Shown here one piece after another: positions 1 to 64,000 of a stretch of 64,000 nt of DNA (the first letter of the stretch is position 1; the number at the start of each line of letters is the position of its first letter). The position numbers and the translations under genes were made by a program. The notes below the pieces were generated by a model. That model ran no database searches and had not been told where the DNA came from. It saw nothing but the letters and a program-made list of their open reading frames with translations. The stretch covers positions 124,001 to 188,000 of IMG/VR virus record IMGVR_UViG_3300024252_000004. One strand, written 5' to 3'.

Positions 1-16
1 GAGCACTACAAGCAGT

Positions 17-562
17 ATGACTCCAGTTACAGGAACTCAGGGAGCAATAGATGCTGGACGTGATGGCATATGGTTAGCAAAAGCTGTAGAAAGCGGAATA
101 ACCTGGGCAGATTATAATGGCATCTTGGTAAGGATGACAGCTACAGAGTGGAGAGCAGGAACCGGAGTAGATACTCATGTTCTGGTTGGCTATTCTGACA
201 CATTATTACAGTCAACAGGTGTAGGCTCTTTGGCTGGAATAAATTCATCTCCATCGGCTACCTCAATTAGAAGGGCAGCTACGATCTCGCCAGGAGGTTC
301 TTTGGCTACGAGCAGTGCTAACTTTTCAACAAGCTCCTCTGTAACTACCACAGTATGGATTCCGTTTGGAAGTTCGGGGCCACTTGGTGCTCAGCCAACA
401 GTTTATCTGGATAGCTCAACAACTGCGGCTGGAAGGAATAATACAAATCCGGTTTCGGTAAGCGATTTGAACTTAGTTATATCAATTGGTAATACAGGTT
501 CATGGGCCAGTGCAGTAGGCATTACTGGATTCACAGTTGAAACTGCGCTCATAAATAGTTAA
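17..562 (+). CDS. Probable virion/tail structural protein, C-terminal part (frame is open back to the window edge)
   Basis: S/T/G-rich, beta-strand-like ORF with no upstream stop in frame; followed by other virion-like genes. Confidence 0.45.
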   Translation: MTPVTGTQGAIDAGRDGIWLAKAVESGITWADYNGILVRMTATEWRAGTGVDTHVLVGYSDTLLQSTGVGSLAGINSSPSATSIRRAATISPGGSLATSSANFSTSSSVTTTVWIPFGSSGPLGAQPTVYLDSSTTAAGRNNTNPVSVSDLNLVISIGNTGSWASAVGITGFTVETALINS

Positions 563-568
563 AATGAT

Positions 569-1015
569 ATGTCTGATTGGAATAGTCTAAGAAATTATCT
601 TGTTAATTGGATTGAGAATAAAAAAGGTTATATAGTTCACTTCGCAACAGAAGGCGAACTAAATATCATTGACAGTGATTTTAATGAAATTGTCATTGAT
701 GAAAGACTTTCTTATGAACTTCAGACCTATGTATTGCTGCATGAGTGTGGACATATCCTTACATGGGAAAATGGAATGTTCTTAAGCCTTGAAAAGAAAG
801 CAAGCAGACATAAGGCCGCAACTTTTAAAGAAAGAACTTTTACGGTTATAGAGGAAATAGAAGCGTGGAAGAGAGGATTATCTCTTGCCAAGAGACTTAA
901 CATCCCAGTGGATGTGGTAAAATGGGAGGAGGAGATGGCATCCGCCATCGGGAAATATATAACATGGTCCATCAACCCGGAAGGGTACGAATCAATTGAT
1001 GGACCTAAGCCATAA
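569..1015 (+). CDS. HExxH zinc metallopeptidase-like protein (ImmA/IrrE-like)
   Basis: VLLHECGH motif followed by E..AW..G, typical of ImmA/IrrE-like domains. Confidence 0.6.
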   Translation: MSDWNSLRNYLVNWIENKKGYIVHFATEGELNIIDSDFNEIVIDERLSYELQTYVLLHECGHILTWENGMFLSLEKKASRHKAATFKERTFTVIEEIEAWKRGLSLAKRLNIPVDVVKWEEEMASAIGKYITWSINPEGYESIDGPKP

Positions 1016-1033
1016 AACTGAGGAGAGCCGAAT

Positions 1034-1642
1034 ATGGGAATGACTAAAATTAAATTACTTGATGACAGAGCAGAGGTGCCTACCCGCGCTCATGAGTCCG
1101 ACACCGGATATGATCTTCGCATGATTGATGTAAAAACAATCACTGGAGATACAATTTATTTCAGAACTGGCATTGCAGTCCAACCGCCAGAGGGTCACTA
1201 TTTTGAGATTGTGCCCAGGAGTTCGCTTTCTAAACTCCCGCTCGCTCTTGCAAATTCTGTAGGGATTGTTGATGAGCATTACCGTGGAGAGATTCTTGTT
1301 GCAATCAAAGTGTTGCACTCGGAGCTTGGAAAAAACCTTGGCCGACAGGCATTCCCTGGAGGCATAATTACCATTTTTGATAAGAAGCCTCGCTCGCTCT
1401 ATGACGTAGCTAACCTTATTCTTTCTCAGAAGCCTGTGCTGACTCAGCTTATTCTCAAAGAAAGATTAAGCACTGATTTTGAAGAAGTAGCTGAGCTTGA
1501 AAAAACAGAAAGAGGCGATGGCGGATTTGGCAGCACTGATGGCAAGCCTGTAGTTAAGTCTACGAGGGCAGCTAGACCAACTCAGACTGTTACCAAGGCG
1601 AGCACTCGCAAAGGATTAGTAAGAAGATCTTCTGACGCCTGA
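1034..1642 (+). CDS. dut: dUTPase (trimeric) with basic C-terminal extension
   Basis: Motifs DTGYDL, PRSS, GIVDEHYRGEI and RGDGGFGSTD; GGAG RBS. Confidence 0.93.
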   Translation: MGMTKIKLLDDRAEVPTRAHESDTGYDLRMIDVKTITGDTIYFRTGIAVQPPEGHYFEIVPRSSLSKLPLALANSVGIVDEHYRGEILVAIKVLHSELGKNLGRQAFPGGIITIFDKKPRSLYDVANLILSQKPVLTQLILKERLSTDFEEVAELEKTERGDGGFGSTDGKPVVKSTRAARPTQTVTKASTRKGLVRRSSDA

Positions 1643-1679
1643 AAAACTTACTTACTAATAAGCTGACCCTATTTAGAGG

Positions 1680-3977
1680 GTGATGATGTCAGACTACAGT
1701 ATATATCCAAGCGCGCTTGATGGTTACTTACAATTACCATTAGCAGTAGACGGAACAACCGAAGTTGATGCGGCAAGTGTCAACCGGTTGCGTTCCGCTA
1801 TTGTTAATATTGAAAGTGAGCTTGGCACTGCGCCGAGCGGGGACTATGGGACAGTCTCTTCTCGGCTTTCTACATTTGAAACTCTTATTTTAGATTATGA
1901 TTATCACCTGACAGATGAGAGCAATCCCCATGCAACATCTTTGGCGAATCTGGTTGGTGGCACAATAACAGAACTAAATGATTTATTATCAGATGGCACA
2001 GTTGAGACTGAAAAACAGAATGTTATAACTGTGGCTAAAACTGGTGGAAATTTTACATCAATAAAAGATGCTTTAGATTCTATAACTGATGCGTCAACAT
2101 CAAATAGGTATATTCTAATTATATACCCAGGTAGATACTCTGAACTAAATCCAGTAACTGTCCCTAATTATGTATCAATAAATGCAATTGGTAGACACGA
2201 GACAGTTCAGATGTATTGCTCTAATCCAAATGCTCACGGAATGATTATGGGGAGCGACAGTGATATTGTGGGACTTGATATTTCAAATGTTTCTGGTTCA
2301 GGATTTGCAGGTTTTTACATTTCTTCATCTATTCAAAATATAGATCTCCACGACATCGAGGTTTCAGATTGTGAGATTGGAATTATATCTGAAGCTACAG
2401 GACGAAATGAAGTTAGGGTTAGAGAGTGCATTCTTAATGGGACTATTGGCACTGGAATTTTAGCTCAAACTGGAGGCAAAGCATTACTTTCAGATATAGC
2501 TGTTGGAAATGGAACAACTGTAGAAACTTTCTGTTTCGCAACAGGAACGGGTTCTACAATCGGCATTAACAGTTCAGACTCTGAACCTTCAGTAGGAATC
2601 AATGGCTTGTTTGTAGATGATGGCGGAACGATCCGGGCAAATGGAATTCACTTAGCTGGCTCTGTAACTAATATGATAAGAGTCGGCCCAACAAATACGA
2701 GCACAATAAGTATTGTTGGCGTTGACATATCTGGAACATCAACTTTTGACCTCTTAGTCGAAAGTTCGGGCAGCACAATTCGGTCCTCCGGTTGTAGAAT
2801 TAGAAATGATAGAGTCTCTTTAGTTACAGGCGTTATATCTCAGGCGTCTTTCTTCTCAGATACAGGAGGCGACGAAGGCCACATCATTCTTGGCGAACTA
2901 CATGTTGGAAGATATGATAAAGGATCTGAATCTACATTTGGAGAAGGAGACAGTCATACGTTTGGAATGAAGGTATTCACAAACACAAATGGAACAGTTG
3001 GCACTTGGGTTGATGTAACAGACACTGCGATTAGTAATACATCATCTACCTTTACAATGCTTCCTGCACTTACAACTGATGCATCAATTTATATTGGAGG
3101 GAATACAGCTTTTAATGGCTTAAAAGCTTTAATAACTGGAGCTATTAACATAGGCTCAGGTGGTATCATCGCAGAATATTGGGATGGAAGTGCTTGGCAA
3201 ATCTTTGATGCAATGTCCACCTTATCATCTCCTCCATATACTCAGTATGGAGCAGACCATTTTGGAAATGCAGAAACTCAGCAGATAAGGTTTGGCGATA
3301 TGACATTATGGGCAAAATCTACATTAAACGGTTCAGAAAAATATTGGATCCGCATCAGAATTACTGGCACCATTACTACATCTCCCATCATTGAGCAATT
3401 CAAAATGCATACAAATAGAACTGAGATTAACGCAGATGGCTTTGTTGAATTTTTTGGGAATGCAAGACCTGTTCGCGATATAAATGTGCATTTTAAATTG
3501 GCAGAAGATTTATCCGGATCAAGTCCAGGAAATCAGGCATTAAATCTTGCCTCCAATATCACCATTACTCCGAAAGATAATAAATTCAATAATAACGCTT
3601 TAGATGGCAATGGGTTCCTCGTGTTAGTTCCGGAAGGTATAGATACCTCTTTCCCAATTACATTTGAGGTAGAATGGATTCCGCTCTCTACTGCCGTTGG
3701 AGACATTGAGATTGATTTTGAGTTCGCTGTGCTTAATCCCGATGATCTTCTTGATGGAGCAAAATCAGGCACAACATCTACTGTATTAACCTCAGTAAAC
3801 AATAATCAGTACAAACCATTTATATCTATTTTTACTTTAAACATTAACGGCTCTTTTCCGGGCGATAAAATTGCCTACAGATATAGTCGTGACGCAACCG
3901 GCTCAAACCCAGCAGACACCTTCTCTGCCAACATCGCAATTGTCAGAACAAGGATGACTGGAAAATTTTGGAGATAA
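1680..3977 (+). CDS. Large virion structural / tail-fibre-like protein with parallel beta-helix repeats
   Basis: 765 aa; N-terminal YP.ALD...AI..IE.ELG segment; VAKTGGNFTSIKDALDSI..IIYPGRY pectin-lyase-like entry motif; G/S/T-rich repeats. Confidence 0.6.
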   Translation: MMMSDYSIYPSALDGYLQLPLAVDGTTEVDAASVNRLRSAIVNIESELGTAPSGDYGTVSSRLSTFETLILDYDYHLTDESNPHATSLANLVGGTITELNDLLSDGTVETEKQNVITVAKTGGNFTSIKDALDSITDASTSNRYILIIYPGRYSELNPVTVPNYVSINAIGRHETVQMYCSNPNAHGMIMGSDSDIVGLDISNVSGSGFAGFYISSSIQNIDLHDIEVSDCEIGIISEATGRNEVRVRECILNGTIGTGILAQTGGKALLSDIAVGNGTTVETFCFATGTGSTIGINSSDSEPSVGINGLFVDDGGTIRANGIHLAGSVTNMIRVGPTNTSTISIVGVDISGTSTFDLLVESSGSTIRSSGCRIRNDRVSLVTGVISQASFFSDTGGDEGHIILGELHVGRYDKGSESTFGEGDSHTFGMKVFTNTNGTVGTWVDVTDTAISNTSSTFTMLPALTTDASIYIGGNTAFNGLKALITGAINIGSGGIIAEYWDGSAWQIFDAMSTLSSPPYTQYGADHFGNAETQQIRFGDMTLWAKSTLNGSEKYWIRIRITGTITTSPIIEQFKMHTNRTEINADGFVEFFGNARPVRDINVHFKLAEDLSGSSPGNQALNLASNITITPKDNKFNNNALDGNGFLVLVPEGIDTSFPITFEVEWIPLSTAVGDIEIDFEFAVLNPDDLLDGAKSGTTSTVLTSVNNNQYKPFISIFTLNINGSFPGDKIAYRYSRDATGSNPADTFSANIAIVRTRMTGKFWR

Positions 3978-4062
3978 TTTAATTGAGACAACTATATCGT
4001 TGTCGGTACGATATAGCAGAGGCTCCATCTGGGCTTCTGCTATTTTTATTGGAGGACGGCCC

Positions 4063-6294
4063 ATGGCCCTGATCATAGTTGAGAGTCCTAACAAGATTCC
4101 GAAAATTAAGAAATCGCTCGATTCTTCCTACGAAGTAATCGCTTCTGTAGGTCATATCATGGACCTCAGCAAAAAGAAGCTCGGCGTTGAGTTACCAGAT
4201 TTCACACCGGTGTATGTCACCAATCCTGACAAGAAGGATGTGGTCGCGAACATTAAAGCTGCTGCCAAGCGACACGATGACATCTACGTCGCAACAGACG
4301 CCGACCGTGAAGGTGAGGCGATTGCTTACAACATTCTGGATATTCTGCCGAAGCGTGGAAAGAACATTCATCGAGTAATCTTCAAGGAAATCAATAAGAA
4401 ATCCATCCTTGCAGGTATCAAGAATCCTCTTGGATTCAGAGAGACTACCTTTCATGCACAGCAGGCAAGGCGTATCACTGACCGCTTCGTTGGATTTAAA
4501 GTAAGCCCTGTCATGTGGGCAAAGGGCCTCAAAGGAACGAGCGCTGGACGAGTACAATCGGCCGCTCTTAAATTCGTTGTGGACAGAGAGAAGGATATCC
4601 GGGCATTCATCAAAGAAGAATACTGGAGCGTCACAGCCAACACTGACCACAAGTTCGATGCAGAGTTCGTCACTCTTAACGGCAAAAAATATGTCCCTAA
4701 AAGCAAGGCAGAAACAAAGGCGGCTCTCGATCAAATCGATGGACCACTTGTTGTCTCTGTATATGAAAAGAAAACAAGAACCAAAAGTCCTCCGCCACCA
4801 TTTGTAACTGCATCTATGCAGCAGACTGCTGGTGCAAAGTTCAAATGGACCGCCAAGAGAACAATGGATACTGCGCAGTCCCTATTCTCTCAGGGGCTCA
4901 TCACCTATCATAGAACTGATAGTACAAGATCTGATCCTGAGAAAGTCGAAGCGATTCGGAAGAAAATTATTGAGAAGCTTGGGGAGCAGTATCTCTCCGA
5001 GACTCCAAAGCTGTATGGTCCGAAGGAGGCAGCACAGGATGCTCACGAAGCTATCCGCCCAACCTTTGAAGCGACACCTGCGGCTATGACTCCTGATGGA
5101 GACAAACTATTATCTTTGATTAGGAATCGTTTCATGGCATCTCAGATGGCTCATGCCAAATTCGATGCCGCAAAGATTGAGCTTAAAAGCGGACCACTTG
5201 GATTTAAAGCTACAGGTTCCGTTATGCAGTTTGATGGTTTCCTTAAGGTATATGGCTCATCAAGTAACGATGTGTCAATCCCCGCGCTTAAGGTTGGACA
5301 GGAAGTTAAAGTAAAGAAGTACAAGCCAAAGCAGCATTTCACCAAGCCACCATCAAGATACACTGAAGCAGCGTTCGTTAAGAAGATGGAGTCGGAAGGT
5401 ATCGGAAGACCATCTACCTATGCGGCGCTTGTTGAAACTTTGCTCAACAGAGGCTACGTCACTCGTAAAAGCACAACCATGTTTGGCACAGAGATCGGTA
5501 TCTTAGCCTGCGACTATCTTGAAGAGCATTTCGAAAACCTTACTGACACTCAGATGACTGCCACGATGGAGGCACACCTTGATGAAATCGAAGCAGGCTC
5601 CAAGACTATCAAGGATATCTTAACTCCGTTCAATGCAGAGCTTGATAGGGATATCTTTAAGGCTAAGAAAAGCGAGTCACGTAAGGCATTCGAAACTGAT
5701 GAGAAATGTCCCAAATGTGATGACGGCTCCCAAATGGTCAGGAAGATTGCGAATAAGGAAGTATTCTTAGGTTGTCAGAACTGGCCGAAATGTGGGCACA
5801 CATTCAGTATCGGAGACGATGGAAAGTTCATTGCCAAAGAGGTTGAGACAGGTATTCCTTGTCCTGACTGTGGCAATGTGTTAATCAAGAGAAATGGAAA
5901 GTTCGGAGAATTTTGGTCATGTTCATCTTATCCTACATGCAATTGGAAAGGTAAGCTCAACGCAAAAGGCGAACCTGTTATGTCAGGTGGAGCACAAACA
6001 ACGGACCAAGAGTGCCCGGAATGTAAGACCAATATGCTTGTAAAGAGAAGCGGCAAATTCGGCGATTTCCTTGGATGCAAAGGCTATCCGACTTGTAACT
6101 TTACTGCACAGCTTGATGACGACGGTAAGATTGTCGTTAAGAAGAAGAAGCAGTGGGGCAAGAAGAAGGCAGTGAAAGACACTGGCGAGAAGTGCCCGAA
6201 ATGCAAAAAGAATAACCTTGTTGAGCGCGAAGGGCGTTACGGAGCATTCGTTGCGTGCAGTGGTTATCCACGTTGTAAGTTTATCAAGAAGTAA
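4063..6294 (+). CDS. topA: Type IA DNA topoisomerase I with four C-terminal zinc ribbons
   Basis: IVESPNK, ATDADREGEAI, SAGRVQS, ITYHRTDS (catalytic Tyr) and four CPxC..C..YPxC ribbons; start moved to ATG 4063 after GGAGG. Confidence 0.97.
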   Translation: MALIIVESPNKIPKIKKSLDSSYEVIASVGHIMDLSKKKLGVELPDFTPVYVTNPDKKDVVANIKAAAKRHDDIYVATDADREGEAIAYNILDILPKRGKNIHRVIFKEINKKSILAGIKNPLGFRETTFHAQQARRITDRFVGFKVSPVMWAKGLKGTSAGRVQSAALKFVVDREKDIRAFIKEEYWSVTANTDHKFDAEFVTLNGKKYVPKSKAETKAALDQIDGPLVVSVYEKKTRTKSPPPPFVTASMQQTAGAKFKWTAKRTMDTAQSLFSQGLITYHRTDSTRSDPEKVEAIRKKIIEKLGEQYLSETPKLYGPKEAAQDAHEAIRPTFEATPAAMTPDGDKLLSLIRNRFMASQMAHAKFDAAKIELKSGPLGFKATGSVMQFDGFLKVYGSSSNDVSIPALKVGQEVKVKKYKPKQHFTKPPSRYTEAAFVKKMESEGIGRPSTYAALVETLLNRGYVTRKSTTMFGTEIGILACDYLEEHFENLTDTQMTATMEAHLDEIEAGSKTIKDILTPFNAELDRDIFKAKKSESRKAFETDEKCPKCDDGSQMVRKIANKEVFLGCQNWPKCGHTFSIGDDGKFIAKEVETGIPCPDCGNVLIKRNGKFGEFWSCSSYPTCNWKGKLNAKGEPVMSGGAQTTDQECPECKTNMLVKRSGKFGDFLGCKGYPTCNFTAQLDDDGKIVVKKKKQWGKKKAVKDTGEKCPKCKKNNLVEREGRYGAFVACSGYPRCKFIKK

Positions 6295-6303
6295 GGAGAT
6301 AAT

Positions 6304-6684
6304 ATGTCTGAAGAGAAAAAGTTAACAGCAAAAGAGAAGGCCAAGATTAGAGAGAAGAAGCTTGATGCTCAGTGGGCTAAGCAGGTCACTGATCCCATTA
6401 AAGAATTCAAAGCCACCCTTAAACAGGTGGAGATTTATGGCTTGTCCGATGAGGACAGAGCAGCGGTAGCAGCCGATACTGGAAGTTGGCCTGGACAGGT
6501 GCAGTTGCTTGTCTCTGCCTATATCAAGCATCTCAGGTTTAAACAAACTGTGATGCACAAAAGTCTGGAGGTGCTTGCGTCTGGTATGATTAAGCCAGAA
6601 GATGCGGCCGAATTTGCTCAGGGAGCCCTTGAGCAGGTTTGCCTTCGCGATTTGAAAAACATACCCAATCAAGAAGCTGAATAA
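6304..6684 (+). CDS. Hypothetical protein
   Basis: AAGGAG RBS, 126-aa ORF, no recognised domain. Confidence 0.7.
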   Translation: MSEEKKLTAKEKAKIREKKLDAQWAKQVTDPIKEFKATLKQVEIYGLSDEDRAAVAADTGSWPGQVQLLVSAYIKHLRFKQTVMHKSLEVLASGMIKPEDAAEFAQGALEQVCLRDLKNIPNQEAE

Positions 6685-6711
6685 AAATTCCTAAAACCTT
6701 AGAGAGCGAAG

Positions 6712-7011
6712 ATGGACGATAAAGCAATTTACTGGGAATACAGAGAAACTAATAGTATAAACGATAGGCCGGATAGTCACGTTGATCAAAACAAAATTAC
6801 CAAAGCTTATAATGAGGCTTCAGGGTGTATCTATCTCGAAGGAGAGCTTGGTTGGCAGAGCGCAGATGAGTCATATACTAATCAGACCCAAAATCATTTT
6901 GATGGTCAATGGCGAATTAAGGGATTCTATTTTGGCACCGTCGTTTGGGAAAGATTATTGATAGGGCGATATGCTCCGGAAATATATTCGGGAACAGTTG
7001 ATTTTTTATAG
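6712..7011 (+). CDS. Hypothetical protein
   Basis: 99-aa ORF filling the gap between co-oriented genes. Confidence 0.6.
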   Translation: MDDKAIYWEYRETNSINDRPDSHVDQNKITKAYNEASGCIYLEGELGWQSADESYTNQTQNHFDGQWRIKGFYFGTVVWERLLIGRYAPEIYSGTVDFL

Positions 7012-7021
7012 AAGGAAAAAG

Positions 7022-7288
7022 ATGAGTCAAATAATTTCAATAGATAAGCTGCAAGAGCTTATCGAAGAAGATATCAATCCCGCATTGGCGATGCACAGCG
7101 GATTCTGTGTTCTTGATGCTGTTGAAGATGAAAAAGACGGAGAGCCGCCAAAGGTTTTTCTTTCTTTCTTTGGCGGCTGTGATGGTTGTCCAAGTGCCTT
7201 TACGAGCACACTTGCTCAGATTCAGAATCTATTGAGGGCAGAATTAGAAATTGAAACCTTAGAGGTTATCAACACGGAGACCACATGA
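7022..7288 (+). CDS. NifU C-terminal (Nfu-type) Fe-S scaffold/carrier
   Basis: I...INPALAMHSG...V.LSFFGGCDGCPSA..TL..IQ..L, the Nfu CxxC signature; ATG 7022 after AAGGA. Confidence 0.85.
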   Translation: MSQIISIDKLQELIEEDINPALAMHSGFCVLDAVEDEKDGEPPKVFLSFFGGCDGCPSAFTSTLAQIQNLLRAELEIETLEVINTETT

Positions 7289-8169
7289 ACTTCAAAGGGA
7301 CAGTATACATATTTGATCTTGACGACACACTCTACTGGACATCTGACTGGTATGAAACTGCAAGGTTAAATAGAGATGGATACATCTATCAGCCTGGAGA
7401 AAGTGGAAATCTAAAAAACGCATTGGAACTATTTACTCAGCTCAATGCCAGAGAGGATATTCCTGAGAGGTTAATGACTCTTCAGCTTAAGACACAGAAG
7501 AAACATCAGCTTGATGGTAGAGATATTTACTTTGAGGTAACTGACAAAGCGGGGGCGCCTGTGCCTCTTGAGGAGCTACAGGCTCACATAACACCTGAGC
7601 AGCTTAGTGCGGCAGGGATTAGGGTTAATAGAAACTTCTCTCCATTTGCTATCATCACCAATGATGATCAATATTATCTCAATCCAAATACAATCGGAAG
7701 GCATGGCCCAAACTCCGAAATGCTTGAGCTTTATGAAGCCAATCATCAAAACGCCATCATCCTTACTGCAAGGAAGAGTGGGCCTGGAATGCAAGAAAGA
7801 ATTGCTGAAATTCTAAGCGATCATCCTCCGATGGAGATTGTAACTCAGCCTTTGGATAGTCCTAACTCAGGAAGATATAAGGGCAACTACATTCTCAGTG
7901 TAGCGATGCAACCTGAGGTAACTCAGGTATACTTCTACGATGATAACTCAAAATATATTAAAAGAGTTGATGAAGTTCTGAGTGCTTATGACGAAGAGCA
8001 CGGTACAAATCTAAGAGCGAAGGTAGACATTAATGTTGTCTCAACAGAGGGTAAGCCTATGAACAAGTTAAAGCTTGCTCATGCCTACAGTTCCATCTTG
8101 GGTCGTGATCATTATTTGAGAAAGAATGGCTTCGCAGATAAATATATTAACGAGCTATATGATGAGTAA
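7285..8169 (+). CDS. HAD-superfamily hydrolase-like protein
   Basis: IFDLDDTL motif I, ILTAR motif II, FYDDN motif IV. Confidence 0.7.
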   Translation: MNFKGTVYIFDLDDTLYWTSDWYETARLNRDGYIYQPGESGNLKNALELFTQLNAREDIPERLMTLQLKTQKKHQLDGRDIYFEVTDKAGAPVPLEELQAHITPEQLSAAGIRVNRNFSPFAIITNDDQYYLNPNTIGRHGPNSEMLELYEANHQNAIILTARKSGPGMQERIAEILSDHPPMEIVTQPLDSPNSGRYKGNYILSVAMQPEVTQVYFYDDNSKYIKRVDEVLSAYDEEHGTNLRAKVDINVVSTEGKPMNKLKLAHAYSSILGRDHYLRKNGFADKYINELYDE

Positions 8170-8728
8170 ATTACAAACCTGTACGGTCAATGAACTAAAG
8201 AAATATTTTGATGCAGAACTAAATGAAGTGATTCGGGTCTACAAATTCAAAGTCCCGCAGCCCGTTGTTCTGCACTTATCATCCCTGATGATGAGGACAG
8301 TTACTCGTCCTCCATCTTGGGATCCTACATTGACCGAGCTATATGGTAAAAGCCTTGAAACCGATAAGGCAGAGCAACTTGTTCTGCTTAAAGAAATCGG
8401 GGACAAGGCTTTAATTTTTTCTGGGTACTTTCCCGAATCTGTCGAGAAGAGATCGAGCATTGACTTCTATGTCCAGATGGGACAGAAGGGGTATACTCAA
8501 GCCTATTATATTCTTGACAATCCTGTATATTTGGAAATGGCCAAGACCTACCGCGACCTTGTAAATATTCTTAACGAGGTGGCGGACGCCGGGAGGCACT
8601 ACAGCGACGACGAAATGCTCGGCCTCTATGCGGAGTGGCTCTCTACTAAAAGCGTAGCTTTAGAGAGGAAGCTTGCAAGGCGTGGCTTCTTGACAAAAGG
8701 AGTCAATGAGGATGAAGTTATTTTCTGA
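8162..8728 (+). CDS. Conserved hypothetical protein
   Basis: LKEIGDKALIFSGYFPES...DFYVQMGQKGY resembles an uncharacterised proteobacterial family as I recall it (unverified). Confidence 0.6.
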   Translation: MSKLQTCTVNELKKYFDAELNEVIRVYKFKVPQPVVLHLSSLMMRTVTRPPSWDPTLTELYGKSLETDKAEQLVLLKEIGDKALIFSGYFPESVEKRSSIDFYVQMGQKGYTQAYYILDNPVYLEMAKTYRDLVNILNEVADAGRHYSDDEMLGLYAEWLSTKSVALERKLARRGFLTKGVNEDEVIF

Positions 8729-8957
8729 ACATCCAAATAGTATAGGGGAGACGTATGCCGAGCATTTGGCATATGCCTGCGGAAAATCTTGGTGCGTGTT
8801 TAAGATCGCGTTAATTCTATTTGTTCATGGGGTCTTTCCCTTCTGGTATAAATATGAAGGATCGGAGCGAATTGAATCGCTTTGCAGTGAATTAGAAAAA
8901 AGAAAAGCCGGAGCGAGCCATGAAGAAGATTGTAGTTGCGACAGTTGTTCTAAATAA
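8706..8957 (+). CDS. DUF6356-like small protein
   Basis: FSEHPNSIGETYAEHL...LFVHGVFPF pattern. Confidence 0.65.
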   Translation: MRMKLFSEHPNSIGETYAEHLAYACGKSWCVFKIALILFVHGVFPFWYKYEGSERIESLCSELEKRKAGASHEEDCSCDSCSK

Positions 8958-9327
8958 GAACGACGAGATACTATTGCTCCAAAGGGCCTCAGGAAAATCA
9001 TGGGGAGGACGTTGGAATTTCCCTGGTGGAAAGTACGACTCTACCGATAAGGATTTGATGAGCGCAGCCAAGAGAGAGACTCAGGAAGAAGCGGGGATAA
9101 CCGTTTCTGATTTAGAGTTTATGGGCAAAGTAAGATATAAAAGTTTCGATATGTACATCTACTCCACAAGAACCTATGAAGGTGAGGTGAAGATTAACGA
9201 TGAAAGCGATGACTTCAAGTGGGTCAAAGCCAACGAATTATCGGAATACGAATTCCCTATGAATGGGATAATTAATTGGCACATCTATGATGCCATTGTG
9301 AACTTAGCTGGAGATAACAATGAGTGA
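8920..9327 (+). CDS. NUDIX hydrolase
   Basis: Nudix box GGKYD..D..LMSAAKRETQEEAGI. Confidence 0.92.
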   Translation: MKKIVVATVVLNKNDEILLLQRASGKSWGGRWNFPGGKYDSTDKDLMSAAKRETQEEAGITVSDLEFMGKVRYKSFDMYIYSTRTYEGEVKINDESDDFKWVKANELSEYEFPMNGIINWHIYDAIVNLAGDNNE

Positions 9328-9682
9328 AAGAATGAAAGAGATATTGGACTTTGAAAACAAAGTAACTGAGATTTTTGAAAAGGTTGAGTACATAGAAGAT
9401 CCATTTGCATTAGCCAATGTTCAGCATATGATAGCGGAAGAATGCAATGCGATAAGAGACCTTCTGATAATGAAGAACAAAGAGTATGGAAACTCTGCAT
9501 TGCAACCAAAGAGAATCTTTTCAAACTCGAATCCAATTGAGCAAATCAAGGTCAGGATTGACGACAAGCTTTCGCGCTTATCGACACGAGGGGAAAAAGA
9601 GATTCACGAGGATACATGTAGTGACCTTATGGGATATCTTATTCTATTGAAAGTAGCTCAGAGACTTTACGGAGAGGAATAG
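9320..9682 (+). CDS. DUF1599 / nucleotide-modification-associated domain protein
   Basis: KNKEYGNS...IKVRIDDKLSRL...DTCSDLMGY pattern. Confidence 0.7.
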   Translation: MSERMKEILDFENKVTEIFEKVEYIEDPFALANVQHMIAEECNAIRDLLIMKNKEYGNSALQPKRIFSNSNPIEQIKVRIDDKLSRLSTRGEKEIHEDTCSDLMGYLILLKVAQRLYGEE

Positions 9683-10002
9683 TGATAACAGTAACCGAGG
9701 CAGCCAAAGAAAAGATTCGCAAGATATCCAAGCAACTCCAGATTGAGGAGGGGGCTATGAGGATAGGTGTGCGAAGCGGAGGTTGCTCCGGTTTAATGTT
9801 TGTGACCGAGATGGTTGAGACACCTGACGCCACCGATAGGCTTTTTACATTTGATGATATCGTTATCGCCATCGATAAAAAGTCATACCTATTTTTAGTT
9901 GGATTGGAAATAGATTATGAAGATACGCTGATGAGATCAGGGTTTAAATACAACATGTCGGACAAAAGAAAATGTGGCTGCGGAGAAAGTTTCACTGCAT
10001 AA
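9682..10002 (+). CDS. iscA: HesB/IscA-family A-type Fe-S cluster assembly protein
   Basis: ITVTEAA, GVRSGGCSG, IDYEDTL...GF and CGCGESF. Confidence 0.92.
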   Translation: MITVTEAAKEKIRKISKQLQIEEGAMRIGVRSGGCSGLMFVTEMVETPDATDRLFTFDDIVIAIDKKSYLFLVGLEIDYEDTLMRSGFKYNMSDKRKCGCGESFTA

Positions 10003-10079
10003 CAGACAAAAGGGTCTATTATTAAATTCCAGTATAGCAGGAGCTAACCATAAGCTCCGTAACAAACATTGGAGTATAA

Positions 10080-11036
10080 ATGACTATTACAGACAGAATT
10101 GACCGAATTACTCATATGACTGAAGAGTATAGTGCGAAATTCCTTCCTGCTCCTAAATCCGTTAAGATTGAGCTAACGGGAAGATGCAACTTTAATTGCT
10201 TCTTCTGTGCTCGCTCTATGCGGCTTAGAGAGCAGCAGGACATGGATTTCGACATGTTCAAACGCCTTGCAATGGAGATGAAAGAAGCCGGAGTTGAAGA
10301 ACTCGGGCTATTTTACCTTGGGGAGTCGATGCTTCTCAAGTGGCTTCCGGATGCAATTAGATACGCAAAAGAAGAATGCGGATATGATTACGTGTTCCTG
10401 ACAACCAACGCAAGCTTGGCGACTAAGAAGAAAGTCAGAGCATGTTTAGAGGCAGGACTTGACAGTCTTAAGTTTTCTTTGAATTATGCTGATGAAGATC
10501 AGTTTGTGGAGATTGCTCAGGTAAAAAAGACAATCTACAAAAAGATGATCCAGAACATGAAAAACTCACAGGACATCAGAGATGATGTTGAAGAGGCAAC
10601 AGGACATCGTTGCGGACTTTACGCAAGCTACATTCAGTATGATGGTAGCCAAGGCGAGAAGATGAAGACGGTGGTAGATGATTTGACGCCTTTCCTTGAT
10701 GAGATTTATGCGTTACCCCTTTACAGTCAGGCCGACTTTGTTGGTAAAGCTGAAGAAGAGAAAGGCTGGACGGTAACCGCAGGAAACAGAGGGCGGCTTG
10801 ATAACCTCACCGTACCTGTCCCTTGCTGGGCAGCATTCACTGAAGGACACATTACATGGGACGGTCACCTGTCCGCATGTTGTTTCGATCATGATGGCAA
10901 GTTCCACATGGGCGATCTGAAAGAAGTATCATTCATGGACGCATGGAATAGCCAGAAGTTCCAAGACTTAAGGGCGGCTCATTTGAAGAAGGATCTTTGC
11001 GGAACGGTATGTGAGAAGTGCGTAGTTTACAACTGA
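10080..11036 (+). CDS. Radical SAM protein with SPASM/twitch domain
   Basis: CNFNCFFC (CxxxCxxC), GES, LTTNA and C-terminal PC...ITWDG..SACCFD...C..C. Confidence 0.92.
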   Translation: MTITDRIDRITHMTEEYSAKFLPAPKSVKIELTGRCNFNCFFCARSMRLREQQDMDFDMFKRLAMEMKEAGVEELGLFYLGESMLLKWLPDAIRYAKEECGYDYVFLTTNASLATKKKVRACLEAGLDSLKFSLNYADEDQFVEIAQVKKTIYKKMIQNMKNSQDIRDDVEEATGHRCGLYASYIQYDGSQGEKMKTVVDDLTPFLDEIYALPLYSQADFVGKAEEEKGWTVTAGNRGRLDNLTVPVPCWAAFTEGHITWDGHLSACCFDHDGKFHMGDLKEVSFMDAWNSQKFQDLRAAHLKKDLCGTVCEKCVVYN

Positions 11037-11110
11037 TATTACACAAATAGAAAAAGGCCAGAGGATTTCTCCCCTGGCCTTTCGTGTGTCTACTGTACGC
11101 TAATTATTGA

Positions 11111-11629
11111 TTAAGATTTTGCAACCCTATCTGCAACTGCTGAAGCTGCCCACGCATCAGGCTTCACGGCACATTCATATCCCTGTGACTGAACAAGGTA
11201 CTGCAATTCTTTTTGAGCAATTGCAGACTTGCTAACTTTAGAGTCTGAGCCAACATCAAGATGGACATTTAGCTTGCCTTTGATATAAGGCTCGACTTCC
11301 ATAGCAGCTTCAATGCTTCGATATGCTTCGAGCAACATTCTTAATCTTAATGCTGAATTATCTCTTGTCTTTTCAATGATAAATTCAGGCATGCTCATAT
11401 TCTTAAGATCTGTCTTGCTAATCTTTTGTTTCACATAGAATACTCTGTTCTCACCCGGAAGGATTGCACAAACACAAGTAACTATGGATATTTTCTTTTT
11501 GATTACCTGAGAATCTGTTCCGATGAAGAATTCTGCGTCAAGCTTATCAAGTCTTTTGATTTCTTGTATTAATTCATCGTAAGAGTATTCTCTTTGGGAT
11601 AAGCCCCTTATTTGATTATCTTTTAACAT
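11111..11629 (-). CDS. RNase H-like protein (YkuK/DUF458 family)
   Basis: FFIGTDSQ, RMLLEAYRSI, VHLDVG and KPDAWAASAVAD motifs. Confidence 0.8.
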   Translation of the reverse strand: MLKDNQIRGLSQREYSYDELIQEIKRLDKLDAEFFIGTDSQVIKKKISIVTCVCAILPGENRVFYVKQKISKTDLKNMSMPEFIIEKTRDNSALRLRMLLEAYRSIEAAMEVEPYIKGKLNVHLDVGSDSKVSKSAIAQKELQYLVQSQGYECAVKPDAWAASAVADRVAKS

Positions 11630-11771
11630 CTTTGAGTCCTTTTTTCTACTTGCGTATCGTAGACACAACTATTATTCAAGTATTAAATGAAAGCCCACCT
11701 GGGCGGGCCTCCTACTACTTCGTACCGTGCCCCTATCTGCTTTAACAAATTTTTTATCATCAAGGTGTAAT

Positions 11772-13241
11772 ATGGCTTATAAAATTTTAAATCGAATCAA
11801 AGCTCTTAAAAAGTTCGCGGAAGAACTTGATGCTCTATTTGGAAACCCCGAAGGTCAGCTTGACCGAACCTTTAAAATTTTGGAAGATTCCTTTTCTAAA
11901 ATAGAAAGCATCACTGATTTTAAGCACGCGAAAAGCGAAGAGATACTTGAAATAGTAGAGCAGAACCCAGAACTATTTTTGCAATACCCTATCAAGGAAT
12001 ATCTTGGTTCAGGCTCTTACGGAGTCGCATTCGTAACTGATGATGACAAAGTTCTGAAGTTATCTGAAGACCCAGGAGATCTTTATTTTTATGAAAGACT
12101 CTTTAATGAAGATATGATAGATAGTGATTATGCAAAGTATAATGCTAAAGTATATGACTTCGGAATATTAAAACTTCCTTACTCAGTCTCTCGCAAAAGA
12201 AGAGGAGCTTGGGTTATACAAGAACGATTAAACAAAAAAGAACATAACTCAGAAGAAGATGCAAGATTGTTCGAGAGATTATTCAAGAGCATTAGACAGA
12301 CAGATATAAACCAATATCTTGAAGCTCCAATTACAATTTCCGATAATGGAAATGATATAAAGACAACTTTAAAAGAGATTGCTCACTTAGTTCTCTCTGG
12401 AAAACACACCGATACCGTTGATAATATCGCAAACCATATTGTAGAAAAAGAAATCGGAAGAGGTAGTTTCGCTTATGAGGTCATAATGAGCGAAGCAATA
12501 TCAAGAGAAGACTTTCATAAAATGATAAGATCAATAATTTATTCTTTCTTAAGAAAAGAAAATGACACTCATTATGACAATCTCGGATATAGAGATAATG
12601 AGCAGCCAATCTTTTTTGACCCATATAGGAATCATAATTACAAGGAAGAAGAACATGTTCGTAACAGATTCTTGCAACCATCTTTTGATGAAGAATATAA
12701 GTATGATCCAATTGATGCAGATAAACTAAAAGAAGAATTAAGCAGTAAGGCTCAAATGAAACAGAGCAATGATTATCAAAGCAATTTTCTCGATAAGTTT
12801 CGTAAGAAATTAAAGAAAAGAAAGAAAAGAAAAGACTCCAAGCAAGCTTTTGATGATTTACTGAGTGGTAAGAAAGAGAAAAAAGCTTCGAATGTCCATA
12901 GGGAGTTAGAGTTGGAGTATAGTCTCCCTGTTCAGGGGGATACTCCGCTTTCGACCCCTGAGCCTTCGGAGCCCATCTTCCATAATGATGATGGCATTGG
13001 CGAATTGGCAGCTAAGGCTGGCGTACCTGCTTTATTCCTTAAGGCAGTGCTTAGTGTCTCGGAGTTGGAGGCTGATTTTTATCTTCCATTCTCTTTTAAA
13101 CAAAACCCTAAAGCTGTAGATGCTGCTAATGAGCTTAACTTCGAACTCTTTGTGGAACATTACTTTGGAGAACATTATATCGATAAAGGACTCGCAAGAG
13201 AATTGAGAGAATCTTACGAGAAGTTAAGCTCCAAGAATTAA
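11772..13241 (+). CDS. Protein kinase-like fold protein with long charged C-terminal region
   Basis: YLGSGSYGVAF..KVLKL (glycine-rich loop, beta3 Lys), DTHYDNLG catalytic loop, IFFDP. Confidence 0.7.
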   Translation: MAYKILNRIKALKKFAEELDALFGNPEGQLDRTFKILEDSFSKIESITDFKHAKSEEILEIVEQNPELFLQYPIKEYLGSGSYGVAFVTDDDKVLKLSEDPGDLYFYERLFNEDMIDSDYAKYNAKVYDFGILKLPYSVSRKRRGAWVIQERLNKKEHNSEEDARLFERLFKSIRQTDINQYLEAPITISDNGNDIKTTLKEIAHLVLSGKHTDTVDNIANHIVEKEIGRGSFAYEVIMSEAISREDFHKMIRSIIYSFLRKENDTHYDNLGYRDNEQPIFFDPYRNHNYKEEEHVRNRFLQPSFDEEYKYDPIDADKLKEELSSKAQMKQSNDYQSNFLDKFRKKLKKRKKRKDSKQAFDDLLSGKKEKKASNVHRELELEYSLPVQGDTPLSTPEPSEPIFHNDDGIGELAAKAGVPALFLKAVLSVSELEADFYLPFSFKQNPKAVDAANELNFELFVEHYFGEHYIDKGLARELRESYEKLSSKN

Positions 13242-13330
13242 CAAATACTACTAAAGAATGCATATATCTCTGAACATGAAAGAACATCTGAGATTATGGA
13301 TGATTTAAAAATTCAGAAATGAGGAATCAA

Positions 13331-14029
13331 ATGAGCAAAAAGCTTGAAGAACTTGTTAAATTCGCAGATGAAGCAGACCGTAAAGGCTGGAATAAACTTG
13401 GAGATTTTCTTGATAAGGAAATTACAAAAGAAGCCAAGAAAGGTTATCATAAGTGCGGACTAAAAGAAGAAACAGTACAGCAGCATACAGAGCTGTATGA
13501 CGCATACAAAAAGGCTAACTCTTCTTTCTCCAAAAAACACAAGAGATTATTCAACGGTACAGACAACAAGGACTCGCCCAACATGGGTGAGCTTAGAGAG
13601 ATCGCAAAAGGTCTCTCTCATAACGGTAATGCTGAGTTCCTTCACGAACTTTACTTTACCGATGCCTACGAGTCTAAGCCATATGCTACAACTAAAAATG
13701 CCAACATAGATAAGCTATTCAAAGCTGCTTATGATGGCAAATGGAAAGATCTTGATGGCGATCTGAAAAGAATGGCTAACGTATCCAGAAATGGTTGGGT
13801 TGTTCTCTCTTATTGCTTTAAAGAAAAGAAACTATACCTTGATGCATTCGATCTCCATGAGATTGGAGCATCTATTCATAGTGTACCAGTCCTTGCCTTA
13901 GATATGTGGGAACACGCATACTACACGGATTTTGGATTGGATAAAGAAGCCTACGTTGATTGGTTTCTTGGAAGAGTCGATTGGCGTAAGGTAGCCAAGA
14001 GGCTTAAGAATTATCAGAGGGTTAATTAA
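13331..14029 (+). CDS. Fe/Mn superoxide dismutase with an extra N-terminal helical leader
   Basis: QH..LY, FLHELYF and LALDMWEHAYY metal-ligand motifs. Confidence 0.88.
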   Translation: MSKKLEELVKFADEADRKGWNKLGDFLDKEITKEAKKGYHKCGLKEETVQQHTELYDAYKKANSSFSKKHKRLFNGTDNKDSPNMGELREIAKGLSHNGNAEFLHELYFTDAYESKPYATTKNANIDKLFKAAYDGKWKDLDGDLKRMANVSRNGWVVLSYCFKEKKLYLDAFDLHEIGASIHSVPVLALDMWEHAYYTDFGLDKEAYVDWFLGRVDWRKVAKRLKNYQRVN

Positions 14030-14152
14030 CCCGTAGGGGCCTTTATATAATTTGCGGACATTAAAACATGTCCTGACCTACCGAATATAAAGAAAGGCAC
14101 ACAATAGCCCTCAGGGGCGCTACACAAACACATCATTCGCAAGGAGAATAGA

Positions 14153-14572
14153 ATGAGCTTAAAGAAGTTAGCAGACCTCGCAACCAAAATGGATGCAGAG
14201 GGCAAAACAAAAGCCGCATCGGCAATCGATGCAGCTTTGGTAAGATTGGCAGAAGAAGGGGAACTAATTAATTTCCCATCATTCGATGAAGGAATGTCGC
14301 AGGAAGATTCTGGTCTAAGCGATCTCTCTCCTCCCCTGTCAGATGACATTAGAGAGTTCGGCGAGGAAGGGAAACTTGAAGCTCTTTCTGGTTTTGTAGA
14401 AGCCCTACTCGGTGGAGCATTCGAAACCTTGGAGGAAGCACAGGATGCTGCAAAGCATTTCTCAGATGAGTACGGTGCCCTTACTGGTGGCGATGAGCCA
14501 ATGACTGACGATGTCGGTCTTCCAGAAGGACCCGAGTTAGAAGGAAACGTCTTAGAGTTCCCCGAACTCTGA
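14153..14572 (+). CDS. Acidic hypothetical protein (possible internal virion protein)
   Basis: AAGGAG RBS; N-terminal LADLATKMDAEG..AASAID motif shared with the SOD gene; D/E-rich body. Confidence 0.65.
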   Translation: MSLKKLADLATKMDAEGKTKAASAIDAALVRLAEEGELINFPSFDEGMSQEDSGLSDLSPPLSDDIREFGEEGKLEALSGFVEALLGGAFETLEEAQDAAKHFSDEYGALTGGDEPMTDDVGLPEGPELEGNVLEFPEL

Positions 14573-14601
14573 TTTAACAATGTTTTTCATTGTTAAATGA
14601 A

Positions 14602-15501
14602 CTACGACAGTTTGTTCAGAGCATAACAAATGATAAAGTCACCCTCAAGTAGGGTGGCTTTTCCTAATTCAATTACACCCAAATTACTATTGTCATAAAG
14701 ATATGAGTTCTGAATAGACCTAATCTGATTAAGGGGAAGGAGTACGCCCCGCCTTGCGAACTTATTATAATCTTGCATGAAAGAACCTAAAGCAACTACG
14801 TCAAATAGTTCGATGTAGTTCTCGCCAGCATCATCGTCATAGGTGATATCATACTGCCCTTTAAGATCCGATAATGATGGGCAGAAAATCTCATTATGAA
14901 GCTCCCATACGAAACGGTAGAGCTTCATAATGGCTTGATACTCATCGTTGAACGATTCCTCCATGCGATGCGTCCCATCCAATAAGATATGAACAGTCTT
15001 CGATTCAGAATCGACACCAAAAGATGTGATATCCATATCAATACGAGCAATCATATCGAAAATGGATTTAATAACATACTCATGGTCGCATGGGATGCTT
15101 AAGGTAGCCGCAGTTCTCCCTGGAGTCCCTCGGACATACCAGTGTATAGGCTTAGTCACCATGGACTCCATTACATAAGCAGGATGAGTATAGAAATCTG
15201 CCTCAATACACTTATGAATCTTATGAGGTTTTCTATCAAATAGATCATGATCAAGAACCCAAGAATAGAATGCGCTATTTGTGCTGGTGTTGTCAAGATC
15301 ATATCTCGCCCAATAAGGGAGGGATAAAAATTCTTCGATAAGAGAAAGGTTAGGCACACCATGCCTCTCCCTAAGCCTACGCTGAGCCTCCCTCTCTTCT
15401 AAGACACGATCCTTGAGGCGCTCCTTATCAGTCTTTATTCTCACAACTCTACCATGATTCTTTCTACTACCCATGTTCAACCATCCTAATCGCGGGGACA
15501 T
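14602..15501 (-). CDS. Hypothetical protein
   Basis: 299-aa ORF; start may be the Met at 15474. Confidence 0.7.
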   Translation of the reverse strand: MSPRLGWLNMGSRKNHGRVVRIKTDKERLKDRVLEEREAQRRLRERHGVPNLSLIEEFLSLPYWARYDLDNTSTNSAFYSWVLDHDLFDRKPHKIHKCIEADFYTHPAYVMESMVTKPIHWYVRGTPGRTAATLSIPCDHEYVIKSIFDMIARIDMDITSFGVDSESKTVHILLDGTHRMEESFNDEYQAIMKLYRFVWELHNEIFCPSLSDLKGQYDITYDDDAGENYIELFDVVALGSFMQDYNKFARRGVLLPLNQIRSIQNSYLYDNSNLGVIELGKATLLEGDFIICYALNKLS

Positions 15502-15742
15502 ATAAATGAGCTAAACCCTCAAACAACGTGAGAACTCCTATATACACAATGGTATCTCCACAATACTCACGAAACCCATGACGGGATTCAAAGTGTTCGT
15601 TCAGGATATCATTCTCGCATATTTTTGATTTCATCCCTGACTCACAGAATAGAATGGAAAGAGATGAATCATTATTCTCCCATACATCCTTGATATCCTT
15701 AAGGTCAGCCAGCACAGCCGGCAATACTTGCTCGTTTAACAT
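15467..15742 (-). CDS. Hypothetical protein
   Basis: 91-aa ORF filling the gap in a minus-strand block; overlaps both neighbours. Confidence 0.4.
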   Translation of the reverse strand: MLNEQVLPAVLADLKDIKDVWENNDSSLSILFCESGMKSKICENDILNEHFESRHGFREYCGDTIVYIGVLTLFEGLAHLYVPAIRMVEHG

Positions 15743-16055
15743 CCTCTATTCTCCTAATAACCTTTTGAGCATCAACATATAATTCAGAATCCTCAGGATC
15801 CCTAATAGCTTTCAGATAAAAAATAACAATCTCTCCCTCAAACCCTTCAAAGGAAAACATGGGGGCGATGTATTTGTCGCGCTCCATATCCAGAATCGTG
15901 TGACACAATTCGTTAGGTAGATAAGTTACCTCCGTACTATCCCGACAAAAATGCATTGAACCAATGGCATCAGGATAATGATAGTAAAGAACTCCCCAAT
16001 AGGTGTCACCCTCCCATACGTCATGAGGCGGCGGCAAATCTAAAATCGAAATCAC
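15705..16055 (-). CDS. Hypothetical protein
   Basis: 116-aa ORF with a 4-bp stop/start overlap with the upstream gene. Confidence 0.65.
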   Translation of the reverse strand: MISILDLPPPHDVWEGDTYWGVLYYHYPDAIGSMHFCRDSTEVTYLPNELCHTILDMERDKYIAPMFSFEGFEGEIVIFYLKAIRDPEDSELYVDAQKVIRRIEDVKRASIAGCAG

Positions 16056-17074
16056 TCTACATCCTTTTTACCGGATTCTTTATTGTCACATATAGAACAT
16101 GAAGGCTCCGCAACTACCGACCCCATACTCAAAGTGCGAATCGGACTGTCAATAAGATCCATCAAAGAAGTCCCAACAGCACCGCTCGAAGATAAATAAG
16201 GATCATAACCCACAGAACCAACATACAAATCCCCACCGCTGCCGATGATATGGCTCTCATAACTTACCTCAACAGGAACAGAATTCCCAATTTCAGATAA
16301 CTTAATTGAATAGGCACTATCAGGAAAAGTCATGGTCGGAGGAGAATCATTTACCTCCACCCAATTAAAATAAAGCTGGTAAATACCCTCACGCAACTCA
16401 ACCTCACCAATATGGTTCAATCCCTCAGACATGCTATGACCCCAATAAGAACCCTTGTGAATCATGGTATAGGCAGAAGAATTAAGGAATGGAAGCCAAT
16501 CATTCTCGCGAAACTGATAAACGCTCTCAACACCAATGCTCGCACGATCCTCAGAATCAATGAAACAATCCGAACCTGCATCCCCCAAAGATAAGTCCTG
16601 AAGCCCAGGCATAAACTCCAACTTCCACTCAGCTATAACCTCAAATGCCCAATTCAAAGTGGCAACCATCTTCGAAGAACCACGACCAATAAAGTCCAAT
16701 GAAGAATCACGCATAGGATCAACATCAATGTTCTTAAATAGATACTCACCATCAACCTCAAAACAACGGAACTCATAAGCACCATCCAAACCACCACCCA
16801 AACCACCATGCTTCATAGAAAACAATGGAGATAAATACTTCTCAAATACCATAGAGTAAACCGATACATAAGAGGAAGGATATAACTCAACATCAGGACC
16901 AAAAGAAGCAACCGACTCAGGACCCAATGCCAAAGCATAAGGCTCATCAATAATCCCCGTACTAAACCACACAGGATATACTCCATTAAAAAGATCCCGA
17001 AAACATAAATCCACTCCCAACCACAAATCCAATTCCTCCAATAACATCATCAGCCCCTTATAAGTTTTTATCAA
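16052..17074 (-). CDS. Hypothetical acidic protein
   Basis: 340-aa ORF with strong G/T coding-strand bias. Confidence 0.7.
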   Translation of the reverse strand: MIKTYKGLMMLLEELDLWLGVDLCFRDLFNGVYPVWFSTGIIDEPYALALGPESVASFGPDVELYPSSYVSVYSMVFEKYLSPLFSMKHGGLGGGLDGAYEFRCFEVDGEYLFKNIDVDPMRDSSLDFIGRGSSKMVATLNWAFEVIAEWKLEFMPGLQDLSLGDAGSDCFIDSEDRASIGVESVYQFRENDWLPFLNSSAYTMIHKGSYWGHSMSEGLNHIGEVELREGIYQLYFNWVEVNDSPPTMTFPDSAYSIKLSEIGNSVPVEVSYESHIIGSGGDLYVGSVGYDPYLSSSGAVGTSLMDLIDSPIRTLSMGSVVAEPSCSICDNKESGKKDVE

Positions 17075-17079
17075 TTTCT

Positions 17080-17600
17080 GCCTCTCTTATCTCTCTCCAA
17101 TTTATTGTACCAATTCCCTTTGAACATCAATTTAATGTTAATTAAAATCCCCTAAAATACTTAATGCCACAATTTGAACTCTTTTCAAACCAAAGACTAC
17201 CTGATTATCATAACCATTTTAATCCACATTACCACAGCAAACTTATAAATCCAAATATCCAAATCAAATCGGGCGGAATATTATAACTTGAAAAGGAAAC
17301 GTCGAAGAGAACAAGCTCTATCCGAATGCGTACTAGTCCTAGACAAGATAAGAACCCAAGAGCAAATAACATAGGCGAATAAGAAACATAAATCCCCTAA
17401 GGAATATGTAGATCCCATAGGGAACATAAGAACCACATGAACATAAACCCATAAGGAATAACTTATACGTAAGAACATAAGAGGTAAAGGAATAGCTTAA
17501 AGATGGAATGGCTTAGGGAACGGCTTAAACATAAAAAACAGTTTAGGGAATCGCTTAAACATAAAACATGGCTTAGATTTGTTTAAAATGGAAACCACGG
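17080..17600. repeat. AT-rich non-coding zone with short direct repeats (candidate origin or genome terminus)
   Basis: No credible ORF; AACATAA occurs at least 6 times; 26-nt repeat at 17511-17536 and 17541-17566 (23/26 identical); C-rich to G-rich shift near 17270; lies between divergent gene blocks. Confidence 0.45.
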
Positions 17601-17611
17601 TGCGGCATATC

Positions 17612-17850
17612 TGCAAGAACCGTGCCAACTCGGCCCCAGCAAGAATCGTGCCATATAAGTTGTAAAGACTTTGTCAAGACATGAAACGATCTTTACTTGT
17701 TAAGTTTATGTCAACACTTTATTAAAAGTAAAAGTGTTGGTACGGTTATTGCAAAGAAAGAAAAGGTGGCACAGGTTTTGCATACACTGCACGAACCATG
17801 CCAACGTGGCGCGAGCAGCGGCAGCCCAGAAACCTGGCATGGATCTTGCA
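17612..17850. promoter_or_regulatory. Cluster of six sigma54 (RpoN) -24/-12 consensus sites
   Basis: Minus strand: TGGCACGGTTCTTGCA 17612-17627, TGGCACGATTCTTGCT 17638-17653, TGGCATGGTTCGTGCA 17788-17803. Plus strand: TGGTACGGTTATTGCA 17738-17753, TGGCACAGGTTTTGCA 17767-17782, TGGCATGGATCTTGCA 17835-17850. Confidence 0.8.
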
Positions 17851-17931
17851 TGGGGTGCAAAACCTTTCTAAGTAACTGACAAGGTGTTATAGATGGGTGG
17901 AGCGAAAAACTACACACAACGGGCGGACAGC

Positions 17932-18708
17932 ATGGGTAAGGGTTCACGGGTCGAACTGACCAATATGGTGATCGACGCGGCACTCGCCGCGACTGGACAG
18001 AATGTCAGTTACTCGCGGGACGTGCCCAATGGGTTCGTCTCCGCTACTTTCCCCGACCGTATGGGTCGGGACGGGAACCTGAACCCGGTGGACGGCGGCG
18101 GTAAGCTGTTGATTACTCCGGCGAAAGAGTCGAAGGCCGGGCGCGGTCAGGTGTTCTTTGACGTTCACGGGATTTTCGATGGGCTGGAGATCGGGATTAG
18201 TCTGAAGGTGTCAGACTACATCGGCGACGATCACGCCCCGAGAAACTCCATCATCTCAGGTTCCAAGGCTGAGCACTACTTCGGGATGCATCTTGCGGCG
18301 CAGCGGGGGACGTTGCTCCCGGTGATCCAGTTCTGGCAGGACGCCAGCGGGCAGTGGTGGCGCTGCGCTTTTGACGCAGGCCGCATTCTGCGGGAGCGCC
18401 GCCCGAACCTGACGGTGGGGTGGGATAAGCTGCTCCACTCCGAGATCCCGAACATGGCCGCGTGCGGTCAGCTTGATCGCCTGGAGGCGATCACGGGCGA
18501 GCGTCCGCCCATCGTGGCGCTCGGCGAGGGCGGAGCGATCGCGATCTCGCCGCTCGTGCGGGGGCGCGGGAAATACTGCTACCTGTCGGCGAAGATCAGC
18601 CACGCCCGAACGGGTCACGGGTGGACGCCCGTGGACGCCCCTCGCCTGCCGGAGAGCTACGGCGAACTGTTGGAATGGACCGGAGAGCAGGGTGAGATGA
18701 TCGGCTGA
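17932..18708 (+). CDS. Putative PD-(D/E)xK restriction-endonuclease-like protein
   Basis: FFDVHG...GISLK resembles a D...SxK nuclease active site; the ATG at 17893 overlaps the -10, so ATG 17932 is preferred. Confidence 0.45.
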   Translation: MGKGSRVELTNMVIDAALAATGQNVSYSRDVPNGFVSATFPDRMGRDGNLNPVDGGGKLLITPAKESKAGRGQVFFDVHGIFDGLEIGISLKVSDYIGDDHAPRNSIISGSKAEHYFGMHLAAQRGTLLPVIQFWQDASGQWWRCAFDAGRILRERRPNLTVGWDKLLHSEIPNMAACGQLDRLEAITGERPPIVALGEGGAIAISPLVRGRGKYCYLSAKISHARTGHGWTPVDAPRLPESYGELLEWTGEQGEMIG

Positions 18709-18789
18709 GACAAAGGGGGCTCCGGCCCCCGAACCCCGCCCCGTACCGCTTCGGCGGACGGGGCATTAGGGGCAGGAAAGGAGACGCGC

Positions 18790-19212
18790 ATGGAGCCGCA
18801 CGAGATTGAGGATCTGATTGATATTCCGGCCGCAAAGGCTGAGATCATCCGGCGGCTGGACTGGCGGGGATGGCGACGGCGGCTCTTGATCAAGCGGATG
18901 AACGCTTGCACGACCGCCGATCAGCTTTCGCGGTTCAATTGGAACCGGCTGAACCCTAACCCGGATGATGAGGATCTGATTGGGTGGGTGCTTGATGCGG
19001 CCTTTGATGAGATCAAGCGTGCGAACACGCCTCCCGAGGATCTCACGCGCCGCGTGATTTGGTTCGCGGAAGATGGCAGGACGGTGGAGCGGGTTCGGGA
19101 CATCGATCCGGCTTCACTGTTCACCAAGTCGGGCCAGCCGAACGCACAGGCACGCGATCTGCTTCACGAGATTTTCGGAGCGAGGATCGTCAAGCTCCAG
19201 AGGATGGGTTGA
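18790..19212 (+). CDS. Hypothetical protein
   Basis: GGAG RBS, GC3-rich codons. Confidence 0.75.
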   Translation: MEPHEIEDLIDIPAAKAEIIRRLDWRGWRRRLLIKRMNACTTADQLSRFNWNRLNPNPDDEDLIGWVLDAAFDEIKRANTPPEDLTRRVIWFAEDGRTVERVRDIDPASLFTKSGQPNAQARDLLHEIFGARIVKLQRMG

Positions 19213-19442
19213 TGCGGCATGAAGGATGGATCCCCGTGGGGCAGTTGGTCATTGACCGGATGCCCCTGAACCCGGCTACGCTCTCGTGTGCGAACGCGAT
19301 TCTTGAAGGGGTCGAAATGCCTCCGATCAAGGTCCAGGCGTTGCCCGATGGCCGGTGGAAGGTTCGGGACGGTCGGCACCGTGCGGTCGCGCATAAGCTT
19401 ACGGGCAAGGCGCGAATCCTGGCTAAGTGGGGCACGCGATAG
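19212..19442 (+). CDS. Stand-alone ParB/Sulfiredoxin-like N-terminal domain protein
   Basis: MPPIKV....GRWKVRDGRHRAVAH motif; TGATG coupling to the upstream gene. Confidence 0.7.
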   Translation: MRHEGWIPVGQLVIDRMPLNPATLSCANAILEGVEMPPIKVQALPDGRWKVRDGRHRAVAHKLTGKARILAKWGTR

Positions 19443-19501
19443 TTTTCTCCCCGGCAGGTTGCCAGCCTGCCGGGGAGCGGGGAGAAAAACATTTCAAATG
19501 C

Positions 19502-19538
19502 TGGCACGGGTTTTGCAGAGAATGCAACAACTGTGCCA
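19502..19538. promoter_or_regulatory. Convergent twin sigma54 site palindrome
   Basis: TGGCACGGGTTTTGCA-gagaa-TGCAACAACTGTGCCA. Confidence 0.85.
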
Positions 19539-19639
19539 ACGTGTGAGCGTGTGCCTTTTTTCTCCCTGGGGCTGGGGTGAAAAAGAAAACAACTAAGTAA
19601 CTCACAGGATGTTATATCAAGACACCGGAGGTTCTTCCA

Positions 19640-19936
19640 ATGTTTCTGATCCAGATGCCCAGCGCCGCGCTTCCCGGGCGCATGTGCTACTACGATGGCC
19701 CGGCCGAGAACCCGCAGGTCGCGCCGGTGGAGCCCATGAGACGGGCAACCATGCGGGGGACGGGGTTCGATGATGTTTGGCTCGCGTTGGAGGTCCTTGA
19801 GGACTTTCAGTTCGACGCGAAGCACGCGCCGGCCACGCTGAACATGCTCGGAGGGTACGACTACACCGAGCGGCTCATGAAGGGCTGCATCGTGCTGGCC
19901 TCCGAGGTCGAAGGAGTCGAGGTGACCCAGGGCTGA
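19640..19936 (+). CDS. Hypothetical protein
   Basis: GGAGG RBS directly after a promoter copy. Confidence 0.8.
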   Translation: MFLIQMPSAALPGRMCYYDGPAENPQVAPVEPMRRATMRGTGFDDVWLALEVLEDFQFDAKHAPATLNMLGGYDYTERLMKGCIVLASEVEGVEVTQG

Positions 19937-19942
19937 GCCGGG

Positions 19943-20037
19943 CCCTTTCGGGCCCTCAAGAAAACACCGCTGACCGCCGCCTGTGTCGGCATTCGTTCCT
20001 CCAAGGTCAGCGGTGTTTTCTTGAGGGCCCGAAAGGG
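19943..20037. repeat. Perfect 33-bp inverted repeat with a 29-nt loop
   Basis: CCCTTTCGGGCCCTCAAGAAAACACCGCTGACC (19943-19975) is the exact reverse complement of 20005-20037. Confidence 0.95.
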
Positions 20038-20067
20038 GAGAAAAGATTTTCATTCTTGATAAGGAAC

Positions 20068-20104
20068 TGGCACGGACTTTGCAGTGTATGCAAGGGGCAT
20101 GCCA
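20068..20104. promoter_or_regulatory. Convergent twin sigma54 site palindrome
   Basis: TGGCACGGACTTTGCA-gtgta-TGCAAGGGGCATGCCA, enclosed by the 13-bp IR GGGAGAAAAGATT (20036-20048 / 20107-20119). Confidence 0.85.
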
Positions 20105-20172
20105 TCAATCTTTTCTCCCTGTTGTGAGGGGGTGAAAAGAAAGACACCTAAGTAACTCGTAAGATGTTATAG

Positions 20173-20550
20173 AGGGGTGCCGCGACGGCACTGAGCATGA
20201 CAGCGAGTCGGCGCCGACGACTTCGGCGAACCGACAACGACGAAACTAATAGCGAGAGGCTGAAGTTGACTCACAGACGTGTTCATCGCTGCCCACCGTC
20301 CGGGGCATAAACGGACGGCGGCGAGTAGTCGCTTGCGTGGATACCTTGGGGCCGGCAGTCCTGGGGCAAACTAAACGTAACGATGAAGCACCGGGTGTGA
20401 GGGAACGTGAAGACAGGACTCTGCCGGGTCTGGTCATGACACCTAAAACCCTCCTTTGTGACTCTGAGCATTAACCGGGCGACGGCTCGGTTCTGAGAAA
20501 GCAAAGAACGATTCCCCGTTGGGCAGCAAATGCTGTTGCCCAGCGGGACC
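20173..20550 (+). ncRNA. Putative ~380-nt structured non-coding RNA
   Basis: Follows the promoter copy at 20165; no plus-strand ORF; multiple stems (CCGTCCG/CGGACGG, CCGGCAGTCCTG/CAGGACTCTGCCGG, AACCGGGC/GCTCGGTT) and a 3' hairpin. Confidence 0.6.
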
Positions 20551-20584
20551 TCCGGGGAGAAAAACATTTCAAGCCTCGAAAGGT

Positions 20585-20621
20585 TGGCACGGTTATTGCA
20601 TACACTGCAAATGCCATGCCA
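20585..20621. promoter_or_regulatory. Convergent twin sigma54 site palindrome
   Basis: TGGCACGGTTATTGCA-tacac-TGCAAATGCCATGCCA. Confidence 0.85.
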
Positions 20622-20739
20622 GTTTATATGTTCTTTTTCTCCCCTGGCTGAGAATCTGGGGTGAAAAAGAAAACAACTAAGTAACTCACAGGGTGTTATA
20701 GAAGGACGTGAGAGAAACACCCAAACGGAGCATCCCACC

Positions 20740-21192
20740 ATGTCCGACAAGTTCACCCCCCTCTTCGCCGATGCCGCGCCCAAGCGGCAGACCTTCACCG
20801 AGAAGGTGATGAGCAAGGCGCCCGTGTCCTTCGGCACGGACGACCTCGGGAACCCGGTCGTCGGGGTCGGGATCCCCGGCTACGGTGGCTGCGGGGCGGG
20901 GGGGGCCATGCTGCTGCGGCCGGAGAACATGCAGAACTTCTGCACGGCCATCCGCAACGCCGTCGATGGTGTGGGTCCCGACCCGCTCCAGGTCGCCGTG
21001 GAGACTATGACTCGCACGGGAGAGGGGGAGATCAGCTTCAAGCTGAGCCACATGCCCCGGTCCCAGACGATCACGATGTCGTCCGCCGAGGCCATCGAGT
21101 TCGCAACGCTCGTGGAGCGGATGATCACCGCCTGCGAGAAGAAGGCGCAGGGTCCCGAGACGGACGGCGAGGAGGCGACCGACGGGGAGTGA
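20740..21192 (+). CDS. Hypothetical protein, possible PUR/PC4-like nucleic-acid-binding fold with acidic tail
   Basis: Two beta-rich+helix units and an E/D tail; architecture parallels 32276-32863. Confidence 0.6.
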   Translation: MSDKFTPLFADAAPKRQTFTEKVMSKAPVSFGTDDLGNPVVGVGIPGYGGCGAGGAMLLRPENMQNFCTAIRNAVDGVGPDPLQVAVETMTRTGEGEISFKLSHMPRSQTITMSSAEAIEFATLVERMITACEKKAQGPETDGEEATDGE

Positions 21193-21264
21193 TCTCCGCC
21201 CCGCCCCGGGAGGCTTCGGCCCCCGGGTTCCGGGGAGAAAAGATTTTCATTTTTGATAAGGAAC

Positions 21265-21300
21265 TGGCACAGATATTGCATGTATGCAAGAGTCATTCCA
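21265..21300. promoter_or_regulatory. Convergent twin sigma54 site palindrome (right half degenerate)
   Basis: TGGCACAGATATTGCA-tgta-TGCAAGAGTCATTCCA inside the 14-bp IR GGGGAGAAAAGATT (21232-21245 / 21303-21316). Confidence 0.75.
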
Positions 21301-21417
21301 TCAATCTTTTCTCCCCTGTGTGTGTATGGGGGTGAAAAAGAAAACAACTAAGTAACTTATAAGATGTTATAGAGAGGTGCCCGACAGACCGTGGCACCCA
21401 AACTCTGGAGAAATCGC

Positions 21418-21954
21418 ATGTCCTTCACGCCTCCGCACTCGCACTCCCGCTCCGTCGCTGGCCTCGGACGGCTTCTCGTCGCCGTCATGATCTCCGGCGA
21501 CAAGGCGCTCATCGCCCTCAAGTCGGCGGAGCAGGCTGTGGATGGGGCGCGGACGCGCCTGACCGTGTGGTTCCCCAACGATGAGCAGTGGCCGACCGAC
21601 GCCGAGGACAATCGCGAGGTGATCAGCGCCTTGTCCGTCGCCAACGGGGAGGTGAAGCACGCCCGGCTGATGCTGGACGGCGTCAAGGTCTCGCGGGCCG
21701 CCGGCCTCGACTTCCTGACGAGCCTGCACGAGGAGGTCGCGGCCTGCTCTGACCGCCTGTTCGTCAACCCCTACACCGGGAAGGGCGGAAAGACCTACAT
21801 GGCGTTCTTCGGCGAGGGCGACGACATCGAGCACCGGGGCCAGACCCACCGCGAGTTGCGGGACACCCTCCGCGCGAAGATCAAGAAGGCGGGCCTGGAT
21901 CCGGTGAAGGTCCAGGCGGACCACGGCTACGGCCGAGGGCGTGGCCGGCGCTGA
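21418..21954 (+). CDS. Hypothetical protein
   Basis: GGAG RBS before ATG 21418; strong GC3 codon bias. Confidence 0.8.
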   Translation: MSFTPPHSHSRSVAGLGRLLVAVMISGDKALIALKSAEQAVDGARTRLTVWFPNDEQWPTDAEDNREVISALSVANGEVKHARLMLDGVKVSRAAGLDFLTSLHEEVAACSDRLFVNPYTGKGGKTYMAFFGEGDDIEHRGQTHRELRDTLRAKIKKAGLDPVKVQADHGYGRGRGRR

Positions 21955-22127
21955 GCCGCACCCTGACGGGAGCTTCGGCTCCCCGAAGGGGGAGAAAAAC
22001 ATTGCAGAAGCATATGTGTATGCTTTTTCTCCCCTGTGCGTGTGTGTCGGGGTGAAAAGAAAAACAACTAAGTAACTCATAGGATGTTATTACAAGGTGT
22101 AAGGAACCCAAAAGCGGAGCATTGAAC

Positions 22128-22310
22128 ATGGACACGCCGACCATCATCATCGTGGATCTCTACGGGAAGGACGGGCGACCCGTCCGCACGGGAATCACGT
22201 TCCACAGCAACGACGAGGCGACCGCGAAGGAACAGGCTTCCGAGTTCGCGACACACCACAAGTCGCGGGGGAAGACCGTAAAGGCCCGGCGTCCGAAGAA
22301 GAAGCGTTGA
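22128..22310 (+). CDS. Small basic hypothetical protein
   Basis: GGAG RBS, KKKR C-terminus. Confidence 0.75.
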   Translation: MDTPTIIIVDLYGKDGRPVRTGITFHSNDEATAKEQASEFATHHKSRGKTVKARRPKKKR

Positions 22311-22315
22311 CGCAT

Positions 22316-22406
22316 GTGGGGCCGGGCAGGCGGACGCGGGTTCGATTCCCGCATCAGCCGGTCGCAAGCGATAGCTTGCCGGAGGGTTCGATTCCCTCCC
22401 CCCCAC
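22316..22406 (+). ncRNA. tRNA-like element with two T-arms
   Basis: GCGGG-TTCGATT-CCCGC (22336-22352) and GAGGG-TTCGATT-CCCTC (22382-22398); closing GTGGGG/CCCCAC; internal helix 22322-22331 / 22374-22382; no anticodon arm. Confidence 0.65.
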
Positions 22407-22531
22407 GGGGAGAAAAACATAACACCTTATCAAGATATGAGACTTTTCTCCCCTGCGTGTGCGTGTCGGGGTGAAAAACAATTCAACTAAGTAACTCATA
22501 GGATGTTATTCTAAAGTGTAGGAGGTTCCCG

Positions 22532-22834
22532 ATGCGAGTGCAGAACGACGACGGCATGTTCGAGTTTCAGACGGATTGCCGTCGCTGGCTGTGTATCCAG
22601 ACGACCCGGAAGGGACGGCGGGAGTTTGCTCCCCGTGTCCTCGTGCCGTATGCGTACGCCGGGAGTCTCTCTGCTCAGGCTCGCGCCGAGGGTGCGACCA
22701 GCGCGGACTTCGGAATCGTGGAGCCCAAGGTCAAGAAGCCGCGTGCGCCCAAGGCTCCGCGCAAGCCTCGTCAGCCTCGCAAGGTGAAGGCTCGGATGCC
22801 GGAGGGTTTCGTGCCCCTGGATCTGGGGCTCTGA
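22532..22834 (+). CDS. Hypothetical protein with Lys/Pro/Arg-rich (histone H1-like) tail
   Basis: GGAGG RBS; KVKKPRAPKAPRKPRQPRKVK. Confidence 0.75.
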   Translation: MRVQNDDGMFEFQTDCRRWLCIQTTRKGRREFAPRVLVPYAYAGSLSAQARAEGATSADFGIVEPKVKKPRAPKAPRKPRQPRKVKARMPEGFVPLDLGL

Positions 22835-22906
22835 ACGGCAAAAGGTCCCGATCACCAAGTGATCGGGACCTCCGGGGAGAAAACTTTTGCGTTTATCTTG
22901 ATGAGG

Positions 22907-22943
22907 TGGTATGAATCTTGCAGAGAATGCAAGGGTTGTGCCA
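22907..22943. promoter_or_regulatory. Convergent twin sigma54 site palindrome
   Basis: TGGTATGAATCTTGCA-gagaa-TGCAAGGGTTGTGCCA. Confidence 0.8.
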
Positions 22944-23020
22944 CCCAGGGGAGAAAAGATTCATATGTATATGCTGGGGTGAAAACCTTAGCACACAGGA
23001 AACTGGTAGGGTGTTATAGA

Positions 23021-23710
23021 AGGGTGCCGGAAAGACCCGGCAAACAGATGGATAAGGAGAATCGATAGAGTCTGCGAGAAGTGCGTGTCTCTCTTCTAAA
23101 CGCAACGCTTTGTAGCTCGTAATACCTCAGTCACCACGCAGGCGAATGCGTACCGGTGGTGACAGTTTGCCAGTCCGACGTGAAGAACAGCAGTGGTGGA
23201 TACCGGGAAGGGAAGCGGCAGCACCGTGAATAGCCGACCCGGAAACGCGAAATCGATAGTACAGACTCCCAGTAACGTGATACGCGCCCTTCGGGGAAAG
23301 CTTAACCAGTCTGTCTCGTAAGTGCATGATACCAAAGTGCAGTCCTTTAAGGGATGTAGCAGGCAACCGGAGCCGAGAACACCGAAAGGCAAATCCGGGA
23401 CTGAGGAAATGAGGTCGAAAAAGGATCGAAAGTCTGCGATCACCACCGCCATGGCGGGGTCAATCCAGGCGACGGAATCTAAGCTACTCGGTTAAGCAAC
23501 CTGAGACTAAAGACTTCCGGCGGGACTCTGCCGACATAGATAACTATAGAGGATGGACACGGAAAAGATGGGCTGCCCGGTGCAGACCAAGATGTCCATA
23601 ACATTTGCGCGAAGAGGTAGCTCCTACGAAGGCAAATCCTGTAAAGTTACCGCCCCCCACTCACGCGCCTTTGGCCGGTCATGAGTGGGGGGCGGCTCCT
23701 TTTGTTTTCC
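23021..23710 (+). ncRNA. Putative ~690-nt large structured non-coding RNA
   Basis: Runs from the promoter copy (23012) to a terminator (23650-23710); no credible ORF; long-range helices CCTCAGTC 23125 / GACTGAGG 23399 and GTAGCT 23112 / AGCTAC 23482; UUCG/GAAA tetraloops. Confidence 0.7.
23650..23710 (+). terminator. Intrinsic terminator
   Basis: 14-bp stem CCGCCCCCCACTCA / TGAGTGGGGGGCGG followed by CTCCTTTTGTTTT. Confidence 0.75.
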
Positions 23711-23822
23711 CCGTATGTCAAGCTTTTCTCCCCTGCGTGTGCGTGTCGGGGTGAAAAACAATTCAACTAAGTAACTCATAGGGTGTTATATCAAAGTATA
23801 ACAAAACCAAAGAGCAATCAAG

Positions 23823-24452
23823 ATGACTATCGCCGGTGATAGCCGCGACACGCGGAACCCTCAGAAGTCCTGGGTCGCTTGGACGGCGTCTCTCTGGGCT
23901 CAGAAGATCCTGCGGGCCGAAGTAAATCGTCCCGAGGTAGTGTCTCTCACGGGGGACTATGTCCAGGCGCACATGGAGGAGCTTTTGCCCTTCCATCGTC
24001 GGCATTTCTTCGAGATGGATCCTGTCCAGCTTCGCAAGATGCGGCGGAAGTTCAAGCGGCTCCCTCGCACGTTCACACGGGACGAGATCAGCGACACGAC
24101 CATCCATCAGGGGAACATCTTCAAGACCGACGTAGTTTCGGATGCCGATGGGGCGTATTACGACTGGGACATCACCGGCTCGATTCGTGAGGCCATCAAG
24201 TATGGTCTTGAAGATGCTGTGTGGGACGCTTTTGAGTCTCCGGGGACTCGGTGCATGGCTCTGACGGTTTCCCGTCGGATGCCGGGTGGCAAAGCGAAAA
24301 CGTCGGAGCTTTGGCGGGAGATCGTCAATGGGATCGGCGGAGTGTTCGGAGACTCTCGTGTGTGGGAGTTCGAAGAGCCGATCCACTACGGCCGGGCACG
24401 CCTTGGCTGCGGCAACATGATGCTCATCCGTGCGGTCATCCGCGAGCGGTGA
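23823..24452 (+). CDS. Hypothetical protein (possible class I methyltransferase-like fold)
   Basis: VVSLTG..., FFEMD, IHQGNIF and YYDWD fall at strand ends as in a Rossmann fold; weak call. Confidence 0.55.
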   Translation: MTIAGDSRDTRNPQKSWVAWTASLWAQKILRAEVNRPEVVSLTGDYVQAHMEELLPFHRRHFFEMDPVQLRKMRRKFKRLPRTFTRDEISDTTIHQGNIFKTDVVSDADGAYYDWDITGSIREAIKYGLEDAVWDAFESPGTRCMALTVSRRMPGGKAKTSELWREIVNGIGGVFGDSRVWEFEEPIHYGRARLGCGNMMLIRAVIRER

Positions 24453-24482
24453 AAAGAGCAATAGAAGATGTAAGGGGGCAAA

Positions 24483-24608
24483 GTGGAAATCGTCATCGTC
24501 TGGTACTCTGCGAACGAACGCGAAGACACTCCCGTGGAGGGGTTCTACCGATGGGATGATTCCCATTGTGGCGACAGCCTTTCCTTCGTCGGGACGGAGC
24601 TTCCATGA
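24483..24608 (+). CDS. Small hypothetical protein (41 aa, not in ORF track)
   Basis: AAGGGGG RBS, GTG start, ATGA overlap with the next gene. Confidence 0.55.
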   Translation: MEIVIVWYSANEREDTPVEGFYRWDDSHCGDSLSFVGTELP

Positions 24609-24919
24609 AAAGTCACGAAAAGTCTGATAGCAAACGCTGGGTGATTCAGCGCTGCGTTCGCTGCGGGCATTGGTGGGACCCGCATGGAATCTGGACAACC
24701 GACTGTCCGGCTCCGACCGAAGCTGCGCAGAGTCTGATGGCAGATCTGCGTGTGCTTGGCATCCGAAGCTCCGCCAAGCAGAATGTGGTGTTCGCATGGC
24801 GTACGAGGCGGGTGAATCCGTGGAATCGTAGGGAGTTCGATGCTCGGCACCAAACGGCCGAGGAAATCGAGAAAGAACTGCGAACCCATCCCACACGTCA
24901 GTCCCTTTACCGGGGCTGA
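24605..24919 (+). CDS. Hypothetical protein with CxxC
   Basis: RCVRCGH motif; translationally coupled start. Confidence 0.65.
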   Translation: MKSHEKSDSKRWVIQRCVRCGHWWDPHGIWTTDCPAPTEAAQSLMADLRVLGIRSSAKQNVVFAWRTRRVNPWNRREFDARHQTAEEIEKELRTHPTRQSLYRG

Positions 24920-25047
24920 GGTCGGGGAGAAAAGATTGTTATTCTTGTGAAGGTATTCTCCCCGATGCCTAAGCCGGGGTGAAAAACAATTCAACTAAGT
25001 AACTCACAAGATGTTATATCAAAGCGTAACAAAGGGATGAAGAAAGA

Positions 25048-25389
25048 ATGGGAACGGACCTGAACAAACTCCTTTCGGAGTGTGACGTTGAAACCTACGC
25101 TGCTTCGCGCGGTTCGGGTGGACAGAACGTCAACAAACGGGATACGGCGGTGCGTCTGACGCATCGTCCCACCGGAATCAAAGCCGGTTCCCGTTCCCAT
25201 TCCACGCAGGGACGGAATAAGAGCGAAGCGCTCAAACGTCTGGCAAAGAAGATCGCTCAGGCAAACGAGGTCAAGGCGGAGCGGTTGCCCACGGGAATCC
25301 CGCAGTCCGTCAAGGAAAAACGATTGTCTGATAAGCGTCGGACTTCTGCACGAAAGACCGGACGGAAGCCCGTCCGATCGGAGGACTGA
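25048..25389 (+). CDS. ArfB/PrfH-like GGQ peptidyl-tRNA hydrolase (stalled-ribosome rescue)
   Basis: SRGSGGQNVNKRDTAVRLTH.PTGI...Q.RNK..AL..L plus basic tail KRL.DKRR.S.RK..R. Confidence 0.88.
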   Translation: MGTDLNKLLSECDVETYAASRGSGGQNVNKRDTAVRLTHRPTGIKAGSRSHSTQGRNKSEALKRLAKKIAQANEVKAERLPTGIPQSVKEKRLSDKRRTSARKTGRKPVRSED

Positions 25390-25391
25390 TC

Positions 25392-25601
25392 ATGGGCAAG
25401 AAAGAACCCCTGATTGAGACGGCGGAATGCTGGTGCGGTAAAACTGTAACGTGTTCGTCAGAGGATTTCGGAAAGCCTGACGTGGTAGTCCCCGGATGGG
25501 TTTCTTGGAAGCCTATCAAGAAAGAATGTTCGTGCGGAGAGTCTCTGATCTTCGGAATGGACTTCGACAAGTTTCTGAACCTCTTTGAGGTGGAGTACTG
25601 A
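25392..25601 (+). CDS. Small Cys-rich (zinc-finger-like) protein
   Basis: ECWCG...ECSCG; GAGGA RBS. Confidence 0.7.
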   Translation: MGKKEPLIETAECWCGKTVTCSSEDFGKPDVVVPGWVSWKPIKKECSCGESLIFGMDFDKFLNLFEVEY

Positions 25602-25787
25602 ATGGTGTTCTACTACCTGATGTCTCGCGGCATCTTCGCTGGCCTGATGGCCTATGGCTACGCCCACTACGAGAGCGAGATCTGGATCTGGGCAGGACTC
25701 GTCGCGCTGGTGCCTTTCTTGGGCGAAATCGTGATGATCGGGTTCCTCGTTTTCACGATGTTCTTTCTGTTGGGGTCTTTCGCATGA
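25602..25787 (+). CDS. Small membrane protein
   Basis: Two hydrophobic segments; GGAG RBS. Confidence 0.7.
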   Translation: MVFYYLMSRGIFAGLMAYGYAHYESEIWIWAGLVALVPFLGEIVMIGFLVFTMFFLLGSFA

Positions 25788-26170
25788 AGTACGGACTTTC
25801 TCTCTCTTTCTGTGTGCGTGCGATCATTGATCGCGAGATCACTCTCTTCGAGATCGCTGGCATCATCTCTGCGACAAAGATGGAGTCGCCGGAGGAAGCG
25901 TACGAGCAGTACGGAAAGAGCTACTGGTCTGAGGCGTCAGAAGATGATGTGATGGTGGTCCTTCGGGAACTCTGGCCCCGAGTGATTCAGCCACGCATGT
26001 ACGGTCTTCCGCACCACAATATCTCCAAGGGAATCTGGTTGGAGGTTGCGCATGACCGGCTCCCGGTGCTCATCGAGGCGCGGCACTGTGCCTACTGGAT
26101 GGAGGGAACTGGTAACGAGCCCGCCATCGGTATGATTCGAAACGGTGGACTCTGGAAGTTTCTGGCCTGA
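25784..26170 (+). CDS. Hypothetical protein
   Basis: ATGA coupling, 128 aa. Confidence 0.75.
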   Translation: MKYGLSLSFCVRAIIDREITLFEIAGIISATKMESPEEAYEQYGKSYWSEASEDDVMVVLRELWPRVIQPRMYGLPHHNISKGIWLEVAHDRLPVLIEARHCAYWMEGTGNEPAIGMIRNGGLWKFLA

Positions 26171-26327
26171 GCCTACGCCGAGCCTCCAATCAAGGAGGCT
26201 CGGTCGGGGAGAAAAGATAATCATTCTTGTGAAGGTATTCTCCCCGAAGCACAGATAGGGGGTGAAAAACAATTCAACTAAGTAACTCATAAGATGTTAT
26301 AGAGAGGCACAGAATCGGGAGCAGAGA

Positions 26328-26843
26328 ATGGATATTCTTTCGAAAGTCGGCATGGTGGTTGGGGTGACTGCGCTTTGCGCTTCGCTCTACTCTGCTTACT
26401 CTCACTTCTACGATGGGAAAACCGTCCCCGAGAAGCTCCCGATGGTGGGGCAGGCTTGGTGGGTGGAAGGAAAGGGGACCGTTCTGGTCGCAGAAGTCTA
26501 CCCTGCGGAAGATCGGATCGTCTACAAGACCAAGAACCACAAGGGTGGATGGTCGGACGATCTGACTACTGAGTCTACTCTCGGGCAGTTCATGAACTAC
26601 TCTCGGGTCAACAAGAAGATGACGACTCACGAGTCCGCTCCTGAGAAGAAGGATCGGCGTCCGATGGTGGGTCAGATCTGGGAAGTCGCCGGCTTCGGTG
26701 ATGTGCGAGTCCTTTACTGCGACGGCTACTCCGTTAGCTACAGCTACAAACTGGATCCGTGGAGAAATGAGTCGAGTGAGACTACGGATCTCGAACTGTT
26801 CTACCACTACGGAAACGTCAAGAAAGAGAAGGAGGCCAAGTGA
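26328..26843 (+). CDS. Membrane-anchored protein with two internal repeats
   Basis: N-terminal hydrophobic helix; PMVGQAWWVEGKGTV / PMVGQIWEVAGFGDV repeat. Confidence 0.8.
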   Translation: MDILSKVGMVVGVTALCASLYSAYSHFYDGKTVPEKLPMVGQAWWVEGKGTVLVAEVYPAEDRIVYKTKNHKGGWSDDLTTESTLGQFMNYSRVNKKMTTHESAPEKKDRRPMVGQIWEVAGFGDVRVLYCDGYSVSYSYKLDPWRNESSETTDLELFYHYGNVKKEKEAK

Positions 26844-27169
26844 GTCTACCGAAGCTTCGCATTGGCAACATCGTCCACTGGAATGGCAATCCTTGGGGCG
26901 GAAAGGTTATCTCGAATGGATACGATCTGAATGGAGGGCTCGGGTTCTACTGTATCATCAAGGCTCCCCTTCAGCCCGTGCGCAGGGGTGGGCGTCCGCT
27001 CTGGCTGATCTTCGAAGACGGAACGGTGAGCCCTTCGCTGGGGGATTCCGAGCCTCTCATGTCCCTGCGTGTGAACGGTATCCCTTACCCTCTCGTCATC
27101 GAGGGAGAACTGGAGACGTACACGTTCGAAGGCGAGGGTGAACTCAAGTTCCTTCTGGAAACCCTGTAA
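26840..27169 (+). CDS. Hypothetical protein
   Basis: GGAGG RBS, GTGA coupling. Confidence 0.75.
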   Translation: MSLPKLRIGNIVHWNGNPWGGKVISNGYDLNGGLGFYCIIKAPLQPVRRGGRPLWLIFEDGTVSPSLGDSEPLMSLRVNGIPYPLVIEGELETYTFEGEGELKFLLETL

Positions 27170-27193
27170 ACTTCTCAAACCCGCGAGTAACTG

Positions 27194-27370
27194 ATGCTTA
27201 GGCTTCTTTGGGCCCTTGTCAAATGGGGCATCTTCAGTTGGATGATCGATGTCAGAGCTTTCGGCTGGCACATTTTCCCCAGGGAATGGTGTGCTTGGGC
27301 TGAATGCACTTCGAAAGAGTGTTTGGCTCTGGATGACTTCGATGCAGCTATCTTTCGGCTCAAGGGCTGA
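27194..27370 (+). CDS. Small hypothetical protein (58 aa, not in ORF track)
   Basis: MLRLLWALVKWG...RLKG, ends at the cassette boundary. Confidence 0.5.
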   Translation: MLRLLWALVKWGIFSWMIDVRAFGWHIFPREWCAWAECTSKECLALDDFDAAIFRLKG

Positions 27371-27459
27371 AGGACGGGGAGAAAAGATTGGAGGGTGAAA
27401 AAGAAAACACACAGGAAACTTATAAGATGTTATATGAGGTTGTATTCTCCGGAGACAAT

Positions 27460-27771
27460 GTGATTCCCAACAGCAACATCCCGTCCTACGCAATCCCCTT
27501 CCACATCGGCGTCTGCGGTCTGATCATCGCCTGGGCCCTCGGCGTTGAGGCTGCCAAGTTCATCACGGAGGCCGTGATCACGCTGATCGGTGCGCCGATC
27601 CACTTCGCCCTGTGGACTTTCGATGCTGCGATCGACGCGGTCTACCTGAACGGCTACGAGTACGACCATCCGGTCGATGTCAATGAGCGTGCTGCGTTCG
27701 CTGTCGCGTCCGGTCACAGTGGGTTCGCCCACCGGCCGAGTTCTCATATCAGCGGATGGCGAGGCTACTGA
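27460..27771 (+). CDS. Membrane protein
   Basis: GTG after GGAG, downstream of a promoter copy; hydrophobic helices. Confidence 0.7.
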   Translation: MIPNSNIPSYAIPFHIGVCGLIIAWALGVEAAKFITEAVITLIGAPIHFALWTFDAAIDAVYLNGYEYDHPVDVNERAAFAVASGHSGFAHRPSSHISGWRGY

Positions 27772-27902
27772 GCCTCTCCCGCTCCGGCTGCGGCCGGAGA
27801 TTGGGGAGAAAAGATAAGCATCCTTGTCAAGGAGTGAAAACCTTAACCCCCAAGAAACTCATAAGATGTTATAGAATGACACCAAAAGATATCGAGGAAA
27901 CC

Positions 27903-28346
27903 ATGAAGTCTCTGCTCAACAGTCTGAACAAGTCTCTCCCTTCGATCATGGGATCGAAGAACCAGACGATGATCGATGCTGCTGTGCTGCTCAAGGCATC
28001 GATCACCGATCAGATCAACGGCGGTGGCCCGAAGGGCTGGGTCTGGCAGGAGACCGTGAGCGACAGCTTCGTCGCCCTCGATCTTCACCATCCTCAGCGC
28101 GGAAAGATCCGGGTCTTCTCGGCTTCGGAAGCGTGCTGGGACTGGCGACAGTATCTCGGTCGCGGCTACAACATGGGCACCGTTAAGCTGCCAAATGGCG
28201 GGAACGAGCCTGTCGGACAGTACCGGAATTTCAAGACGGGATTTCGGAACATCGTTCAGATCGCGAAGATCCGGTGGGGATCCATCACGGTCGCGGACGA
28301 GAAGCGGAAGGTCAACGACCTCAAGGGGAAATTCCATTGGGGCTGA
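27903..28346 (+). CDS. Hypothetical protein
   Basis: GAGG RBS before ATG 27903 (alternative ATG 27876). Confidence 0.75.
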   Translation: MKSLLNSLNKSLPSIMGSKNQTMIDAAVLLKASITDQINGGGPKGWVWQETVSDSFVALDLHHPQRGKIRVFSASEACWDWRQYLGRGYNMGTVKLPNGGNEPVGQYRNFKTGFRNIVQIAKIRWGSITVADEKRKVNDLKGKFHWG

Positions 28347-28561
28347 ACGAACCGAAGTTCAAGACCTACGACGAGCGGAACCGTGCAGGCTGCTGTGCGC
28401 GGGGAAGCTGCGAAGAAAAGCTGTGTCCTGATGACACATGGATCAACAGCCTGAACAACAACAAGTACTGCGGTCCCTGCAAGGACTTCTTTTACTTTAG
28501 GCATGACCGATTCGCGACCGGAAAGATCCAGAGAAAGTGGACCCTCATGCCTTCGGGCTGA
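28337..28561 (+). CDS. Small Cys-rich hypothetical protein
   Basis: CC..C...C...C..C pattern; start uncertain (TTG). Confidence 0.5.
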   Translation: MGLNEPKFKTYDERNRAGCCARGSCEEKLCPDDTWINSLNNNKYCGPCKDFFYFRHDRFATGKIQRKWTLMPSG

Positions 28562-28609
28562 GGGGATTCACCCTGTCGGGGAGAAAAGATATACATTCTT
28601 GATAAGGAT

Positions 28610-28646
28610 TGGTACGGTTCTTGCACACACTGCAAGACCTATGCCA
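28610..28646. promoter_or_regulatory. Convergent twin sigma54 site palindrome
   Basis: TGGTACGGTTCTTGCA-cacac-TGCAAGACCTATGCCA. Confidence 0.8.
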
Positions 28647-28749
28647 TATAGCCTTTTGCCTATGCCCACCGGGGAGAAAAACTATTCATGTAAGTAACTC
28701 ATAGGGTGTTATATCAGGCCGTGAGAGCAACCTACCCGGAGAGTGCAGC

Positions 28750-29073
28750 ATGGCCCGACCGACCTACTTCCTGATCGATGACGATTCGCTGGAGACCTAC
28801 ACGACCCTGGACGCGGAGGATCTCGACAACTGGGCTGTTCTGGTGAACGGTGCCATCGTCTCCATCGAGGCGGACGAGGAGGACTGTGAGATCCGCATCG
28901 CTGAGATCAATCGGGAGGGTGACAACCTGACCAACGATCTGGGCTTCGGTGCCGAAACGCAGTGCGACGACGGCGACGACGCCGACGACGACCAGGGCGG
29001 AGTCTGGGGCGACTTCGACAACACGGTCGGTGCGGGCGAGTGGGCCGACAAGGCCGTCCAGAAGTCCTGGTGA
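28750..29073 (+). CDS. Very acidic hypothetical protein (possible DNA mimic)
   Basis: D/E-dominated 107 aa; GGAG RBS. Confidence 0.75.
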   Translation: MARPTYFLIDDDSLETYTTLDAEDLDNWAVLVNGAIVSIEADEEDCEIRIAEINREGDNLTNDLGFGAETQCDDGDDADDDQGGVWGDFDNTVGAGEWADKAVQKSW

Positions 29074-29363
29074 GTCGCCGTCTCGCAATCGTCCTCGATC
29101 CCGACAATAGCGATCCGGCCTGGGGTGCGGCTGAGGAGGCCGCCTTCCGGCGGTTCACCGACGAAAGCCACTACCCGGAGTCAGCCGAGGGCAATCCTGT
29201 TCCGGTTCTGGAAGGGGAGAGGATCCCGATCTACGATCTGATCGAGGCCGCCCGAGCCCTGGTGGACTGTGCCGATCACACCGGCTGTACCCCTGACCTC
29301 GCAGTTGTGGATTCCGATCCACTTTTCAAGCTCAAGCGTGTCCTCGACAGCATCGGAGAATGA
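29070..29363 (+). CDS. Hypothetical protein
   Basis: GTGA coupling; GC3-rich frame. Confidence 0.7.
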   Translation: MSRRLAIVLDPDNSDPAWGAAEEAAFRRFTDESHYPESAEGNPVPVLEGERIPIYDLIEAARALVDCADHTGCTPDLAVVDSDPLFKLKRVLDSIGE

Positions 29364-29890
29364 CAGTGATCCCCTTCGTCTCGCATCCATCGGGGAATGA
29401 CATGAGCGCCCCAGAAATCGATTGGGACAACCAAGACCTGATCTCGAAGTTCATGCTTGACATGGATTCCGGAAATGTCCTGATTTCTTTCGCCGCGAAC
29501 CTGAGCATGGCAACTGCCCATATCGCTCCGGAAAACTTCTCTGCGTTCGTGGACGCATACGAGAAGCTTGCGGCGATGGATCCCAGTGAGCTTCAGGGGA
29601 ATGAGGTTGCCGTATGGCAGGACGGGAAGGTCGTTCAGGTGGTGGGATTCCCTGACCTGAAGCCCACGGACTGGTACATCGAAGCGATGCTGGCAACGGC
29701 GTACATCAAGTTTCGCGACGGAAAGGGGATGTTCGAAGATCGTACCCGCCTCATGTGGCATGGTCCGATTGGCACCCGTGGAACCTTCCTTGTCGAAACC
29801 TGCAACATCCAGAAGGTGGCCAAGATGCTCCGAGCAGCGATCCCGCTCGTGGCGGCGGCTGTGAAAACCATGAAGGAAGGTACCGAATGA
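29360..29890 (+). CDS. Hypothetical protein
   Basis: ATGA coupling, GGAG RBS. Confidence 0.75.
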   Translation: MTVIPFVSHPSGNDMSAPEIDWDNQDLISKFMLDMDSGNVLISFAANLSMATAHIAPENFSAFVDAYEKLAAMDPSELQGNEVAVWQDGKVVQVVGFPDLKPTDWYIEAMLATAYIKFRDGKGMFEDRTRLMWHGPIGTRGTFLVETCNIQKVAKMLRAAIPLVAAAVKTMKEGTE

Positions 29891-30145
29891 AGCCCCTGAA
29901 AGAAGAGGATGCCCAAGCCATTCTCGCTGCGGCTTACAAGGCTGCGGCGGAAAAAAAAGAACACATGGCCCGTTATCCTCGATGTCTGCAAGGAGCGGGA
30001 AATCGAGTTCGGTTGGGCTTCCATGTTCTCCCTGATGACCGATTTCTTCTACGAAGATGTGCGTGAATGGAGTGAAGGAAACTACGGAAAGGACGCCATC
30101 TATTTCTACGCTCTGATTCCAGAAGACGAAAGCCATTCGGGGTAA
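29887..30145 (+). pseudogene. Frameshifted hypothetical gene (+1 shift at an A8 run)
   Basis: MKPLKEEDAQAILAAAYKAAAEK joins KNTWPVILDVCKEREIEFGW... if one A of 29951-29958 is removed. Confidence 0.65.
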
Positions 30146-30304
30146 GGTCTACGAGGTGGGGGAATAGTCCCCTCCCTCCGGGGAGAAAACTATTACAAAT
30201 TAAGCAATGTTTTTCTCCCCGAGCCAGGAGCGGGGTGAAAAGAAATACACACAAGTAACTCATAGGATGTTATAGAGAGGCGCCTCCAATCATAGAGAGT
30301 CTCA

Positions 30305-30596
30305 ATGAATCGCCTCTTTCGCGTCTTCGTCTTCCTGGCCGCCACCGCCGCCCTTTTCGTCGTTCTTCCGGGGTTCAACCCTTCGACCCTGAACGAGATC
30401 ACGACCAGCGGCCTCGGCACGGTCGCGAAGGGGTTCCCTCGTGCCGGAGGTCTTCAAGCACCCCGGTGCATGTACCTTCGAACCGGCATACACGGATTCG
30501 ATGACGTACAGGGTCAGCTACATCGTGGGAGGACTCGTCTTCGCCTACGTCTTGGGGAAGCTGATCCAGAAGAAGAAGAAGAAGAAGAAGAAGTAG
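30305..30596 (+). pseudogene. Frameshifted membrane protein with poly-Lys tail (+1 shift at TTCCCTC)
   Basis: Removing one C at 30436-30438 gives ...KGFLVPEVFKH...IVGGLVFAYVLGKLIQKKKKKKKK*, with the GC3 bias of neighbouring genes. Confidence 0.65.
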
Positions 30597-30714
30597 GGAG
30601 TCAGGGCTTCGGCCCTCCCTCAGGGGAGAAAAAGATTGCATTATCGATAAGGGGTGAAAACCTTAACACACAGGAAACTCATAAGACGTTATAGAGTGAC
30701 ACATGGAGAGGGTA

Positions 30715-30873
30715 ATGTGGTCATACAGTGAAGCTTCAATCCTCGCATCGCTTCCGCTTTTCGCGGTTGCAATGCTGATTGACTTCGAAGTCTTCGCTGT
30801 CCCAAGAACGACCATCTATCTCCTTCCGCTTATTCCGTTCGTGACGTTTCTGTTCTCCCGAGGTAAATACTGA
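30715..30873 (+). CDS. Small membrane protein (52 aa, not in ORF track)
   Basis: GGAGAGGG RBS, two hydrophobic segments, TGATG coupling. Confidence 0.65.
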   Translation: MWSYSEASILASLPLFAVAMLIDFEVFAVPRTTIYLLPLIPFVTFLFSRGKY

Positions 30874-31637
30874 TGGACATCGAACGATTCAAGAAGCTGG
30901 CAAGTCAGGCGCGTAGCTTCCGAGGTCTCATTGACTTCGCGGACCCCTACTGGGAGTCCTCCGTTTTCTTCGAGATTCCCTCGGCCAATGAGAAGGACGA
31001 GTACGCTTGTCCGCTCGCATCGTCGGACAATCTGGATTTCCTGGCAGGGATGTTCGGTGCGGGTAGCGACCTTCACGTCTGGAACTGCGTGTTCGTGTCT
31101 GAGCCTTCCGAAGAGGTTCGGGAGAGCTACAGTACCCACGGCAACAAGATGGCGCGGTACGTCCTGTGGACGGACAACCCAAGGTATCGCTCCGTCGATT
31201 TGATGAAGAACTTCATCCGTGACTTCACGCTCGGTTGGCGGCTGGCTCTCGCGCCCATCCGTGCGGCAGAGAAGGCCGCCGCAAAGGAAGCGGAAGAAGC
31301 CTTCCAGTCTCGCTGCGATGATTGGGTGAAGGTTTTCGGAGATGCCATCCAAAACTACAAGGTCGATTCGCGTGGGAACGAGTTCGCCGGGATTACCTTC
31401 AAGAAGGACCCCGACTTCAGAGCCTTCTACAGCCGCGTGACCTCGAAGGTCATGACGGCAGAGCAGTTCAGTGTGTACCGCCCCGGGACGCAGGAACTCT
31501 ATGGCAGGGGCAAAACTGTGAACGGGTCATTCGATCTGTACACGTTCGGTGCTCACCTGGAGATGTGGACCAACTGCTACCCGGATGATCCCGCGAACAA
31601 GGCTTACCGAAAGATCCGGCATCTTTGCCGGGTCTGA
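30873..31637 (+). CDS. Hypothetical protein
   Basis: 254 aa, coupled start, GC3-rich. Confidence 0.8.
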   Translation: MDIERFKKLASQARSFRGLIDFADPYWESSVFFEIPSANEKDEYACPLASSDNLDFLAGMFGAGSDLHVWNCVFVSEPSEEVRESYSTHGNKMARYVLWTDNPRYRSVDLMKNFIRDFTLGWRLALAPIRAAEKAAAKEAEEAFQSRCDDWVKVFGDAIQNYKVDSRGNEFAGITFKKDPDFRAFYSRVTSKVMTAEQFSVYRPGTQELYGRGKTVNGSFDLYTFGAHLEMWTNCYPDDPANKAYRKIRHLCRV

Positions 31638-31683
31638 CCACGGGGCTTCGGCCCACCATCTATTCTGCTGAGAGGAGAGAATC

Positions 31684-31869
31684 ATGAGTATCCCAGGTTC
31701 CGATGGTGTCCGACAGACTTACATCAGTTTGGCACGCACGATCGCAAACGGGCACAATGCTTCGCCCGAAGAGATCAGTTGGGCCATCAGCATGCTCGAA
31801 AGCTTCAAGCGCCCTTCTCCGAAGAGTGTTTGGTACCTGAATAAGCTCAAGGCAAAGGTGGGAGGCTGA
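31684..31869 (+). CDS. Small hypothetical protein
   Basis: GAGGAG RBS. Confidence 0.7.
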   Translation: MSIPGSDGVRQTYISLARTIANGHNASPEEISWAISMLESFKRPSPKSVWYLNKLKAKVGG

Positions 31870-31941
31870 CGCCCTCCCTCCGGGGAGAAAAAGATTGCAT
31901 TGCCAAAGCGGGGAGAAAAGATTTATTCTTGTCAGGAATGT

Positions 31942-31978
31942 TGGCACGATCCTTGCATACACTGCAAGAGCTATGCCG
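31942..31978. promoter_or_regulatory. Convergent twin sigma54 site palindrome
   Basis: TGGCACGATCCTTGCA-tacac-TGCAAGAGCTATGCCG. Confidence 0.8.
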
Positions 31979-32085
31979 GAAGTTTTTCACCCCGGGGAGA
32001 AAAGATTGTCATGGGGTGAAAAAGATGACAATGCCCCACCGGGGAGAAAAGATTAGTACACAGGAAACTCATAGGGTGTTATAGA

Positions 32086-32162
32086 GTGTCGTCAGAGAGG
32101 CCGAGAGGATGGCCCACGCTACGGCAACGCATACTGAGTCGGTCATTCAGAGGAATAGACCA
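32086..32162 (+). ncRNA. Possible small structured RNA between two promoter copies
   Basis: Hairpins GGCC-GAGAGGAT-GGCC and GGTC-ATTC-AGAG-GAAT-A-GACC; no credible ORF. Confidence 0.35.
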
Positions 32163-32275
32163 AAGTTTTCTAAACAACTCATGATGTGTTATCATAGAGC
32201 GTCTGAAACGACCCAACCCGAGAGCTTGACTCTCAACACCCCGAGAGCTTGTCTCTCAAAGCCAAGGAAATCCCC

Positions 32276-32863
32276 ATGTCCAACACCGACTTCGAAGCCC
32301 TCGACGGTCTTGACCTCTCCGACAACAAGACGCTCAGCAGCATCGACATTCTCGGCGCGAACTTCACCGCCGGTCGCAAGGATGGGCAGCTCTGCGTCGT
32401 CTTCAAGACCAACGGCGGCAAGGGCTCCGGTCCCCAGACCGTTCGCGCGACCGAGCTCATCGAGTTCCGCGACACCCTGCACGAGTGTGTCGCCCGAGGG
32501 GAGGGGAGCACGGTCGAGGCCGGTTACATCCCCGCGCCGATCCTGCTCGGACGCAGCTTCGCGCTCGTCGCGAATCCCGGTCCCGGTCGCAACAAGAAGA
32601 ACGAGGTGACGCCCGCGCCCTTCGGCGGACGCGACTACTACGAGTGGAACAGCAACACGGGGCAGGGCACCGCGTCCAAGGGCTCCAAGCCCGCCAAGGT
32701 TCCGGTGGACGAGATTGATGGTTTCCTGGCCCTCTTCGACAAGAACGTGGACCAGACGGTCAGCCGGTTGATCTCCCTGGGGCTCATGGCGGACGAGGAC
32801 GCGGACGAGGACGAGGACGAGGGCGACGAGGTCGATCTCGACGGCATCGGTGACGAGGACTGA
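32276..32863 (+). CDS. Putative single-stranded nucleic-acid-binding protein (PUR/PC4-like repeats, long acidic tail)
   Basis: Two beta-sheet+helix units ending ELIEFRDTL / EIDGFLALF; tail DEDADEDEDEGDEVDLDGIGDED; AAGGA RBS. Confidence 0.55.
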   Translation: MSNTDFEALDGLDLSDNKTLSSIDILGANFTAGRKDGQLCVVFKTNGGKGSGPQTVRATELIEFRDTLHECVARGEGSTVEAGYIPAPILLGRSFALVANPGPGRNKKNEVTPAPFGGRDYYEWNSNTGQGTASKGSKPAKVPVDEIDGFLALFDKNVDQTVSRLISLGLMADEDADEDEDEGDEVDLDGIGDED

Positions 32864-33169
32864 ACGGTCACAGGTTGAGGGGCTTAACCGCCCCGAAACC
32901 AAGGCTCAACCAGCCGGTTAATCCCGGCTGGTTCGAGCTTCATTGTGTTTGTAAAGTTTTTCACCCCAGATGCGGGTGAGCACATGCAAAAGTTTTCACC
33001 CCCCGCTCGTAAGATTTTTCACCCCATACCTGCAAGCACACGCAAAAGTTTTCTCCCCGGCGGCCGGGTTGGGGTGAAAACCTTAGCACACAGGAAACTC
33101 ATAGGGTGTTATAGAGTGACGCCGGTAGAACTAACCGGTTAGCTTCCAAACCATGACCCCGAGGTCCAC

Positions 33170-33616
33170 ATGTCCCAGATGTCCAGTGCTCTCCTGCTTC
33201 TCGCCGCCAGCACGCTCCCCTCCGACACCGATGCCGCTTCCCTCCGGCTGATGCCCGCCGCCCTCCGCGATGCCGTCGAGGCCAAGCAGGCCGACGCCAA
33301 GGGGCAGGCCCTGGACGACGCGGCCGAGTCGGTGATGGCCCTGATCTCGAAGATGACCGACTACAAGCGCGGCACCCTCGTCGAGATCCGCCAGTACCGC
33401 CAGTACATCGCCCAGGAGAAGGGCCGGCTGGATGAGATCGATCGTGCCTTCGCGTACGGCAACGCGACCAGCAACTACATGCCCCTCATGATCGCGCTCG
33501 GAATGTCCACCGCGACCAGCGGCATGATGACCAGCGCGGACCGGGAGCGGCTGTCGGTCATCCCCGATGGTTGGACCCCGCCCGCCGATGTCCCGGCCGC
33601 GCCGACTGCCGGCTGA
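33170..33616 (+). CDS. Helical/coiled-coil hypothetical protein
   Basis: GAGG RBS, GC3-rich. Confidence 0.8.
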   Translation: MSQMSSALLLLAASTLPSDTDAASLRLMPAALRDAVEAKQADAKGQALDDAAESVMALISKMTDYKRGTLVEIRQYRQYIAQEKGRLDEIDRAFAYGNATSNYMPLMIALGMSTATSGMMTSADRERLSVIPDGWTPPADVPAAPTAG

Positions 33617-33619
33617 GAA

Positions 33620-34040
33620 TCTGACGAATGGGGGCCGGGCCAGTCCCGGTCCCCTGAGTCACACACGTCCGAACATGAATGCTAGGGACAGTGCGCGTGA
33701 AGGCCGCGCCCAGCCGAAAGGTTGCTCCGCTTTAAATTATGTTCGGCAGATCTGAGCAGAAACGGTGAAAAGGCATACTTGTTGCCTAAATGGTTTCGAG
33801 GAAGCCGCATAAGTATCCGTGGACGCAAGGAAGAGCCAAAACCTCGCTTCGGTATAGACAGTACACTAAAGACACTCGAACACATAAAGCTTATTAATCT
33901 TGTTTCTAGATTATTTGAGCACGCTATCGAGTTAGCCTGCCGGGAAGGGGGCTGCGTCTAATCACTCTTCGGAGTGGTTCTCGAAAGAGTAAGTGGGACT
34001 GGTATCGGGGCAAACCCACCGGGTGTAAATCCGGTGGGCG
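33620..34040 (+). ncRNA. Putative ~420-nt structured non-coding RNA
   Basis: Dense hairpins (GGGGCCGGG/CCCGGTCCCC, CCGAACAT/ATGTTCGG, CACTC-TTCG-GAGTG, CTC-GAAA-GAG, CCCACCGG/CCGGTGGG); the only ORF is a TTG-start 79-codon frame lacking the local codon bias. Confidence 0.5.
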
Positions 34041-34145
34041 ATGGGGGAGAAAAGATATACATCCTTGTCAAGGAGTGAAAACTATAACATAGGTCTTTTC
34101 TAAACTTCTTGTAGGGTGTTATAGAATGTTGCCAAACAACGGGGA

Positions 34146-34688
34146 ATGCAGATGCCTTTGACTGCGAAACAGGAAGCGCGAGTGGACATGCTCCTCCCGT
34201 ATTTCGATGAGGAATCCTTGGCAGCTTTCGCTGAGGAAGAGAACAGCCGGAACAACCCCGAAGACATCGTGGAACGAATCCTCACGGAGGTCACGGTCTA
34301 CGAAAAGGCAGGCGTCCGCAATCAGTACACGGGAACATACCGTGGTCATCCATTCATCATCGGAGAGGAAAACCGATACGTTGATGATGGGTTCACCCTT
34401 CGTGAAATGTATATCCGAACGCAGTACGGTGCAGGACGTGCGAGCAAGAAGATGATGGTCTTCATGATCTCCGGAAAGGTCGGAGGATATCCGACCGATG
34501 GACTGCGGTTCACAGACGAATTCAAGGGTCCGCTTGCGGACGTTCTCCAGTGTCTCTTCGAAGCTGCAAAGACGCGGTACAGAGATGCTGAGATTGAGCG
34601 TCTGATGAAGGCAGACACGAACACACCCACCCCAAAGGATGATGGAGATTTCGGACTCGATTCTCTCATCGTCACTCCACCCAACTGA
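34146..34688 (+). CDS. Hypothetical protein
   Basis: GGGG RBS after a promoter copy, 180 aa. Confidence 0.8.
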   Translation: MQMPLTAKQEARVDMLLPYFDEESLAAFAEEENSRNNPEDIVERILTEVTVYEKAGVRNQYTGTYRGHPFIIGEENRYVDDGFTLREMYIRTQYGAGRASKKMMVFMISGKVGGYPTDGLRFTDEFKGPLADVLQCLFEAAKTRYRDAEIERLMKADTNTPTPKDDGDFGLDSLIVTPPN

Positions 34689-34715
34689 GGCGAAAGCCTG
34701 CGAAGTGAGGTCAGC

Positions 34716-34922
34716 ATGAACACAACTCTCGAAACCCCGTATCTCGGTCGCTCCGATGGTGGCAAGTTCGGATGGCGGAAGCCCAGCCGTCGCACCGAGG
34801 CTGCCGAGCGACAGACCGCACGCGATGCCCGAAGCACCGCCGAGCAGATCGCCGAACTCGATGCCCGTCTGGGTGTCGGCATCGGAGCGACGAAGGAGCG
34901 CGCACGTCTCTCCGCAGAGTAG
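34716..34922 (+). CDS. Small hypothetical protein
   Basis: GAGG RBS. Confidence 0.7.
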   Translation: MNTTLETPYLGRSDGGKFGWRKPSRRTEAAERQTARDARSTAEQIAELDARLGVGIGATKERARLSAE

Positions 34923-35040
34923 AGAAACCCTGTGTCCCCTGGTTTTCCAGGGGACACTCGGGGAGAAAAGATTTGCAGCCCCCAAGGGGAGAAAACTATA
35001 ACATTAGTCTTTTCTAAACTTCTTGTAGGGTGTTATATTA

Positions 35041-35300
35041 AAGTGTCCCCAGAGAGCAGGATACAACGGAAGTTACGCAAGCAAACACTGCGATGATTGC
35101 AAGCATACCAAATAATGTAAGCCGTCTGAGCAGGCAGGAACCTGCAAGGTAAGCATTAGGCAATGAGCGGGATATACCATTGAGACATGGAAGCTGATTG
35201 AGCGGGAAGGAACCTGCGAAGCGAGTGTCATAGGGAGCGCTGATTAGGCGCTGTGTTGACGGCGAGGGTTAAGCCACTTAGGGGCCAGTCAACTTTAAAC
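35041..35300 (+). ncRNA. Putative structured RNA / long pre-tRNA leader
   Basis: Follows the promoter copy at 35031; no ORF; internal repeat GAGC(A/G)GG(C/A)AGGAACCTGC; stems GTGTCC/GGATAC, AGCGC/GCGCT, GTTGAC/GTCAAC. Confidence 0.5.
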
Positions 35301-35305
35301 GTAGA

Positions 35306-35382
35306 GCCGCCTTAGCTCAGTTGGATAGAGCGTCGGCTTTCTAAGCCGGGGGTCGCTGGTTCGAGTCCAGCAGGCGGTACCA
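35306..35382 (+). tRNA. trnR: tRNA-Arg (anticodon UCU) with encoded CCA
   Basis: Acceptor GCCGCCT/AGGCGGT, D-arm GCTC-AGTTGGATA-GAGC, anticodon loop TTTCTAA, T-arm GCTGG-TTCGAGT-CCAGC, ACCA end; 77 nt. Confidence 0.97.
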
Positions 35383-35384
35383 CT

Positions 35385-36170
35385 TCACACACTCTCGGAG
35401 GCGGCAATACGCAGGGCTCAACCAACACACGTTTCGGCGTGGTATATACGGCCCGGGTTTACGAATAAGACTGTTGGGAATAGTAGACCAGATGCAGGGG
35501 AAGATCCTGTCCGAGACACACATCCACGGACAAGCTCAGCCGTGGACGAAAAGATGGGCGATTAGAGCATATGATTCTTAAGAGGGGCTGGTGCCCATGT
35601 CGAAAGACGAAACCAGTGCAACCCTCCATGCCCCGGATTTGCTGCGGGGTAGGATGTAGCAGGGGAGGATAGACGGTAAGACAGCATTACCTTCACGTCC
35701 CTGACATCCGCCAAGACAACCCAATCCTTGCGTAAGACACGCGCGCTTAGATAGCCAATAGGTTCAGACATGTTTTGATTAGTGGGCGACTAGCCCGCCA
35801 CTCAGTTAACGAGTGGGAATCTTAAGTGACTAACGATTGAGTTAAGTTGACAGAGTTGAGTTGAATAAAAATTGCGTTCATTGTGTCTTGATTGTAGCAC
35901 ATGCAGTTGAGACTGTCCGAAACGATAACCATAAAGGTGGACATAGACGAGGGCCCGTCGAGCCCTATGTGTAACGACATGGCGACCAGCATTAGATGCG
36001 GTCGTAACGTTTGGGTCGGATTACTTCTTGGTAAGGTGTTGGTCTAAGCGCAACGTAAATGCTTTCGAAGGGCACGCACACCCGTTCTTTGATTGCATAA
36101 GGCGTAAGGATAGTAATGGTAGCCGCCGCACACCCAAACATAACACCATCCACAGTACCAAAAATGGGGG
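35385..36170 (+). ncRNA. Putative large (~790 nt, possibly two) structured RNA downstream of the tRNA
   Basis: No credible plus-strand ORF before ATG 36175; many hairpins (CACGT-TTCG-GCGTG, CCACGG/CCGTGG, GTC-GAAA-GAC, CCACTC/GAGTGG, ACATAG/CTATGT, GTTTGGGT/ACCCAAAC). Confidence 0.6.
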
Positions 36171-36174
36171 AGTC

Positions 36175-36420
36175 ATGAGAAGTAGAGATGTCGTGAAAGC
36201 CTGGGATAATGGAGTCCCAGCAGAAACAAAGAACCTGCGTACTGACGGTTTCGATCTGTGGTCTTACGAAGTGCTGATTGGTACTCGCCCAAACGCAAGC
36301 GCACAAATCGTCTTCGACTACACAGCTCCGGCTGGACATTTCGAATCACACACAACTTCGGTTCATGTGGGACTCGCGAAAAGAATCACGAACGCAAACG
36401 TGATTGAGCCTCCGGAATAA
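36175..36420 (+). CDS. Hypothetical phage protein
   Basis: GGGGGAG RBS; VVKAW...NLRTDG..LWSY..LIG pattern recalled from phage proteins (unverified). Confidence 0.75.
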   Translation: MRSRDVVKAWDNGVPAETKNLRTDGFDLWSYEVLIGTRPNASAQIVFDYTAPAGHFESHTTSVHVGLAKRITNANVIEPPE

Positions 36421-36422
36421 AG

Positions 36423-36530
36423 AGTAACCCCGAACACTCACAAGAATACTGGACATGCATCATGTTCAGCCTTCTTCTCTCTACAGGGTGTTTTATCCCG
36501 TGTTCTTTTGAGTGCTCGGGGTGTACTCCA
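36423..36530 (+). other. Long imperfect hairpin / structured leader
   Basis: GAGTAACCCCGAACACTCACAAGAATAC pairs with GTGTTCTTTTGAGTGCTCGGGGTGTACTC (about 28 bp) around an inner TGGACATG/CATGTTCA hairpin. Confidence 0.6.
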
Positions 36531-36664
36531 CATATACGCGTCCGCTACAAAGCGGAGTAACTCACCAATACCATTCGGGAGAGTATCAGGTTGTAGGACG
36601 ATCTGATTCATCTTGGCGCGTAGTGATAGTCCTTTCATATACACGAAACGGTAGGGAGCAGGCA

Positions 36665-37294
36665 ATGGCGACGAAGGAAAATTTCCAGAATCTCAAGCCT
36701 GACGTGATCGCAAAGACTCGCCTGTACTCTGACAACTCCCAGAGCTTCACAGTGCTCCATGGTGTCACCATGGAAGCGGCGCGTTATCACCTGAGTGTCA
36801 ATGAGAAGCTTGGTGGTAAGCCAGCACGGTCAATGCTCTTCAGGAAAATCTGCGACTTCACCTGTTTCGATGACAACCTCGGACGTGCGTACATGCCGCA
36901 ACCGTGGGCAAAGGGAATCCTTCCCATCTTCCCAAAGAAGTGGATGGTGAGCTTCGCCAATGGTTCGAAAATCGATCTGAGCTACACGGTTAGGCCGGGA
37001 AGCAAAAGGCAGATCGTTGGATATTCCTACGCTCTCGTACGACAAATAACCACTGGTGGGATCGGCATCTCCAAATTGACCAAGATTCTTTTGGAGGTTG
37101 GTTACTCGGGCCTCACCGTAGGTGACGTGATGGCAGCCGTAAAGTCCAGACCAGATCTGTTCGCGCCGCATAAGGGGCTTTCACAGTGGACCGTCAAGAG
37201 GGCTTATGACGCTGAGCCTATCTTGGAGGGTGATGCGGTGGCACAAACCAACAAGACGCTTCTGAAGGTCTTCAGACTCCTGCGTGACAAGTGA
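36665..37294 (+). CDS. Hypothetical protein
   Basis: GGGAG RBS before ATG 36665. Confidence 0.75.
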   Translation: MATKENFQNLKPDVIAKTRLYSDNSQSFTVLHGVTMEAARYHLSVNEKLGGKPARSMLFRKICDFTCFDDNLGRAYMPQPWAKGILPIFPKKWMVSFANGSKIDLSYTVRPGSKRQIVGYSYALVRQITTGGIGISKLTKILLEVGYSGLTVGDVMAAVKSRPDLFAPHKGLSQWTVKRAYDAEPILEGDAVAQTNKTLLKVFRLLRDK

Positions 37295-37536
37295 GTCCTC
37301 CGGTCTGGATCAATCTGCTTCCGCACGGATTCTATAAGCTCACAAGCTACAAGGGAATTGGATGGATGGGATTCCATTACCATGACTGTGGTGTGGAGTT
37401 TATCGAACGGTTCCAGGTGAAGTCATATTCGTTCTACTTTTGGGGAATGACTGACTGGCCCACCACGATGATTGGTCTGCTTGGAAGCGGGGAACTGATC
37501 AAGGTTGAACGCCACGAGATAAGGGGAGAGGTTTAG
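37291..37536 (+). CDS. Hypothetical protein
   Basis: GTGA coupling. Confidence 0.65.
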   Translation: MSPPVWINLLPHGFYKLTSYKGIGWMGFHYHDCGVEFIERFQVKSYSFYFWGMTDWPTTMIGLLGSGELIKVERHEIRGEV

Positions 37537-37826
37537 CCTCGTCCCCTCCGGGGAGAAAAGATTTACATCCTTATCAAACGAACATAGACCACCCTTCCCG
37601 GCATGGCTGTTCGAATATGTACACGCCGCATTCAGTTTCAGAAGATGCCAATTGAATGACTTGGTTTGGCCCGGATAATTTACCCAGTAAACGATAGTTT
37701 TTTCTTTGTAATTAACTACCGCACTTATCTACCTCTTCTATTCTCGACGGTGTGTTGAAGGTTCTCCCGAAGGTCTACCTAACAGTTAGTAAGTGAAAAA
37801 GTCCCTTACAGGGCTCTTCCATAACC

Positions 37827-37851
37827 CTATAACCCCCTACCAGTTATTTAG
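37827..37851 (-). promoter_or_regulatory. Reverse-oriented copy of the cassette promoter
   Basis: Minus strand reads CTAAATAACTGGTAGGGGGTTATAG; compare AACTGGTAGGGTGTTATAG at 23001. Confidence 0.6.
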
Positions 37852-38181
37852 AAAAGAACAATGTATCACCACAACACACCATCATCTAACCCTGCCCCCA
37901 CCGGGGAGAAAAGTTTTGCACGGCACCACCCACCACCGGGGTGAAAACTTTAACATCAGGTTTAACATGTCTATCTATCATCATTCAAGACTCAAACATA
38001 CCAGCACATACCACTCAACTCCTTAGGGTACATACTATGGCATTCAATCCAGAGAGCAAATCGAACTATCCTTTACTGATAAGAATGTGATAAGCATCGC
38101 TCTATTCTAATTTTCTCATAGGACGTTATCAGTAGTTGAACTGTACCGGATCAATCAGACCCAACTGTCAGGAGTTTAACA

Positions 38182-38385
38182 ATGGCGTTTCACCGATACG
38201 ATGATAGAACCAAGGATCGCGAGAAGGATAGCAATGATGTCGCTGCATTCCTTGAGAGTGGTGGGGAGATCACTCGCGTTCCCAACGGACAAAAGATGAA
38301 GAAGCTTCGCCGGAGCAGAGCATCATCTGATCGGAAGTCAAAGGACAACGGACTCGAAGTCCTGTTCGATCTGAATCAGTTCTGA
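38182..38385 (+). CDS. Small protein resembling the SutA RNA-polymerase-binding domain
   Basis: DVAAFLESGGEITRVP motif; AGGAG RBS. Confidence 0.5.
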   Translation: MAFHRYDDRTKDREKDSNDVAAFLESGGEITRVPNGQKMKKLRRSRASSDRKSKDNGLEVLFDLNQF

Positions 38386-38678
38386 TTCCTATATGATGTC
38401 ATAGATAGCGTAGGTAATACAGTTACTTGCGCTGTCTGTGGTTCAGAGTTCGACTTAATCCGGTACACACTTACTCTTTTTCTCAGAGAGATCGACTTTT
38501 CCTGTAGAAACGGAACCTCTTTTTCTGAGAAAAAACACTTTTTCCTGTGGAAACGCGATATAGAGAATCGCATACATCTTGAAGTTTTCTACGGTGACGG
38601 GTTTAAGTACCGCACACTGTGTTACTTCGCACACAGGTAATTTTTTACAACTTTTTGTATAAGCTACATAGAGGGTCC

Positions 38679-39041
38679 ATGCTTCTCTACATCATTCGCG
38701 ACGACTGTGTCTTCCCAAACGCCAGTCACAATCAGGTAATGATTGACGACTTCGGCCTCACACTTTCACCCAGGAGTGTGCGTGATCGTCTGTGTGAGTA
38801 CCGTCAAATCGAAGACCTTCATGAAACGGAAGACGAGACATTCGAGTTCGTCCTTGTGACTCGCAGCATTCCTGCGATGAACTGGTTTGCTCGTGAGCTT
38901 GGCTATGAGAGTGTGATGGTCTGGTGTCCGGCCACTGATTCTTGGATCTCGATTACTGACGAGCTTACTTACGATTTCCTGGCGCACTTTGCGCTTGGGG
39001 ATCTGTACCTGAATGGTCATCTCGATATTGAGGCTGACTGA
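38679..39041 (+). CDS. Hypothetical protein
   Basis: GAGGG RBS before ATG 38679. Confidence 0.7.
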   Translation: MLLYIIRDDCVFPNASHNQVMIDDFGLTLSPRSVRDRLCEYRQIEDLHETEDETFEFVLVTRSIPAMNWFARELGYESVMVWCPATDSWISITDELTYDFLAHFALGDLYLNGHLDIEAD

Positions 39042-39079
39042 CATACATACGGACACACACAAGTGCCTTGAGGTTTGCG

Positions 39080-39298
39080 ATGAATTACTTTCTTTGTCTG
39101 GGTGACGTAGAGATTGGCGGGACTCCTTTGGGGACTGACGGCAAGCTGATCATTCGTGATCTTAAGACTCTTCGGGGTGTTATCAATAGAGGTAAGAGAG
39201 CGTGGCCGGGAAAGACATTCACCGTCTGGTCATTCCGTAACTTCTACAGAGAAGACACGTTCCGAAAGGTTCATACAAACATTGGAGATATGGCATGA
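39080..39298 (+). CDS. Hypothetical protein
   Basis: GAGG RBS. Confidence 0.7.
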   Translation: MNYFLCLGDVEIGGTPLGTDGKLIIRDLKTLRGVINRGKRAWPGKTFTVWSFRNFYREDTFRKVHTNIGDMA

Positions 39299-39489
39299 CA
39301 ATCACTGACTGGCGAAACCTTTTGATCTCTTTGCTTGACGACGATCATGGCATCACGAGGGATGCTTATTTCAAGCTTGAAAAAATGATTTGGGAGCAAT
39401 GTTCGGACTCTGGAGAGCTTACGGGCATTCTGAATGCTACAAAGTGTTCTGATGATCGAGTGTATCTCCCAGAGAATTGGGACGAGTAA
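39295..39489 (+). CDS. Hypothetical protein
   Basis: ATGA coupling. Confidence 0.7.
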   Translation: MTITDWRNLLISLLDDDHGITRDAYFKLEKMIWEQCSDSGELTGILNATKCSDDRVYLPENWDE

Positions 39490-39551
39490 CCCTAACTCGA
39501 AATTTTTTACTCAGAATTTTTTTCTGAGGTTTACATATAAGGCAAAGCAAA

Positions 39552-39869
39552 GTGTATACAGACTGTTGTGGCACGGGTCTCGGAGAGATTGAGAGAATTC
39601 CCGTGTGTTCCAATTGCTACAAAGAGCGTCCGCCAACTGGTCGTCTTCTCTCTAATGCTGACATCAAAACTTTGTATCGCAGAGCTGTCCATTTCAATCT
39701 GACCTCACGGGAGCCTGTGTGTTTGAATGAGATTGTGTGGGAATGGGTCGAAGATTTGTGTGGAGAGAAGGGAGACTTTCCAGACTCCGTGCCACATTCT
39801 ATTGTGAATCTTTGGCATGAAGACGTGATGTCTCTGATCAATGAATTGGCGGCAACCTTCGATACTTGA
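39552..39869 (+). CDS. Hypothetical protein with N-terminal Cys cluster
   Basis: CC....CSNC. Confidence 0.65.
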   Translation: MYTDCCGTGLGEIERIPVCSNCYKERPPTGRLLSNADIKTLYRRAVHFNLTSREPVCLNEIVWEWVEDLCGEKGDFPDSVPHSIVNLWHEDVMSLINELAATFDT

Positions 39870-39895
39870 GGGTAGGGCCTCAAAGGGGTAAACTG

Positions 39896-40108
39896 ATGGC
39901 GACTGTTTTGGATCGAGAGAAACCTCCGTGGAGTCAGACCATTCGGTGTTTCAGTTGGAGTTGCGGCGTTACCTTCCAGATCACAAGGTCGGATGTTTAC
40001 AAGCGCCTTTACTCTTACAAAGCTGAGTGTCCAGAGTGTGGCAAGGAACACGGAGTCTATGGCTACACCAGTATTCCGAACTTCCGCAACCTTCCTGAGA
40101 GGAATTGA
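39896..40108 (+). CDS. Zinc-ribbon protein
   Basis: CFSWSCG...CPECG. Confidence 0.7.
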   Translation: MATVLDREKPPWSQTIRCFSWSCGVTFQITRSDVYKRLYSYKAECPECGKEHGVYGYTSIPNFRNLPERN

Positions 40109-40109
40109 T

Positions 40110-40421
40110 ATGAGAAACCTTCTGCGTTGGATTCTTAGTCTCTTTGGCTTTGACGACACTGTCCAGCCCAAGAGAGAGAAGCGTCCTGTTTCTGGTTACG
40201 ACAAGTATGCTGAGGGCACAATTGAGAGGGATGCCTTTCATTGTGGTTTCACTTACGGATTGAATCTCGCTTGTTCTGGGTGGCCGGAGAAAACTGTTTA
40301 CATGAAAGAGCGGTGGAGTCGCGGAGAAGAGGGTCAGCGTCTGTATAAAATTCATGAAGAGGGAGTGAAGGAGGCGTTTCGTTCTAGCTCCAACATCATT
40401 GGAGGAACAAGTGTCCACTGA
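40110..40421 (+). CDS. Hypothetical protein
   Basis: GAGGA RBS. Confidence 0.7.
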   Translation: MRNLLRWILSLFGFDDTVQPKREKRPVSGYDKYAEGTIERDAFHCGFTYGLNLACSGWPEKTVYMKERWSRGEEGQRLYKIHEEGVKEAFRSSSNIIGGTSVH

Positions 40422-40473
40422 TAACAGGGAAATTCCGCATCGAAGCTGCAAACGAGAATCATAAGGAAGTGTA

Positions 40474-41169
40474 GTGATGTCTATCGGCGAAAGGGCTCGA
40501 CAGATTGTAAGCCTCGAACACTTTGCCGGTGCGAATGAGGCAGAAGAGGTTGGCCCTTACCATCTTGAGTGTCCTTTCGATGATCAGTACATTCTTCGGA
40601 TGCTGGTTAAGGTAGGAAACGCTGACTTCCGAATCCCTTCTGAGCTTGAGTGGCTTCGTGATATGATCGAAGAGGCTTATCGGTATCAGAGAGAGGAAGT
40701 AGGAGTGACTCACAGCTTCTGCTATGTCACTGTGAGACATGGAGAGGTTCGTAGTGTCACTGACGATGAGTGGCATGTTGACGGCTTCTCTACCTTCATC
40801 ACACACATTCCTGAGTCGAACTACGTTGCTGTGAACCATACTCCGACAGAGTATCTGGTTCAGCCCATTGAATTCCCTGATGACTTTGATCCTTTGGTTC
40901 ATAACGTTCAGTGGTACATTCAGAACAGGGCGAGCTTGGATGTGAGAAGGCTTAAGCCTCACACACTCTATTGCTTTGACCCTTACTTCATTCATCGCAG
41001 GCCCTCCATTGAGCCTGGAACTCACCGCACCTTTGTCCGAGTGTCTTTTACTCCGATTGAGATTGCGGATGACGCGAACACTCCCAACCCTCTTCTTCCG
41101 ATGAGAGTATACGAGCGAGACGGTGTCACGATTCGGAATGCTCTTTCTGACTATGACTTGGATTCGTAA
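40474..41169 (+). CDS. 2OG-Fe(II) dioxygenase-like protein
   Basis: WHVDG (HxD), distal IHRRP His and RTFVRVSF (RxxxR strand). Confidence 0.7.
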   Translation: MMSIGERARQIVSLEHFAGANEAEEVGPYHLECPFDDQYILRMLVKVGNADFRIPSELEWLRDMIEEAYRYQREEVGVTHSFCYVTVRHGEVRSVTDDEWHVDGFSTFITHIPESNYVAVNHTPTEYLVQPIEFPDDFDPLVHNVQWYIQNRASLDVRRLKPHTLYCFDPYFIHRRPSIEPGTHRTFVRVSFTPIEIADDANTPNPLLPMRVYERDGVTIRNALSDYDLDS

Positions 41170-41330
41170 TGCCCTTTAATGAGTTTGTCAGCTATACCAT
41201 CTTTTTCATGGCGTGCTTTGGTTTCGTGGTTGTCAACGTTGTGATGACCGTGGCGCAATTGAATAAGAATAAGGCGAAGAAGATGCGTAACTGCACTCGT
41301 TGCATTCGTTGCTCTGAGTGTAACAAGTGA
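41169..41330 (+). CDS. Small membrane protein with Cys-rich tail (53 aa, not in ORF track)
   Basis: TAATG coupling; one TM segment, then CTRC.RC.EC. Confidence 0.6.
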   Translation: MPFNEFVSYTIFFMACFGFVVVNVVMTVAQLNKNKAKKMRNCTRCIRCSECNK

Positions 41331-41397
41331 GTACCACTCCTACTGTTTGTCCTATTGCGTGTGCTACCCGATTCACCATGAGTCTCTGAAAGCGATA

Positions 41398-42165
41398 ATG
41401 ATTTCCCTGATTCTTTCTTTGCTGTTCAATCCTGCATATGCAAGCGGTGCTGATCGTTGTGCTGTCAAGGATTGTATTTGCGAAGTGCGAGAGAATCGGG
41501 TGAAGCAAAAGAAGCCGGGCGAAACCTACGTCACATTTGCTGAAGACTCTTCTGAGCTTTCAGATTTTGCGAAGAGGAAGCTTGACGCTTACCTTCAGAG
41601 AGTATCTGGCAACTTTCATATCTCTGGCTACGCTGACTCATGCGGCAATTCCAGTCACAACCTAAGTCTCTCACAACGTCGGGCAAATGCTGTTCGAAAG
41701 TATGTTGGGAGCAAGAGCAAGCGTAGCTCAATAGCTTTCTATGGTGAGACGAACTCTCACAATCATACCGAGGCTGATAGAAAGGCTGTCATTTCAACCC
41801 GAAAGGATTGGATGACTCGGAACATGGATGCGGTAAAGGCTGATGTCTATTTGATTGACGCTTCTGGATCTATCTCTTCCCATTGGTCTCAGATAACGGA
41901 GTATGATTTCCCCTATGGTTCAAAGGTGATCCTGTCGAAGATGACTAACTGTCGTGATGGACAGTACGTCAACACAGTGACACCTGCTGGCGGCACAGAG
42001 ATTTGGTATTCATACTGGACGGTGCTGAAAGAAATGAATCATGGAGAAACGATTCTTATCATTTCAGATTTCCGAAGCAACTATCCTTTGTCTGCAAATG
42101 AGCATAAGAAGATTGAGGCTCTGGCAAAGAGTAAGGGTATCAAGGTCTACACAATTAAGTGGTAG
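41398..42165 (+). CDS. Exported OmpA-C-like peptidoglycan-binding domain fused to a vWA-like domain
   Basis: Signal peptide; F..DSSEL, ISGYAD..G....NLSLSQRRANAV; then LIDASGSI (DxSxS). Confidence 0.8.
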   Translation: MISLILSLLFNPAYASGADRCAVKDCICEVRENRVKQKKPGETYVTFAEDSSELSDFAKRKLDAYLQRVSGNFHISGYADSCGNSSHNLSLSQRRANAVRKYVGSKSKRSSIAFYGETNSHNHTEADRKAVISTRKDWMTRNMDAVKADVYLIDASGSISSHWSQITEYDFPYGSKVILSKMTNCRDGQYVNTVTPAGGTEIWYSYWTVLKEMNHGETILIISDFRSNYPLSANEHKKIEALAKSKGIKVYTIKW

Positions 42166-42198
42166 TTGCAGAATCAATTTAAAAAAAAGGTACATGTA

Positions 42199-42483
42199 AT
42201 GAAGAGTCCTGAATCTATTTGTGGATGCTGTTTTTTCGAGTGTGATCTTGACGAACTGTGTTCTTCCTGTGAAGCGTGCGAGACTTGCTGTAGCTGCAAG
42301 ACTCTGGTTCAGCTATTCCCTGGGTGTGATTCTGACGAAGAGCAGCAGGCGTTTAAGGAGGCTGGAGAGGTTATCGCTAACAAGTATCGTTGGCTGGCTT
42401 ACCTTCTCTGTGGGGTCATCATGGTCCTTCCCATTATCTCTGGTGCCTTCATGTATCTTTGGGTGCAGGGGATGGGACAGTGA
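42199..42483 (+). CDS. Cys-rich membrane protein
   Basis: Cys cluster followed by one TM helix. Confidence 0.65.
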   Translation: MKSPESICGCCFFECDLDELCSSCEACETCCSCKTLVQLFPGCDSDEEQQAFKEAGEVIANKYRWLAYLLCGVIMVLPIISGAFMYLWVQGMGQ

Positions 42484-42680
42484 AGCTCTCTCTTCAAACC
42501 AAGGTCATTCTTTTTGAGGCGGCTTACTGTCTGTTCTGCGGGTTTGCTTCGTCTATCGTCTCTGTGATTAATTATCATACTGCGGCCAGTCTGATCTCAA
42601 TGCACATTGGGATTTGGTCTTCACTGATTTTCGTAGTAATTGCTGGAGCTTCTTTTTCCTCCAAGAACTCGGCTTACTAG
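42480..42680 (+). CDS. Small membrane protein
   Basis: GTGA coupling; two TM helices. Confidence 0.6.
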   Translation: MKLSLQTKVILFEAAYCLFCGFASSIVSVINYHTAASLISMHIGIWSSLIFVVIAGASFSSKNSAY

Positions 42681-42681
42681 A

Positions 42682-42939
42682 ATGATCCATCTTATCCCTT
42701 ATGATCGGAAGCTTACCAAGGAAACCTACGACACTGAGGTTATTGAAGAGAAGCTTACAAAGAAGCTTCGCCTTGATCGCATTGATCCTGATTTGCTTCC
42801 GCTTCTGAAGAGGGGAGGGGAACTGTTCGTCTATGTCTGCGGCTATCATGACGAAATCTGCAATGAAAGGGTTTTGTTTGGTGGCTTGGATAAGAGTGAG
42901 CAGTCTGACCATTACTACAACATGCTTGAAGAAATCTAA
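42682..42939 (+). CDS. Hypothetical protein
   Basis: Start immediately after the upstream stop. Confidence 0.65.
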   Translation: MIHLIPYDRKLTKETYDTEVIEEKLTKKLRLDRIDPDLLPLLKRGGELFVYVCGYHDEICNERVLFGGLDKSEQSDHYYNMLEEI

Positions 42940-43009
42940 AGTGAAGGTTCTCATCATTGATGATGATCCTATTTAATTATAGGTTGTCTTTGGCTCTAAA
43001 GGAGTAAGC

Positions 43010-43336
43010 ATGTCTACTTCGGATGAAGAGGTTAGCCCTCTTCTTAGCAATGATCACATCAGGGAGTTCTTCTTCACTGGTCTGTTCATTTGGATGAACA
43101 AGCTTGGCTTCTGTGGTTTCACTCTCAATGGGGAACGTGAAGTCACTCTTTACAAGGACAGAGGTACATACTACGAGCCCTTTGGAATCGTAGAATTCTC
43201 TGAAGGTACAGAGACGGAGGCTCTCTTTATCTCTATCGATTCCTTGCTCGCAGGTTTCAAAGTGAAGCAGCAGCTATGTATCGGTACTAATGGATTTGAT
43301 CTTAACAACCTTAACAGTAGGTGCGGAAATGTTTGA
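43010..43336 (+). CDS. Hypothetical protein
   Basis: AAGGAG RBS. Confidence 0.7.
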   Translation: MSTSDEEVSPLLSNDHIREFFFTGLFIWMNKLGFCGFTLNGEREVTLYKDRGTYYEPFGIVEFSEGTETEALFISIDSLLAGFKVKQQLCIGTNGFDLNNLNSRCGNV

Positions 43337-43589
43337 CCCACAGTTGTTCTTTATGATTACGGGGCTCTCTTGGGCCCTCCTTATTCTCATGGGCCTTTTC
43401 AAAAAGCGGAGCAGCATTATCGGAGGTATTCTTCTCGACTTTATGCTTTGGACGTTTTTCGGCATCATCGCAGGATTCTTTGCATGGGTTTTCGGTAAGG
43501 ACCCGCAGCTCACTGTTCTTGTGACAATGACTGTGATCTCTGGAATCCTCTCTGCTCTCAGATTTATCTCTCTATTCTCAAAGGAGTAA
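43329..43589 (+). CDS. Membrane protein (3 TM)
   Basis: Hydrophobic throughout. Confidence 0.7.
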   Translation: MFDPQLFFMITGLSWALLILMGLFKKRSSIIGGILLDFMLWTFFGIIAGFFAWVFGKDPQLTVLVTMTVISGILSALRFISLFSKE

Positions 43590-43591
43590 TC

Positions 43592-43882
43592 ATGGATCAT
43601 TCTATCACTCACGACCCGAAGACCATTCTTGGTATCGGATTCAGTGAGGCAGATGACATCCTGTTTCATCCGCGCTTCTTGTCAAAGGAGTGGGTTGACT
43701 ATCCTGGGGACTATGTCAAAACGTTCTATGACGTTGAGCTAAAGGATGGAACCATTCTGAGTACGGTGTATCCCAACTCTGAAGATTGGGATGGTCATGA
43801 TCCATCTGAGATCAAGAGAGTTCGCTTCTCTACCACTTCTCCTTTCATTGCTTACGAAGATGAGCAGACGGATGAAATGTAA
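43592..43882 (+). CDS. Hypothetical protein
   Basis: AAGGAG RBS. Confidence 0.7.
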   Translation: MDHSITHDPKTILGIGFSEADDILFHPRFLSKEWVDYPGDYVKTFYDVELKDGTILSTVYPNSEDWDGHDPSEIKRVRFSTTSPFIAYEDEQTDEM

Positions 43883-44067
43883 TGGGTCTCTATGAGGTCA
43901 CCGTTGGAAGCTTCGTTATTGGCTCCATGGTAATGGTTATCGGACTGACGTTCTTTCCTGACGCGTTTTCTCCTAAGGTGACACAGGCTACTCCTACAAT
44001 CTACACAGAGAATAAGGCCAAAAGTTGCGATGCTTATTCTTGTTCTAACTTTAGTATTGGAAAGTAA
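43882..44067 (+). CDS. Small membrane-anchored protein
   Basis: TAATG coupling; one TM. Confidence 0.65.
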   Translation: MGLYEVTVGSFVIGSMVMVIGLTFFPDAFSPKVTQATPTIYTENKAKSCDAYSCSNFSIGK

Positions 44068-44068
44068 A

Positions 44069-44665
44069 ATGCCGATTAGACATGCTTGGTATTCTAAAAA
44101 GTCCAACACCCGCAGATATCTAACGCCCGTTTGGTACGGAACGCCCGATGGAAAGTGCGTTAAGATTTGCTTTATCACAGATAGCTCCGAAAATTCTGGT
44201 ACGAATTGGGATGATGTTGAGTATGTTGGAAAAGTAGATACTGACGTTTACTACGGTATCAACAGACCGGACCATGTCCCGATTAGATCCAGACGGAATA
44301 AGTTGGTCAAGGAATCTACTCCTCCTAAGATCCTCAAGATGGATCATAAGACCGTCCGTTACCCCAGAGAGCTTTATACTAACGTTATGGATCTCTCGAA
44401 CGAACTGATGTCTGAGAAATGCACAGCAGAAACGGAGCCGTCGAAGTATGACCTGGGTTCTCATGTGGTCAAGGAGACATTTGAGTCTCTTGGTGACCTG
44501 TTCTTCTTTATCGAAAACGAGGAAGGCATTCGTAAGTGGGTAAGGGAGAAGGACATTCTCAATCAGGTACAGTCTGTTGGTCGCAGTGATGCAATGTCTG
44601 CGGCGTTTGCTAAGGCTAAGCAGTATTTCCTTCCTGCTTACTACGAGCGGAGCAATAGCCTTTAG
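44069..44665 (+). CDS. Hypothetical protein
   Basis: 198-aa ORF directly after the upstream stop. Confidence 0.7.
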   Translation: MPIRHAWYSKKSNTRRYLTPVWYGTPDGKCVKICFITDSSENSGTNWDDVEYVGKVDTDVYYGINRPDHVPIRSRRNKLVKESTPPKILKMDHKTVRYPRELYTNVMDLSNELMSEKCTAETEPSKYDLGSHVVKETFESLGDLFFFIENEEGIRKWVREKDILNQVQSVGRSDAMSAAFAKAKQYFLPAYYERSNSL

Positions 44666-44912
44666 GCTACAGATTATAAGAAGAGGTATGCTAAGGCTCG
44701 AAAGGCATCCCCTGTCCTCTCTGTGAGGCGGTATCTTCTGAGCAGTCCCGAAGGGCTGCTCCGAGTATGACTCACAGATTGTCGCAGATAGGAAGACTGA
44801 CTGGTCTAATTATCTTGATAAGAAAATTGCCTCGCGCCCTGTGTGTTGTCAGTACCATGGTAAGCATACCTCAATAGGAGAACAAGTGATCTATTCCAAT
44901 GGAAGCTACCTG

Positions 44913-45620
44913 ATGAATCGGCTCCTATACATGATTCTGTGTCTAGTCATCACAACGACTTGGCTAATGAACTATTATGTTTTCGACGGGAGTATGGTGT
45001 TAGGTGTAGTGTCTGGTTCTGAACCTTGGTTTGCTTTTATGGGATCGGTCTTTGCCGTAGTTAGTCATGCTTCGTGGGGTCATTACCTTTCGAACATGTT
45101 CATGCTTGCTATGTGCTATGTATTCCTCACAAGATATCTATCCGTCGCGCAATATGTGATGCTAACACTATCTGGCATCTTTGGTACTGGATTCATTGCG
45201 TGGCAACTTGACGTTAGGGAGTTTGGAGAAGCGATTCACATTGGTTCAAGCGGATTGATTTGGGCTTACATGGTGGTAGCTTTGCTCTTTACGTTCCGAT
45301 ACCTAAAGAGCAAGCTGCTCTCTAAGATTGAAACAGGTTTGTACTACTGCCTATTCCTTACAACATTGCTCGGAGTGGGGGGGCTTTTTCCTGCCGATGA
45401 TATGATCTCTTGGCAGATGCACCTTGGCGGTTTGATCATTGGTCTATTCTTCACAGTATATCTGATTCACAATAGAGAAAGTGCAACTCTTTCTCTGCCA
45501 TTGTTTTCGAAAAGGAAGATCGTTAATGCTTCAAGTGCTAGAGTCAATTACATCGTCGGTGCAAAAGTTTATAACAGGTGCTCCGGCCGAAGAAGAAAAT
45601 CCATTGAGAAAGCCAGATAG
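44913..45620 (+). CDS. Rhomboid-family intramembrane serine protease
   Basis: SHASWGHYLSNM (H...H...N), IGSSG (catalytic Ser), MHLGG (catalytic His); 6 TM. Confidence 0.85.
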   Translation: MNRLLYMILCLVITTTWLMNYYVFDGSMVLGVVSGSEPWFAFMGSVFAVVSHASWGHYLSNMFMLAMCYVFLTRYLSVAQYVMLTLSGIFGTGFIAWQLDVREFGEAIHIGSSGLIWAYMVVALLFTFRYLKSKLLSKIETGLYYCLFLTTLLGVGGLFPADDMISWQMHLGGLIIGLFFTVYLIHNRESATLSLPLFSKRKIVNASSARVNYIVGAKVYNRCSGRRRKSIEKAR

Positions 45621-46152
45621 GGTCCGAGTCCTAGGCTCATATTCTCATCATTCCGCATTCGCATTGGATTCAGGTCTATTGAATTATGCAGCTCAAAAAG
45701 CTGTTGCGGAAATCAATGAGGCTCTTGTCTCAAAGGGTAGGAAAGTCTCTATTGTTTTTCGAGGTCTCTCTGGTTCAACCATTGCAGGAGCAATACTTGC
45801 TGAGGCTTCAAGAAAGGGAGTAGAGATTGGTGCATTCTATGTAAGGAAGGAGTTTGAGGATAGTCATGGGACGAAGGTAGAGTATGGTACGCCGTGGCCT
45901 GCTTCTCAAACCGAGGTGTTTGTAATCGTTGATGACTTCGTTGATAGTGGAAATACTATCAAAGAAATGTATGAAGTAATTGCTGCGGAATACCCTGCAA
46001 TATATGAGGCCGAGATTGGACATAAAAATGGAGCTGAGGCTCCGGATGTAGAGTGGGGAATCTGTTTGATTGAAGATTCCAAAATACATAATGTATTTGC
46101 CAATGGGTTTAACATCTCCTTCATGAAGCATCGGTTCGGGTGTTACTTCTAA
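45526..46152 (+). CDS. Type I phosphoribosyltransferase-like protein
   Basis: PRPP-binding loop VIVDDFVDSGNT; YVRK.....HG as in orotate PRT. Confidence 0.8.
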   Translation: MLQVLESITSSVQKFITGAPAEEENPLRKPDRVRVLGSYSHHSAFALDSGLLNYAAQKAVAEINEALVSKGRKVSIVFRGLSGSTIAGAILAEASRKGVEIGAFYVRKEFEDSHGTKVEYGTPWPASQTEVFVIVDDFVDSGNTIKEMYEVIAAEYPAIYEAEIGHKNGAEAPDVEWGICLIEDSKIHNVFANGFNISFMKHRFGCYF

Positions 46153-46181
46153 TAGTAATCCTGTTTGGTAGCATTCTTTTA

Positions 46182-46205
46182 TAGAAAACTCCCAGGACGT
46201 TATAG
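46182..46205 (+). promoter_or_regulatory. Isolated copy of the cassette promoter motif
   Basis: TAGAAAACTCCCAGGACGTTATAG upstream of the SprT/helicase genes. Confidence 0.6.
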
Positions 46206-46267
46206 GGTAGTAGAGGACGAGCTTGTAAAGGGCTCGACTGCCACCCCTATATCTAAAGGCTGATACC

Positions 46268-46885
46268 ATGGAAATCTTGATCGATCTTTCGGTAAAGCCT
46301 GAGCCAACAGCGAAGCCTGTTACTGGTCCTGCGACTCCCGATATCCGAGCGATGTTTAACCGCATCAATACTGAGAAGTTCGGCGGCTATCTTCCTGACA
46401 CTTTCGATGTCAAGTGGTGCAACAGTCTTCGTGTTACTGCCGGGACTTGCAGGTGGATTCGGCGAGGTAGCACTTACACTATCGAATTCATTCGGCTGAG
46501 CATTAAGCTGTTCCGAGAGAATGGCTGGAATCTCGCCGAGATTGAGAATACTCTCACTCATGAAATGGCTCATGCCTATCTCGTTCTGCGACACGGTATC
46601 AGTGGTCATGGCCCTGAGTTTCAGAATCTGATGCATCGTCTGGTTGGTTGGCGTAAGAACCACACCTATCACGCATACGATGTCAGCAACCTTAGGAACA
46701 TTCGCCGCAATAAGGTTGAGATCTATTGCACTAGCTGCGAGTGTGTCATTGGCAGCAGGAAGCGTAAGCCGAGCGCGAAGAAGATTCATCTTTACACTCA
46801 CGTATCTTGTGGTGGTAAGGTGACTTTCCGCACTGTCCCAATCAAGAGTGACCCAAACACTCTCTTCTCTCTCTCCCGCAGCTAG
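46268..46885 (+). CDS. SprT-like metalloprotease with C-terminal zinc motif
   Basis: RVTAG.C, TLTHEMAH, GHGPEF, CxxC...H..C. Confidence 0.88.
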   Translation: MEILIDLSVKPEPTAKPVTGPATPDIRAMFNRINTEKFGGYLPDTFDVKWCNSLRVTAGTCRWIRRGSTYTIEFIRLSIKLFRENGWNLAEIENTLTHEMAHAYLVLRHGISGHGPEFQNLMHRLVGWRKNHTYHAYDVSNLRNIRRNKVEIYCTSCECVIGSRKRKPSAKKIHLYTHVSCGGKVTFRTVPIKSDPNTLFSLSRS

Positions 46886-46893
46886 GCAGCACA

Positions 46894-48552
46894 ATGGAAG
46901 AACTTTTCAGTCTCGGAACGCCGCCCGCTAAGAAGCCGAGAAAGAGGGCTGTTAGTAAGCGTAGCACTGGTCGCAAGCCTCGTGCTCGTCGCACTCCTAC
47001 GTTTGCATCTTCTGGCAGCTCCATTGTCAAGGAGACTCTGAGTTGCTCTTACACCCCGTCTGTCTACCAGATGGGAGTGTATAACTTCTTGAAGGAAGAG
47101 ACTGGTTCTTGCATTGTTGATGCAAAGGCTGGTGCTGGCAAGACTTCTACTGTTGAAATGATTGGAAAGAATCTCAATCAGAGTGTTTCCGGTCAGCGTC
47201 AGTTCGTTCTGATGCTTGCTTTCAACAAGGGTATTGCTGCCGAGCTTGGTAGCAGAATGCCTGACTGGATCAAGTGTGGTACTTTCCACTCGATTGGAAT
47301 GCTCACTTGGGGGCGTCATGTCAAGTCTCGTCTCGAAGTGAAGGCAGGAAAGGTTCGCGGTATCCTTAAGGATCTCTTGGAAGAGAAGGAGTATCGTTCC
47401 TTCAGTGGAGTTGCTTGTAAGCTGATCGGACTGGCGAAGAATGCTGGTATCGGTACTTGGCTTCGTGAGGACACTGAGGATGCTTGGTCATATCTGTTGT
47501 CCCATCACTGCGTTAATATTGGTTCGGATTCTGATGGTGGTACTGACCGGAAGTCTCGACTGATCAGCATCTGTCGGCAGGCGCTTGAGCAAAACAACAA
47601 GATGCGTACTGTCATTGATTTCGATGACATGTTGTATCTCCCCGTTCTGGAAGGCTGTTACTTCTTTCGAAATCATCTTGTGTTTGTCGATGAGGCACAG
47701 GACACAAACCTGATTCAGCTTGCAATGTTGAAGCGTCTTCTTCGCAAGAATGGCCGTCTGATTGCAGTTGGTGATCCCAATCAGGCAATCTACGGTTTCC
47801 GTGGTGCAGACAGTCAGGCTATTGACAAGCTGATTCGCTGGTTCAAGTGCAAGGTTCTCCCTCTCTCCATCTGTTACCGTTGTGACAGAGCGATTGTAGA
47901 AAAGGCTCAGGAGATTGTTCCCGAGATTGAATACTACGAAGGCAATGGAGAGGGTAAGGTTGAGAGTCTGCCTGACTATGACGCAGAAACCTTCAAGACT
48001 GGTGATGCGATCCTGTGTCGTAACACTGCACCTCTCATTCGGTTCGCATACGGTCTGATTGGTCGTCGTGTCCCTGCAAAGGTGATGGGTCGAGAGATTG
48101 GTGCTGGTCTGGTCAAGCTGATCAAGGATCTTAAGTCTGAGTCCATCAATACTCTTGGTGGTGACTTGCAGGACTGGTCTGACAAGCAGACTGCTCGACT
48201 GGCACAGGAAGAGGGCAGTGAGACTGCGATTGGAATGATCAATGACAAGGTCGAATGTATCAAGATTTTCTTGGACAATCTCGATCGTTCCGACTTCACT
48301 ATCAGTGGTCTCTGCAAGAGCATTCACTCTCTGTTCTCTGATGATGACAATGTCGGTGTCCAGTTGGGCACTGTTCATCGCTCCAAGGGGCATGAGTGGG
48401 ATAGGGTCTTCATCCTTGATTCTCACTTGATGCCTTCGCGTTACGCTCGGCTGGAATGGCAGCGTCAGCAGGAGATTAACCTCCAGTATGTTGCTTTCAC
48501 TCGCGCCAAGCATTACCTTGCGTTCATGTCTTCTGAGTGTTGGAAGGACTAA
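46894..48552 (+). CDS. UvrD/Rep-family SF1 helicase with basic N-terminal tail
   Basis: AKAGAGKTS, VDEAQD, VGDPNQAIYGFRGA, TVHRSKGHEW, YVAFTRAK. Confidence 0.93.
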   Translation: MEELFSLGTPPAKKPRKRAVSKRSTGRKPRARRTPTFASSGSSIVKETLSCSYTPSVYQMGVYNFLKEETGSCIVDAKAGAGKTSTVEMIGKNLNQSVSGQRQFVLMLAFNKGIAAELGSRMPDWIKCGTFHSIGMLTWGRHVKSRLEVKAGKVRGILKDLLEEKEYRSFSGVACKLIGLAKNAGIGTWLREDTEDAWSYLLSHHCVNIGSDSDGGTDRKSRLISICRQALEQNNKMRTVIDFDDMLYLPVLEGCYFFRNHLVFVDEAQDTNLIQLAMLKRLLRKNGRLIAVGDPNQAIYGFRGADSQAIDKLIRWFKCKVLPLSICYRCDRAIVEKAQEIVPEIEYYEGNGEGKVESLPDYDAETFKTGDAILCRNTAPLIRFAYGLIGRRVPAKVMGREIGAGLVKLIKDLKSESINTLGGDLQDWSDKQTARLAQEEGSETAIGMINDKVECIKIFLDNLDRSDFTISGLCKSIHSLFSDDDNVGVQLGTVHRSKGHEWDRVFILDSHLMPSRYARLEWQRQQEINLQYVAFTRAKHYLAFMSSECWKD

Positions 48553-48896
48553 TGAGTAGTCCTCTCAATAGAATCTCTCCGCCGTCTGATTGGACTCTAG
48601 TTGTTCCAGACCGTGATCCTTCGGATGATGGAGTCTGGGAGTTCAGATATGATAAGGAACTCTTCGAAAGAGAGTATGCCGATAAGCATAACTCAATCGA
48701 ACGATTCGCAAGAGCAACTTGGTGCCTAAACTCCGTTTTCTACGGTGAGGTATACACTTGCAAAGAAGATGGCAAGAACTACTGTGGCGTTTATCTCGAC
48801 ACCACCATTCCCAAAAGGCACTTCAAGCTCTTTGATACTGTTAGAGAGGCAAGGGAGTTTGTCAATGACTGGATCGCTCTAAAGGATATTCAATGA
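48552..48896 (+). CDS. Hypothetical protein
   Basis: TAATG coupling. Confidence 0.7.
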   Translation: MSSPLNRISPPSDWTLVVPDRDPSDDGVWEFRYDKELFEREYADKHNSIERFARATWCLNSVFYGEVYTCKEDGKNYCGVYLDTTIPKRHFKLFDTVREAREFVNDWIALKDIQ

Positions 48897-49156
48897 GCGC
48901 AACTTTGTGGATTAAGGCAGCCCATTGTCGCCATTGTGGTGACGGTTTCAAACAGAGATGGGAAAATTTCCGCACTCTTCCTAGGGAACCGGAACTCGTC
49001 TGCACAAACTGTGGTTCTGTTGGCAAGTGGAGTAAAGGTATTGGAAGGAAGAAGCGAAAGTTTATTCCTTGGACAAATGCAGAATGGGAATGGACTACCG
49101 AGACGATGATTCATTCATTGGCCGGAAGTAATAATCATTTCGAGGGGGACAGGTGA
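48893..49156 (+). CDS. Zinc-ribbon protein
   Basis: CRHCG...CTNCG. Confidence 0.7.
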   Translation: MSATLWIKAAHCRHCGDGFKQRWENFRTLPREPELVCTNCGSVGKWSKGIGRKKRKFIPWTNAEWEWTTETMIHSLAGSNNHFEGDR

Positions 49157-50025
49157 ATAGGTTCGATTACCACGCTGACACTTCTGATGAGGCTACTCAG
49201 TATCTGAAGTACAGAGTCAAAGAGTTTCTTCGTTTTGGCGCGAGACTCATTCATCATCACACTTTCGAGAGTGGTGACGTTGCGGTGGTAGTTGAACTCA
49301 ATGGAGAGAATTTCCTCATCATCTATGTCCTGAGCAGTAATCGCGGACAAGGAGCTTACCCGGTGCTTTACGCTGAGGCGCAGAAGGAGCTATCAAGCTT
49401 TTCTCCCCGCCGGGTTCTGACTGTGTGGGCTTGTAATGTTGATGACTATCTCGATGACAAGGGGATTTCCTATCTGATGCTTGATCCTCACAGAATGAGT
49501 GGAGATCCTGAGCAGCAAGGTAAGATGGCGATCTTCTCAGAGTACACTCTGATCGATCTCTACTGGGCAAACAAAGTTGCAAAGAGGACAGGTGTACCCT
49601 ACATGCTTCATGTTGATGAAGGACTAGGAGTCTTGGAAGAAATCGGAGCGTCAGAGAGGGCTATGAGGATCTATGCCCTTCATGGTCTGTTGCAGGAAGT
49701 TTACCGTGACAAAACGTATGACTTCCCTGGCCTTAGCCACGTCTCTCCCGATGTCCTCATTGGAGCTATGGAATACAGAGCGGTAGCTAACGCTCACCTT
49801 TCTTCTCACGATCCTTGCACTCCGAAACTGAGTGAAGATCCTGATGTGAATGAAGCATTGATTGCTGACAAGGTACAGAACAGGAAAGACTTCGAGCTTT
49901 ACCATAGAGATACCCATGACCGGAGCGATGCACTTGATGCGTACTTCCGTCGATGGCTGAAGGCTCTAGGAATCACAGAGACTCGTTACGCCGAACTCGC
50001 GGCCATCATTTCAAACGGAGATTAA
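49153..50025 (+). CDS. Hypothetical protein (GNAT-like N-terminus, helical HD-like C-terminus)
   Basis: IYV..SNRGQG.Y acetyl-CoA-binding-like motif; H.DEG..., LH and ADKVQN segments. Confidence 0.55.
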   Translation: MNRFDYHADTSDEATQYLKYRVKEFLRFGARLIHHHTFESGDVAVVVELNGENFLIIYVLSSNRGQGAYPVLYAEAQKELSSFSPRRVLTVWACNVDDYLDDKGISYLMLDPHRMSGDPEQQGKMAIFSEYTLIDLYWANKVAKRTGVPYMLHVDEGLGVLEEIGASERAMRIYALHGLLQEVYRDKTYDFPGLSHVSPDVLIGAMEYRAVANAHLSSHDPCTPKLSEDPDVNEALIADKVQNRKDFELYHRDTHDRSDALDAYFRRWLKALGITETRYAELAAIISNGD

Positions 50026-50027
50026 AA

Positions 50028-50381
50028 ATGTCAGATACTCGTTCGCTTGGAGTATACCGAAAGCCATGTGACAATCAGCCAAATGTAATTCCTGGGCTTG
50101 AACTCATTGAGCCATTTTACTATGTTGATTGGGGTAGCTGTAGGGTCTATACCACGAAGTCTCTTATGCGTAGCAGGCAAACTAGTGCAAATCATCCAAG
50201 TTGTTTTATCGTTGGAATTCCGGGAGAACGAGTACAGTATAGACATCCTGCATTTACCGATATCTGTCTCGGAGAGTTTTTCGGACTCATGAACGAAGAG
50301 GAAAAAGAACAGTTCTTGGAAAATTATGAGCAACTGTCTAAGTTGCTTAAGTTCCCCAAAGACCTACAGCTTGGAGATTGA
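50028..50381 (+). CDS. Hypothetical protein
   Basis: GGAG RBS. Confidence 0.65.
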   Translation: MSDTRSLGVYRKPCDNQPNVIPGLELIEPFYYVDWGSCRVYTTKSLMRSRQTSANHPSCFIVGIPGERVQYRHPAFTDICLGEFFGLMNEEEKEQFLENYEQLSKLLKFPKDLQLGD

Positions 50382-50449
50382 AATGTCTGGAAAAAAGATT
50401 ACCCCAAAGACCTACAGCTTGGAGATTGAAATGTCTGGAAAAAAGATTA
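50354..50449 (+). repeat. Exact 48-bp tandem duplication across a gene junction
   Basis: CCCCAAAGACCTACAGCTTGGAGATTGAAATGTCTGGAAAAAAGATTA twice (50354-50401, 50402-50449), followed by CCCCAA. Confidence 0.95.
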
Positions 50450-51102
50450 CCCCAACGATGATCTATAAGGCTCTCAGAGATATGTTCCCTGGAGAGTATG
50501 TGCCTCTGCGGAAGGTTCCGACAGAGTGTCCGCATCCTGGCAATGAACCAAGAAAGTCTCCGTCTTATCAGAGCAAGACGATTTACTCCAAGACTATCAT
50601 CAAAGCAGATATGTCTGTGCAGCAGATGATGGATCTTCTTTCCGAGGTTCCCACTCGTTCGTTCACTGTTTCACCCAAGCGTGTTCAGATCGGTACAGAG
50701 AAGAAGTCTTACCAAGAATATCAATGGGATGGGGAAGACGATGTCGAAGTAACTGTCAATACAGAGGTCCCAGTCTATTCTGACGAGGTTGAGTTCGTTG
50801 AGTTTTATACCAGCTACGAGGATCCAGAGTGGGGCTCTTTGGTGTCCCAGGCGAAGAAGGACAATGATCTCTGGCATGATAGAATGCGGAACTATTCTAG
50901 AAAAAGAAAGGATAGGGATGCCGCGATGAAGCACAACCGCTCTTTGATCAGTGCTGCTCGGCATCATGATTCAGAGAAGTGGGCTGGTGTTGGCAGACTC
51001 CTGAAGGGCAAGGCTGATCCGAATTTCATTGCGAAGCAGAGAGACAGACTGTTGACTCAGGTTGACAGGCTTAATGCGTTGATTGCCGAAGAGGAAGATT
51101 GA
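50383..51102 (+). CDS. Hypothetical protein (second possible start at 50431)
   Basis: GGAG RBS before both duplicated ATGs. Confidence 0.75.
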   Translation: MSGKKITPKTYSLEIEMSGKKITPTMIYKALRDMFPGEYVPLRKVPTECPHPGNEPRKSPSYQSKTIYSKTIIKADMSVQQMMDLLSEVPTRSFTVSPKRVQIGTEKKSYQEYQWDGEDDVEVTVNTEVPVYSDEVEFVEFYTSYEDPEWGSLVSQAKKDNDLWHDRMRNYSRKRKDRDAAMKHNRSLISAARHHDSEKWAGVGRLLKGKADPNFIAKQRDRLLTQVDRLNALIAEEED

Positions 51103-51103
51103 A

Positions 51104-51463
51104 ATGAATCGTCATACTGATTGCTACAGACTTGCTCCACTGTATGAGCAGCTAGTACAGCAGGGGATGAGAGAAGGAGTTCTTGATGAAGAGTCTGAGA
51201 CTCATAACATTGAGGCATACTTCGACACGCTAAGGGCAGAAGGCAGACTAGAAGGATCTGTCAATAAACTCATTGGCAATGACCTAGAGGATGAGGTACT
51301 CGATTCTCTTTGGGAGCATTTCGCCGGAGAAGGATGCAATGGCTGGTGGGATGATAAGCCTCACCAGATTGGATATCGTCTTCTGCTGAGACTTACTCGC
51401 GCAGAGGCTAAGCTTGCTTCGCTTAAGAAGGAGATTAGGGGGTTCGATGAACAAAGACGCTGA
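51104..51463 (+). CDS. Hypothetical protein
   Basis: GAGGA RBS. Confidence 0.7.
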   Translation: MNRHTDCYRLAPLYEQLVQQGMREGVLDEESETHNIEAYFDTLRAEGRLEGSVNKLIGNDLEDEVLDSLWEHFAGEGCNGWWDDKPHQIGYRLLLRLTRAEAKLASLKKEIRGFDEQRR

Positions 51464-51677
51464 CGGAAAGTTCATCGATCTTTATTCAAACTCAGTAGAA
51501 GATGCTGCCGAGTTTGAACGTTACTTCAACTGTGACGATGACGAAGAACCAATTGATTACTACGAGATGCAAGACGGAGAAGAGGAAGAAGACTCTTCTG
51601 ATTCCGATAGTGTCGATGACTATGATTTTTGCAGGTGCTGCTTCGCAGTCTGCGTCTGCCCCAAACCTAAGCGGTAG
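51447..51677 (+). CDS. Acidic protein with Cys-rich C-terminus
   Basis: D/E tract, then CRCCFAVCVC. Confidence 0.65.
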   Translation: MNKDADGKFIDLYSNSVEDAAEFERYFNCDDDEEPIDYYEMQDGEEEEDSSDSDSVDDYDFCRCCFAVCVCPKPKR

Positions 51678-51687
51678 GCTTCCCCTA

Positions 51688-52143
51688 ATGACTCCGTATA
51701 ATCCTGCGTCCTACCTTGATAGGCGTGCTCTTGCAAGTGCTCTTGTATTTAAGCTGACCGAATGTGGCTTTGTTCAGGACACACAGGCAAGTGGCGAGAA
51801 GACTTTTTACCGTATGGTTCCTGGCACTGACCGAAAGGTAGTTGTCTATACGACCATCGACTGTGATCAGGTTCGTTCTGTTGGTAGGGATGCGATTAGG
51901 ATTTGCGGAGTGCATAAGAACTCTAAGGGTAATTGGCTGGGCCTCGTTAAGAATACAAGAGTCAACAGGACCGGCAAGATTGACGCTATCGTCCAGAGAA
52001 TGTATGATAGAATGCGTGATACTTATGGTAGGATCATGAACCCTACTGCTAAGTGTCACTGTGGTGCGTTGAAGTTCCTTACCAAGAGCGGCAACGAAGT
52101 CTGTTCTGAATTCTGTTGGACTAAGCGATGGACAGAGCGATGA
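51688..52143 (+). CDS. Hypothetical protein with C-terminal zinc finger
   Basis: CHCGA...CSEFCW. Confidence 0.75.
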   Translation: MTPYNPASYLDRRALASALVFKLTECGFVQDTQASGEKTFYRMVPGTDRKVVVYTTIDCDQVRSVGRDAIRICGVHKNSKGNWLGLVKNTRVNRTGKIDAIVQRMYDRMRDTYGRIMNPTAKCHCGALKFLTKSGNEVCSEFCWTKRWTER

Positions 52144-52382
52144 GTGGATCTTATTGCATTGTCCTGATCACTTACGAGAGCGGTAAGTCTCCAGTTAAGA
52201 GCTACTACTCTGATATTCCTGGTCCTGTTCCGAGGAAAGGGGAGACTGTAAATCTCCATGCACATAGTGACAGGGTCATTCTCCGTGACGCTACAGTTGT
52301 TGATGTCTTTCATACGATCGATGTTGGCGATGATGCTAACGTTGCTACAACGTTTGTAGTCATTGAAAGACTTAGGACCTGA
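52140..52382 (+). CDS. Hypothetical protein
   Basis: ATGA coupling. Confidence 0.7.
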   Translation: MSGSYCIVLITYESGKSPVKSYYSDIPGPVPRKGETVNLHAHSDRVILRDATVVDVFHTIDVGDDANVATTFVVIERLRT

Positions 52383-52384
52383 CA

Positions 52385-52621
52385 GTGCCTAAGCTAAAGA
52401 TTGGTAAACCTGCAACATGGCATACCGAAGACACAGATGTTCCTGTTGTGATCGACAGCATTGCTGGTTCTCACAATGGGGTTGTCTATTATTATGTCAG
52501 AGGAACTGCCGATACAATGGCTGGTAAGACTGGCATTCCCGAAAATGAATTGAGTCAAAAGAATGAGAAGTTTTCTCTCGATGACTCTGTAAAGCAGTTG
52601 CTAAAACTGTTCGGATTTTAG
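52385..52621 (+). CDS. Hypothetical protein
   Basis: AGGA RBS, GTG start. Confidence 0.65.
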   Translation: MPKLKIGKPATWHTEDTDVPVVIDSIAGSHNGVVYYYVRGTADTMAGKTGIPENELSQKNEKFSLDDSVKQLLKLFGF

Positions 52622-52661
52622 ACCCATTCGTCTTCGGGTAATGTAACTAAAGGATACAATA

Positions 52662-53228
52662 ATGAATCTCAAGGAAATCATTGAACTCGTAAAGCCAAAG
52701 CGTGAGAAGTCTTGGTCTGCCGGAGAACTCTATGAGGATCTCACTGGCAGCCATGAATGGATCGATGCGGATCATGCTGTCCGTTTGACTGAGGCTAACT
52801 ACACCAAATGGTTGTGTACCGACACTGCTGTCGGTAAAGTGATCTATTTCCTTGGTGACGAAGCAGTTGCTGTCTCTACTCAGGAAGGTAGAAAGTGCCG
52901 AAAGAAGTTCACCTGGATCTCTCGACGCACAGCAGAAATGACGAGAGACTATCTGCTCACTCTCATTCCAGTAGAGGAAGAACTCTTTGATGTTTTTACT
53001 CCAGAGGATCTTGAAGAGGATATAGGCAAGGGTTACTTTGTTAGTTTCGGCTCTCATTATCTGACGAATGATGTATGTACTTTTGATGATGATGTGCCCG
53101 TCACTATCGTCAAGGTATATGTCGAATACGAAGATATTGATTTCTGGAATTATGTCGTCGTAAAATTTTCGGATGGTTCCAAGAAGATCATGGAGATAAT
53201 GGATCTTTACATTCCATACGGAAAGTGA
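52662..53228 (+). CDS. Hypothetical protein
   Basis: AAGGA RBS, 188 aa. Confidence 0.75.
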   Translation: MNLKEIIELVKPKREKSWSAGELYEDLTGSHEWIDADHAVRLTEANYTKWLCTDTAVGKVIYFLGDEAVAVSTQEGRKCRKKFTWISRRTAEMTRDYLLTLIPVEEELFDVFTPEDLEEDIGKGYFVSFGSHYLTNDVCTFDDDVPVTIVKVYVEYEDIDFWNYVVVKFSDGSKKIMEIMDLYIPYGK

Positions 53229-53229
53229 T

Positions 53230-53820
53230 ATGAGACCGCTTGTTGTTGAAGGACATAAAGGAGCAGGCAAGACTCCTTTGATCGCTGCTATGCGCAAGTC
53301 TCTTGAAGACGGAGGCATTAAGCATCACATTGCTGAGCCTTGGCAGGCAGCGATCAAAGAGTTTGGCACAGATCCTTTCTACCTTTTCACTGACAATGAT
53401 CGGGCTAGAGAAATTGTAGAATTCTTGTCAGGATATGTCCGGCGCACACTGGCAGAGACTGATGATGATACCCTTCTGGTGTTCGATAGACAATGGCTGA
53501 CGTTCCTAACGTCTATCACGTTGATCGACACAGAGGGAGCCGGATTCTCTCAGGCACAGTACAGACAATACTTCAAATCGTTTATGAAGTGTGAGCCATG
53601 GACATTCTTCATTGCAAGCACTCCATACGTTCTGAAGAATCGTGCAAGCAGGAAGGGGCCACCTCCCTGGAATGAAGATGTAGACTATTGGACAAGGCTA
53701 AGACTGTTTAGCAAATACAGGAATTTGTTCGGCGGTATCTATTGGGTTAGAAAATCCCGAATAGATATGGACGAACTTGCGAATAGCATCCTAACTCAAT
53801 ACTATCGCGAGACCAACTAG
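53230..53820 (+). CDS. P-loop nucleoside monophosphate kinase (dTMP/dNMP kinase-like)
   Basis: VVEGHKGAGKT Walker A, EPW and VFDR motifs. Confidence 0.75.
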   Translation: MRPLVVEGHKGAGKTPLIAAMRKSLEDGGIKHHIAEPWQAAIKEFGTDPFYLFTDNDRAREIVEFLSGYVRRTLAETDDDTLLVFDRQWLTFLTSITLIDTEGAGFSQAQYRQYFKSFMKCEPWTFFIASTPYVLKNRASRKGPPPWNEDVDYWTRLRLFSKYRNLFGGIYWVRKSRIDMDELANSILTQYYRETN

Positions 53821-53845
53821 GTTCTCACAGGACACAGGTGTTAAT

Positions 53846-54250
53846 GTGGCAGAGGGTAAGTTTAGGTACGAGGTTCATACCGAGAGACCGAACTCTATCA
53901 GAGCAGCGAAGCTTGGACTGAAGAATAGGCTCTATGTTTCTGGCTGGCAGCTATCATATGAGCTACGCGGACTGATCCTAAGGCCGGGCGGCAAGATGAT
54001 CGTCCTAGCTTATAAGGAAGACCTACCCATTGGTATTCTGTTCGGAAAAAGAAGCGGGTTGGTCATGGTGTTCGTAAGAAAAGCCGAACGCCGACAAGGT
54101 ATTGGTACGCAGCTTTATTGTGAGGCTGCTAAGATCCTAAAAACAAAGATTTGGAACGACGAAGGAATCGAAGATAGCGATGTATTCTTTGCTAATGCAA
54201 AGGAGAAAGCTTTCGGTCCTCACTGGAGAAAGGAACTGAGGAGGCTCTGA
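53846..54250 (+). CDS. GNAT-family acetyltransferase
   Basis: VFVRKAERRQGIGTQL motif A. Confidence 0.8.
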   Translation: MAEGKFRYEVHTERPNSIRAAKLGLKNRLYVSGWQLSYELRGLILRPGGKMIVLAYKEDLPIGILFGKRSGLVMVFVRKAERRQGIGTQLYCEAAKILKTKIWNDEGIEDSDVFFANAKEKAFGPHWRKELRRL

Positions 54251-54251
54251 C

Positions 54252-55253
54252 ATGACTTCCGATCTGTACTACATTCACTTGGGTTTTACACAGACGGCAC
54301 CGGAGGTGTTGTTTGATAATCCCAAGACGAAGGACGACGTAGCAAAGACGTTTAAGAAGCTTGCCATTAAATTTCATCCTGACAAACACGCAGGGGATCG
54401 TGAGGATACTAAGTGGGCGAACAACATCTTCACGCTTCTCTGTGAGTACAGGGATGCCCTAGATAACCTTATCGAGAAAGGTATTACCCCTGGTAAGGTA
54501 GAATTTGAGATTGCCATTGGCAAGAGGAAGATCAAATTCACTGACGTAATCCATGAAGGAGATCTAGGTCTAGTAGTACGCAACGGATCAGATGTCCTTA
54601 AGATCCTTCGAGACCCTTCTGACTCTGACCTCTATAGAAACGCAGAGAAACATCTGAGAAAACTTCGAGGCCATGAACACTTTGATCAGTATCTAATCGG
54701 AAAGATTACTCCCGTCAGCGTTAACATGGGCGGAGTGATCCATCCTGGCCAGCACTATCAATACGTTGAAGGCTATACGTTGGAGCAGGTGAAGGAGAAA
54801 TACCCTATAACTTCTGCTCCGCATAGCACTTGGATGCTTAATAGGATCCTAGAGGTTCTCTGTCACGCACATTCAAATGGCATTGCAAACCTTGGAGTTC
54901 TTCCTAGACACATTCTTATCATACCGGAAACTCACGGTGGCGTACTATTGGATTGGACTTGCTCCACGACTGGCAAGCCTATTGCGGTTGCGGACACAGA
55001 GTCATTCGGTAAGTACCCTGATTTCGTATTTGATAAGCCAGATGATGCAAGGTACGCAGACGTTGTCATGGCGTTTGATATCTACAAGTGGTTGGCAGGG
55101 GAAGACAACATCCCTTCCGAGATTAAGAATTTCTACCGAAACATCTATAGCGGATACTATAGAGGAAGGAATACTATCGAGATCTATAAGAGATTTCAGA
55201 AGGTAGTTGACAGCGTATGGAAGAGAACTTTCATGCCATTTACAATGGATTAA
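54252..55253 (+). CDS. J-domain (DnaJ) fused to a protein-kinase-like domain
   Basis: FKKLAIKFHPDK; then HEGDL..V, VLKI, catalytic loop HSNGIANLGVLPRHILI and LLDW. Confidence 0.8.
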   Translation: MTSDLYYIHLGFTQTAPEVLFDNPKTKDDVAKTFKKLAIKFHPDKHAGDREDTKWANNIFTLLCEYRDALDNLIEKGITPGKVEFEIAIGKRKIKFTDVIHEGDLGLVVRNGSDVLKILRDPSDSDLYRNAEKHLRKLRGHEHFDQYLIGKITPVSVNMGGVIHPGQHYQYVEGYTLEQVKEKYPITSAPHSTWMLNRILEVLCHAHSNGIANLGVLPRHILIIPETHGGVLLDWTCSTTGKPIAVADTESFGKYPDFVFDKPDDARYADVVMAFDIYKWLAGEDNIPSEIKNFYRNIYSGYYRGRNTIEIYKRFQKVVDSVWKRTFMPFTMD

Positions 55254-55624
55254 AAGTGTTCGAGTTTGTACCCGGAAGACAAGGCACAGGATATGAGAAG
55301 CTAAAGCTATTCAGCGCCCTCTTCTTTGACTCTTATGTGCTGAGGTTTGACGAAGGTTCATACATTCCCGAGCATGTAGATATAGTAGATGGGTTCAATC
55401 ATTTTCGATTGAACGTTATCTTAAGAAACGCCGATGAAGGCGGAGAGTTTCGATGCGATAATGTATTGTCTATATTCGGCAGAGTTCATCTGTTCCGTCC
55501 AGACATTGAGAAGCATTTGGTCACCGAGATTCATTCAGGAAGGAGAATCGTTTTATCTTTTGGTATGGCGATTCCCAAGGTATACAACCCACTTGCTGCC
55601 AAAGAGTGCAGCATGAAAAGTTAA
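55217..55624 (+). CDS. 2OG-Fe(II) oxygenase
   Basis: PEHVD (HxD), LNVIL...EGGEF, KHLVT and RIVLSFG. Confidence 0.8.
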   Translation: MEENFHAIYNGLKVFEFVPGRQGTGYEKLKLFSALFFDSYVLRFDEGSYIPEHVDIVDGFNHFRLNVILRNADEGGEFRCDNVLSIFGRVHLFRPDIEKHLVTEIHSGRRIVLSFGMAIPKVYNPLAAKECSMKS

Positions 55625-55633
55625 GGAGAAAAT

Positions 55634-56584
55634 ATGGGTGGTGGAAGTTGGTCTGGTGCGACATATGATTCGTTTTCCAGCAGTATTAGTTCGGCTCCAA
55701 GAGCCACAGTTTTCAAGTCTCGTTCCTGCAAGGATGAGTTTGACCCAAAGAACATTGAGCGGCGGCAGTCTTTGATTACTGACGAGCATCCGAATCCTAC
55801 ACCGATTGTTGTAGCGTTTGACGTTACCGGATCGATGCATGGCATTCCTGACAAGTTCGTTAGAGAGCTTCTTGGTGACCTTATGGACACTCTGAATGAC
55901 TCTGGCGTTGTCACCGACCCACAGGTTTGCGTCTGTGCAGTTGGCGATGCGTACTCTGATCGTTCCCCTCTTCAGATTACTCACTTCGAGTCTGATAACA
56001 GGGTGTCTGATCACCTGTCTGACCTTTGGCTTGAAGGTGGTGGTGGCGGAGGTGGTCGTGAGAGTTATGAGCTTACTTGGTATTGGTTTGCTCAGGCTGA
56101 GAACCTAGAGTTGGATTGCCTAACTCAGGGTCGTAAGGGAATCTTTTTCACTATCGGTGATGAGATGCCTTACCAGCAGATTCCGGCAAGCATTGTGCGA
56201 AAGCATACAGGGTGCAACCCTCAGTCCGATACTTCTTTTAGTTCTGTAGTTGAACAGATTGGAGATCAGTTTGAGGCATTCCACATCATGATTAGTCAGG
56301 GAGGAAACTTCTCTACGAAGACCGCTGAGGTCTGGAGAGCTTTGATTGGTGAGCGTGCCGTGATGGTTGATGACTATACGACAATCTGTGATGTGATTAA
56401 GGGTATCTGCCTTATGGTCAATGGAGCATCTTTGGATGATGCAGTTAGTGTTGCCACTAACAAGGAGAGTACTGAGACTGCACTGGCTCCTTTGGAGAAC
56501 AGCGGTGCTGTTTTGGTTAGAGCTTCTGGCACTGGTACTGCGGCTGCTATGACAAAGAGTTCTAAGGGCTCGCGTAGACTTTAA
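55634..56584 (+). CDS. vWA-domain protein
   Basis: VAFDVTGSM MIDAS, GDAYSD, EGGGGGGG.ESY and FTIGDE. Confidence 0.85.
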   Translation: MGGGSWSGATYDSFSSSISSAPRATVFKSRSCKDEFDPKNIERRQSLITDEHPNPTPIVVAFDVTGSMHGIPDKFVRELLGDLMDTLNDSGVVTDPQVCVCAVGDAYSDRSPLQITHFESDNRVSDHLSDLWLEGGGGGGGRESYELTWYWFAQAENLELDCLTQGRKGIFFTIGDEMPYQQIPASIVRKHTGCNPQSDTSFSSVVEQIGDQFEAFHIMISQGGNFSTKTAEVWRALIGERAVMVDDYTTICDVIKGICLMVNGASLDDAVSVATNKESTETALAPLENSGAVLVRASGTGTAAAMTKSSKGSRRL

Positions 56585-56605
56585 AACCTGATAGGGGTTG
56601 ATACA

Positions 56606-56842
56606 ATGAGCATAATTAAAATGACTGAGTTTCTTGAGAAGTATAGAGTAGTCGTGGTCACTACGATTACCATTGCAATTCTTTTTCTTGCGATGTGCTC
56701 TATTGTGGACGACATGAATGAAGCCAACTCTGCTACTCAGGCAGTTAGAAAAGAGTGTGCTGAAAGCTGTTTCCCAGAGAGATCCAATTATAACTCTTAT
56801 CTTGAAATGTGTTATTGTGTCAGCCCTTGTGAAGGGAAGTAA
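56606..56842 (+). CDS. Small membrane-anchored Cys-rich protein
   Basis: One TM; C...C...CYC. Confidence 0.65.
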   Translation: MSIIKMTEFLEKYRVVVVTTITIAILFLAMCSIVDDMNEANSATQAVRKECAESCFPERSNYNSYLEMCYCVSPCEGK

Positions 56843-57231
56843 TGTCTATGATCAATAAGATGAATAGGTGGTGTGCTCTTTTCGAAGAGGCAACGCAGAT
56901 TATAGAGTCAGATGCCAGTTGGCTGACAAAATACAATCTTTTGTTTTCATACGAAATTGTATATGGAATGCATGACCTGTTTTGTATTCGAGTTCCTCTG
57001 CGTGTCTCGCCAGAAGTAGATTGCAATGCTTGGTATGCAAAGGCGAAAATTATGTATGACGAGTATCAGAAGATCCTTGGAAAAAAGGAATCTATCGCGA
57101 ATTACTACGTCAGATGCATTTGTGGGTGGGGAGGGAATCTTTATGATCTTGATCAGCACACAAGAGATGCTCTTTGTCCGAAGTGTAGCAGAGTTTTGCT
57201 TGGCTCTTCCAGTCCTCAGCTTGGTGGATGA
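56842..57231 (+). CDS. Hypothetical protein with zinc ribbon
   Basis: CICG...CPKC; TAATG coupling. Confidence 0.7.
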   Translation: MSMINKMNRWCALFEEATQIIESDASWLTKYNLLFSYEIVYGMHDLFCIRVPLRVSPEVDCNAWYAKAKIMYDEYQKILGKKESIANYYVRCICGWGGNLYDLDQHTRDALCPKCSRVLLGSSSPQLGG

Positions 57232-57276
57232 CGTTGTCTTCTTCCGTGTTGTCAATAAAGTATAAGAGGTAAAGAA

Positions 57277-57516
57277 ATGGAATCCCTATGGCTTGGTCTG
57301 CTAATCTACTATCTGATTACAAGATTTGTTCCCGTCATTTTGTTCGCTCGTTACGCTAAAAAGTTCTTTGGTAACGATGAGGGAATAGTATTGGGCGGAG
57401 CTTTTATAATTATCTTCTGCTTTACTCCTGTAGTTGGAGAATTTATCTATCTCTGTTTGGCAATTACCGCTGCGATTGTTGCATTGGCCCGCTCTGCTCT
57501 TAAGAGAAGACGATGA
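57277..57516 (+). CDS. Membrane protein
   Basis: GAGG RBS; hydrophobic. Confidence 0.7.
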   Translation: MESLWLGLLIYYLITRFVPVILFARYAKKFFGNDEGIVLGGAFIIIFCFTPVVGEFIYLCLAITAAIVALARSALKRRR

Positions 57517-58802
57517 CTACATTTGTTGTGACAGGTCTTGGATACGGAGACGAAGGTAAGGGTACCGCAGTAGACTATCTCGCAAGAGGACTTGAGAGTC
57601 CTGTTGTTATTAGAGCTACAAGCGGCCCACAAGCTGCGCATAACGTAGTGCTTCCCGATGGAACGTCACACACTTTTGCACAGTTTGGTTCCGGCTTCTT
57701 TGCGGGAGCAGATACTCTGTACGCTGGTGTCGTCTGCGATCCTCTTGCTTTCGTAAAGGAAGGTAAGGCTCTGGAGAGCTTTGATAGTAAGGCATTCGGC
57801 AGAGTGATTGTCTCTGCTGATTCTATTGTGACGACTCCTTATCATCAGGCTGGCAACAGACTGAAGGAGATCCTAAGGGGGAGCGAGCGTCATGGTTCAT
57901 GTGGCTATGGAGTCAATGAGGCTGTCACTCTTGCTTCGCAGCAGATCGGACTATGCGTTGGGGATCTAACCGATGATAATTTGGAGAAGAGACTTGAGAA
58001 TGTCAGAGCACATTACGAGTCTTTCATTCTAAACATCATGGAGCATTACGATCTTGCTGGCAATCCAGAGATTGAAAGCATGATCGAGTTCATTGGTTCG
58101 GAAGAGTCTGTGGGTTATACTGCCGATCTTTACAAGGAGTTCTCCGCCCGTGTCCAAGTCAGAAGCGGGAGAGATATCTTTGACAGGATTAAGTCAGCGA
58201 AGAATAGGATCTTTGAGTCAGCGCAGGGTGTCTTGCTTGACCCAACGTATGGAATGTTCTTCCCTCATGTAACACGCCTGTCTCCATTCGATGTCTTGCG
58301 CTACCTTGAGGATAAGGACTATCGGCATGTCCTTTGTGCCAGAACATATATGAGTCGCCATGGTGCAGGCCCATTGTTTACTGAGCACATTGACGTTGAG
58401 GGGTACGATCCTCACAACGTAAAGAACAAGTGGCAAGCAGCTATGCGGTACGGATGTCTCGACCTTCCTTCTTTGCGCTATGCAGTAAGGGTTGTGAAGG
58501 CTCACAATATGTTTGTAAATCCCAAGCTTTTTGTTACTCACGAGGACATTGTATCTGACGGCAAGTATGTCGATGACTATGATGGGAAGAAGGATATCTC
58601 CGACGTGATGGAGGAAGCTCTCAGGTGCAGAGACTTCTCCAATCCTCATCTTGGACTGAAGATTTGTGATGAGCTATCAGATCTATTTGATCCTGAGTTT
58701 AAAGAGACTCATGATATTGTAAAGACAATGGAAGAAGGTCTTGGAGTTAAGGTTGGCTGGGTTAGTTCTGGCATGACATACCAAGATAAGACAGAGCTCT
58801 AG
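57513..58802 (+). CDS. Adenylosuccinate-synthetase-like (divergent PurA family) protein
   Basis: GLGYGDEGKG, QAAHNV, HGSCGYG, FESAQGVLLD, PHVT, TYMSRHGAGP and RYG.LD. Confidence 0.88.
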   Translation: MTTFVVTGLGYGDEGKGTAVDYLARGLESPVVIRATSGPQAAHNVVLPDGTSHTFAQFGSGFFAGADTLYAGVVCDPLAFVKEGKALESFDSKAFGRVIVSADSIVTTPYHQAGNRLKEILRGSERHGSCGYGVNEAVTLASQQIGLCVGDLTDDNLEKRLENVRAHYESFILNIMEHYDLAGNPEIESMIEFIGSEESVGYTADLYKEFSARVQVRSGRDIFDRIKSAKNRIFESAQGVLLDPTYGMFFPHVTRLSPFDVLRYLEDKDYRHVLCARTYMSRHGAGPLFTEHIDVEGYDPHNVKNKWQAAMRYGCLDLPSLRYAVRVVKAHNMFVNPKLFVTHEDIVSDGKYVDDYDGKKDISDVMEEALRCRDFSNPHLGLKICDELSDLFDPEFKETHDIVKTMEEGLGVKVGWVSSGMTYQDKTEL

Positions 58803-58811
58803 GGATTTTTG

Positions 58812-58835
58812 TAAAAAACTCATGGGATGTTATAA
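58812..58835 (+). promoter_or_regulatory. Isolated copy of the cassette promoter motif
   Basis: TAAAAAACTCATGGGATGTTATAA. Confidence 0.65.
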
Positions 58836-58873
58836 GGGCCTGACTGTTCCACCTTTGTCCTGTCGGAAGAATC

Positions 58874-59410
58874 ATGCCTGAGATCCTCGCACTTACCGCC
58901 GCCAACAAGCGGCTTAGAGCCTTTGATAACAAGCCGGGTAACAATCTTGAAGAGGCCGAACGTTTGAGGTATGAAGCGGAAATCCTGATGCGAAAGGCAG
59001 ATGTGATTTTTCAGGCAGAAGAGAAACTTAGGAGTCCTTACGTTGCAGCGGTAGATGCTGCGATGGTGGAGCAGCGTCGTGCTTTGACTGGCTGGCTCCA
59101 CAGAGGAGAGTCTTTGGCTCTCTATCACAATAGGTACAGGCTTCCAGTTCTTGGCGGTATGAATACAGAGCCGCACAACAACGTAGCATGGCTTCGATTC
59201 ATGACTATCAGAACCGATTATAATCTTATTGGTCGGACGCGATTGACTCTTGATGTCCGCAGCAATGGCTGTCAAATTCCCGATGTCAGATACGGTCGGA
59301 AGATTTGGGAGGACATGGGTAAGGAGTCTGACCTATCAGAATGTTTTCGACTTGCAGACCAAGAGCTTGTTGATCGAGGGTTTATTCTTACCGATTGGCT
59401 GGAGGAGTAG
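58874..59410 (+). CDS. Hypothetical protein
   Basis: 178 aa, directly after a promoter copy. Confidence 0.75.
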   Translation: MPEILALTAANKRLRAFDNKPGNNLEEAERLRYEAEILMRKADVIFQAEEKLRSPYVAAVDAAMVEQRRALTGWLHRGESLALYHNRYRLPVLGGMNTEPHNNVAWLRFMTIRTDYNLIGRTRLTLDVRSNGCQIPDVRYGRKIWEDMGKESDLSECFRLADQELVDRGFILTDWLEE

Positions 59411-59432
59411 TAATGTGGAGTGGGATTATTGA

Positions 59433-60251
59433 CTACCTCGCAGGTGATGGCCTGAAAGAAATGTTCTCCGAAGAAAACCATCGGTAAATGGTCTGGAATG
59501 GTACCTCAAGCTCTTCTGATATTTCCGTGACGGCTACGCCATCGGAACGCATTAGGAAAGCTTGAGACTTTAACACTGCATACCTTCGATACGGTGGGTC
59601 ATAGTTGTCCATCCAGTCTTGATAGATGTCGAACTTGTAACTCTGGAAACTGGATTCATTCCACAACCATTTGCAAAAGTTCTCAGCATACTGCCCATTG
59701 AGACTAACCTGATAAAGGTTTTTGCATCGTTTAATGTGGGACACACTGAACTTCTTAACAGGGATATGCTTGATTGATTCTTTTATGAACTCTTCTGTTC
59801 CTACATATGATGCAGCAAGATATGTCCCAGCTCCTCGTTTGTAGATGCCAACAGAGCCGTCCCCATCAAAGTATCCTCTAAGAAAGTGACTGTAGAGCTT
59901 AGGGTTAAGCTCCGGCCACTTAAGTGTCAACGTTTTGTTAGGGGTAACTCCAAGCTCAATAAGTTTCGCAGTGATCTGAACTGAAGTTATCTGAAAGGAA
60001 TAGGAATTCACTTTCGGGTCAGCGTAAACCTTACAATTGGAATCTATCAGAGTTGTTATGTACTTGATAGTCTTTAGCCCATTTTCCCCAGACTGACTTA
60101 GCCTAAAGTATCTAAACTGATTAGTTTTTGCTTTTGCAGATTTAGATATAGAGCCGTCGGCAGCCATTAGGCCGACGAAATAAGCTTGTTCTGGCCCTAC
60201 CGCTTCTAAGAATGTATCGTCAACACTGTACTTTCTGTAACCTTTCATCAT
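59433..60251 (-). mobile_element. Free-standing double-motif LAGLIDADG homing endonuclease with C-terminal HTH
   Basis: YFVGLMAADGSI and FLRGYFDGDGSV; C-terminal EISEELEVPFQTIYRW HTH; AGGAG RBS on the minus strand. Confidence 0.9.
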
Positions 60252-60269
60252 TTCTCCTATGGATTTACT

Positions 60270-61559
60270 ATGCACATTAACCTTGGCGAAATTAATAGAG
60301 ACAGGTTCAATGTTGAGGATAGATTTATCGAAGGTTATGGTCCTGTTGTGCTTGTCTGCTCAAACAAGACGACCCATGATTGGCAATACGACGAGCTACA
60401 CTTGAGATCCCTTTTGTGTGACCCTGACGGGGAGATCATAAGCAGCGGCTTCAAAAAGTTCTTTAACTATGGTGAACGCGAAGACTTGGACGCTATCACT
60501 GCCGATCTCATTGAGAATGGCACGGTGTACTATCCTAACAAGATGGATGGTTCTCTCATTGTAAGAGACGTTCTTCATCCGAAGGATGGCTCTGATCCTT
60601 TCGTTCACTTTCGGACTCGCGGCAGTCATCACCTTGGAGACTTTCACACTCCTGTGATGAGTATGATGAAAGAGAGGTATCCTCGTGTTTTCGATACCAT
60701 GTATGATCAGAGCATCTCTGCTCTGTTCGAATACACTTCGCCGAACAACAGAATCATTCTGAAGTATGAGGAAGCCGAGCTTACTTTACTTGGAGGAATG
60801 AAGCGTTCAAGGAATGTGCCTTACTTTGTTTGGGCTACCCCGGATTTGAACTTGGAGATTGCAGGAGAACTCGGAGTCAATGCTCTTGTGTTTCACGATC
60901 TGCCTTCTGATCCGAAAGAGCTTGTGAAGATTGTAAAGGCTTGGCCAGATGCCGAGGGCATTGTTGCGTGGTGTGAAACTGGTGACATGATTGGCTATGA
61001 TGGCGTAGAGCATGTCATTCACATGGCAAAGATTAAGGCTTGGGATTACATCCGACTTCACTCGTTGAAGTATGCATTCTCTGGCAAGAAGCTTCGCAAG
61101 ATGTGCTATGCTGCTGGCATCGAAGACATTGAGGCTTTGAGAGCCGCACTGTTTGCTTTCGGTGTTGATTGGGAGACTCTGACTCTGTTCCGTCCTGATT
61201 TCGAAGAGTACATCAATGAGCGTAATGCTCGAAAGGAGCACATCCTTAAGTTCATTGAGGCATATAGTCTCACTGGCCTGAAGGGTGCTTGTAGTCGGAA
61301 GGACATCGCCCTTCAGTCTAAGCAATACTGCAAGGATCAGGGTGAGCCAAAGATGTTCTCGGTTTGTATGGCTTTTGCCTTTGACAACACCGACAAGATG
61401 AATCGAATGATCGACGCATACAGTCTCGGCATCACTGCGACTGGTCTTTCAATCTACCGTGAGCAGGGTCAGTCTCTCTTTGATGGACTGAAGCCTTTCA
61501 TGGAGGTTTTCGAGGAGAGAATGGAAATGATGACGGAGGGTTCTGATGCCGACGATTGA
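60270..61559 (+). CDS. RNA ligase 1 (T4 Rnl1-like)
   Basis: GFKKFFNYGE, NKMDGSL (motif I Lys), FRTRGS, LFEYTSPNNRII, EGIV and KIK. Confidence 0.88.
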   Translation: MHINLGEINRDRFNVEDRFIEGYGPVVLVCSNKTTHDWQYDELHLRSLLCDPDGEIISSGFKKFFNYGEREDLDAITADLIENGTVYYPNKMDGSLIVRDVLHPKDGSDPFVHFRTRGSHHLGDFHTPVMSMMKERYPRVFDTMYDQSISALFEYTSPNNRIILKYEEAELTLLGGMKRSRNVPYFVWATPDLNLEIAGELGVNALVFHDLPSDPKELVKIVKAWPDAEGIVAWCETGDMIGYDGVEHVIHMAKIKAWDYIRLHSLKYAFSGKKLRKMCYAAGIEDIEALRAALFAFGVDWETLTLFRPDFEEYINERNARKEHILKFIEAYSLTGLKGACSRKDIALQSKQYCKDQGEPKMFSVCMAFAFDNTDKMNRMIDAYSLGITATGLSIYREQGQSLFDGLKPFMEVFEERMEMMTEGSDADD

Positions 61560-61833
61560 GATCAACGAGTGGTTGCAAGACGACATCGAAAATTACATTA
61601 AGGAAAGGCTCCTTAGAGAATGGCTCATTGAGAATGACATTCCCGAAGATAAGGGCAGAGACTACTACCTGTCAGATCCTATTGGCGGGTATGGTTGCGA
61701 CGCTCCTTCCAATCCTTCATATGGGTCTTTCGCTTGGTCTGTTGGGACCTACAAGCAGAGGGATAAGTGGCATGGAGAAATTGAGATCTCAATCAGGGAT
61801 GCACTGAAGCTGTATCTTTCTGACGAGGAGTAA
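61546..61833 (+). CDS. Hypothetical protein
   Basis: GGAGG RBS. Confidence 0.7.
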   Translation: MPTIEINEWLQDDIENYIKERLLREWLIENDIPEDKGRDYYLSDPIGGYGCDAPSNPSYGSFAWSVGTYKQRDKWHGEIEISIRDALKLYLSDEE

Positions 61834-61834
61834 C

Positions 61835-62209
61835 ATGGGTTTCCGATTTTCAAGAATGGATCCTGTTAAAGTCATTGTCTCTTTGATTCCAGAAGAGGAT
61901 GGCGGTCTGTCTTTCGTAGGAACATGGACCGCAAAGGGAAAGATTCTATTTGTCAAGACTACCTTTGGCAGTTATGAGAAGGTAGAGTCTCAGTCTCCTG
62001 CCCACCTGATGAGGCCATGGCAGTCTGTCAGGAGTCTTGGGATTGAAATGGAGACGCCTCTTGGGGCAGTGTATATTTGTCCCCTGGATGACAAGAAGCA
62101 TGTAAGGGTAAGAGACACAGAAGGTGTTGAGCATGATTGGCCCTTTGACTATGCTGTTGGCAACGCATTTGTAGCAACATTTTCAGAAAATGATGCCGCC
62201 CCATCCTGA
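61835..62209 (+). CDS. Hypothetical protein
   Basis: GAGGAG RBS. Confidence 0.7.
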   Translation: MGFRFSRMDPVKVIVSLIPEEDGGLSFVGTWTAKGKILFVKTTFGSYEKVESQSPAHLMRPWQSVRSLGIEMETPLGAVYICPLDDKKHVRVRDTEGVEHDWPFDYAVGNAFVATFSENDAAPS

Positions 62210-62220
62210 AGGGAAGTTTT

Positions 62221-62245
62221 CTAAATTTCTCACAGGATGTTATAG
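62221..62245 (+). promoter_or_regulatory. Isolated copy of the cassette promoter motif
   Basis: CTAAATTTCTCACAGGATGTTATAG. Confidence 0.6.
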
Positions 62246-62319
62246 GGTTATGTAAGCCCGCACAATGTCAGGAATAGGTCGCCGCCATTCCTTGGCAATA
62301 CTTTGTCCCCGAGAATAAA

Positions 62320-62868
62320 ATGCCTCCGTCTATCGTTTGGTATTACCACAATGATGAATGGGTCAAGCTTTACAAGGAGAGTAGCTCTTACTACTTTGTA
62401 GATGTATTGACTTATGGTCGAGGAATGTGTTTCGGAGCAGCGCCTTCGAATACATATTCGGATAAGCCAAAGTATATTCCTGGGAAGATCCCTCTCGATC
62501 GGGTTAGGGTCTTTACCGAACGGAAAATCTCCATTGATTACGTCGAGGAAGCAGAAAAGGTTCTCTTCAGAGATACTTGCTTCAGCTTCAGTCAAGACAT
62601 GGAGGCTATTGAGTGGGGCGGAGAGAGCACGAAGATCACCGTTACTGAGACGGTTACGAAGATCGAAGGCTGGAACAACACTCACGTCTGCTCCTATTGC
62701 GAAGAGAGTTCTGTGACTCCAAACGATAGCATTGACCTCTCTGCTGTCACTTGTAACTGCGGAAGCACGGGACGCTTTGTCACAATGGAGCATTGGCTGA
62801 GTAGCAGCGGGATCAATGAGATTCCATACGTTGGTCAGACGGTCACCGTTACCAGAGAGGGTAGATAG
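62320..62868 (+). CDS. Hypothetical protein with C-terminal zinc ribbon
   Basis: CSYC...CNCG. Confidence 0.7.
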   Translation: MPPSIVWYYHNDEWVKLYKESSSYYFVDVLTYGRGMCFGAAPSNTYSDKPKYIPGKIPLDRVRVFTERKISIDYVEEAEKVLFRDTCFSFSQDMEAIEWGGESTKITVTETVTKIEGWNNTHVCSYCEESSVTPNDSIDLSAVTCNCGSTGRFVTMEHWLSSSGINEIPYVGQTVTVTREGR

Positions 62869-62869
62869 C

Positions 62870-63088
62870 ATGTCTGCGGAGACTATCTCACTTCAGGAAT
62901 TCATGATCGAAGTTCGCAGAATCCTCCGCAAGAACAACTGGTCTGCTGCTTACTTCCTTTGGCACACAATCCACTTTGTATATTCAGAATGTGATCCCGC
63001 AGACTTCCTGTGGTTCTTGCTCGAAGTAAATAAAAGAAAGGCCGGCACGGCCTGCGAAACGTACACACAGACTAAGGAACCAGTATAG
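62870..63088 (+). CDS. Hypothetical protein
   Basis: GAGGG RBS. Confidence 0.6.
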   Translation: MSAETISLQEFMIEVRRILRKNNWSAAYFLWHTIHFVYSECDPADFLWFLLEVNKRKAGTACETYTQTKEPV

Positions 63089-63104
63089 GTTCTGAGGAAA
63101 TCTG

Positions 63105-63614
63105 ATGACTGATGGCGAAGGTTTTGATCCCAACAATGTTTTCTCTCTGAATGCAAAGCGAAACTACGGTAGGTCTTTCGAGATTGGCCGGAAGTATGCT
63201 GAGTGCATCATTGATGGTGTTGAAATCAAGCACAATTTCAAGGTTGCAGATCGGGTGGCGTTCACTATGGATTGTTTTAAGGAGGTGATTGACGAGAGTT
63301 ACTCTCTTGAGTTTTCCAGATTCATGATGATTTGTGTTCGTCACAAGATTGATCCCATTCATTCTGCTCTACTCTCTCAGAGTCTTTCCGGCAATGTCTT
63401 TGGTTTCTATACCGTGAAGATTGAGGATGGTAAGGCGCCGGTTCGAGAGTATCCTCGCATTGGAACTTACATGAACGATGGTGTCATTATGGTTTCTGAA
63501 GAGGCTGGGCTTAAGGCCATGAAGTTCTCAAGAAATCTTGGATACCTTATGGTCTCCATTGCTATGGCACTCTCAGGGGGTTTTGTGGCGGTCCTCTTCT
63601 TCATCTTTGGCTGA
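63105..63614 (+). CDS. Hypothetical protein with C-terminal TM anchor
   Basis: GAGGA RBS. Confidence 0.7.
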   Translation: MTDGEGFDPNNVFSLNAKRNYGRSFEIGRKYAECIIDGVEIKHNFKVADRVAFTMDCFKEVIDESYSLEFSRFMMICVRHKIDPIHSALLSQSLSGNVFGFYTVKIEDGKAPVREYPRIGTYMNDGVIMVSEEAGLKAMKFSRNLGYLMVSIAMALSGGFVAVLFFIFG

Positions 63615-63630
63615 AATAAAAGGAGAAGTG

Positions 63631-64000
63631 ATGGCAACGAGTTTTACATTCAGAGATAGGGACGGAAAGACCCTGAGCATTAGCCATGATGGTCCTGTGG
63701 ATATCCTACTTACTCCGAAGGTTTGGAGAAGGGACAGAGAGAACTATCGGATGGTTACGGTTCAAACTGTAGTTGATTTTGCAGAAGACCCTGGCCCTGA
63801 AAATGAAGTGTGCTATAGTGAAATTGCTCATGTCACTGGATGGCATGGTAAGGGTTTCATGGTACGCGTCAAGTCAAGAGAAGATGAGTCTGAGCCTGTG
63901 TTTGCATTCCGTTCGTCCAGTAAGGTTTTCTACCTTCAGGACTACGATGATGACTCTACGGCATACTCTGATGCCATGACCTGGGCAACTGAAAAGATTG
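63631..64000 (+). CDS. Hypothetical protein (runs off the window)
   Basis: AAGGAG RBS; frame open to the window end. Confidence 0.7.
   Translation, partial: MATSFTFRDRDGKTLSISHDGPVDILLTPKVWRRDRENYRMVTVQTVVDFAEDPGPENEVCYSEIAHVTGWHGKGFMVRVKSREDESEPVFAFRSSSKVFYLQDYDDDSTAYSDAMTWATEKI

Follow-up and report, generated by a model that had tools for sequence, protein, structure and literature searches.

The 395-kb megaphage examined here carries conserved pairs of face-to-face consensus sites which we predict to be bound by the sigma-54 RNA polymerase of its host. The same layout recurs in dozens of unrelated phages but was not found in bacterial genomes, and our searches of the literature returned no published description of it. 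Our analysis concerns a 64-kb stretch of the phage genome (hereafter the window), in which twenty near-consensus sigma-54 sites (TGGCAC-N5-TTGCA) are clustered (Table 1). Sixteen of them form eight face-to-face pairs and four are single. The pairs sit inside a repeated intergenic module, upstream of a conserved sigma-70-like promoter, within a high-GC island of small genes. From sequence alone we infer that the elements are almost certainly docking sites for the host sigma-54 RNA polymerase, whereas their purpose remains elusive.

The clustering of these sites had been pointed out in a first-pass annotation, and this observation is confirmed. A search for TGGCAC-N5-TTGCA with at most one mismatch gives 16 matches in the window against 1.03 expected from shuffles, and none of 100 shuffles reached 16. 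The full 37-bp unit with at most three mismatches gives 7 matches against 0 expected. If two mismatches are allowed while the GG and GC doublets are kept intact, all 20 listed sites are recovered, each with GG and GC exactly 10 bp apart and with 0-2 mismatches. Elsewhere in the 64 kb only seven two-mismatch hits are seen, which is the chance level. All sites are intergenic according to our GC3-based gene calls. The same holds, by the database's own gene calls, for the sites (the junction and five pairs) which fall in the available stretch of L276, a relative at 98%.

Some details nevertheless required correction. The claim that the N5 spacers vary freely is nearly right: the first spacer base is a purine, G in 14 of 20 sites and A in the other six, as in real sigma-54 promoters, while the other spacer positions vary. 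Site 17835, listed as single, keeps a remnant of a partner whose -24 box is lost. The centre of the pairs is not free in this phage, as it is TACAC or its complement, CACAC, GAGAA or TGTA. Moreover, the geometry is fixed only within a lineage: the centre is 4 nt in the closest diverged relatives and 2-5 nt across phages. The annotation also missed the larger module around each pair, the high-GC island, the conserved promoter downstream of each pair, and how widespread the layout is in other phages.

Table 1. Features of the window which relate to the sigma-54 sites (coordinates are those of the window)
Position	Strand	Feature	Details and conservation
17612..17627	-	Single sigma-54 site	0 mismatches; points left, towards the minus-strand genes (16052-17478); conserved in L273 and L283 with a changed spacer
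17638..17653	-	Single sigma-54 site	1 mismatch (TTGCT); points left
17654..17737	.	Conserved non-coding middle of the divergent junction, between the leftward and rightward sites; candidate enhancer or operator region (function inferred only)	Blocks such as TTTGTCAAG, ATGAAACG and TGTCAACACTTT are invariant between the window and L273, although the flanking protein is only 39% identical; also visible in L283
17738..17753	+	Single sigma-54 site	TGGTAC, 1 mismatch; points right, into the island
17767..17803	.	Face-to-face pair	5-nt centre (TACAC); right half degenerate (TGCAC); orthologue in L273 has an identical centre
17835..17850	+	Single sigma-54 site	35 bp (site end to the start of TGTTATA) upstream of the -10 box of the first island promoter; partner remnant TGCAA at 17856-17860, 5 nt downstream
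19502..19538	.	Face-to-face pair	Both halves perfect; centre GAGAA; orthologue in L273 has a 4-nt centre
20068..20104	.	Face-to-face pair	Sense half perfect, antisense half TGGCAT
20585..20621	.	Face-to-face pair	Sense half perfect, antisense half TGGCAT
21265..21300	.	Face-to-face pair	4-nt centre (TGTA), offset 20 rather than 21; antisense half has 2 mismatches
22907..22943	.	Face-to-face pair	The only one whose antisense half is the better match
28610..28646	.	Face-to-face pair	
31942..31978	.	Face-to-face pair	Antisense -24 box degenerate (CGGCAT)
19443..37947	.	Field of GGGGWGAAAA boxes	53 copies in the window against 0.4 expected, 52 of them here; an inverted pair of boxes (A and A') brackets every island pair, and the same bracket without a pair occurs in other modules; the A-loop-A' bracket is also conserved in L273, L281, L283 and L279
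19574..19616	+	One example of the repeated promoter module GGGGTGAAAA-N13-GWAACT-N7-TGTTATA	About 21 copies in the island; those next to sigma-54 sites have their TGTTATA at 17885, 19610, 20165, 20694, 21365, 23012, 28707 and 32077; an extended -10-like TGTTATAG lies 25-45 nt before most start codons; conserved in the relatives
17893..36000	+	High-GC island with small same-strand genes without database match	55-62% GC against 41-46% in the backbone; every island pair lies in it; island and GC step conserved in L273, L276 and L279

Comparison with relatives supports the view that the units are under selection as sigma-54 boxes. L273, a relative with 39-67% protein identity, has seven pairs at the seven orthologous positions. 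Box positions are identical at 144 of 154 (94%) and spacer positions at 28 of 70 (40%), and the centre is 4 nt instead of 5. Loss of the GG-N10-GC spacing in orthologous spacers had been named beforehand as an outcome that would refute the sigma-54 reading; the spacing is kept in 14 of 14 halves while the spacer sequences change. Two further relatives (65% and 60%) also have pairs. In contrast, the more distant L279 (49%) keeps the modules but has no pair in 11.5 kb, and its junction sites are degenerate. A set of sites which depends on one trans-acting factor would behave in this way.

These data bear on the possibility that the pairs are mere passengers of a mobile regulatory cassette which spreads by recombination between the modules. 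The island is indeed built from repeated, near-identical modules, module flanks can be more alike than the palindromes inside them (20035-20171 against 21232-21371), and one relative does without the pairs. However, selection acts on the boxes and not on the spacers at the seven orthologous positions, and the same layout arose independently in dozens of lineages with unrelated flanks. We therefore regard this explanation as very unlikely and already largely refuted.

Beyond this group of phages, the strict 37-bp pattern hits 34 viral loci. A scan with a variable centre gives at least 120 loci, with 47 lineages in all, and shows an optimum of 2-5 nt. In 185,579 bacterial and archaeal genomes the strict pattern matches only two loci, both of which are true hairpins with fully complementary N5 stretches. 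The purine preference after TGGCAY, mostly for G, was not part of the search pattern, but it is also found in two independent sets of phage sites (G in 95 of 136 and 29 of 44) and matches the experimentally supported Salmonella sites listed in PMC3844500.

Could the palindrome act instead as a nucleic-acid structure, either an RNA hairpin in read-through transcripts (a processing or termination site) or a DNA cruciform, with only an incidental resemblance to sigma-54 sites? The boxes are self-complementary by construction, the preferred centre is the size of a hairpin loop, and the location inside the A/A' inverted repeat could allow a long imperfect hairpin. Yet the N5 stretches are complementary only at the chance rate (0.21-0.29 across all centre classes), position 6 against position 32 is usually a C/A mismatch (TGGCAC against TGGCAT), and no T-run follows. 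There is also no covariation: the stems never change sequence across 47 lineages whose examined pieces range from 33% to 59% GC, whereas a structure would allow compensatory change. The two bacterial and archaeal hairpins look different. We consider a structural role highly improbable.

It is also conceivable that the boxes are read by something other than host sigma-54, for instance a phage-encoded sigma-54-like protein or a different host or phage DNA-binding protein which recognises four boxes on one face of the helix. The four boxes are spaced about one helical turn apart (3.5, 14, 24 and 34.5 in the 37-mer). A small protein with weak similarity to sigma-54 is described in one T7-like Pectobacterium phage (PMC7693777), and most of the megaphage genome lies outside the sequence examined. 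Against this view, the element occurs in about 47 lineages whose examined pieces share no protein except a distant terminase between three of them. In addition, a centre of 2 to 5 nt rotates the halves by up to about 100 degrees, which a rigid dimer would not tolerate. Each half matches the sigma-54 consensus, including the R after TGGCAY, and a profile built from viral sigma-54 genes finds nothing in the window or in the pair-bearing loci. This reading, which includes the operator for a phage-encoded dimer proposed by the first-pass annotation, is unlikely.

The interpretation given in that annotation is supported in part. It correctly took the sequence for that of a phage and the units for two convergent, intergenic sigma-54 consensus sites, and its remark that it knew of no described phage system with this layout agrees with our literature searches. 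Its argument that both halves cannot be occupied at once is a sound inference from known holoenzyme footprints. On the other hand, the sequence data do not show that the element is a trap, sponge or switch, and some of the evidence points towards real directional promoter use.

In all four diverged lineages which carry pairs (window/L276, L273, L281 and L283/L284), the half facing the downstream gene is closer to consensus; the mismatch totals, sense against antisense, are 3 vs 9, 2 vs 6, 0 vs 4 and 1 vs 2. Furthermore, the island boundary at 17.6-17.85 kb has the classic back-to-back divergent sigma-54 layout: two leftward sites lie next to the leftward genes and three rightward sites next to the island, about 90 bp apart, with a conserved middle. 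This arrangement resembles the divergent hycA/hypA and zraP/hydH promoters in the Salmonella table (PMC3844500), with about 90-115 bp between the outward-facing sites. Bacterial pairs are back to back with the enhancer between them, whereas the phage pairs are face to face with only 2-5 nt between the -12 boxes, so that each predicted start lies inside the partner. As a phage precedent, Pseudomonas phage YuA is cited as using host sigma-54 for part of its transcription (Ceyssens et al. 2008, as cited in PMC10914365). The passage mentions a sigma-54-like promoter region in YuA (P015) and says nothing of pairs or arrays.

We tentatively favour a model in which the pairs are sense-biased, activator-dependent bidirectional promoters layered on top of the phage's own constitutive-looking early promoter modules. 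In this view, the sites face each other so closely (centres of 4-5 nt here) that only one can be occupied at a time. The better half (usually TGGCAC-G) would start transcription about 12 nt past its GC, inside the partner's spacer, and read through the A' box and the proximal promoter into the downstream gene. The weaker half (usually TGGCAT) would either compete for the polymerase or fire an antisense transcript into the 3' end of the upstream unit. The output of a module would then depend on the sigma-54 and activator state of the host, while at the island boundary the same sites would form an ordinary divergent control region. What the analysis itself establishes is the sequence match, the selection on both halves, their positions, the orientation bias and the distribution among phages. 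The presence of rpoN in the host, binding by sigma-54, mutual exclusion, the start points and the need for an activator are inferred.

Several findings do not fit this model easily. Every site in the island is part of a pair, although a single sense site would suffice for a promoter, and the antisense half of every pair does not point towards a downstream gene. Each module already has its own conserved sigma-70-like promoter, so sigma-54 is not needed for expression. No bEBP or sigma-54 gene was found in the window or in the other pair-bearing loci, and the megaphage contigs were absent from motif scans of IMG/VR; this is weak evidence, since about 330 kb of the genome lay outside the sequence examined and one scan was not exhaustive. 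No enhancer was identified for the island pairs; the conserved junction middle could be an enhancer. Across other phage lineages, unpaired sites between co-directional genes show no orientation preference (30 sense, 24 antisense, with crude gene calls), and one jumbo contig (L194) has triplets which all point against the flanking genes. Arrays of up to 11 sites in 600 bp, as seen in other phages, are more than a promoter needs. Lastly, bacteria have many sigma-54 promoters, yet the strict pattern found no such pair in their genomes.

The dense arrays, the lack of an orientation preference among single sites in other lineages, the L194 triplets, the failure to find the layout in 185,579 bacterial and archaeal genomes and the failure to find an activator gene would suit non-productive capture, in which host sigma-54 holoenzyme sits on the pairs as a stable closed complex and is never fired. 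The pay-off would be one or more of three things: titration of sigma-54 (and the core enzyme bound to it) as the genome replicates, a protein roadblock which insulates each promoter-gene cassette from read-through, or occlusion of neighbouring sites. The face-to-face layout would make binding independent of orientation. In line with this, the island sites occur only as pairs although all genes run one way, and each pair lies just after the hairpin that ends the upstream gene and before the next promoter, those hairpins lacking a T-run. The sites are also closer to consensus than most genuine host promoters (compare PMC3844500), which is the basis on which high affinity is inferred, and repeated decoy sites are known to titrate transcription factors (PMC3322331). 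However, the conserved asymmetry has no role in an orientation-blind trap, only 8 of about 21 modules carry a pair so that the pairs cannot be the general insulator, and the junction looks like a working divergent promoter region. The benefit of removing sigma-54 is not evident either, and about 20 sites per 64 kb is a modest number until the genome has replicated many times. We consider capture rather unlikely, and less likely than promoter use, but it remains the strongest of the alternatives.

Other known arrangements share part of this layout. Symmetric bidirectional sigma-70 promoters reportedly place two promoters on opposite strands of one short symmetric core, with divergent starts under 20 bp apart (Warman et al. 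2021, Nat Microbiol); about 16 bp is predicted here. In that case the symmetry is reported to follow from the near-palindromic -10 hexamer and to be common in bacteria. Sigma-54 boxes have no inherent symmetry, so both full sites must be maintained by selection, and the layout was found only in phages. The intragenic and antisense sigma-54 sites of Salmonella and E. coli likewise have orientations which do not fit simple promoter use, and interference, antisense RNA or assistance to the polymerase in its search for promoters have been proposed as roles (PMC3844500). Those sites are scattered, weaker than consensus and unpaired, while the phage sites are intergenic, near-perfect, paired and conserved.

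Finally, we compared the modules themselves with known cassettes. An integron attC site is not supported, as the R''/L''-L'/R' cores (GTTRRRY) are absent from the aligned modules and no integrase family was found among the window proteins scanned. The modules are closer to the PeSL cassettes (promoter-early plus stem-loop) of T4-type phages (PMC2839356, PMC4122927), with which they share a repeated early-type promoter and a stem-loop between small, variable genes of unknown function in a plastic region, a likely substrate for cassette shuffling. Here, the about 21 promoter modules are accompanied by an upstream GC hairpin and an A/A' inverted repeat, and the genes have no family match. The present phage is not shown to be T4-type, its modules have extra parts (the A/A' boxes and the sigma-54 pair), and the island is 10-20 GC points above the rest of the genome. 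L273 has one extra module without a pair, which is only a hint of cassette gain or loss.

The array of sigma-54 sites described in the first-pass annotation is confirmed. With at most one mismatch, TGGCAC-N5-TTGCA occurs 16 times in the window, whereas shuffles give 1.03 on average and none of 100 reached 16. The whole 37-mer occurs 7 times against 0 expected. When two mismatches are allowed and the GG and GC doublets are kept intact, all 20 sites that had been listed are recovered, and only chance-level hits occur elsewhere in the 64 kb. All sites are intergenic according to GC3-based gene calls. The independent database gene calls on a 98% identical relative (L276) confirm this for the junction at 17.6–17.85 kb and for five of the pairs, which are those covered by the stretch of L276 examined. 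The positions of the sites and of the other features discussed here are collected in the table below.

Sigma-54 sites and other features in the window and in related or comparison sequences (L numbers designate retrieved contigs or loci)
Sequence	Position	Strand	Feature
Window	16052-17478	-	Genes to the left of the divergent junction
Window	17340-17572		Direct repeats just left of the sigma-54 junction
Window	17612	-	Single site
Window	17638	-	Single site
Window	17738	+	Single site
Window	17767		Face-to-face pair
Window	17835	+	Single site
Window	17893 onward	+	Genes to the right of the divergent junction
Window	17893-36000	+	High-GC island of small genes
Window	19443-37947	both	Field of GGGGWGAAAA boxes (52 copies)
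Window	19502		Face-to-face pair
Window	20068		Face-to-face pair
Window	20175-20560		Stretch without an ORF, between two sigma-54 pairs
Window	20585		Face-to-face pair
Window	21265		Face-to-face pair, 4-nt centre
Window	22907		Face-to-face pair
Window	23020-23720		Stretch without a called gene, candidate conserved non-coding RNA
Window	25048-25389		113-aa island gene
Window	28610		Face-to-face pair
Window	31942		Face-to-face pair
Window	35306-35382		tRNA-Arg (anticodon TCT) at the right end of the island
Window	57513-58802		Adenylosuccinate synthetase homologue
L003; also L021	5930-6150; 3410-3705		Sigma-54 site arrays of an uncultured marine phage group
L194	700-4650		Triplets of sigma-54 sites in a 141-kb viral contig
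L279	1987-7600		Modules without pairs in the 49% relative
L080; L081	2594-2630; 6155-6191		Hairpin repeats of a high-GC Pseudonocardia MAG

The window is 100% identical to part of a 395,127-bp IMG/VR contig and therefore belongs to a megaphage. Its backbone encodes a type IA topoisomerase, a radical-SAM/SPASM protein, a UvrD-type helicase, an adenylosuccinate synthetase, a T4-type RNA ligase, a dUTPase and a SprT-like protein. GC content jumps from about 41% to 55-62% at 17.9 kb and falls back near 36 kb, the backbone as a whole lying at 41-46%. Inside this island all genes run on the plus strand and are small, with GC3 of 0.7-0.9. The ten island proteins scanned have no Pfam family, and Pfam and PHROGs give no function for them. 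The only island gene with any family hit is the 113-aa gene, whose orthologues in L276 and in the diverged relative L273 carry the RF-1 (peptidyl-tRNA hydrolase) domain, PF00472, which makes it a possible ArfB-like ribosome rescue factor. The GC step is conserved in relatives that are only 39-67% identical in protein. The island is therefore old and not a recent import.

Alignment of the eight regions and direct reading show that the pairs are parts of a larger, repeated intergenic module. It begins with a GC-rich hairpin after the upstream gene, which lacks a T-run, followed by an ‘A’ box, GGGGAGAAAAGAT, a loop, the same box inverted (A′) and a ‘B’ box, GGGGTGAAAA. After 13 nt comes GWAACT, and after a further 7 nt TGTTATAG, an extended -10-like element, with the start codon usually 25-45 nt later. 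There are about 21 such promoter modules. In eight of them the sigma-54 sites lie upstream of the -10 element, at a distance of 79-117 bp when measured from the centre of the pair. In the seven island modules the pair sits between an A box and a second box downstream of it, which is the inverted A′ in most of them but direct at 22907 and 28610. The box GGGGWGAAAA occurs 53 times in the window against 0.4 expected, and all but one copy lies in the field listed in the table. As inverted pairs it brackets a 14-75 nt loop in nearly every module, with or without a sigma-54 pair, and a related box sits 36 nt before the -10 element of each promoter. It is probably the binding site of an unknown phage or host factor. 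The architecture resembles the promoter-plus-stem-loop cassettes of T4-type phages (PMC2839356, PMC4122927). An attC-like cassette site was rejected on the basis of the alignment.

Two of the modules are followed by stretches without genes. Downstream of the TGTTATA at 23012, no gene is called over about 700 nt, either here or in relatives, and the nucleotide sequence is 73-85% identical to that of the distant relative L273. Downstream of the TGTTATA at 20165, about 390 nt lack an ORF, and the predicted RNA fold has a z-score of -3.5 against shuffles, although the primary sequence is not conserved in L273. A search against Rfam returned nothing but a tRNA.

At the boundary of the island the genes diverge. 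Two leftward sites sit on the left, while a rightward single, a pair and another rightward single sit on the right, and about 85 bp of other sequence lies between the two groups. This is the layout of known divergent sigma-54 promoter pairs such as hycA/hypA in the Salmonella table of PMC3844500. However, a bidirectional promoter serving divergent operons is weakened as the general explanation, since most lineages, and the island itself, have co-directional flanking genes. The direct repeats to the left of the junction measure 16-30 nt (for example TTAGGGAAYSGCTTAAACATAAAA, twice, 30 bp apart). They look like iterons and could mark an origin or the sites of another regulator.

Megablast of the island against cultured phages found nothing, and searches of IMG/VR and metagenomes with the phage's own promoter motif or its first island protein returned only 100% identical copies of the same phage. 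Diverged relatives came only from a large protein database, in which the two genes flanking the junction have homologues on other large contigs. L273, from a 406-kb contig, is 39% and 67% identical at those two proteins and shows the same synteny, GC step, modules and junction layout. It has face-to-face pairs at all seven positions orthologous to window pairs 17767 through 28610. In this orthologous comparison, box positions are identical at 144 of 154 and N5 spacer positions at 28 of 70, and the centre is 4 nt instead of 5 in six of the seven pairs. The 5-nt spacer length, and with it the GG-N10-GC spacing whose loss had been named beforehand as grounds for rejection, is kept in 14 of 14 halves. 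L281 (65%) and L283/L284 (60%) also carry pairs with 4-nt centres, plus junction sites. In contrast, L279 (49%) keeps the A-loop-A′-B-promoter modules but has no pair in 11.5 kb, and its junction sites are degenerate. It carries a short CG-rich loop (ACGCGTACGCG-like) where the other relatives have the sigma-54 pair, as well as a different -10 region, and constitutes a natural ‘pair-less’ control. So both halves of each pair are under purifying selection as sigma-54 boxes, and the elements are present or absent as a set. The 28% relative L278 was uninformative, as no sigma-54 site was seen in the AT-rich 517 bp between the gene and the upstream end of its contig.

In every lineage that carries pairs, the half that points at the downstream gene is closer to consensus. 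Mismatch totals, sense against antisense, are 3 vs 9 in the window, 2 vs 6 in L273, 0 vs 4 in L281 and 1 vs 2 in L283, and the antisense half is typically TGGCAT. These counts are not independent, because the state is inherited, but they do show that the asymmetry is maintained.

The layout is widespread in phages. The strict 37-bp pattern hits 34 IMG/VR loci, two of which are this phage. The rest include a large uncultured marine group with tandem arrays of two to five pairs plus extra singles, located between a leftward replication block (primase-helicase, family A polymerase, ThyX) and a rightward lysis and packaging block. In an uncultured marine phage group represented by L003 and L021 (GC about 0.46, T7-like replication genes, no RNA polymerase gene in the pieces examined), arrays of up to 11 sigma-54 sites with a 46/47- or 57-bp period lie between such blocks, and a consensus sigma-70 promoter lies just downstream on the right side. 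A second scan with a variable centre gave at least 120 loci. Among the 100 loci newly retrieved in this way, centres of 2, 3 and 4 nt occur in 27, 21 and 20 loci and centres of 6 nt in 3, while longer ones are scattered, with small peaks at 22 and 28. The 133 loci fall into 47 clusters by shared ORFs, including contigs of 128-480 kb, and in 34 of the 43 clusters with a pair the commonest centre is 2-5 nt. In 24 of 46 lineages there are at least four near-consensus sites within 600 bp, and up to 11. No cultured relative was found for the other pair-bearing lineages. The nearest named phages, Roseobacter phage CRP-4 and Myxococcus phage Mx8, have no site.

In contrast, the same strict pattern, with the 5-nt centre only, gives two hits, both in one MAG, among 185,579 species-representative bacterial and archaeal genomes (596 Gb). 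Both are perfect hairpins whose N5 stretches are complementary, which is a different object. The high-GC Pseudonocardia MAG listed in the table has perfect 47-bp hairpin repeats that happen to contain TGGCAC and TTGCA. Actinobacteria are not known to have sigma-54, so this is an unrelated repeat family.

Each half of the phage pairs matches the sigma-54 consensus, including the purine after TGGCAY, which was not part of the search pattern. The reading as a hairpin or terminator was rejected: the N5 stretches pair only at the chance rate (0.21-0.29) and positions 6 and 32 are usually a C/A mismatch, which makes a nucleic-acid structure very unlikely. A common phage-encoded dimer is also unlikely, since the lineages share no protein in the pieces examined except a distant terminase and the centre varies by 3 nt. 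Host sigma-54, most likely as holoenzyme, is the only known factor that fits. With 4-5 nt between the -12 boxes, each predicted start lies in the partner's spacer and the two starts are about 16 bp apart, and published footprints imply that two holoenzymes cannot sit there together. The sequence match, the conservation of the boxes, the asymmetry and the distribution among phages come from the analysis itself, whereas sigma-54 binding, mutual exclusion, the start points and any dependence on an activator are inferred.

What the pairs do remains unresolved. We tentatively favour sense-biased, activator-dependent bidirectional promoters, without holding this as more likely than not. The conserved sense bias, the classic divergent junction with its conserved middle, the coordinated loss in L279 and the precedent of phage YuA point to real, directional promoter use. 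Orientation-blind, non-productive capture of the polymerase (trap, roadblock or titration) appears less likely but is not without support. Only pairs occur in a one-way island, a separate conserved promoter sits in every module, arrays in other phages are very dense, and the layout was not found in bacteria with the strict pattern. Furthermore, unpaired sites between co-directional genes show no orientation preference in other lineages (30 sense, 24 antisense, with crude gene calls), and L194 has triplets of perfect sites about 50 bp apart in three successive gaps between plus-strand operons, all of which point against the genes. No activator or sigma-54 gene was found for this phage by two exact-motif scans, a custom profile and one alignment-based scan, although these searches are incomplete, as they left out about 330 kb of the genome and one of them covered only 80 of 268 results.

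The array is better supported than the first-pass annotation could establish, as the elements are conserved across deep divergence, are embedded in a defined module and are one instance of a phage-wide, apparently phage-specific arrangement. The interpretation put forward there is supported in part: the halves are sigma-54 consensus sites, but the proposed trap or switch is neither shown nor excluded. The sigma-54 site itself is a known kind of element, whereas the arrangement and its distribution appear to be new. Full-text literature searches found sigma-54 use by phage YuA and a weak sigma-54-like protein in a Pectobacterium phage but nothing on paired or arrayed sigma-54 sites in phages, which, given the incomplete coverage, is absence of evidence only.

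A more far-reaching possibility, which we regard as doubtful, is that the face-to-face pair is a phage-specific functional unit that evolved repeatedly in dozens of unrelated phage lineages and not in bacteria, and that captures host sigma-54 polymerase in a way ordinary promoters do not. In one version the polymerase would be locked in dead-end complexes, which titrates or insulates. In the other, the phage would fire the polymerase in both directions without a classical DNA-bound enhancer, for example through an undiscovered phage activator or through the two adjacent early-melting points 4-7 nt apart. Sigma-54 is the one bacterial sigma factor that works like a eukaryotic enhancer-dependent system, and phages are barely known to use it. 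A conserved, phage-specific way of arranging its binding sites would mean either that many uncultured phages, including several of 130-480 kb, tie their gene expression to the host's sigma-54 and activator state (nitrogen status, stress, motility), or that they neutralise that branch of host transcription. Either outcome would add a new class of phage-host regulatory interaction, and the element, only 34-37 bp long, is easy to synthesise and testable in laboratory strains without culturing the phages.

Lastly, the best PHROG of the adenylosuccinate synthetase homologue (phrog_1211, E = 1.3e-55) is the family annotated for the PurZ-type enzyme of phages that replace adenine with 2-aminoadenine. 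If the genome is modified in that way, protein recognition of the A-containing sigma-54 boxes could be affected.

What the first reader, a model, noticed from the sequence alone, without database searches (positions are those of the whole stretch)
17868..37950. About 20-cassette array with modular, homogenised spacers that could shuffle or excise genes
Seen: 21 plus-strand copies of one promoter-like motif, each heading 1-6 short genes or an ncRNA and ending in a hairpin plus GGGGAGAAAA. Spacers share long identity: 60 nt are identical at 22443-22502 and 23723-23782, and 20035-20172 closely matches 21232-21372. Established: T4-type phages carry promoter-stem-loop (PeSL) cassettes that recombine and form mini-circles. 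Inference: this is an analogous but sequence-unrelated and more elaborate hypervariable early/host-takeover module. Recombination between the 60-nt repeats would excise the cassette holding the H1-like gene and the 690-nt RNA.
Basis: partly seen in the sequence, partly recalled or inferred. Interest (0 to 1): 0.78.

Follow-up and report, generated by a model that had tools for sequence, protein, structure and literature searches.

The report
Modular promoter-hairpin gene-cassette array in phage
A 20-kb GC-rich stretch of an uncultured 395-kb marine jumbo phage holds about 21 self-contained promoter-gene-hairpin cassettes joined by conserved modular spacers; related phages differ by whole cassettes there, much as at T4's promoter-stem-loop regions, but no ongoing excision was seen.

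Summary
Window 17.9-38 kb is the only high-GC island of a 395,127-bp marine jumbo-phage genome. It holds 20 strict and 1-2 variant plus-strand promoter motifs. Each heads 1-6 small ORFan genes or a non-coding RNA, and 18 of 20 units end in a GC hairpin followed by GGGGAGAAAA.

The promoter is an island variant of a genome-wide phage promoter. The island-specific parts are:
- the 10-mer, its inverted copy and its near-copy GGGGTGAAAA at about -55 to -46;
- sigma54-type TGGCAC-N5-TTGCA palindromes.

The same architecture occurs at the syntenic site in a relative (L059/L063) and, less completely, on four metagenomic contigs. The modules are therefore functional regulatory elements.

Shared genes stay collinear between relatives. 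Whole cassettes are replaced between retained spacers, inserted or deleted. On single contigs some are translocated or inverted. Some paralogous spacers are more alike than their orthologues.

Six assemblies of the same strain (of 24 contigs carrying the first island protein) have no indel across the first half of the island. DNA contigs from two further samples show only reference junctions. No integrase was found.

Verdict: a T4 PeSL-like hyperplastic array of a new, more elaborate type. Shuffling is supported over evolutionary time. Excision and mini-circles are untested. Metatranscriptome contigs cover only the two non-coding RNAs in the 6 kb laid.

The parts
17600..17868 (.). Upstream control region at the strand switch. 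Two leftward sigma54-like sites (17612, 17638) and three rightward ones (17738, 17767, 17835) flank an AT-rich centre with TGTAAAG-type repeats.
   Evidence: The same layout is seen in relatives L059 and L067.
17869..19488 (+). Cassette 1. Promoter core at 17882. Genes 17893-18708 (PD-(D/E)xK nuclease-like; the true start may be 17932), 18790-19212 and 19212-19442. Hairpin, then 10-mer at 19479.
   Evidence: Fold evidence.
19594..20044 (+). Cassette 2. Promoter at 19607, gene 19640-19936, long hairpin, 10-mer at 20035. The preceding spacer holds the palindrome 19502-19538.
20149..20563 (+). Cassette 3. Promoter at 20162, non-coding RNA 1 (about 20172-20553), hairpin, 10-mer at 20554.
   Evidence: No ORF. 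An RNA contig covers 20195-20478. Conserved in the relative.
20678..21241 (+). Cassette 4. Promoter at 20691, gene 20740-21192 (acidic tail), hairpin, 10-mer at 21232.
21349..21998 (+). Cassette 5. Promoter at 21362, gene 21418-21954, hairpin, 10-mer at 21989.
22069..22416 (+). Cassette 6. Promoter at 22082, gene 22128-22310, two tRNA T-arm-like minihelices (22325-22400), 10-mer at 22407.
   Evidence: Weak tmRNA tRNA-like-domain hit at 22309-22353.
22488..22883 (+). Cassette 7. Promoter at 22501, gene 22532-22834 with a Lys/Pro-rich H1-like tail, hairpin, 10-mer at 22874.
   Evidence: Orthologues in relatives r and x.
22996..23712 (+). Cassette 8. Promoter at 23009 and structured non-coding RNA 2 (about 690 nt), ending in a canonical GC stem plus U tract.
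   Evidence: RNA contigs in two metatranscriptomes. Conserved in relatives r and x, with 40 covarying pairs. No Rfam family matches.
23768..24933 (+). Cassette 9. Promoter at 23781; genes 23823-24452, 24483-24608 and 24605-24919; 10-mer at 24924. This block is replaced in relative r.
24996..26215 (+). Cassette 10. Promoter at 25009; genes 25048-25389 (RF-1/GGQ domain), 25392-25601, 25602-25787 and 25784-26170; hairpin; 10-mer at 26206.
   Evidence: Pfam RF-1 at E 2.7e-18.
26279..27385 (+). Cassette 11. Promoter at 26292; genes 26328-26843, 26840-27169 and 27194-27370; 10-mer at 27376.
   Evidence: No orthologue in relative r.
27412..27812 (+). Cassette 12. Promoter at 27425, gene 27460-27771, 10-mer at 27803. 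It is preceded by a minimal spacer.
   Evidence: Weak homologue in relative z.
27851..28587 (+). Cassette 13. Promoter at 27864, gene 27876/27903-28346 and gene ending at 28561, 10-mer at 28578.
   Evidence: The second gene has a 61% identical homologue in relative z.
28691..30189 (+). Cassette 14. Promoter at 28704; genes 28750-29073, 29070-29363, 29402-29890 and 29909-30145; 10-mer at 30180. The preceding spacer holds the palindrome 28610-28646.
   Evidence: All four genes are conserved in relatives r and z.
30252..30632 (+). Cassette 15. Promoter at 30265, small membrane-protein gene (frames 30305... and 30441-30596), hairpin, 10-mer at 30623. In relative r it is replaced by three unrelated genes.
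30671..31891 (+). Cassette 16. Promoter at 30684; genes 30703-30873, 30873-31637 and 31684-31869; 10-mer at 31882. It is replaced in relative r.
31892..33090 (+). Cassette 17. Multi-copy spacer, promoters at 32074 and a variant at about 32170-32200, gene 32276-32863 (PUR/Whirly-like fold with an acidic tail), then an inverted spacer (32864-33090) carrying four inverted 10-mers.
   Evidence: Fold evidence. 80% identical to the relative's copy. The cassette is inverted on contig L076.
33091..34053 (+). Cassette 18. Promoter at 33104, gene 33170-33616, non-coding RNA 3 (about 33617-34043), 10-mer at 34044.
   Evidence: The RNA is conserved in relative r.
34101..34969 (+). Cassette 19. Promoter of the genome-wide type at 34114; genes 34146-34688 and 34716-34922; hairpin; 10-mer at 34960.
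35015..37559 (+). Cassette 20. Promoter at 35028; long leader or non-coding RNA 4 containing tRNA-Arg(UCU) at 35306-35382; genes 36175-36420, 36665-37294 and 37291-37536; 10-mer at 37550.
37560..38181 (+). Right border. A conserved non-coding stretch with the last 10-mer (37903) and its near-copy (37938), followed only by a decayed promoter. The next promoter (38121) heads gene 38182-38385 outside the GC island.

Best explanation
This is the hyperplastic accessory-gene array of an uncultured marine jumbo-phage lineage. It works like T4-type PeSL regions but is built from different and more numerous modules.

Shown:
- About 21 autonomous units, each with a phage promoter, 1-6 small ORFan genes or a structured RNA, and a GC hairpin.
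- Spacers assembled from a small module set: GGGGAGAAAA directly after the hairpin; an optional CTTGATAAGG box; an optional sigma54-type -24/-12 palindrome; an inverted 10-mer that pairs with the first into a conserved-base hairpin; and the near-copy GGGGTGAAAA fixed at about -55 to -46 of the promoter.
- The promoter, 10-mer and sigma54-like modules and the GC-rich composition recur in relatives r, x and z. Two more distant contigs (y, v) keep the 10-mer. The first gene of r, x and y is only 49-67% identical in protein to the window's.

Inferred:
- The modules are transcription-control elements. They insulate or terminate each unit and carry an upstream promoter element or operator for a still unknown DNA-binding factor. 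They are not mere recombination scars.
- The same 60-140-bp modules recur in direct orientation every 0.4-2.5 kb. They therefore act as portable homology for general homologous recombination and gene conversion.
- That recombination replaces, inserts, deletes and occasionally moves or flips whole cassettes between co-infecting relatives.
- The turnover is visible at evolutionary distance, not within the sampled strain.
For: Motif statistics are. The A:A' hairpins fold with z-scores of -2.2 to -5.6, and complementarity extends beyond the 10-mer with different flanking letters.

The same architecture sits at the syntenic site of a 405,912-bp relative. It also occurs on contigs L067, L061, L075 and L076.

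Seventeen orthologue pairs are collinear. Blocks between retained spacers are unrelated: w30274-30606 against r10540-12153, and w30703-31869 against r12276-12834.

The closer pair r and z (about 88% nt identity) differs by a 1.8-kb four-gene insertion and a 0.25-kb one-gene insertion. Each insertion lies between a gene stop and the next spacer. Divergence between r and z is mosaic.

Order changes are seen on L067 and L061, and an inverted cassette on L076.

The spacers flanking the H1-like gene plus RNA pair share lineage-specific sequence in both phages. Nineteen of 31 spacers have their nearest neighbour in the same genome.

The 10-mer also sits between terminator and promoter outside the island. 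No integrase or resolvase is detectable.
Against: Within the strain there is no structural variation. Six assemblies are 99.93-99.96% identical with zero gaps over 7893-28708. The other IMG/VR contig is collinear.

DNA contigs of two further samples show only reference junctions. Contigs cannot show rare variants.

The translocation and inversion evidence rests on single short-read contigs. These could be mis-joined at the repeated spacers.

Some left breakpoints lie at a gene stop rather than inside a spacer.

The promoters are not sigma70-consensus, and the hairpins lack U tails. Promoter and terminator activity is therefore inferred. Expression timing is unknown.
Confidence: 0.65

Rival explanations
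1. A purely regulatory array. The spacers are only promoter, insulator and operator units. Cassette turnover happens by illegitimate recombination or ordinary phage mosaicism, and spacer similarity reflects functional constraint, not exchange.
For: All modules are conserved across lineages. Positional orthologues are usually the best between-genome match. The 10-mer also occurs at promoters outside the island. The strain population is invariant. Some breakpoints lie at gene stops.
Against: Constraint alone does not explain identical non-consensus segments shared by one spacer pair in each of two lineages. It also does not explain unrelated gene blocks sitting between retained orthologous spacers.
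Confidence: 0.2
2. A nuclease-driven cassette platform. The conserved first gene, a PD-(D/E)xK restriction-endonuclease or Holliday-junction-resolvase-like protein, cuts the spacer palindromes or cruciforms and so stimulates exchange, excision and inversion. This would be loosely integron- or homing-like.
For: The first gene is conserved in four lineages. Three weak but concordant lines point to a nuclease fold: Foldseek hits to Hjc, RecU and HincII; VIA Z 7.1 to DpnI with all top-50 hits in that superfamily; and Atlas restriction-endonuclease, RecU and Hjc clusters. The spacers contain long imperfect palindromes. One lineage has an inverted cassette.
Against: All fold scores fall in the range the tool describes as possibly just a common arrangement. 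No catalytic-motif test was done. Early phage nucleases usually attack host DNA. No variation is seen within the strain. No tyrosine or serine recombinase is present.
Confidence: 0.07
3. A selfish palindromic element. The unit running from GGGGAGAAAA to its inverted copy would be a MITE-like repeat that has spread through the intergenic gaps, as Correia or ERIC elements have.
For: The unit has terminal inverted 10-mers, a variable interior, an intergenic location and several subtypes shared across genomes.
Against: No transposase was found with the families searched. The units sit at orthologous positions in diverged phages. The direct copies outnumber the inverted ones and stand at a fixed distance from promoters. 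No target-site duplications were noticed.
Confidence: 0.05
4. A foreign island. The GC-rich block would be a recent horizontal acquisition or an assembly chimera.
For: GC is 53-62% against 42-46% in the flanks. GC3 is 0.47-0.93 against a median of 0.42.
Against: A GC-rich island with a low-GC left flank is seen in three other lineages (L059, L061, L075) and on L067, where the flank is not held. The island uses the phage's own promoter core. It is assembled identically in 24 contigs from several sources.
Confidence: 0.02

Closest known systems
PeSL (promoter-early stem-loop) cassettes of T4-type phage hyperplastic regions (Arbiol et al. 2010, PMC2839356; Comeau et al. 2014, PMC4122927)
   Same: Repeated composite promoter plus stem-loop motifs lie between small ORFan genes in a plastic region. 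Insertions, deletions and replacements between relatives are bounded by the motifs. The motifs act as portable homology.
   Different: - No sequence relationship.
- The promoter is not sigma70-consensus.
- The stem-loop lies upstream of the promoter region rather than overlapping the -35/-10 boxes.
- Extra modules are present: the 10-mer in direct, inverted and near-copy form, and the sigma54-like palindrome.
- One contiguous GC-rich island holds about a third of the genome's promoters.
- Several cassettes are non-coding RNAs.
- Mini-circles were not tested.
SPO1 host-takeover module and other dense early-operon regions (own knowledge; Stewart et al. 1998)
   Same: A compact block holds many short operons, each with its own strong promoter and terminator, encoding small proteins of unknown function.
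   Different: SPO1 uses consensus sigmaA promoters and lies in the terminal redundancy. No iterated spacer modules or cassette exchange are described there. Expression timing is not known for the array here.
Stoperators of cluster A mycobacteriophages such as L5 (own knowledge; Brown et al. 1997)
   Same: A short asymmetric site is iterated in intergenic gaps, mostly in one orientation relative to transcription.
   Different: Stoperators are 13-bp repressor sites spread genome-wide in temperate phages. Here the site is a 10-mer concentrated in one island, also present inverted and at a fixed promoter-upstream position. The binding protein is unknown.
Integron gene-cassette arrays
   Same: A tandem array of small mobile-looking cassettes is separated by imperfect palindromes.
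   Different: No integrase is found in the genome. Each cassette carries its own promoter. The palindromes have a conserved sequence rather than only a conserved structure.
Bacterial sigma54 (-24/-12) promoters
   Same: The spacing TGGCAC-N5-TTGCA is exact. Positions not used in the search also match the consensus: G follows TGGCAY in 47 of 59 sites. The control region has a divergent layout around an AT-rich centre.
   Different: Inside spacers the sites occur as face-to-face pairs. No phage sigma54 or enhancer-binding ATPase was found. The host is unknown and function is untested.

Membership tests
T4-type PeSL | Repeated composite motif containing an early promoter that matches the host sigma70 consensus, with an AT-rich upstream region | tested here: not met
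   Sigma70-consensus sites are not enriched: 7 found against 7.7 expected. The repeated motif ends in GTTATA with a different upstream box. An A-rich upstream tract is present.
T4-type PeSL | Stable stem-loop as part of the intergenic motif, acting as terminator or attenuator | tested here: inconclusive
   GC hairpins and a second conserved-base hairpin are present, with z-scores of -2.2 to -5.6. They lack U tails, and termination was not measured.
T4-type PeSL | Concentrated in hyperplastic regions, immediately upstream of ORFans | tested here: met
   Twenty of about 42 credible promoters lie in 18 kb. Twenty-nine of 30 island proteins have no Pfam hit.
T4-type PeSL | Indels and replacements between related phages bounded by the motifs | tested here: met
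   The right-hand breakpoints lie at spacers. Some left-hand ones lie at a gene stop.
T4-type PeSL | Recombination between nearby motifs yields mini-circles | not testable with these tools
   Only assembled contigs were available. No novel junction was seen.
Integron | Adjacent tyrosine-recombinase integrase and promoterless cassettes with attC sites | tested here: not met
   PF00589 and PF00239 are absent from the whole genome while the controls were positive. Every cassette has its own promoter.
Sigma54-dependent promoter | GG at -24 and GC at -12 with invariant spacing and the consensus TGGCACG-N4-TTGCW | tested here: met
   Sixteen sites in the window against 1.03 expected. All 13 strict genome copies lie in or beside the island. 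Fifty-nine sites occur in four lineages, with consensus G at the unsearched position in 47.
Sigma54-dependent promoter | An enhancer-binding AAA+ activator and sigma54 available | tested here: not met
   The phage encodes neither, while the controls were positive. The host is unknown, so host supply is not testable.
Stoperator-like operator array | Iterated asymmetric site with orientation bias, bound by a phage repressor | tested here: inconclusive
   Orientation is biased, with 25 plus and 8 minus copies of GGGGAGAAAA in the island. No binding protein was identified.
MITE-like repeat | Terminal inverted repeats with presence/absence polymorphism independent of the neighbouring genes | tested here: not met
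   The units sit at orthologous positions in diverged phages. No unit-only polymorphism was seen among the compared pairs.

The most novel reading that the evidence does not exclude
The array could be a new kind of phage control and exchange platform with four linked properties.
- Host sigma54 holoenzyme is recruited to conserved -24/-12 sites, either as genuine enhancer-dependent immediate promoters or as stable closed-complex roadblocks that insulate cassettes.
- An iterated 10-mer operator co-regulates about 20 promoters.
- The conserved first-gene nuclease acts on the spacer palindromes to promote cassette exchange.
- The block is kept GC-rich, either to match host codon use before the phage's 44 tRNAs are made or to evade AT-targeting silencers.

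The four conserved non-coding RNAs, two of them abundant in the sea, would be new RNA classes with takeover functions.
Probability: 0.15. Interest if true: 0.85.

Novelty: new variant of a known kind. Interest (0 to 1): 0.6.

Why it matters
It extends the PeSL principle beyond T4-type phages. In that principle, regulatory spacers double as recombination handles that let phages swap small accessory genes. Here it appears in an uncultured lineage of 0.4-Mb marine phages, with unrelated and richer modules.

It also gives concrete handles for experiment:
- a 30-bp promoter;
- a 10-mer candidate operator;
- sigma54-type sites in a phage, which is unusual;
- four conserved non-coding RNAs, two of them detectable in ocean metatranscriptomes.

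The conserved GC-rich composition of the array inside an AT-richer genome is a testable clue to how huge phages stage early expression.

Tried and rejected
- INPHARED megablast of the island gave no hit.
- Rfam at gathering and E-value thresholds gave only the tRNA and a weak tmRNA-like minihelix. The non-coding RNAs match no family.
- IMG/VR scans with the promoter and with a 25-nt RNA block found only the same phage.
- Helicase relatives in IMG/VR are at most 43% identical and lack the motifs.
- GTDB genome scans found nothing, so there is no host clue.
- A topoisomerase tblastn against cultured phages found no close relative.
- PF00940 (T7-type RNA polymerase) gave no hit, but its controls did not ring, so this test is uninformative.
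- No beta-prime domain was found. The 'sigma' hit is only a 157-aa HTH protein.
- No phage sigma54, enhancer-binding protein, integrase or resolvase was found.
- No paralogues exist among the island proteins.
- The joints reported by read laying looked like rearrangements at first. All of them map to other reference spacers.
- A paper search for sigma54 use by jumbo phages gave nothing relevant.
- Considered and dropped:
  - archaeal TATA/BRE promoters, because tmRNA, Shine-Dalgarno sequences and sigma54-type sites point to a bacterial host;
  - a T7-like promoter reading, because no polymerase gene was found (that test was uninformative, see above).

Full report
**Context**

The window is bases 124001-188000 of a single 395,127-bp virus record (Ga0233435_1000005). 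CheckV rates it complete. The genome carries 44 tRNAs and a tmRNA, plus helicase, PurZ-like and RNA-ligase genes. It is an uncultured jumbo phage.

More than 20 seawater or marine metagenomes from 2018-2019 hold it. It has no close cultured relative.

- The 23-nt motif occurs 15 times at up to 3 mismatches, with 0 expected.
- Its core RGRYGTTATH occurs 20 times on the + strand between 17882 and 35028. Variants lie at about 32170-32200 and at 38121.
- GGGGAGAAAA occurs 34 times against 0.31 expected.
- Eighteen of 20 units end in a GC hairpin followed at once by the 10-mer.
- The 60-nt identity is exact. The 138/141-nt pair shares 126 matches.
- Units carry 1-6 small genes. Only one of 30 tested proteins has a Pfam domain, the RF-1/GGQ domain at 25048-25389.
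- Four stretches after promoters have no ORF.

(i) The island is the only high-GC part of the genome.
- GC is 53-62% in the island against 42-46% in the flanks.
- GC3 is 0.47-0.93 in the island. The median over 179 outside ORFs is 0.42.

(ii) The promoter is not array-specific.
- Fifty of 51 core-pattern matches in the genome are on the + strand. Roughly 22 outside the island carry the upstream TTTTCTA box.
- Outside the island the consensus is a TTTTCTAAA box, about 12 nt, then GTTATA.
- Island copies keep the core but have a CTAAGTAAC or ACAGGAAAC box and an A tract. In 17 of 20 they also have GGGGTGAAAA at about -55 to -46.

(iii) The spacers are modular. In order they contain:
- a cassette-specific hairpin;
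- the 10-mer;
- an optional CTTGATAAGG box;
- an optional palindrome of two face-to-face TGGCAC-N5-TTGCA sites;
- an optional inverted 10-mer;
- the near-copy;
- the promoter.

The 10-mer and its inverted copy fold into a long hairpin. Complementarity extends beyond the 10-mer with different flanking letters. Z-scores are -2.2 to -5.6.

(iv) The TGGCAC-N5-TTGCA sites match the sigma54 -24/-12 consensus.
- There are 16 in the window against 1.03 expected.
- All 13 strict genome copies lie in or beside the island.
- Upstream of the array they are arranged divergently around an AT-rich centre. They face the four minus-strand genes on one side and the array on the other.
- In 59 sites from four lineages, the position not used in the search is the consensus G in 47.
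- The phage encodes no sigma54 and no enhancer-binding ATPase.

Consensus sigma70 promoters and U-tailed terminators are not enriched. No RNA polymerase gene was found. One of those tests had no working control. The 'sigma' hit is only a 157-aa HTH protein.

**Relatives**

The first island protein has homologues. One, 67% identical, lies on a 405,912-bp scaffold. I call that relative r (loci L059 and L063).

In r, the site after the same SOD gene and four minus-strand genes carries the same kind of island:
- high GC;
- at least 13 promoters;
- 33 copies of the 10-mer family;
- sigma54-like palindromes, with a 4-nt centre instead of 5.

L067 (x, 60% identity) and L075 (z, close to r) also have this architecture.

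L061 (y, 49% identity) keeps the GC-rich array, the 10-mer, its inverted copy and a near-copy upstream of the promoter. Its promoter is different and more sigma70-like. It has no sigma54-like pairs inside the array.

The 10-mer also sits between terminator and promoter at three places outside the island.

All this marks the modules as selected regulatory elements, and the GC-rich composition as an old, maintained trait.

**Is it a shuffling array?**

*Evidence for*

- Between the window (w) and r, 17 orthologue pairs (29-80% identity) are strictly collinear, but whole blocks differ.
- Two replacements are clean. Orthologous spacers are retained at 73-76% nt identity while the genes between them are unrelated:
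  - w30274-30606 (one gene) against r10540-12153 (three genes);
  - w30703-31869 against r12276-12834.
- r and z are about 88% identical in nt, yet they differ in three ways:
  - z has a 1.8-kb four-gene insertion, which includes homologues of two w genes that r lacks;
  - z also has a 0.25-kb one-gene insertion, and each insertion lies between a gene stop and the next spacer;
  - single genes drop to 53-68% identity between 90% flanks.
- On x, two genes lie upstream of the RF-1 gene that in r lie elsewhere. On y, two families are in reverse order.
- On L076 the most conserved cassette is inverted relative to its collinear neighbours. In w the spacer after that cassette carries four inverted 10-mers.
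- The two spacers flanking the H1-like gene and the 690-nt RNA share a lineage-specific variable segment in w and a different one in r. That is the signature of gene conversion.
- Overall, 19 of 31 spacers have their nearest neighbour in the same genome. Spacer subtypes and most positional orthologies are nevertheless preserved.

*Evidence against ongoing exchange*

- Twenty-four contigs carry the identical first protein. The six distinct places fetched are 99.93-99.96% identical with zero gaps over 7893-28708.
- The other IMG/VR contig is collinear.
- All loose ends and joints of DNA contigs from two further samples map to other reference spacers.
- Neither a tyrosine nor a serine recombinase is detectable.

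*Caveats*

- Contigs hide rare variants.
- The order changes on x, y and L076 rest on single short-read contigs, which could be mis-joined at the repeats.

**RNA**

Two metatranscriptomes hold the 690-nt RNA. Over the 6 kb laid, RNA contigs cover only 20195-20478 and 23038-23614. None covers the coding cassettes.

These contigs start 20-40 nt downstream of the motifs. That fits promoter use and stable, abundant RNAs, but it does not map transcript starts.

The 690-nt RNA is conserved in r and x. It has long invariant blocks and 40 predicted pairs with compensatory changes. It ends in a canonical U-tailed terminator. RNAs 1, 3 and 4 are conserved in r. None matches Rfam.

**Proteins**

- The conserved first protein models well, with mean pLDDT 82. 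Three weak but concordant methods point to the PD-(D/E)xK restriction-endonuclease or Holliday-junction-resolvase fold.
- The most conserved protein (32276-32863) looks like a two-repeat PUR/Whirly-type single-strand nucleic-acid binder with an acidic tail.

**Conclusion**

The array works like a PeSL region and is best filed as a new, more elaborate variant of that kind. Cassette turnover over evolutionary time is supported. Excision and mini-circles, early timing, the factor that reads the 10-mer, and the role of the sigma54-type sites all remain open.

Noticed in passing
window 16052-17074 (- strand gene): Almost all SNPs among six same-strain assemblies fall in this 340-aa gene. Six lie in 16282-16326 and three in 17033-17040 (or at 17053/17160/17174 in others). 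The 10.8 kb of island next to it has 0-1 SNP. This is a localised diversification patch.
   Followed up: partly
window 23019-23712; also 20172-20553, 33617-34043, 35038-36174: Four conserved non-coding RNAs match no Rfam family. The 690-nt one has 40 covarying pairs across three lineages, and it is present in ocean metatranscriptomes whose contigs do not cover the neighbouring genes. They may be new RNA classes.
   Followed up: partly
window 17400-17580: Iteron-like direct repeats (of the GGCTTAGGGAA and CGCTTAAACATAAAA types) lie at the strand-switch and GC-skew minimum. Contig L061 has four copies of a roughly 30-nt repeat at the same place. This may be an origin or a control region.
   Followed up: no
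window 22309-22400: Two hairpins with the tRNA T-loop sequence GGTTCGATTCC follow gene 22128-22310. There is a weak tmRNA tRNA-like-domain hit of 28.8 bits, below the gathering score.
   Followed up: no
window 30305-30694: The small membrane-protein gene reads in two overlapping frames. One has a signal-peptide-like N-terminus and runs through the spacer. The other (30441-30596) ends in a K8 tail before the hairpin. This could be a frameshift, a sequencing error or two genes.
   Followed up: no
window 37560-38181: A 620-nt non-coding stretch at the right border is conserved in the relative. It carries the last 10-mer pair but only a decayed promoter.
   Followed up: no
window 25005-25227: Both DNA runs show a hole in contig depth over the GGQ part of the RF-1-domain gene. 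This is probably the tool's filter for human-like conserved sequence and not a deletion, because other assemblies are gap-free here.
   Followed up: partly
genome (G000) 302460-302537, 325213-325615, 288535-288708; window 57513-58802: The genome holds a tRNA with anticodon CTA (amber-reading, called Pyl by ARAGORN), a tmRNA, a second RF-1-domain ORF and a PurZ-like adenylosuccinate-synthetase homologue. These hint at translation tinkering and perhaps a modified base.
   Followed up: no
window 19212-19442: A 76-aa ORF carries a DGRHR motif reminiscent of ParB/sulfiredoxin-type domains. It has no Pfam hit at E 0.01 and no orthologue in the relative.
   Followed up: no

What the first reader, a model, noticed from the sequence alone, without database searches (positions are those of the whole stretch)
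19443..37947. More than 50 GGGG(A/T)GAAAA boxes in direct and inverted orientation: an unknown high-copy protein-binding site
Seen: the decamer is confined to spacers. It often forms 13-14-bp inverted repeats bracketing the twin sigma54 element (20036/20119, 21232/21316), and a GGGGTGAAAA copy sits 10-20 nt upstream of most promoters. Inference: it could be the site for a phage activator/repressor, a bEBP enhancer for the sigma54 sites, a recombination core, or a parS/centromere-like loading zone. A ParB-N-only gene (19212-19442) lies immediately before the first box, but it lacks an HTH.
Basis: partly seen in the sequence, partly recalled or inferred. Interest (0 to 1): 0.68.

Follow-up and report, generated by a model that had tools for sequence, protein, structure and literature searches.

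The report
Conserved purine box of jumbo-phage promoters
The repeated decamer GGGG(A/T)GAAAA is a real, strongly conserved control signal that sits at a fixed distance upstream of a special class of promoters in a GC-rich island of small unknown genes in an uncultured 395-kb marine phage and its relatives. Its likeliest reader is a phage protein whose predicted fold resembles purine-strand-binding PUR proteins.

Summary
There are 52 exact boxes in 19443-37947 (53 in the window, 0.4 expected by chance), and this stretch holds 52 of the 64 in the 395-kb phage genome. All 52 lie in the 37% of the stretch that is non-coding.

The box is not a parS site or a sigma54 enhancer. It belongs to repeated terminator-promoter cassettes. 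Their layout is hairpin, box1 (+), variable centre, box2 (-), box3 (+), a linker of exactly 15 nt, then a shared promoter core ending in TGTTATAG.

Genome-wide, promoter cores fall into two exclusive classes. 34 carry TTTTCTAAA and no box. 17, all in the island, carry the box and no TTTTCTAAA.

Relatives found through one island protein keep the decamer letter for letter. In five phage lineages the register is also kept: 43 of 55 boxes are at 37 nt, 7 at 46 nt, and none is one base off. The linkers (35 different sequences) and the neighbouring genes have diverged.

That protein (32276-32863) is the best conserved island protein compared. In every lineage with flanking DNA its gene is bracketed by box arrays. 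Its model most resembles Pur-alpha, a binder of purine-rich strands.

Best reading: an upstream activator site for a second promoter class, with the PUR-like protein as candidate binder (inferred). The cassette architecture resembles the PeSL cassettes of T4-type phages.

The parts
19443..37947 (.). Span holding 52 exact GGGGWGAAAA boxes (40 on +, 12 on -), all intergenic, inside the only GC-rich island of the genome
21206..21226 (+). Example cassette: GC-rich hairpin after gene 20740-21192, without a U-tract. Box1 follows 0-7 nt after such hairpins in nearly all spacers
21232..21241 (+). Example cassette: box1, GGGGAGAAAA. The A variant is used in 23 of 25 + strand boxes outside the promoter register
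21265..21300 (.). Example cassette: optional centre, a palindrome of two facing sigma54-consensus sites. Present in 7 spacers
21307..21316 (-). Example cassette: box2, the inverted copy, 21-24 nt before box3 in 7 cassettes
21329..21373 (+). Box-type (class II) promoter: box3 GGGGTGAAAA, 15-nt linker, core ending in TGTTATAGA
19574..19618 (+). Class II promoter (box, 15 nt, core)
20129..20173 (+). Class II promoter driving the ORF-less RNA 20176-20550
20658..20702 (+). Class II promoter
22049..22093 (+). Class II promoter
22468..22512 (+). Class II promoter
22976..23020 (+). Class II promoter driving the ORF-less RNA 23022-23706
23748..23792 (+). Class II promoter
24976..25020 (+). Class II promoter
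26259..26303 (+). Class II promoter
27392..27436 (+). Class II promoter (box AGGGTGAAAA, 1 mismatch)
27831..27875 (+). Class II promoter (box GGAGTGAAAA, 1 mismatch)
28671..28715 (+). Class II promoter (A variant of the box)
30232..30276 (+). Class II promoter
30651..30695 (+). Class II promoter
32041..32085 (+). Class II promoter (A variant), last box of the six-box array
33071..33115 (+). Class II promoter, after four inverted boxes
31882..32050 (.). Densest array: 6 boxes upstream of the PUR-like gene
32276..32863 (+). Candidate box-binding protein (195 aa): two beta-beta-beta-beta-alpha repeats, acidic tail, best structural match Pur-alpha repeat I-II. It is the best conserved island protein compared
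32958..33080 (.). Array of 4 inverted boxes plus 1 forward box downstream of the PUR-like gene. Inverted boxes follow this gene in every related lineage with DNA
17859..17893 (+). First promoter of the island, of the box-less TTTTCTAAA-like class. It drives 17893-19442, which ends just before the first box

Best explanation
The decamer is a cis-acting DNA signal of repeated terminator-promoter cassettes. These cassettes punctuate an island of small orphan genes and non-coding RNAs at the start of the phage's long rightward block of + strand genes.

One copy, usually the T variant, stands in a rigid register. Its first base is 37 nt before the GTTAT of the promoter core. That is about -51 to -42 if TATAGN is taken as the -10 hexamer. 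This copy defines a second promoter class: it keeps the extended -10-like core TGTTATAG but lacks the TTTTCTAAA element that all other promoters of the genome carry in the -35 region. One to five further copies, direct or inverted, fill the space back to the upstream gene's hairpin.

I infer that a dedicated sequence-specific protein binds the boxes and helps the host RNA polymerase start at these promoters. That would give the island its own expression programme.

The best candidate binder is the island protein at 32276-32863. Its predicted fold is PUR/PC4-like, and such proteins hold the purine-rich strand and open the duplex locally. Its own gene is wrapped in the densest box arrays, which suggests autoregulation.

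Shown: enrichment, spacer restriction, rigid register, class exclusivity, conservation in relatives, and RNA downstream of two such promoters.

Inferred: protein binding, activation rather than repression, and the identity of the binder (about 0.35 on its own).
For: Enrichment and spacer restriction.

Two promoter classes: of about 51 promoter cores, 34 have TTTTCTAAA and no box, 17 have the box and no TTTTCTAAA, and 0 have both (Fisher P 1.6e-8).

Conservation within class II promoters:
- box: 1.76 bits per position, 95% pairwise identity
- core: 1.49 bits, 88% identity
- linker: 0.98 bits, 58% identity
- upstream flank: 0.14 bits, 29% identity

Relatives (L041, L044, L045, L043, L046, L049, L052) keep the same decamer and layout. 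The shared island proteins compared with L041 and L044 have diverged to 28-82% identity, and 19 of 32 island genes have no counterpart in L041.

Register in five lineages: 37 nt in 43 of 55 promoter-linked boxes, 46 nt in 7, never 36 or 38, with 35 different linker sequences.

Boxes hold their place in aligned orthologous spacers.

In L043 the core ends in TGTTATAAT, a textbook extended -10. No phage RNA polymerase genes were detected.

Metatranscriptome contigs cover only the two ORF-less stretches that begin about 20 nt after box-type promoters.

Candidate binder:
- Models have pLDDT 73.7 and 84.6.
- Foldseek's first 11-12 rows are all Pur-alpha repeat I-II, probability up to 0.98.
- VIA-align's top hit is 3k44, Z 7.0-7.2, rmsd 3.5 over 114-115 residues; Borrelia Pur-alpha is also listed.
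- The DUF3276 family appears among the Atlas rows.
- Box clusters next to the gene are larger than elsewhere: mean 3.7 against 2.4, P 2.5e-5, though the lineages are not independent.
- A distant homologue (L051) is flanked by a variant repeat, GGGAATAAAA.
- Pur-alpha binds GGN-rich single strands and unwinds duplex DNA (PMC4764581).
Against: No binding or transcription experiment exists.

The start sites are inferred from assembled RNA contigs, which cannot show true 5' ends.

The PUR match is by predicted fold only:
- Z of about 7 is the level that unrelated models often reach (notes).
- TM is 0.3-0.4.
- No Pfam or PDB sequence match was found.

An acidic tail is also typical of general single-strand-binding proteins of replication, so the protein may have nothing to do with the boxes.

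In L041 and L044 the arrays beside the gene are no larger than elsewhere.

The T variant breaks the all-purine run.

The role of box1 directly after the hairpins is not explained by promoter activation alone.

The two registers, 9 nt apart, also fit the two subsites of a classical UP element.
Confidence: 0.55

Rival explanations
1. The box is a UP-element-like contact read directly by the alpha C-terminal domains of the host RNA polymerase. No dedicated factor is involved.
For: If TATAGN is the -10 hexamer, the A-run of the box falls at -46 to -42, the proximal UP subsite. The only other register seen is 9 nt further upstream, near the distal subsite. In many promoters the box runs into more A-rich sequence. 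The UP subsite positions come from established E. coli work, not from a test here.
Against: The four Gs are as invariant as the As. They stay so in a relative with 40% GC (L043) and in distant relatives with other promoter cores. Most copies are inverted or lie 16-104 nt further upstream. Copies cluster in arrays of 4-6. UP elements are A+T-rich and loosely conserved.
Confidence: 0.15
2. The boxes act in RNA. Box1 and box2 pair into a hairpin in read-through transcripts and serve termination, processing or stability. Box2/box3 pairing is an alternative structure.
For: Box1 and box2 are perfect complements in six spacers. Two degenerate box2 copies differ by a change that keeps a G-U pair. Box1 follows the gene-end hairpin by 0-7 nt. 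PUR-type proteins bind RNA as well as DNA (PMC4764581).
Against: The best conserved copy, box3, lies upstream of the inferred start site in a fixed register to the promoter. Arrays of 4 inverted boxes or 5 direct boxes have no pairing partners. Direct pairs at 28 nt recur with unrelated intervening sequence. No U-tract follows the box1:box2 hairpin. No compensatory A/T change was seen.
Confidence: 0.1
3. The boxes are mainly recombination or mobility sequences: crossover points for cassette shuffling as in PeSLs, or ends of a miniature transposable element.
For: Spacers form paralogous subfamilies of 73-94% identity next to unrelated genes. Segments left and right of box3 occur in different combinations. 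19 of 32 island genes are replaced between conserved anchors in L041. Two elements have 13-14-bp terminal inverted repeats.
Against: A crossover role does not need a rigid 37-nt register to the promoter, or exclusivity with TTTTCTAAA. No integrase or resolvase was found. No target-site duplications are visible at the inverted-repeat ends. A 10-bp identity is short for homologous exchange. Shuffling is better seen as a consequence of repeated regulatory cassettes.
Confidence: 0.08
4. The boxes are enhancer sites for an activator of the twin sigma54-type promoters.
For: In 6 of 7 spacers with the twin element, box1 starts 31-33 nt before the forward TGGCAC. 17 of the 19 sigma54-consensus sites of the genome lie in the island. 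The twin element travels with the boxes in relatives.
Against: Only 7 of about 17 box-bearing spacers have the element. All 17 box-type promoters have a box whether or not the element is present. The phage has no sigma54 gene and no AAA+ activator gene. 20-30 bp is far closer than known enhancer distances (established knowledge).
Confidence: 0.05
5. The boxes form a parS-like loading zone for the ParB-N protein of 19212-19442.
For: The gene ends one base before the first box and has a ParB N-terminal fold.
Against: The protein is 76 aa, with no helix-turn-helix or other DNA-binding part. The boxes are asymmetric, dispersed over 18.5 kb and locked to promoters. The boxes occur in relatives' loci in which no such neighbour was seen, although those loci were not searched for the gene.
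Confidence: 0.02

Closest known systems
PeSL cassettes (promoter-early stem-loops) of T4-type phages (PMC2839356, PMC4122927)
   Same: About 50 copies per genome of a small composite intergenic cassette made of a GC-rich stem-loop and an early promoter. They concentrate in a plastic region, mostly upstream of orphan genes. Gene content between related phages differs by cassette-bounded replacements.
   Different: The promoter here is not a sigma70 -35/-10 consensus. The cassettes carry a dedicated 10-bp box in 1-6 copies in both orientations, with one copy in rigid register. An optional sigma54-like palindrome is present. The island is GC-rich rather than AT-rich upstream of the promoter. No mini-circles or exchange events were shown here.
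T4 middle promoters (MotA box with sigma appropriation; established knowledge)
   Same: A second promoter class keeps the -10-type element, lacks the usual -35-region element, and has a phage-specific box instead. This would give a distinct temporal class.
   Different: The MotA box is centred near -30; this box is centred near -46. No MotA or AsiA homologue was detected, although the search had no positive control. Extra copies and inverted copies have no counterpart in T4.
UP element of bacterial promoters (established knowledge)
   Same: It lies between about -40 and -60, contains an A-run, and has a fixed register with a second register about one helical turn upstream.
   Different: An invariant G4 half, strict 10-bp conservation across phages of different GC content, inverted and distal copies, and arrays.
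PUR element and Pur-alpha / PC4-like proteins (PMC4764581, PMC7549692)
   Same: A purine-rich G-containing element near promoters, and a protein with a beta-beta-beta-beta-alpha double repeat. Pur-alpha is proposed to hold the purine strand and displace the other strand to activate transcription.
   Different: The similarity of the protein is by predicted fold only. No binding was shown. Pur-alpha is eukaryotic, with bacterial single-repeat relatives. No PUR-type regulator of phage promoters is known to me.
Correia-type miniature inverted-repeat elements of Neisseria (established knowledge)
   Same: Short intergenic elements with terminal inverted repeats that carry promoter parts and form hairpins in transcripts.
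   Different: No target-site duplication was seen and no integrase or resolvase was found (DDE-type transposases were not searched for). Arms are usually only the 10-bp box. Single and direct copies are common.

Membership tests
PeSL-type regulatory cassette | Repeated intergenic unit combining a stable stem-loop with an early promoter | tested here: met
   Hairpins of -13 to -34 kcal/mol lie 0-7 nt before box1, followed by a promoter core within about 30-130 nt.
PeSL-type regulatory cassette | Promoter matches the host sigma70 -35/-10 consensus | tested here: not met
   The core ends in TGTTATAGN with no TTGACA-like hexamer. Only the relative L043 has the full TGTTATAAT.
PeSL-type regulatory cassette | Concentrated in plastic regions upstream of orphan genes | tested here: met
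   52 of 64 boxes lie in an 18.5-kb island. Of the roughly 30 island proteins scanned, only two got a family match (RF-1, ParB-like) in Pfam or PHROGs.
PeSL-type regulatory cassette | Recombination between cassettes explains indels between close relatives | tested here: inconclusive
   13 of 32 genes are colinear with L041 and the rest are replaced between box-bearing spacers. Breakpoints were not mapped, and the relatives are too diverged (65-76% DNA identity).
UP element | Located at -40 to -60 in fixed register | tested here: met
   Registers of 37 nt and 46 nt only. Positions assume that TATAGN is the -10 hexamer.
UP element | A+T-rich, degenerate sequence | tested here: not met
   The G4 half is invariant; the box carries 1.76 bits per position.
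T4 MotA-type middle promoter | The -10 element is kept and the -35 element is replaced by an activator box | tested here: met
   Exclusive classes: 34 with TTTTCTAAA, 17 with the box, 0 with both.
T4 MotA-type middle promoter | Box centred at about -30; MotA and AsiA present | tested here: not met
   The box centre is about -46. No PF09158 or PF09010 match was found; the controls did not ring, so absence is not proven.
PUR / PC4-like nucleic-acid-binding domain (protein 32276-32863) | [quoted passage not shown] | tested here: inconclusive
   The model's topology fits. Pur-alpha ranks first in Foldseek (probability 0.97-0.98) and VIA-align (Z 7.0-7.2), but TM is 0.3-0.4 and Z is below 8.
PUR / PC4-like nucleic-acid-binding domain (protein 32276-32863) | Sequence membership (Pfam PurA, DUF3276, Whirly) | tested here: not met
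   No Pfam hit for any of the 9 close or 10 distant members, and no PDB sequence hit.
PUR / PC4-like nucleic-acid-binding domain (protein 32276-32863) | Binds purine-rich single strands | not testable with these tools
   Needs EMSA, anisotropy or SELEX.
sigma54 enhancer (bEBP site) | Activator of the AAA+ sigma54-interaction family, and sites 80-150 bp upstream of a -24/-12 promoter | tested here: not met
   No PF00158 or PF04552 match in the phage. Boxes lie 20-33 bp from the sites, and most boxes have no such site nearby.
parS / ParB centromere | ParB with a DNA-binding domain and clustered palindromic sites | tested here: not met
   The 76-aa protein has only the ParB-N fold. The sites are asymmetric and dispersed.
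Integron attC / site-specific cassette array | Tyrosine or serine recombinase next to the array | tested here: not met
   No PF00589 or PF00239 match in the genome; the controls rang.
Miniature inverted-repeat transposable element | Terminal inverted repeats with target-site duplication | tested here: not met
   Arms of 13-14 bp occur in two copies only. No duplication is visible at their ends.

The most novel reading that the evidence does not exclude
A clade of uncultured large phages runs a separate transcription programme through a PUR/PC4-like protein. This protein would recognise the purine strand of a 10-bp box repeated about 50 times. It would open or shape the DNA at a fixed distance upstream of extended -10 promoters, in place of a -35 contact, and it would autoregulate through arrays around its own gene. 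That would be the first PUR-element system in a virus of bacteria, and a new way for a phage to redirect the host polymerase.
Probability: 0.3. Interest if true: 0.8.

Novelty: new variant of a known kind. Interest (0 to 1): 0.62.

Why it matters
Uncultured jumbo phages are known almost only as gene lists, and their regulatory code is largely unread. Here sequence alone yields:
- a promoter core and two promoter classes
- a strictly conserved upstream box with a measurable geometric rule (15-nt linker, no tolerance)
- a candidate protein with a fold not previously tied to phage transcription

This makes the system directly testable in vitro without the unknown host, using synthetic promoters, purified protein and heterologous polymerase. 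It also gives a search key for related phages and their early regions, namely the box plus the protein family of 68 clusters.

The cassettes also mark where orphan genes and abundant non-coding RNAs are swapped in and out. This extends the PeSL idea beyond T4-type phages.

Tried and rejected
DNA pattern scans for box-promoter and three-box patterns in IMG/VR and JGI metagenomes returned only the same phage at 100% identity, plus one chance hit, L031. Protein-based locus searches with a flanking protein and the first island protein gave no near relatives. blastn against GenBank phages found nothing. tblastn with three members of the PUR-like family also found nothing there.

A literature search for the decamer gave only unrelated primers.

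The 'joints' and loose ends in DNA run X17 are cross-mapping of paralogous cassettes at the 90% threshold, not rearrangements.

Helical phasing of box spacings showed no single period. Only two spacings are preferred: 21-24 nt for inverted pairs and 28 nt for direct pairs.

Pfam and PHROGs on about 30 island proteins gave only RF-1 and ParB-like.

The whole genome was searched without a match for T7-type polymerase, beta and beta', sigma54, bEBP, integrase, resolvase, MotA and AsiA. The T7-type, MotA and AsiA searches had no positive control.

The paralogy I suspected between 32276-32863 and 20740-21192 was not supported.

The whole record behind L041 could not be searched. Two look-ups gave contigs too short to judge (L048, L053), and one gave no DNA.

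Other readings considered from the sequence and dropped:
- Fur-box and IHF-like sites after box1: each is seen in one or a few copies only.
- RegB-type GGAG cleavage: the T variant lacks GGAG.
- Lambda boxB-like hairpin: the pairing does not fit.

Complex prediction was not used, because it cannot take DNA.

Full report
SETTING. The window is bases 124,001-188,000 of a 395,127-bp virus record rated complete. The same phage is present at about 100% identity in many seawater metagenomes. The stretch from about 18 to 36 kb of the window is the only GC-rich island of the genome, at 53-62% against about 43% elsewhere. It begins just after the point where leftward genes end (17074) and a long block of + strand genes begins (17893). 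It holds about 35 short genes. Of the roughly 30 scanned, only two got a family match: an RF-1/GGQ domain protein and a ParB-N-like protein. It also holds long ORF-less stretches.

THE OBSERVATION. GGGGWGAAAA occurs 53 times in the window against 0.4 expected. It occurs 64 times in the genome, 52 of them in 19443-37947. It is the commonest 10-mer of the island and far commoner than any promoter word. All 52 copies fall in the 37% of the span that is non-coding (P about 6e-23), and every spacer above 85 nt has at least one.

ANATOMY. Spacers are built from a small set of blocks:
- a GC-rich hairpin without a U-tract
- box1 on the + strand, almost always the A variant, 0-7 nt later
- a variable centre, which in seven spacers is a palindrome of two facing sigma54-consensus sites
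- box2, inverted
- 11-14 nt, often alternating TG/CG
- box3 on the + strand, usually the T variant
- 15 nt of variable sequence
- a conserved core AACTCAYAGGRTGTTATAG

Variant use is partitioned. The T variant fills 13 of 15 exact promoter-register boxes. The A variant fills 23 of 25 other + strand boxes. Every box-type promoter has at least one more box 16-104 nt upstream. Inverted-then-direct pairs prefer 21-24 nt, and direct pairs prefer 28 nt with unrelated sequence between them.

TWO PROMOTER CLASSES. The same core occurs about 50 times in the genome, nearly always on the + strand between window 17.8 kb and 229 kb. 34 cores are preceded directly by TTTTCTAAA (at most 2 mismatches) and have no box in register. 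17 cores, all in the island, have the box (at most 1 mismatch) ending 15 nt before the core and no TTTTCTAAA (at least 4 mismatches). None has both (Fisher P 1.6e-8). Within the box class, the box is the most conserved segment: 1.76 bits per position, against 1.49 for the core, 0.98 for the linker and 0.14 for the upstream flank. A few box-less-class promoters inside and outside the island have a box further upstream, most of them exactly 9 nt further.

WHICH POLYMERASE. No T7-type polymerase, beta/beta', sigma54 or sigma54 activator was detected. One sigma70-family gene lies far away, at 361 kb. In the relative L043 the core ends in TGTTATAAT, the textbook extended -10. So the core is most simply a sigma70-family extended -10 region, the box lies at about -51 to -42, and TTTTCTAAA lies in the -35 region. 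These positions are an inference.

EXPRESSION. In two seawater metatranscriptomes, contigs cover only 20195-20478 and 23038-23614 of the 6 kb that was laid. These are the two ORF-less stretches that start about 20 nt after box-type promoters. Both fold better than shuffles (z -3.9 and -2.0) and match no Rfam family. Contigs cannot prove start sites, but the placement fits promoter activity.

RELATIVES. DNA patterns found only the same phage. The island protein at 32276-32863, however, has homologues at 47-78% identity and a wider family of 68 clusters. Their contigs show the same system:
- L041, part of a 405,912-bp scaffold, has 35 exact boxes in 20.6 kb.
- L044 has 25 in 11.1 kb.
- L045 has 10 in 5.4 kb.
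- L043 has 9 exact boxes plus GGAG variants at 40% GC.
- L046 has 12 box-type copies in 2.3 kb (11 exact plus one GGAG variant).
- L049, whose protein is only a distant homologue (E 8e-19), has 14 box-type copies in 4 kb (13 exact plus one GGAG variant), although its promoter core differs.

Across the five lineages that share the core, the box starts 37 nt before GTTAT in 43 of 55 cases and 46 nt before in 7. It is never at 36 or 38, and there are 35 different linkers. Orthologous spacers of three phages, at 65-76% DNA identity, keep the boxes in place while the flanks diverge and some boxes are gained or lost. Only 13 of 32 island genes have a colinear homologue in L041, at 29-80% identity. 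The rest are replaced between box-bearing spacers. A decamer that stays identical under this much divergence, in a register that never slips, is under selection for a function tied to promoter geometry.

A CANDIDATE READER. The 195-aa protein is the best conserved island protein compared (80-82% against L041 and L044). It has two repeats, each with a Lys-Gly-Ser loop, invariant Lys, Asn, Tyr and Trp residues, and an acidic tail. Models reach pLDDT 73.7 with 9 sequences and 84.6 with 33. They show beta-beta-beta-beta-alpha twice.

Structural matches:
- Foldseek's first 11-12 rows are all Pur-alpha repeat I-II (probability up to 0.98, E about 1e-3). Whirly, MRP1/2 and PrgE follow.
- VIA-align, which does not depend on Foldseek, also ranks Pur-alpha first (Z 7.0-7.2, rmsd 3.5 over 114-115 residues). 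It also lists Borrelia Pur-alpha on the second repeat.
- The Atlas gives viral orphan clusters first and DUF3276 among its rows.
- There is no sequence-level match, and Z near 7 is within the range that unrelated models can reach.

The fold is therefore a lead, not a proof. Pur-alpha binds GGN-rich single strands of DNA or RNA and unwinds duplex without ATP. It has been proposed to activate transcription by holding the purine strand of promoters (PMC4764581). The fold class is reviewed in PMC7549692.

Link to the boxes. In every lineage with flanking DNA the gene is preceded by direct boxes and followed by inverted boxes. In this phage these are the two densest arrays, with 6 and 5 boxes. Clusters next to the gene average 3.7 boxes against 2.4 elsewhere (P 2.5e-5, lineages not independent; in L041 and L044 there is no excess). 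A distant homologue in L051 is flanked by a different purine repeat, GGGAATAAAA followed by ACCTGGC. Another in L052 is flanked by GGGGAGAAAA and GGGGATAAAA. This hints at covariation but is too thin to count as a test.

MECHANISM PROPOSED. Shown:
- a conserved box in rigid register
- exclusive use with the -35-region element
- extra copies upstream
- conservation across a phage clade
- RNA downstream of two such promoters

Inferred:
- A dedicated protein binds the boxes and assists the polymerase at promoters that lack the -35-region element. This sets the island's genes and RNAs apart as one regulon.
- The PUR-like protein is that factor, binding the purine (non-template) strand. Its own gene would be controlled through the arrays.
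- The first operon of the island (17893-19442) uses the box-less class and precedes the first box, so the two classes may fire in sequence. The order is unknown.

I prefer activation to repression, because a site upstream of the -35 region with zero spacing tolerance is what a contact with the polymerase predicts. This is not tested.

RIVALS. They are, in order of my confidence: direct recognition by the alpha subunit (UP element), an RNA hairpin role, recombination or mobility, sigma54 enhancer, and parS. The reasons are in the Rival explanations section. The cassette architecture as a whole is closest to the PeSL cassettes of T4-type phages (PMC2839356, PMC4122927). Cassette-bounded gene replacement is seen here too. 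I regard this as a consequence of the repeated regulatory units, not as the box's function.

VERDICT. The feature is real, functional and conserved. It is a new variant of known kinds: a phage promoter class defined by an upstream box, and PeSL-like regulatory cassettes. It comes with an unexpected candidate reader. 

Noticed in passing
window 20176-20550 and 23022-23706: Two ORF-less stretches directly after box-type promoters. They are the only parts of 19400-25399 covered by metatranscriptome contigs. Both fold better than shuffles (z -3.9 and -2.0) and match no Rfam family. They are probably abundant phage non-coding RNAs of about 370 and 680 nt. The 5' part of the second is conserved in L041 and L044.
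   Followed up: partly
window 17612-17850, 19502-19538, 20068-20104, 20585-20621, 21265-21300, 22907-22943, 28610-28646, 31942-31977: Perfect sigma54-type sites (TGGYAY-N5-TTGCW), mostly as facing pairs 5 nt apart. 17 of the genome's 19 sites lie here. They are conserved in relatives (L041, L044, L045, L046, L052), yet the phage has no sigma54 or activator gene. They could be host-sigma54 promoters or a palindromic operator. Unresolved.
   Followed up: partly
window 18000-36000: The only GC-rich island of the genome (53-62% against 43%), with third-codon-position GC up to 0.93. Relatives show the same contrast (L041: 0.58 falling to 0.41). The cause is unknown. One idea is early genes tuned to a GC-rich host's codon use.
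   Followed up: partly
window 22309-22353: A tRNA-like piece (acceptor and T-arm, matching the ends of the tmRNA model, E 3e-8 but below the gathering score) directly after the small gene 22122-22310.
   Followed up: no
window 22454-22467, 23734-23747, 21317-21328: Alternating TG/CG tracts of 12-14 nt fill the gap between box2 and box3 in several cassettes. Such tracts can adopt left-handed DNA under supercoiling. In relatives this gap has other sequences.
   Followed up: no
window 25048-25389: A 113-aa protein with an RF-1/GGQ peptidyl-tRNA hydrolase domain (Pfam E 3e-18), conserved at 65-66% identity in L041 and L044. It may be a ribosome-rescue-type factor among early genes.
   Followed up: partly
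window 17893-18708 and 19212-19442: The first island operon encodes a 271-aa protein with weak restriction-endonuclease/resolvase-like leads (low-confidence model) and a 76-aa protein with a ParB N-terminal fold.
   Followed up: partly
window 33617-34040 and 35030-36500: Further long ORF-less stretches. The second follows a promoter at about 35005-35040 and contains tRNA-Arg(TCT) at 35306-35382. More non-coding RNAs are possible.
   Followed up: no
window 37829-37861 (- strand): The only minus-strand copy of the box-less promoter class. It faces an ORF-less stretch, 37560-37830, that is bounded by boxes at 37550 and 37903.
   Followed up: no
window 57513-58802, 4000-6294, 60270-61559: An adenylosuccinate-synthetase homologue that falls in the PHROG named for PurZ (E 1e-55), a bacterial-type topoisomerase I, and an RNA ligase. 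The first raises the question of whether the phage replaces adenine in its DNA, which would bear on how any protein reads the A-run of the box.
   Followed up: no
L049 1200-1330 and 2200-2260: In this distant relative the boxes precede a different repeated motif, a palindrome around AGATAAAATTTTATCT, instead of the core seen here. So the box is more widely conserved than the promoter core.
   Followed up: no
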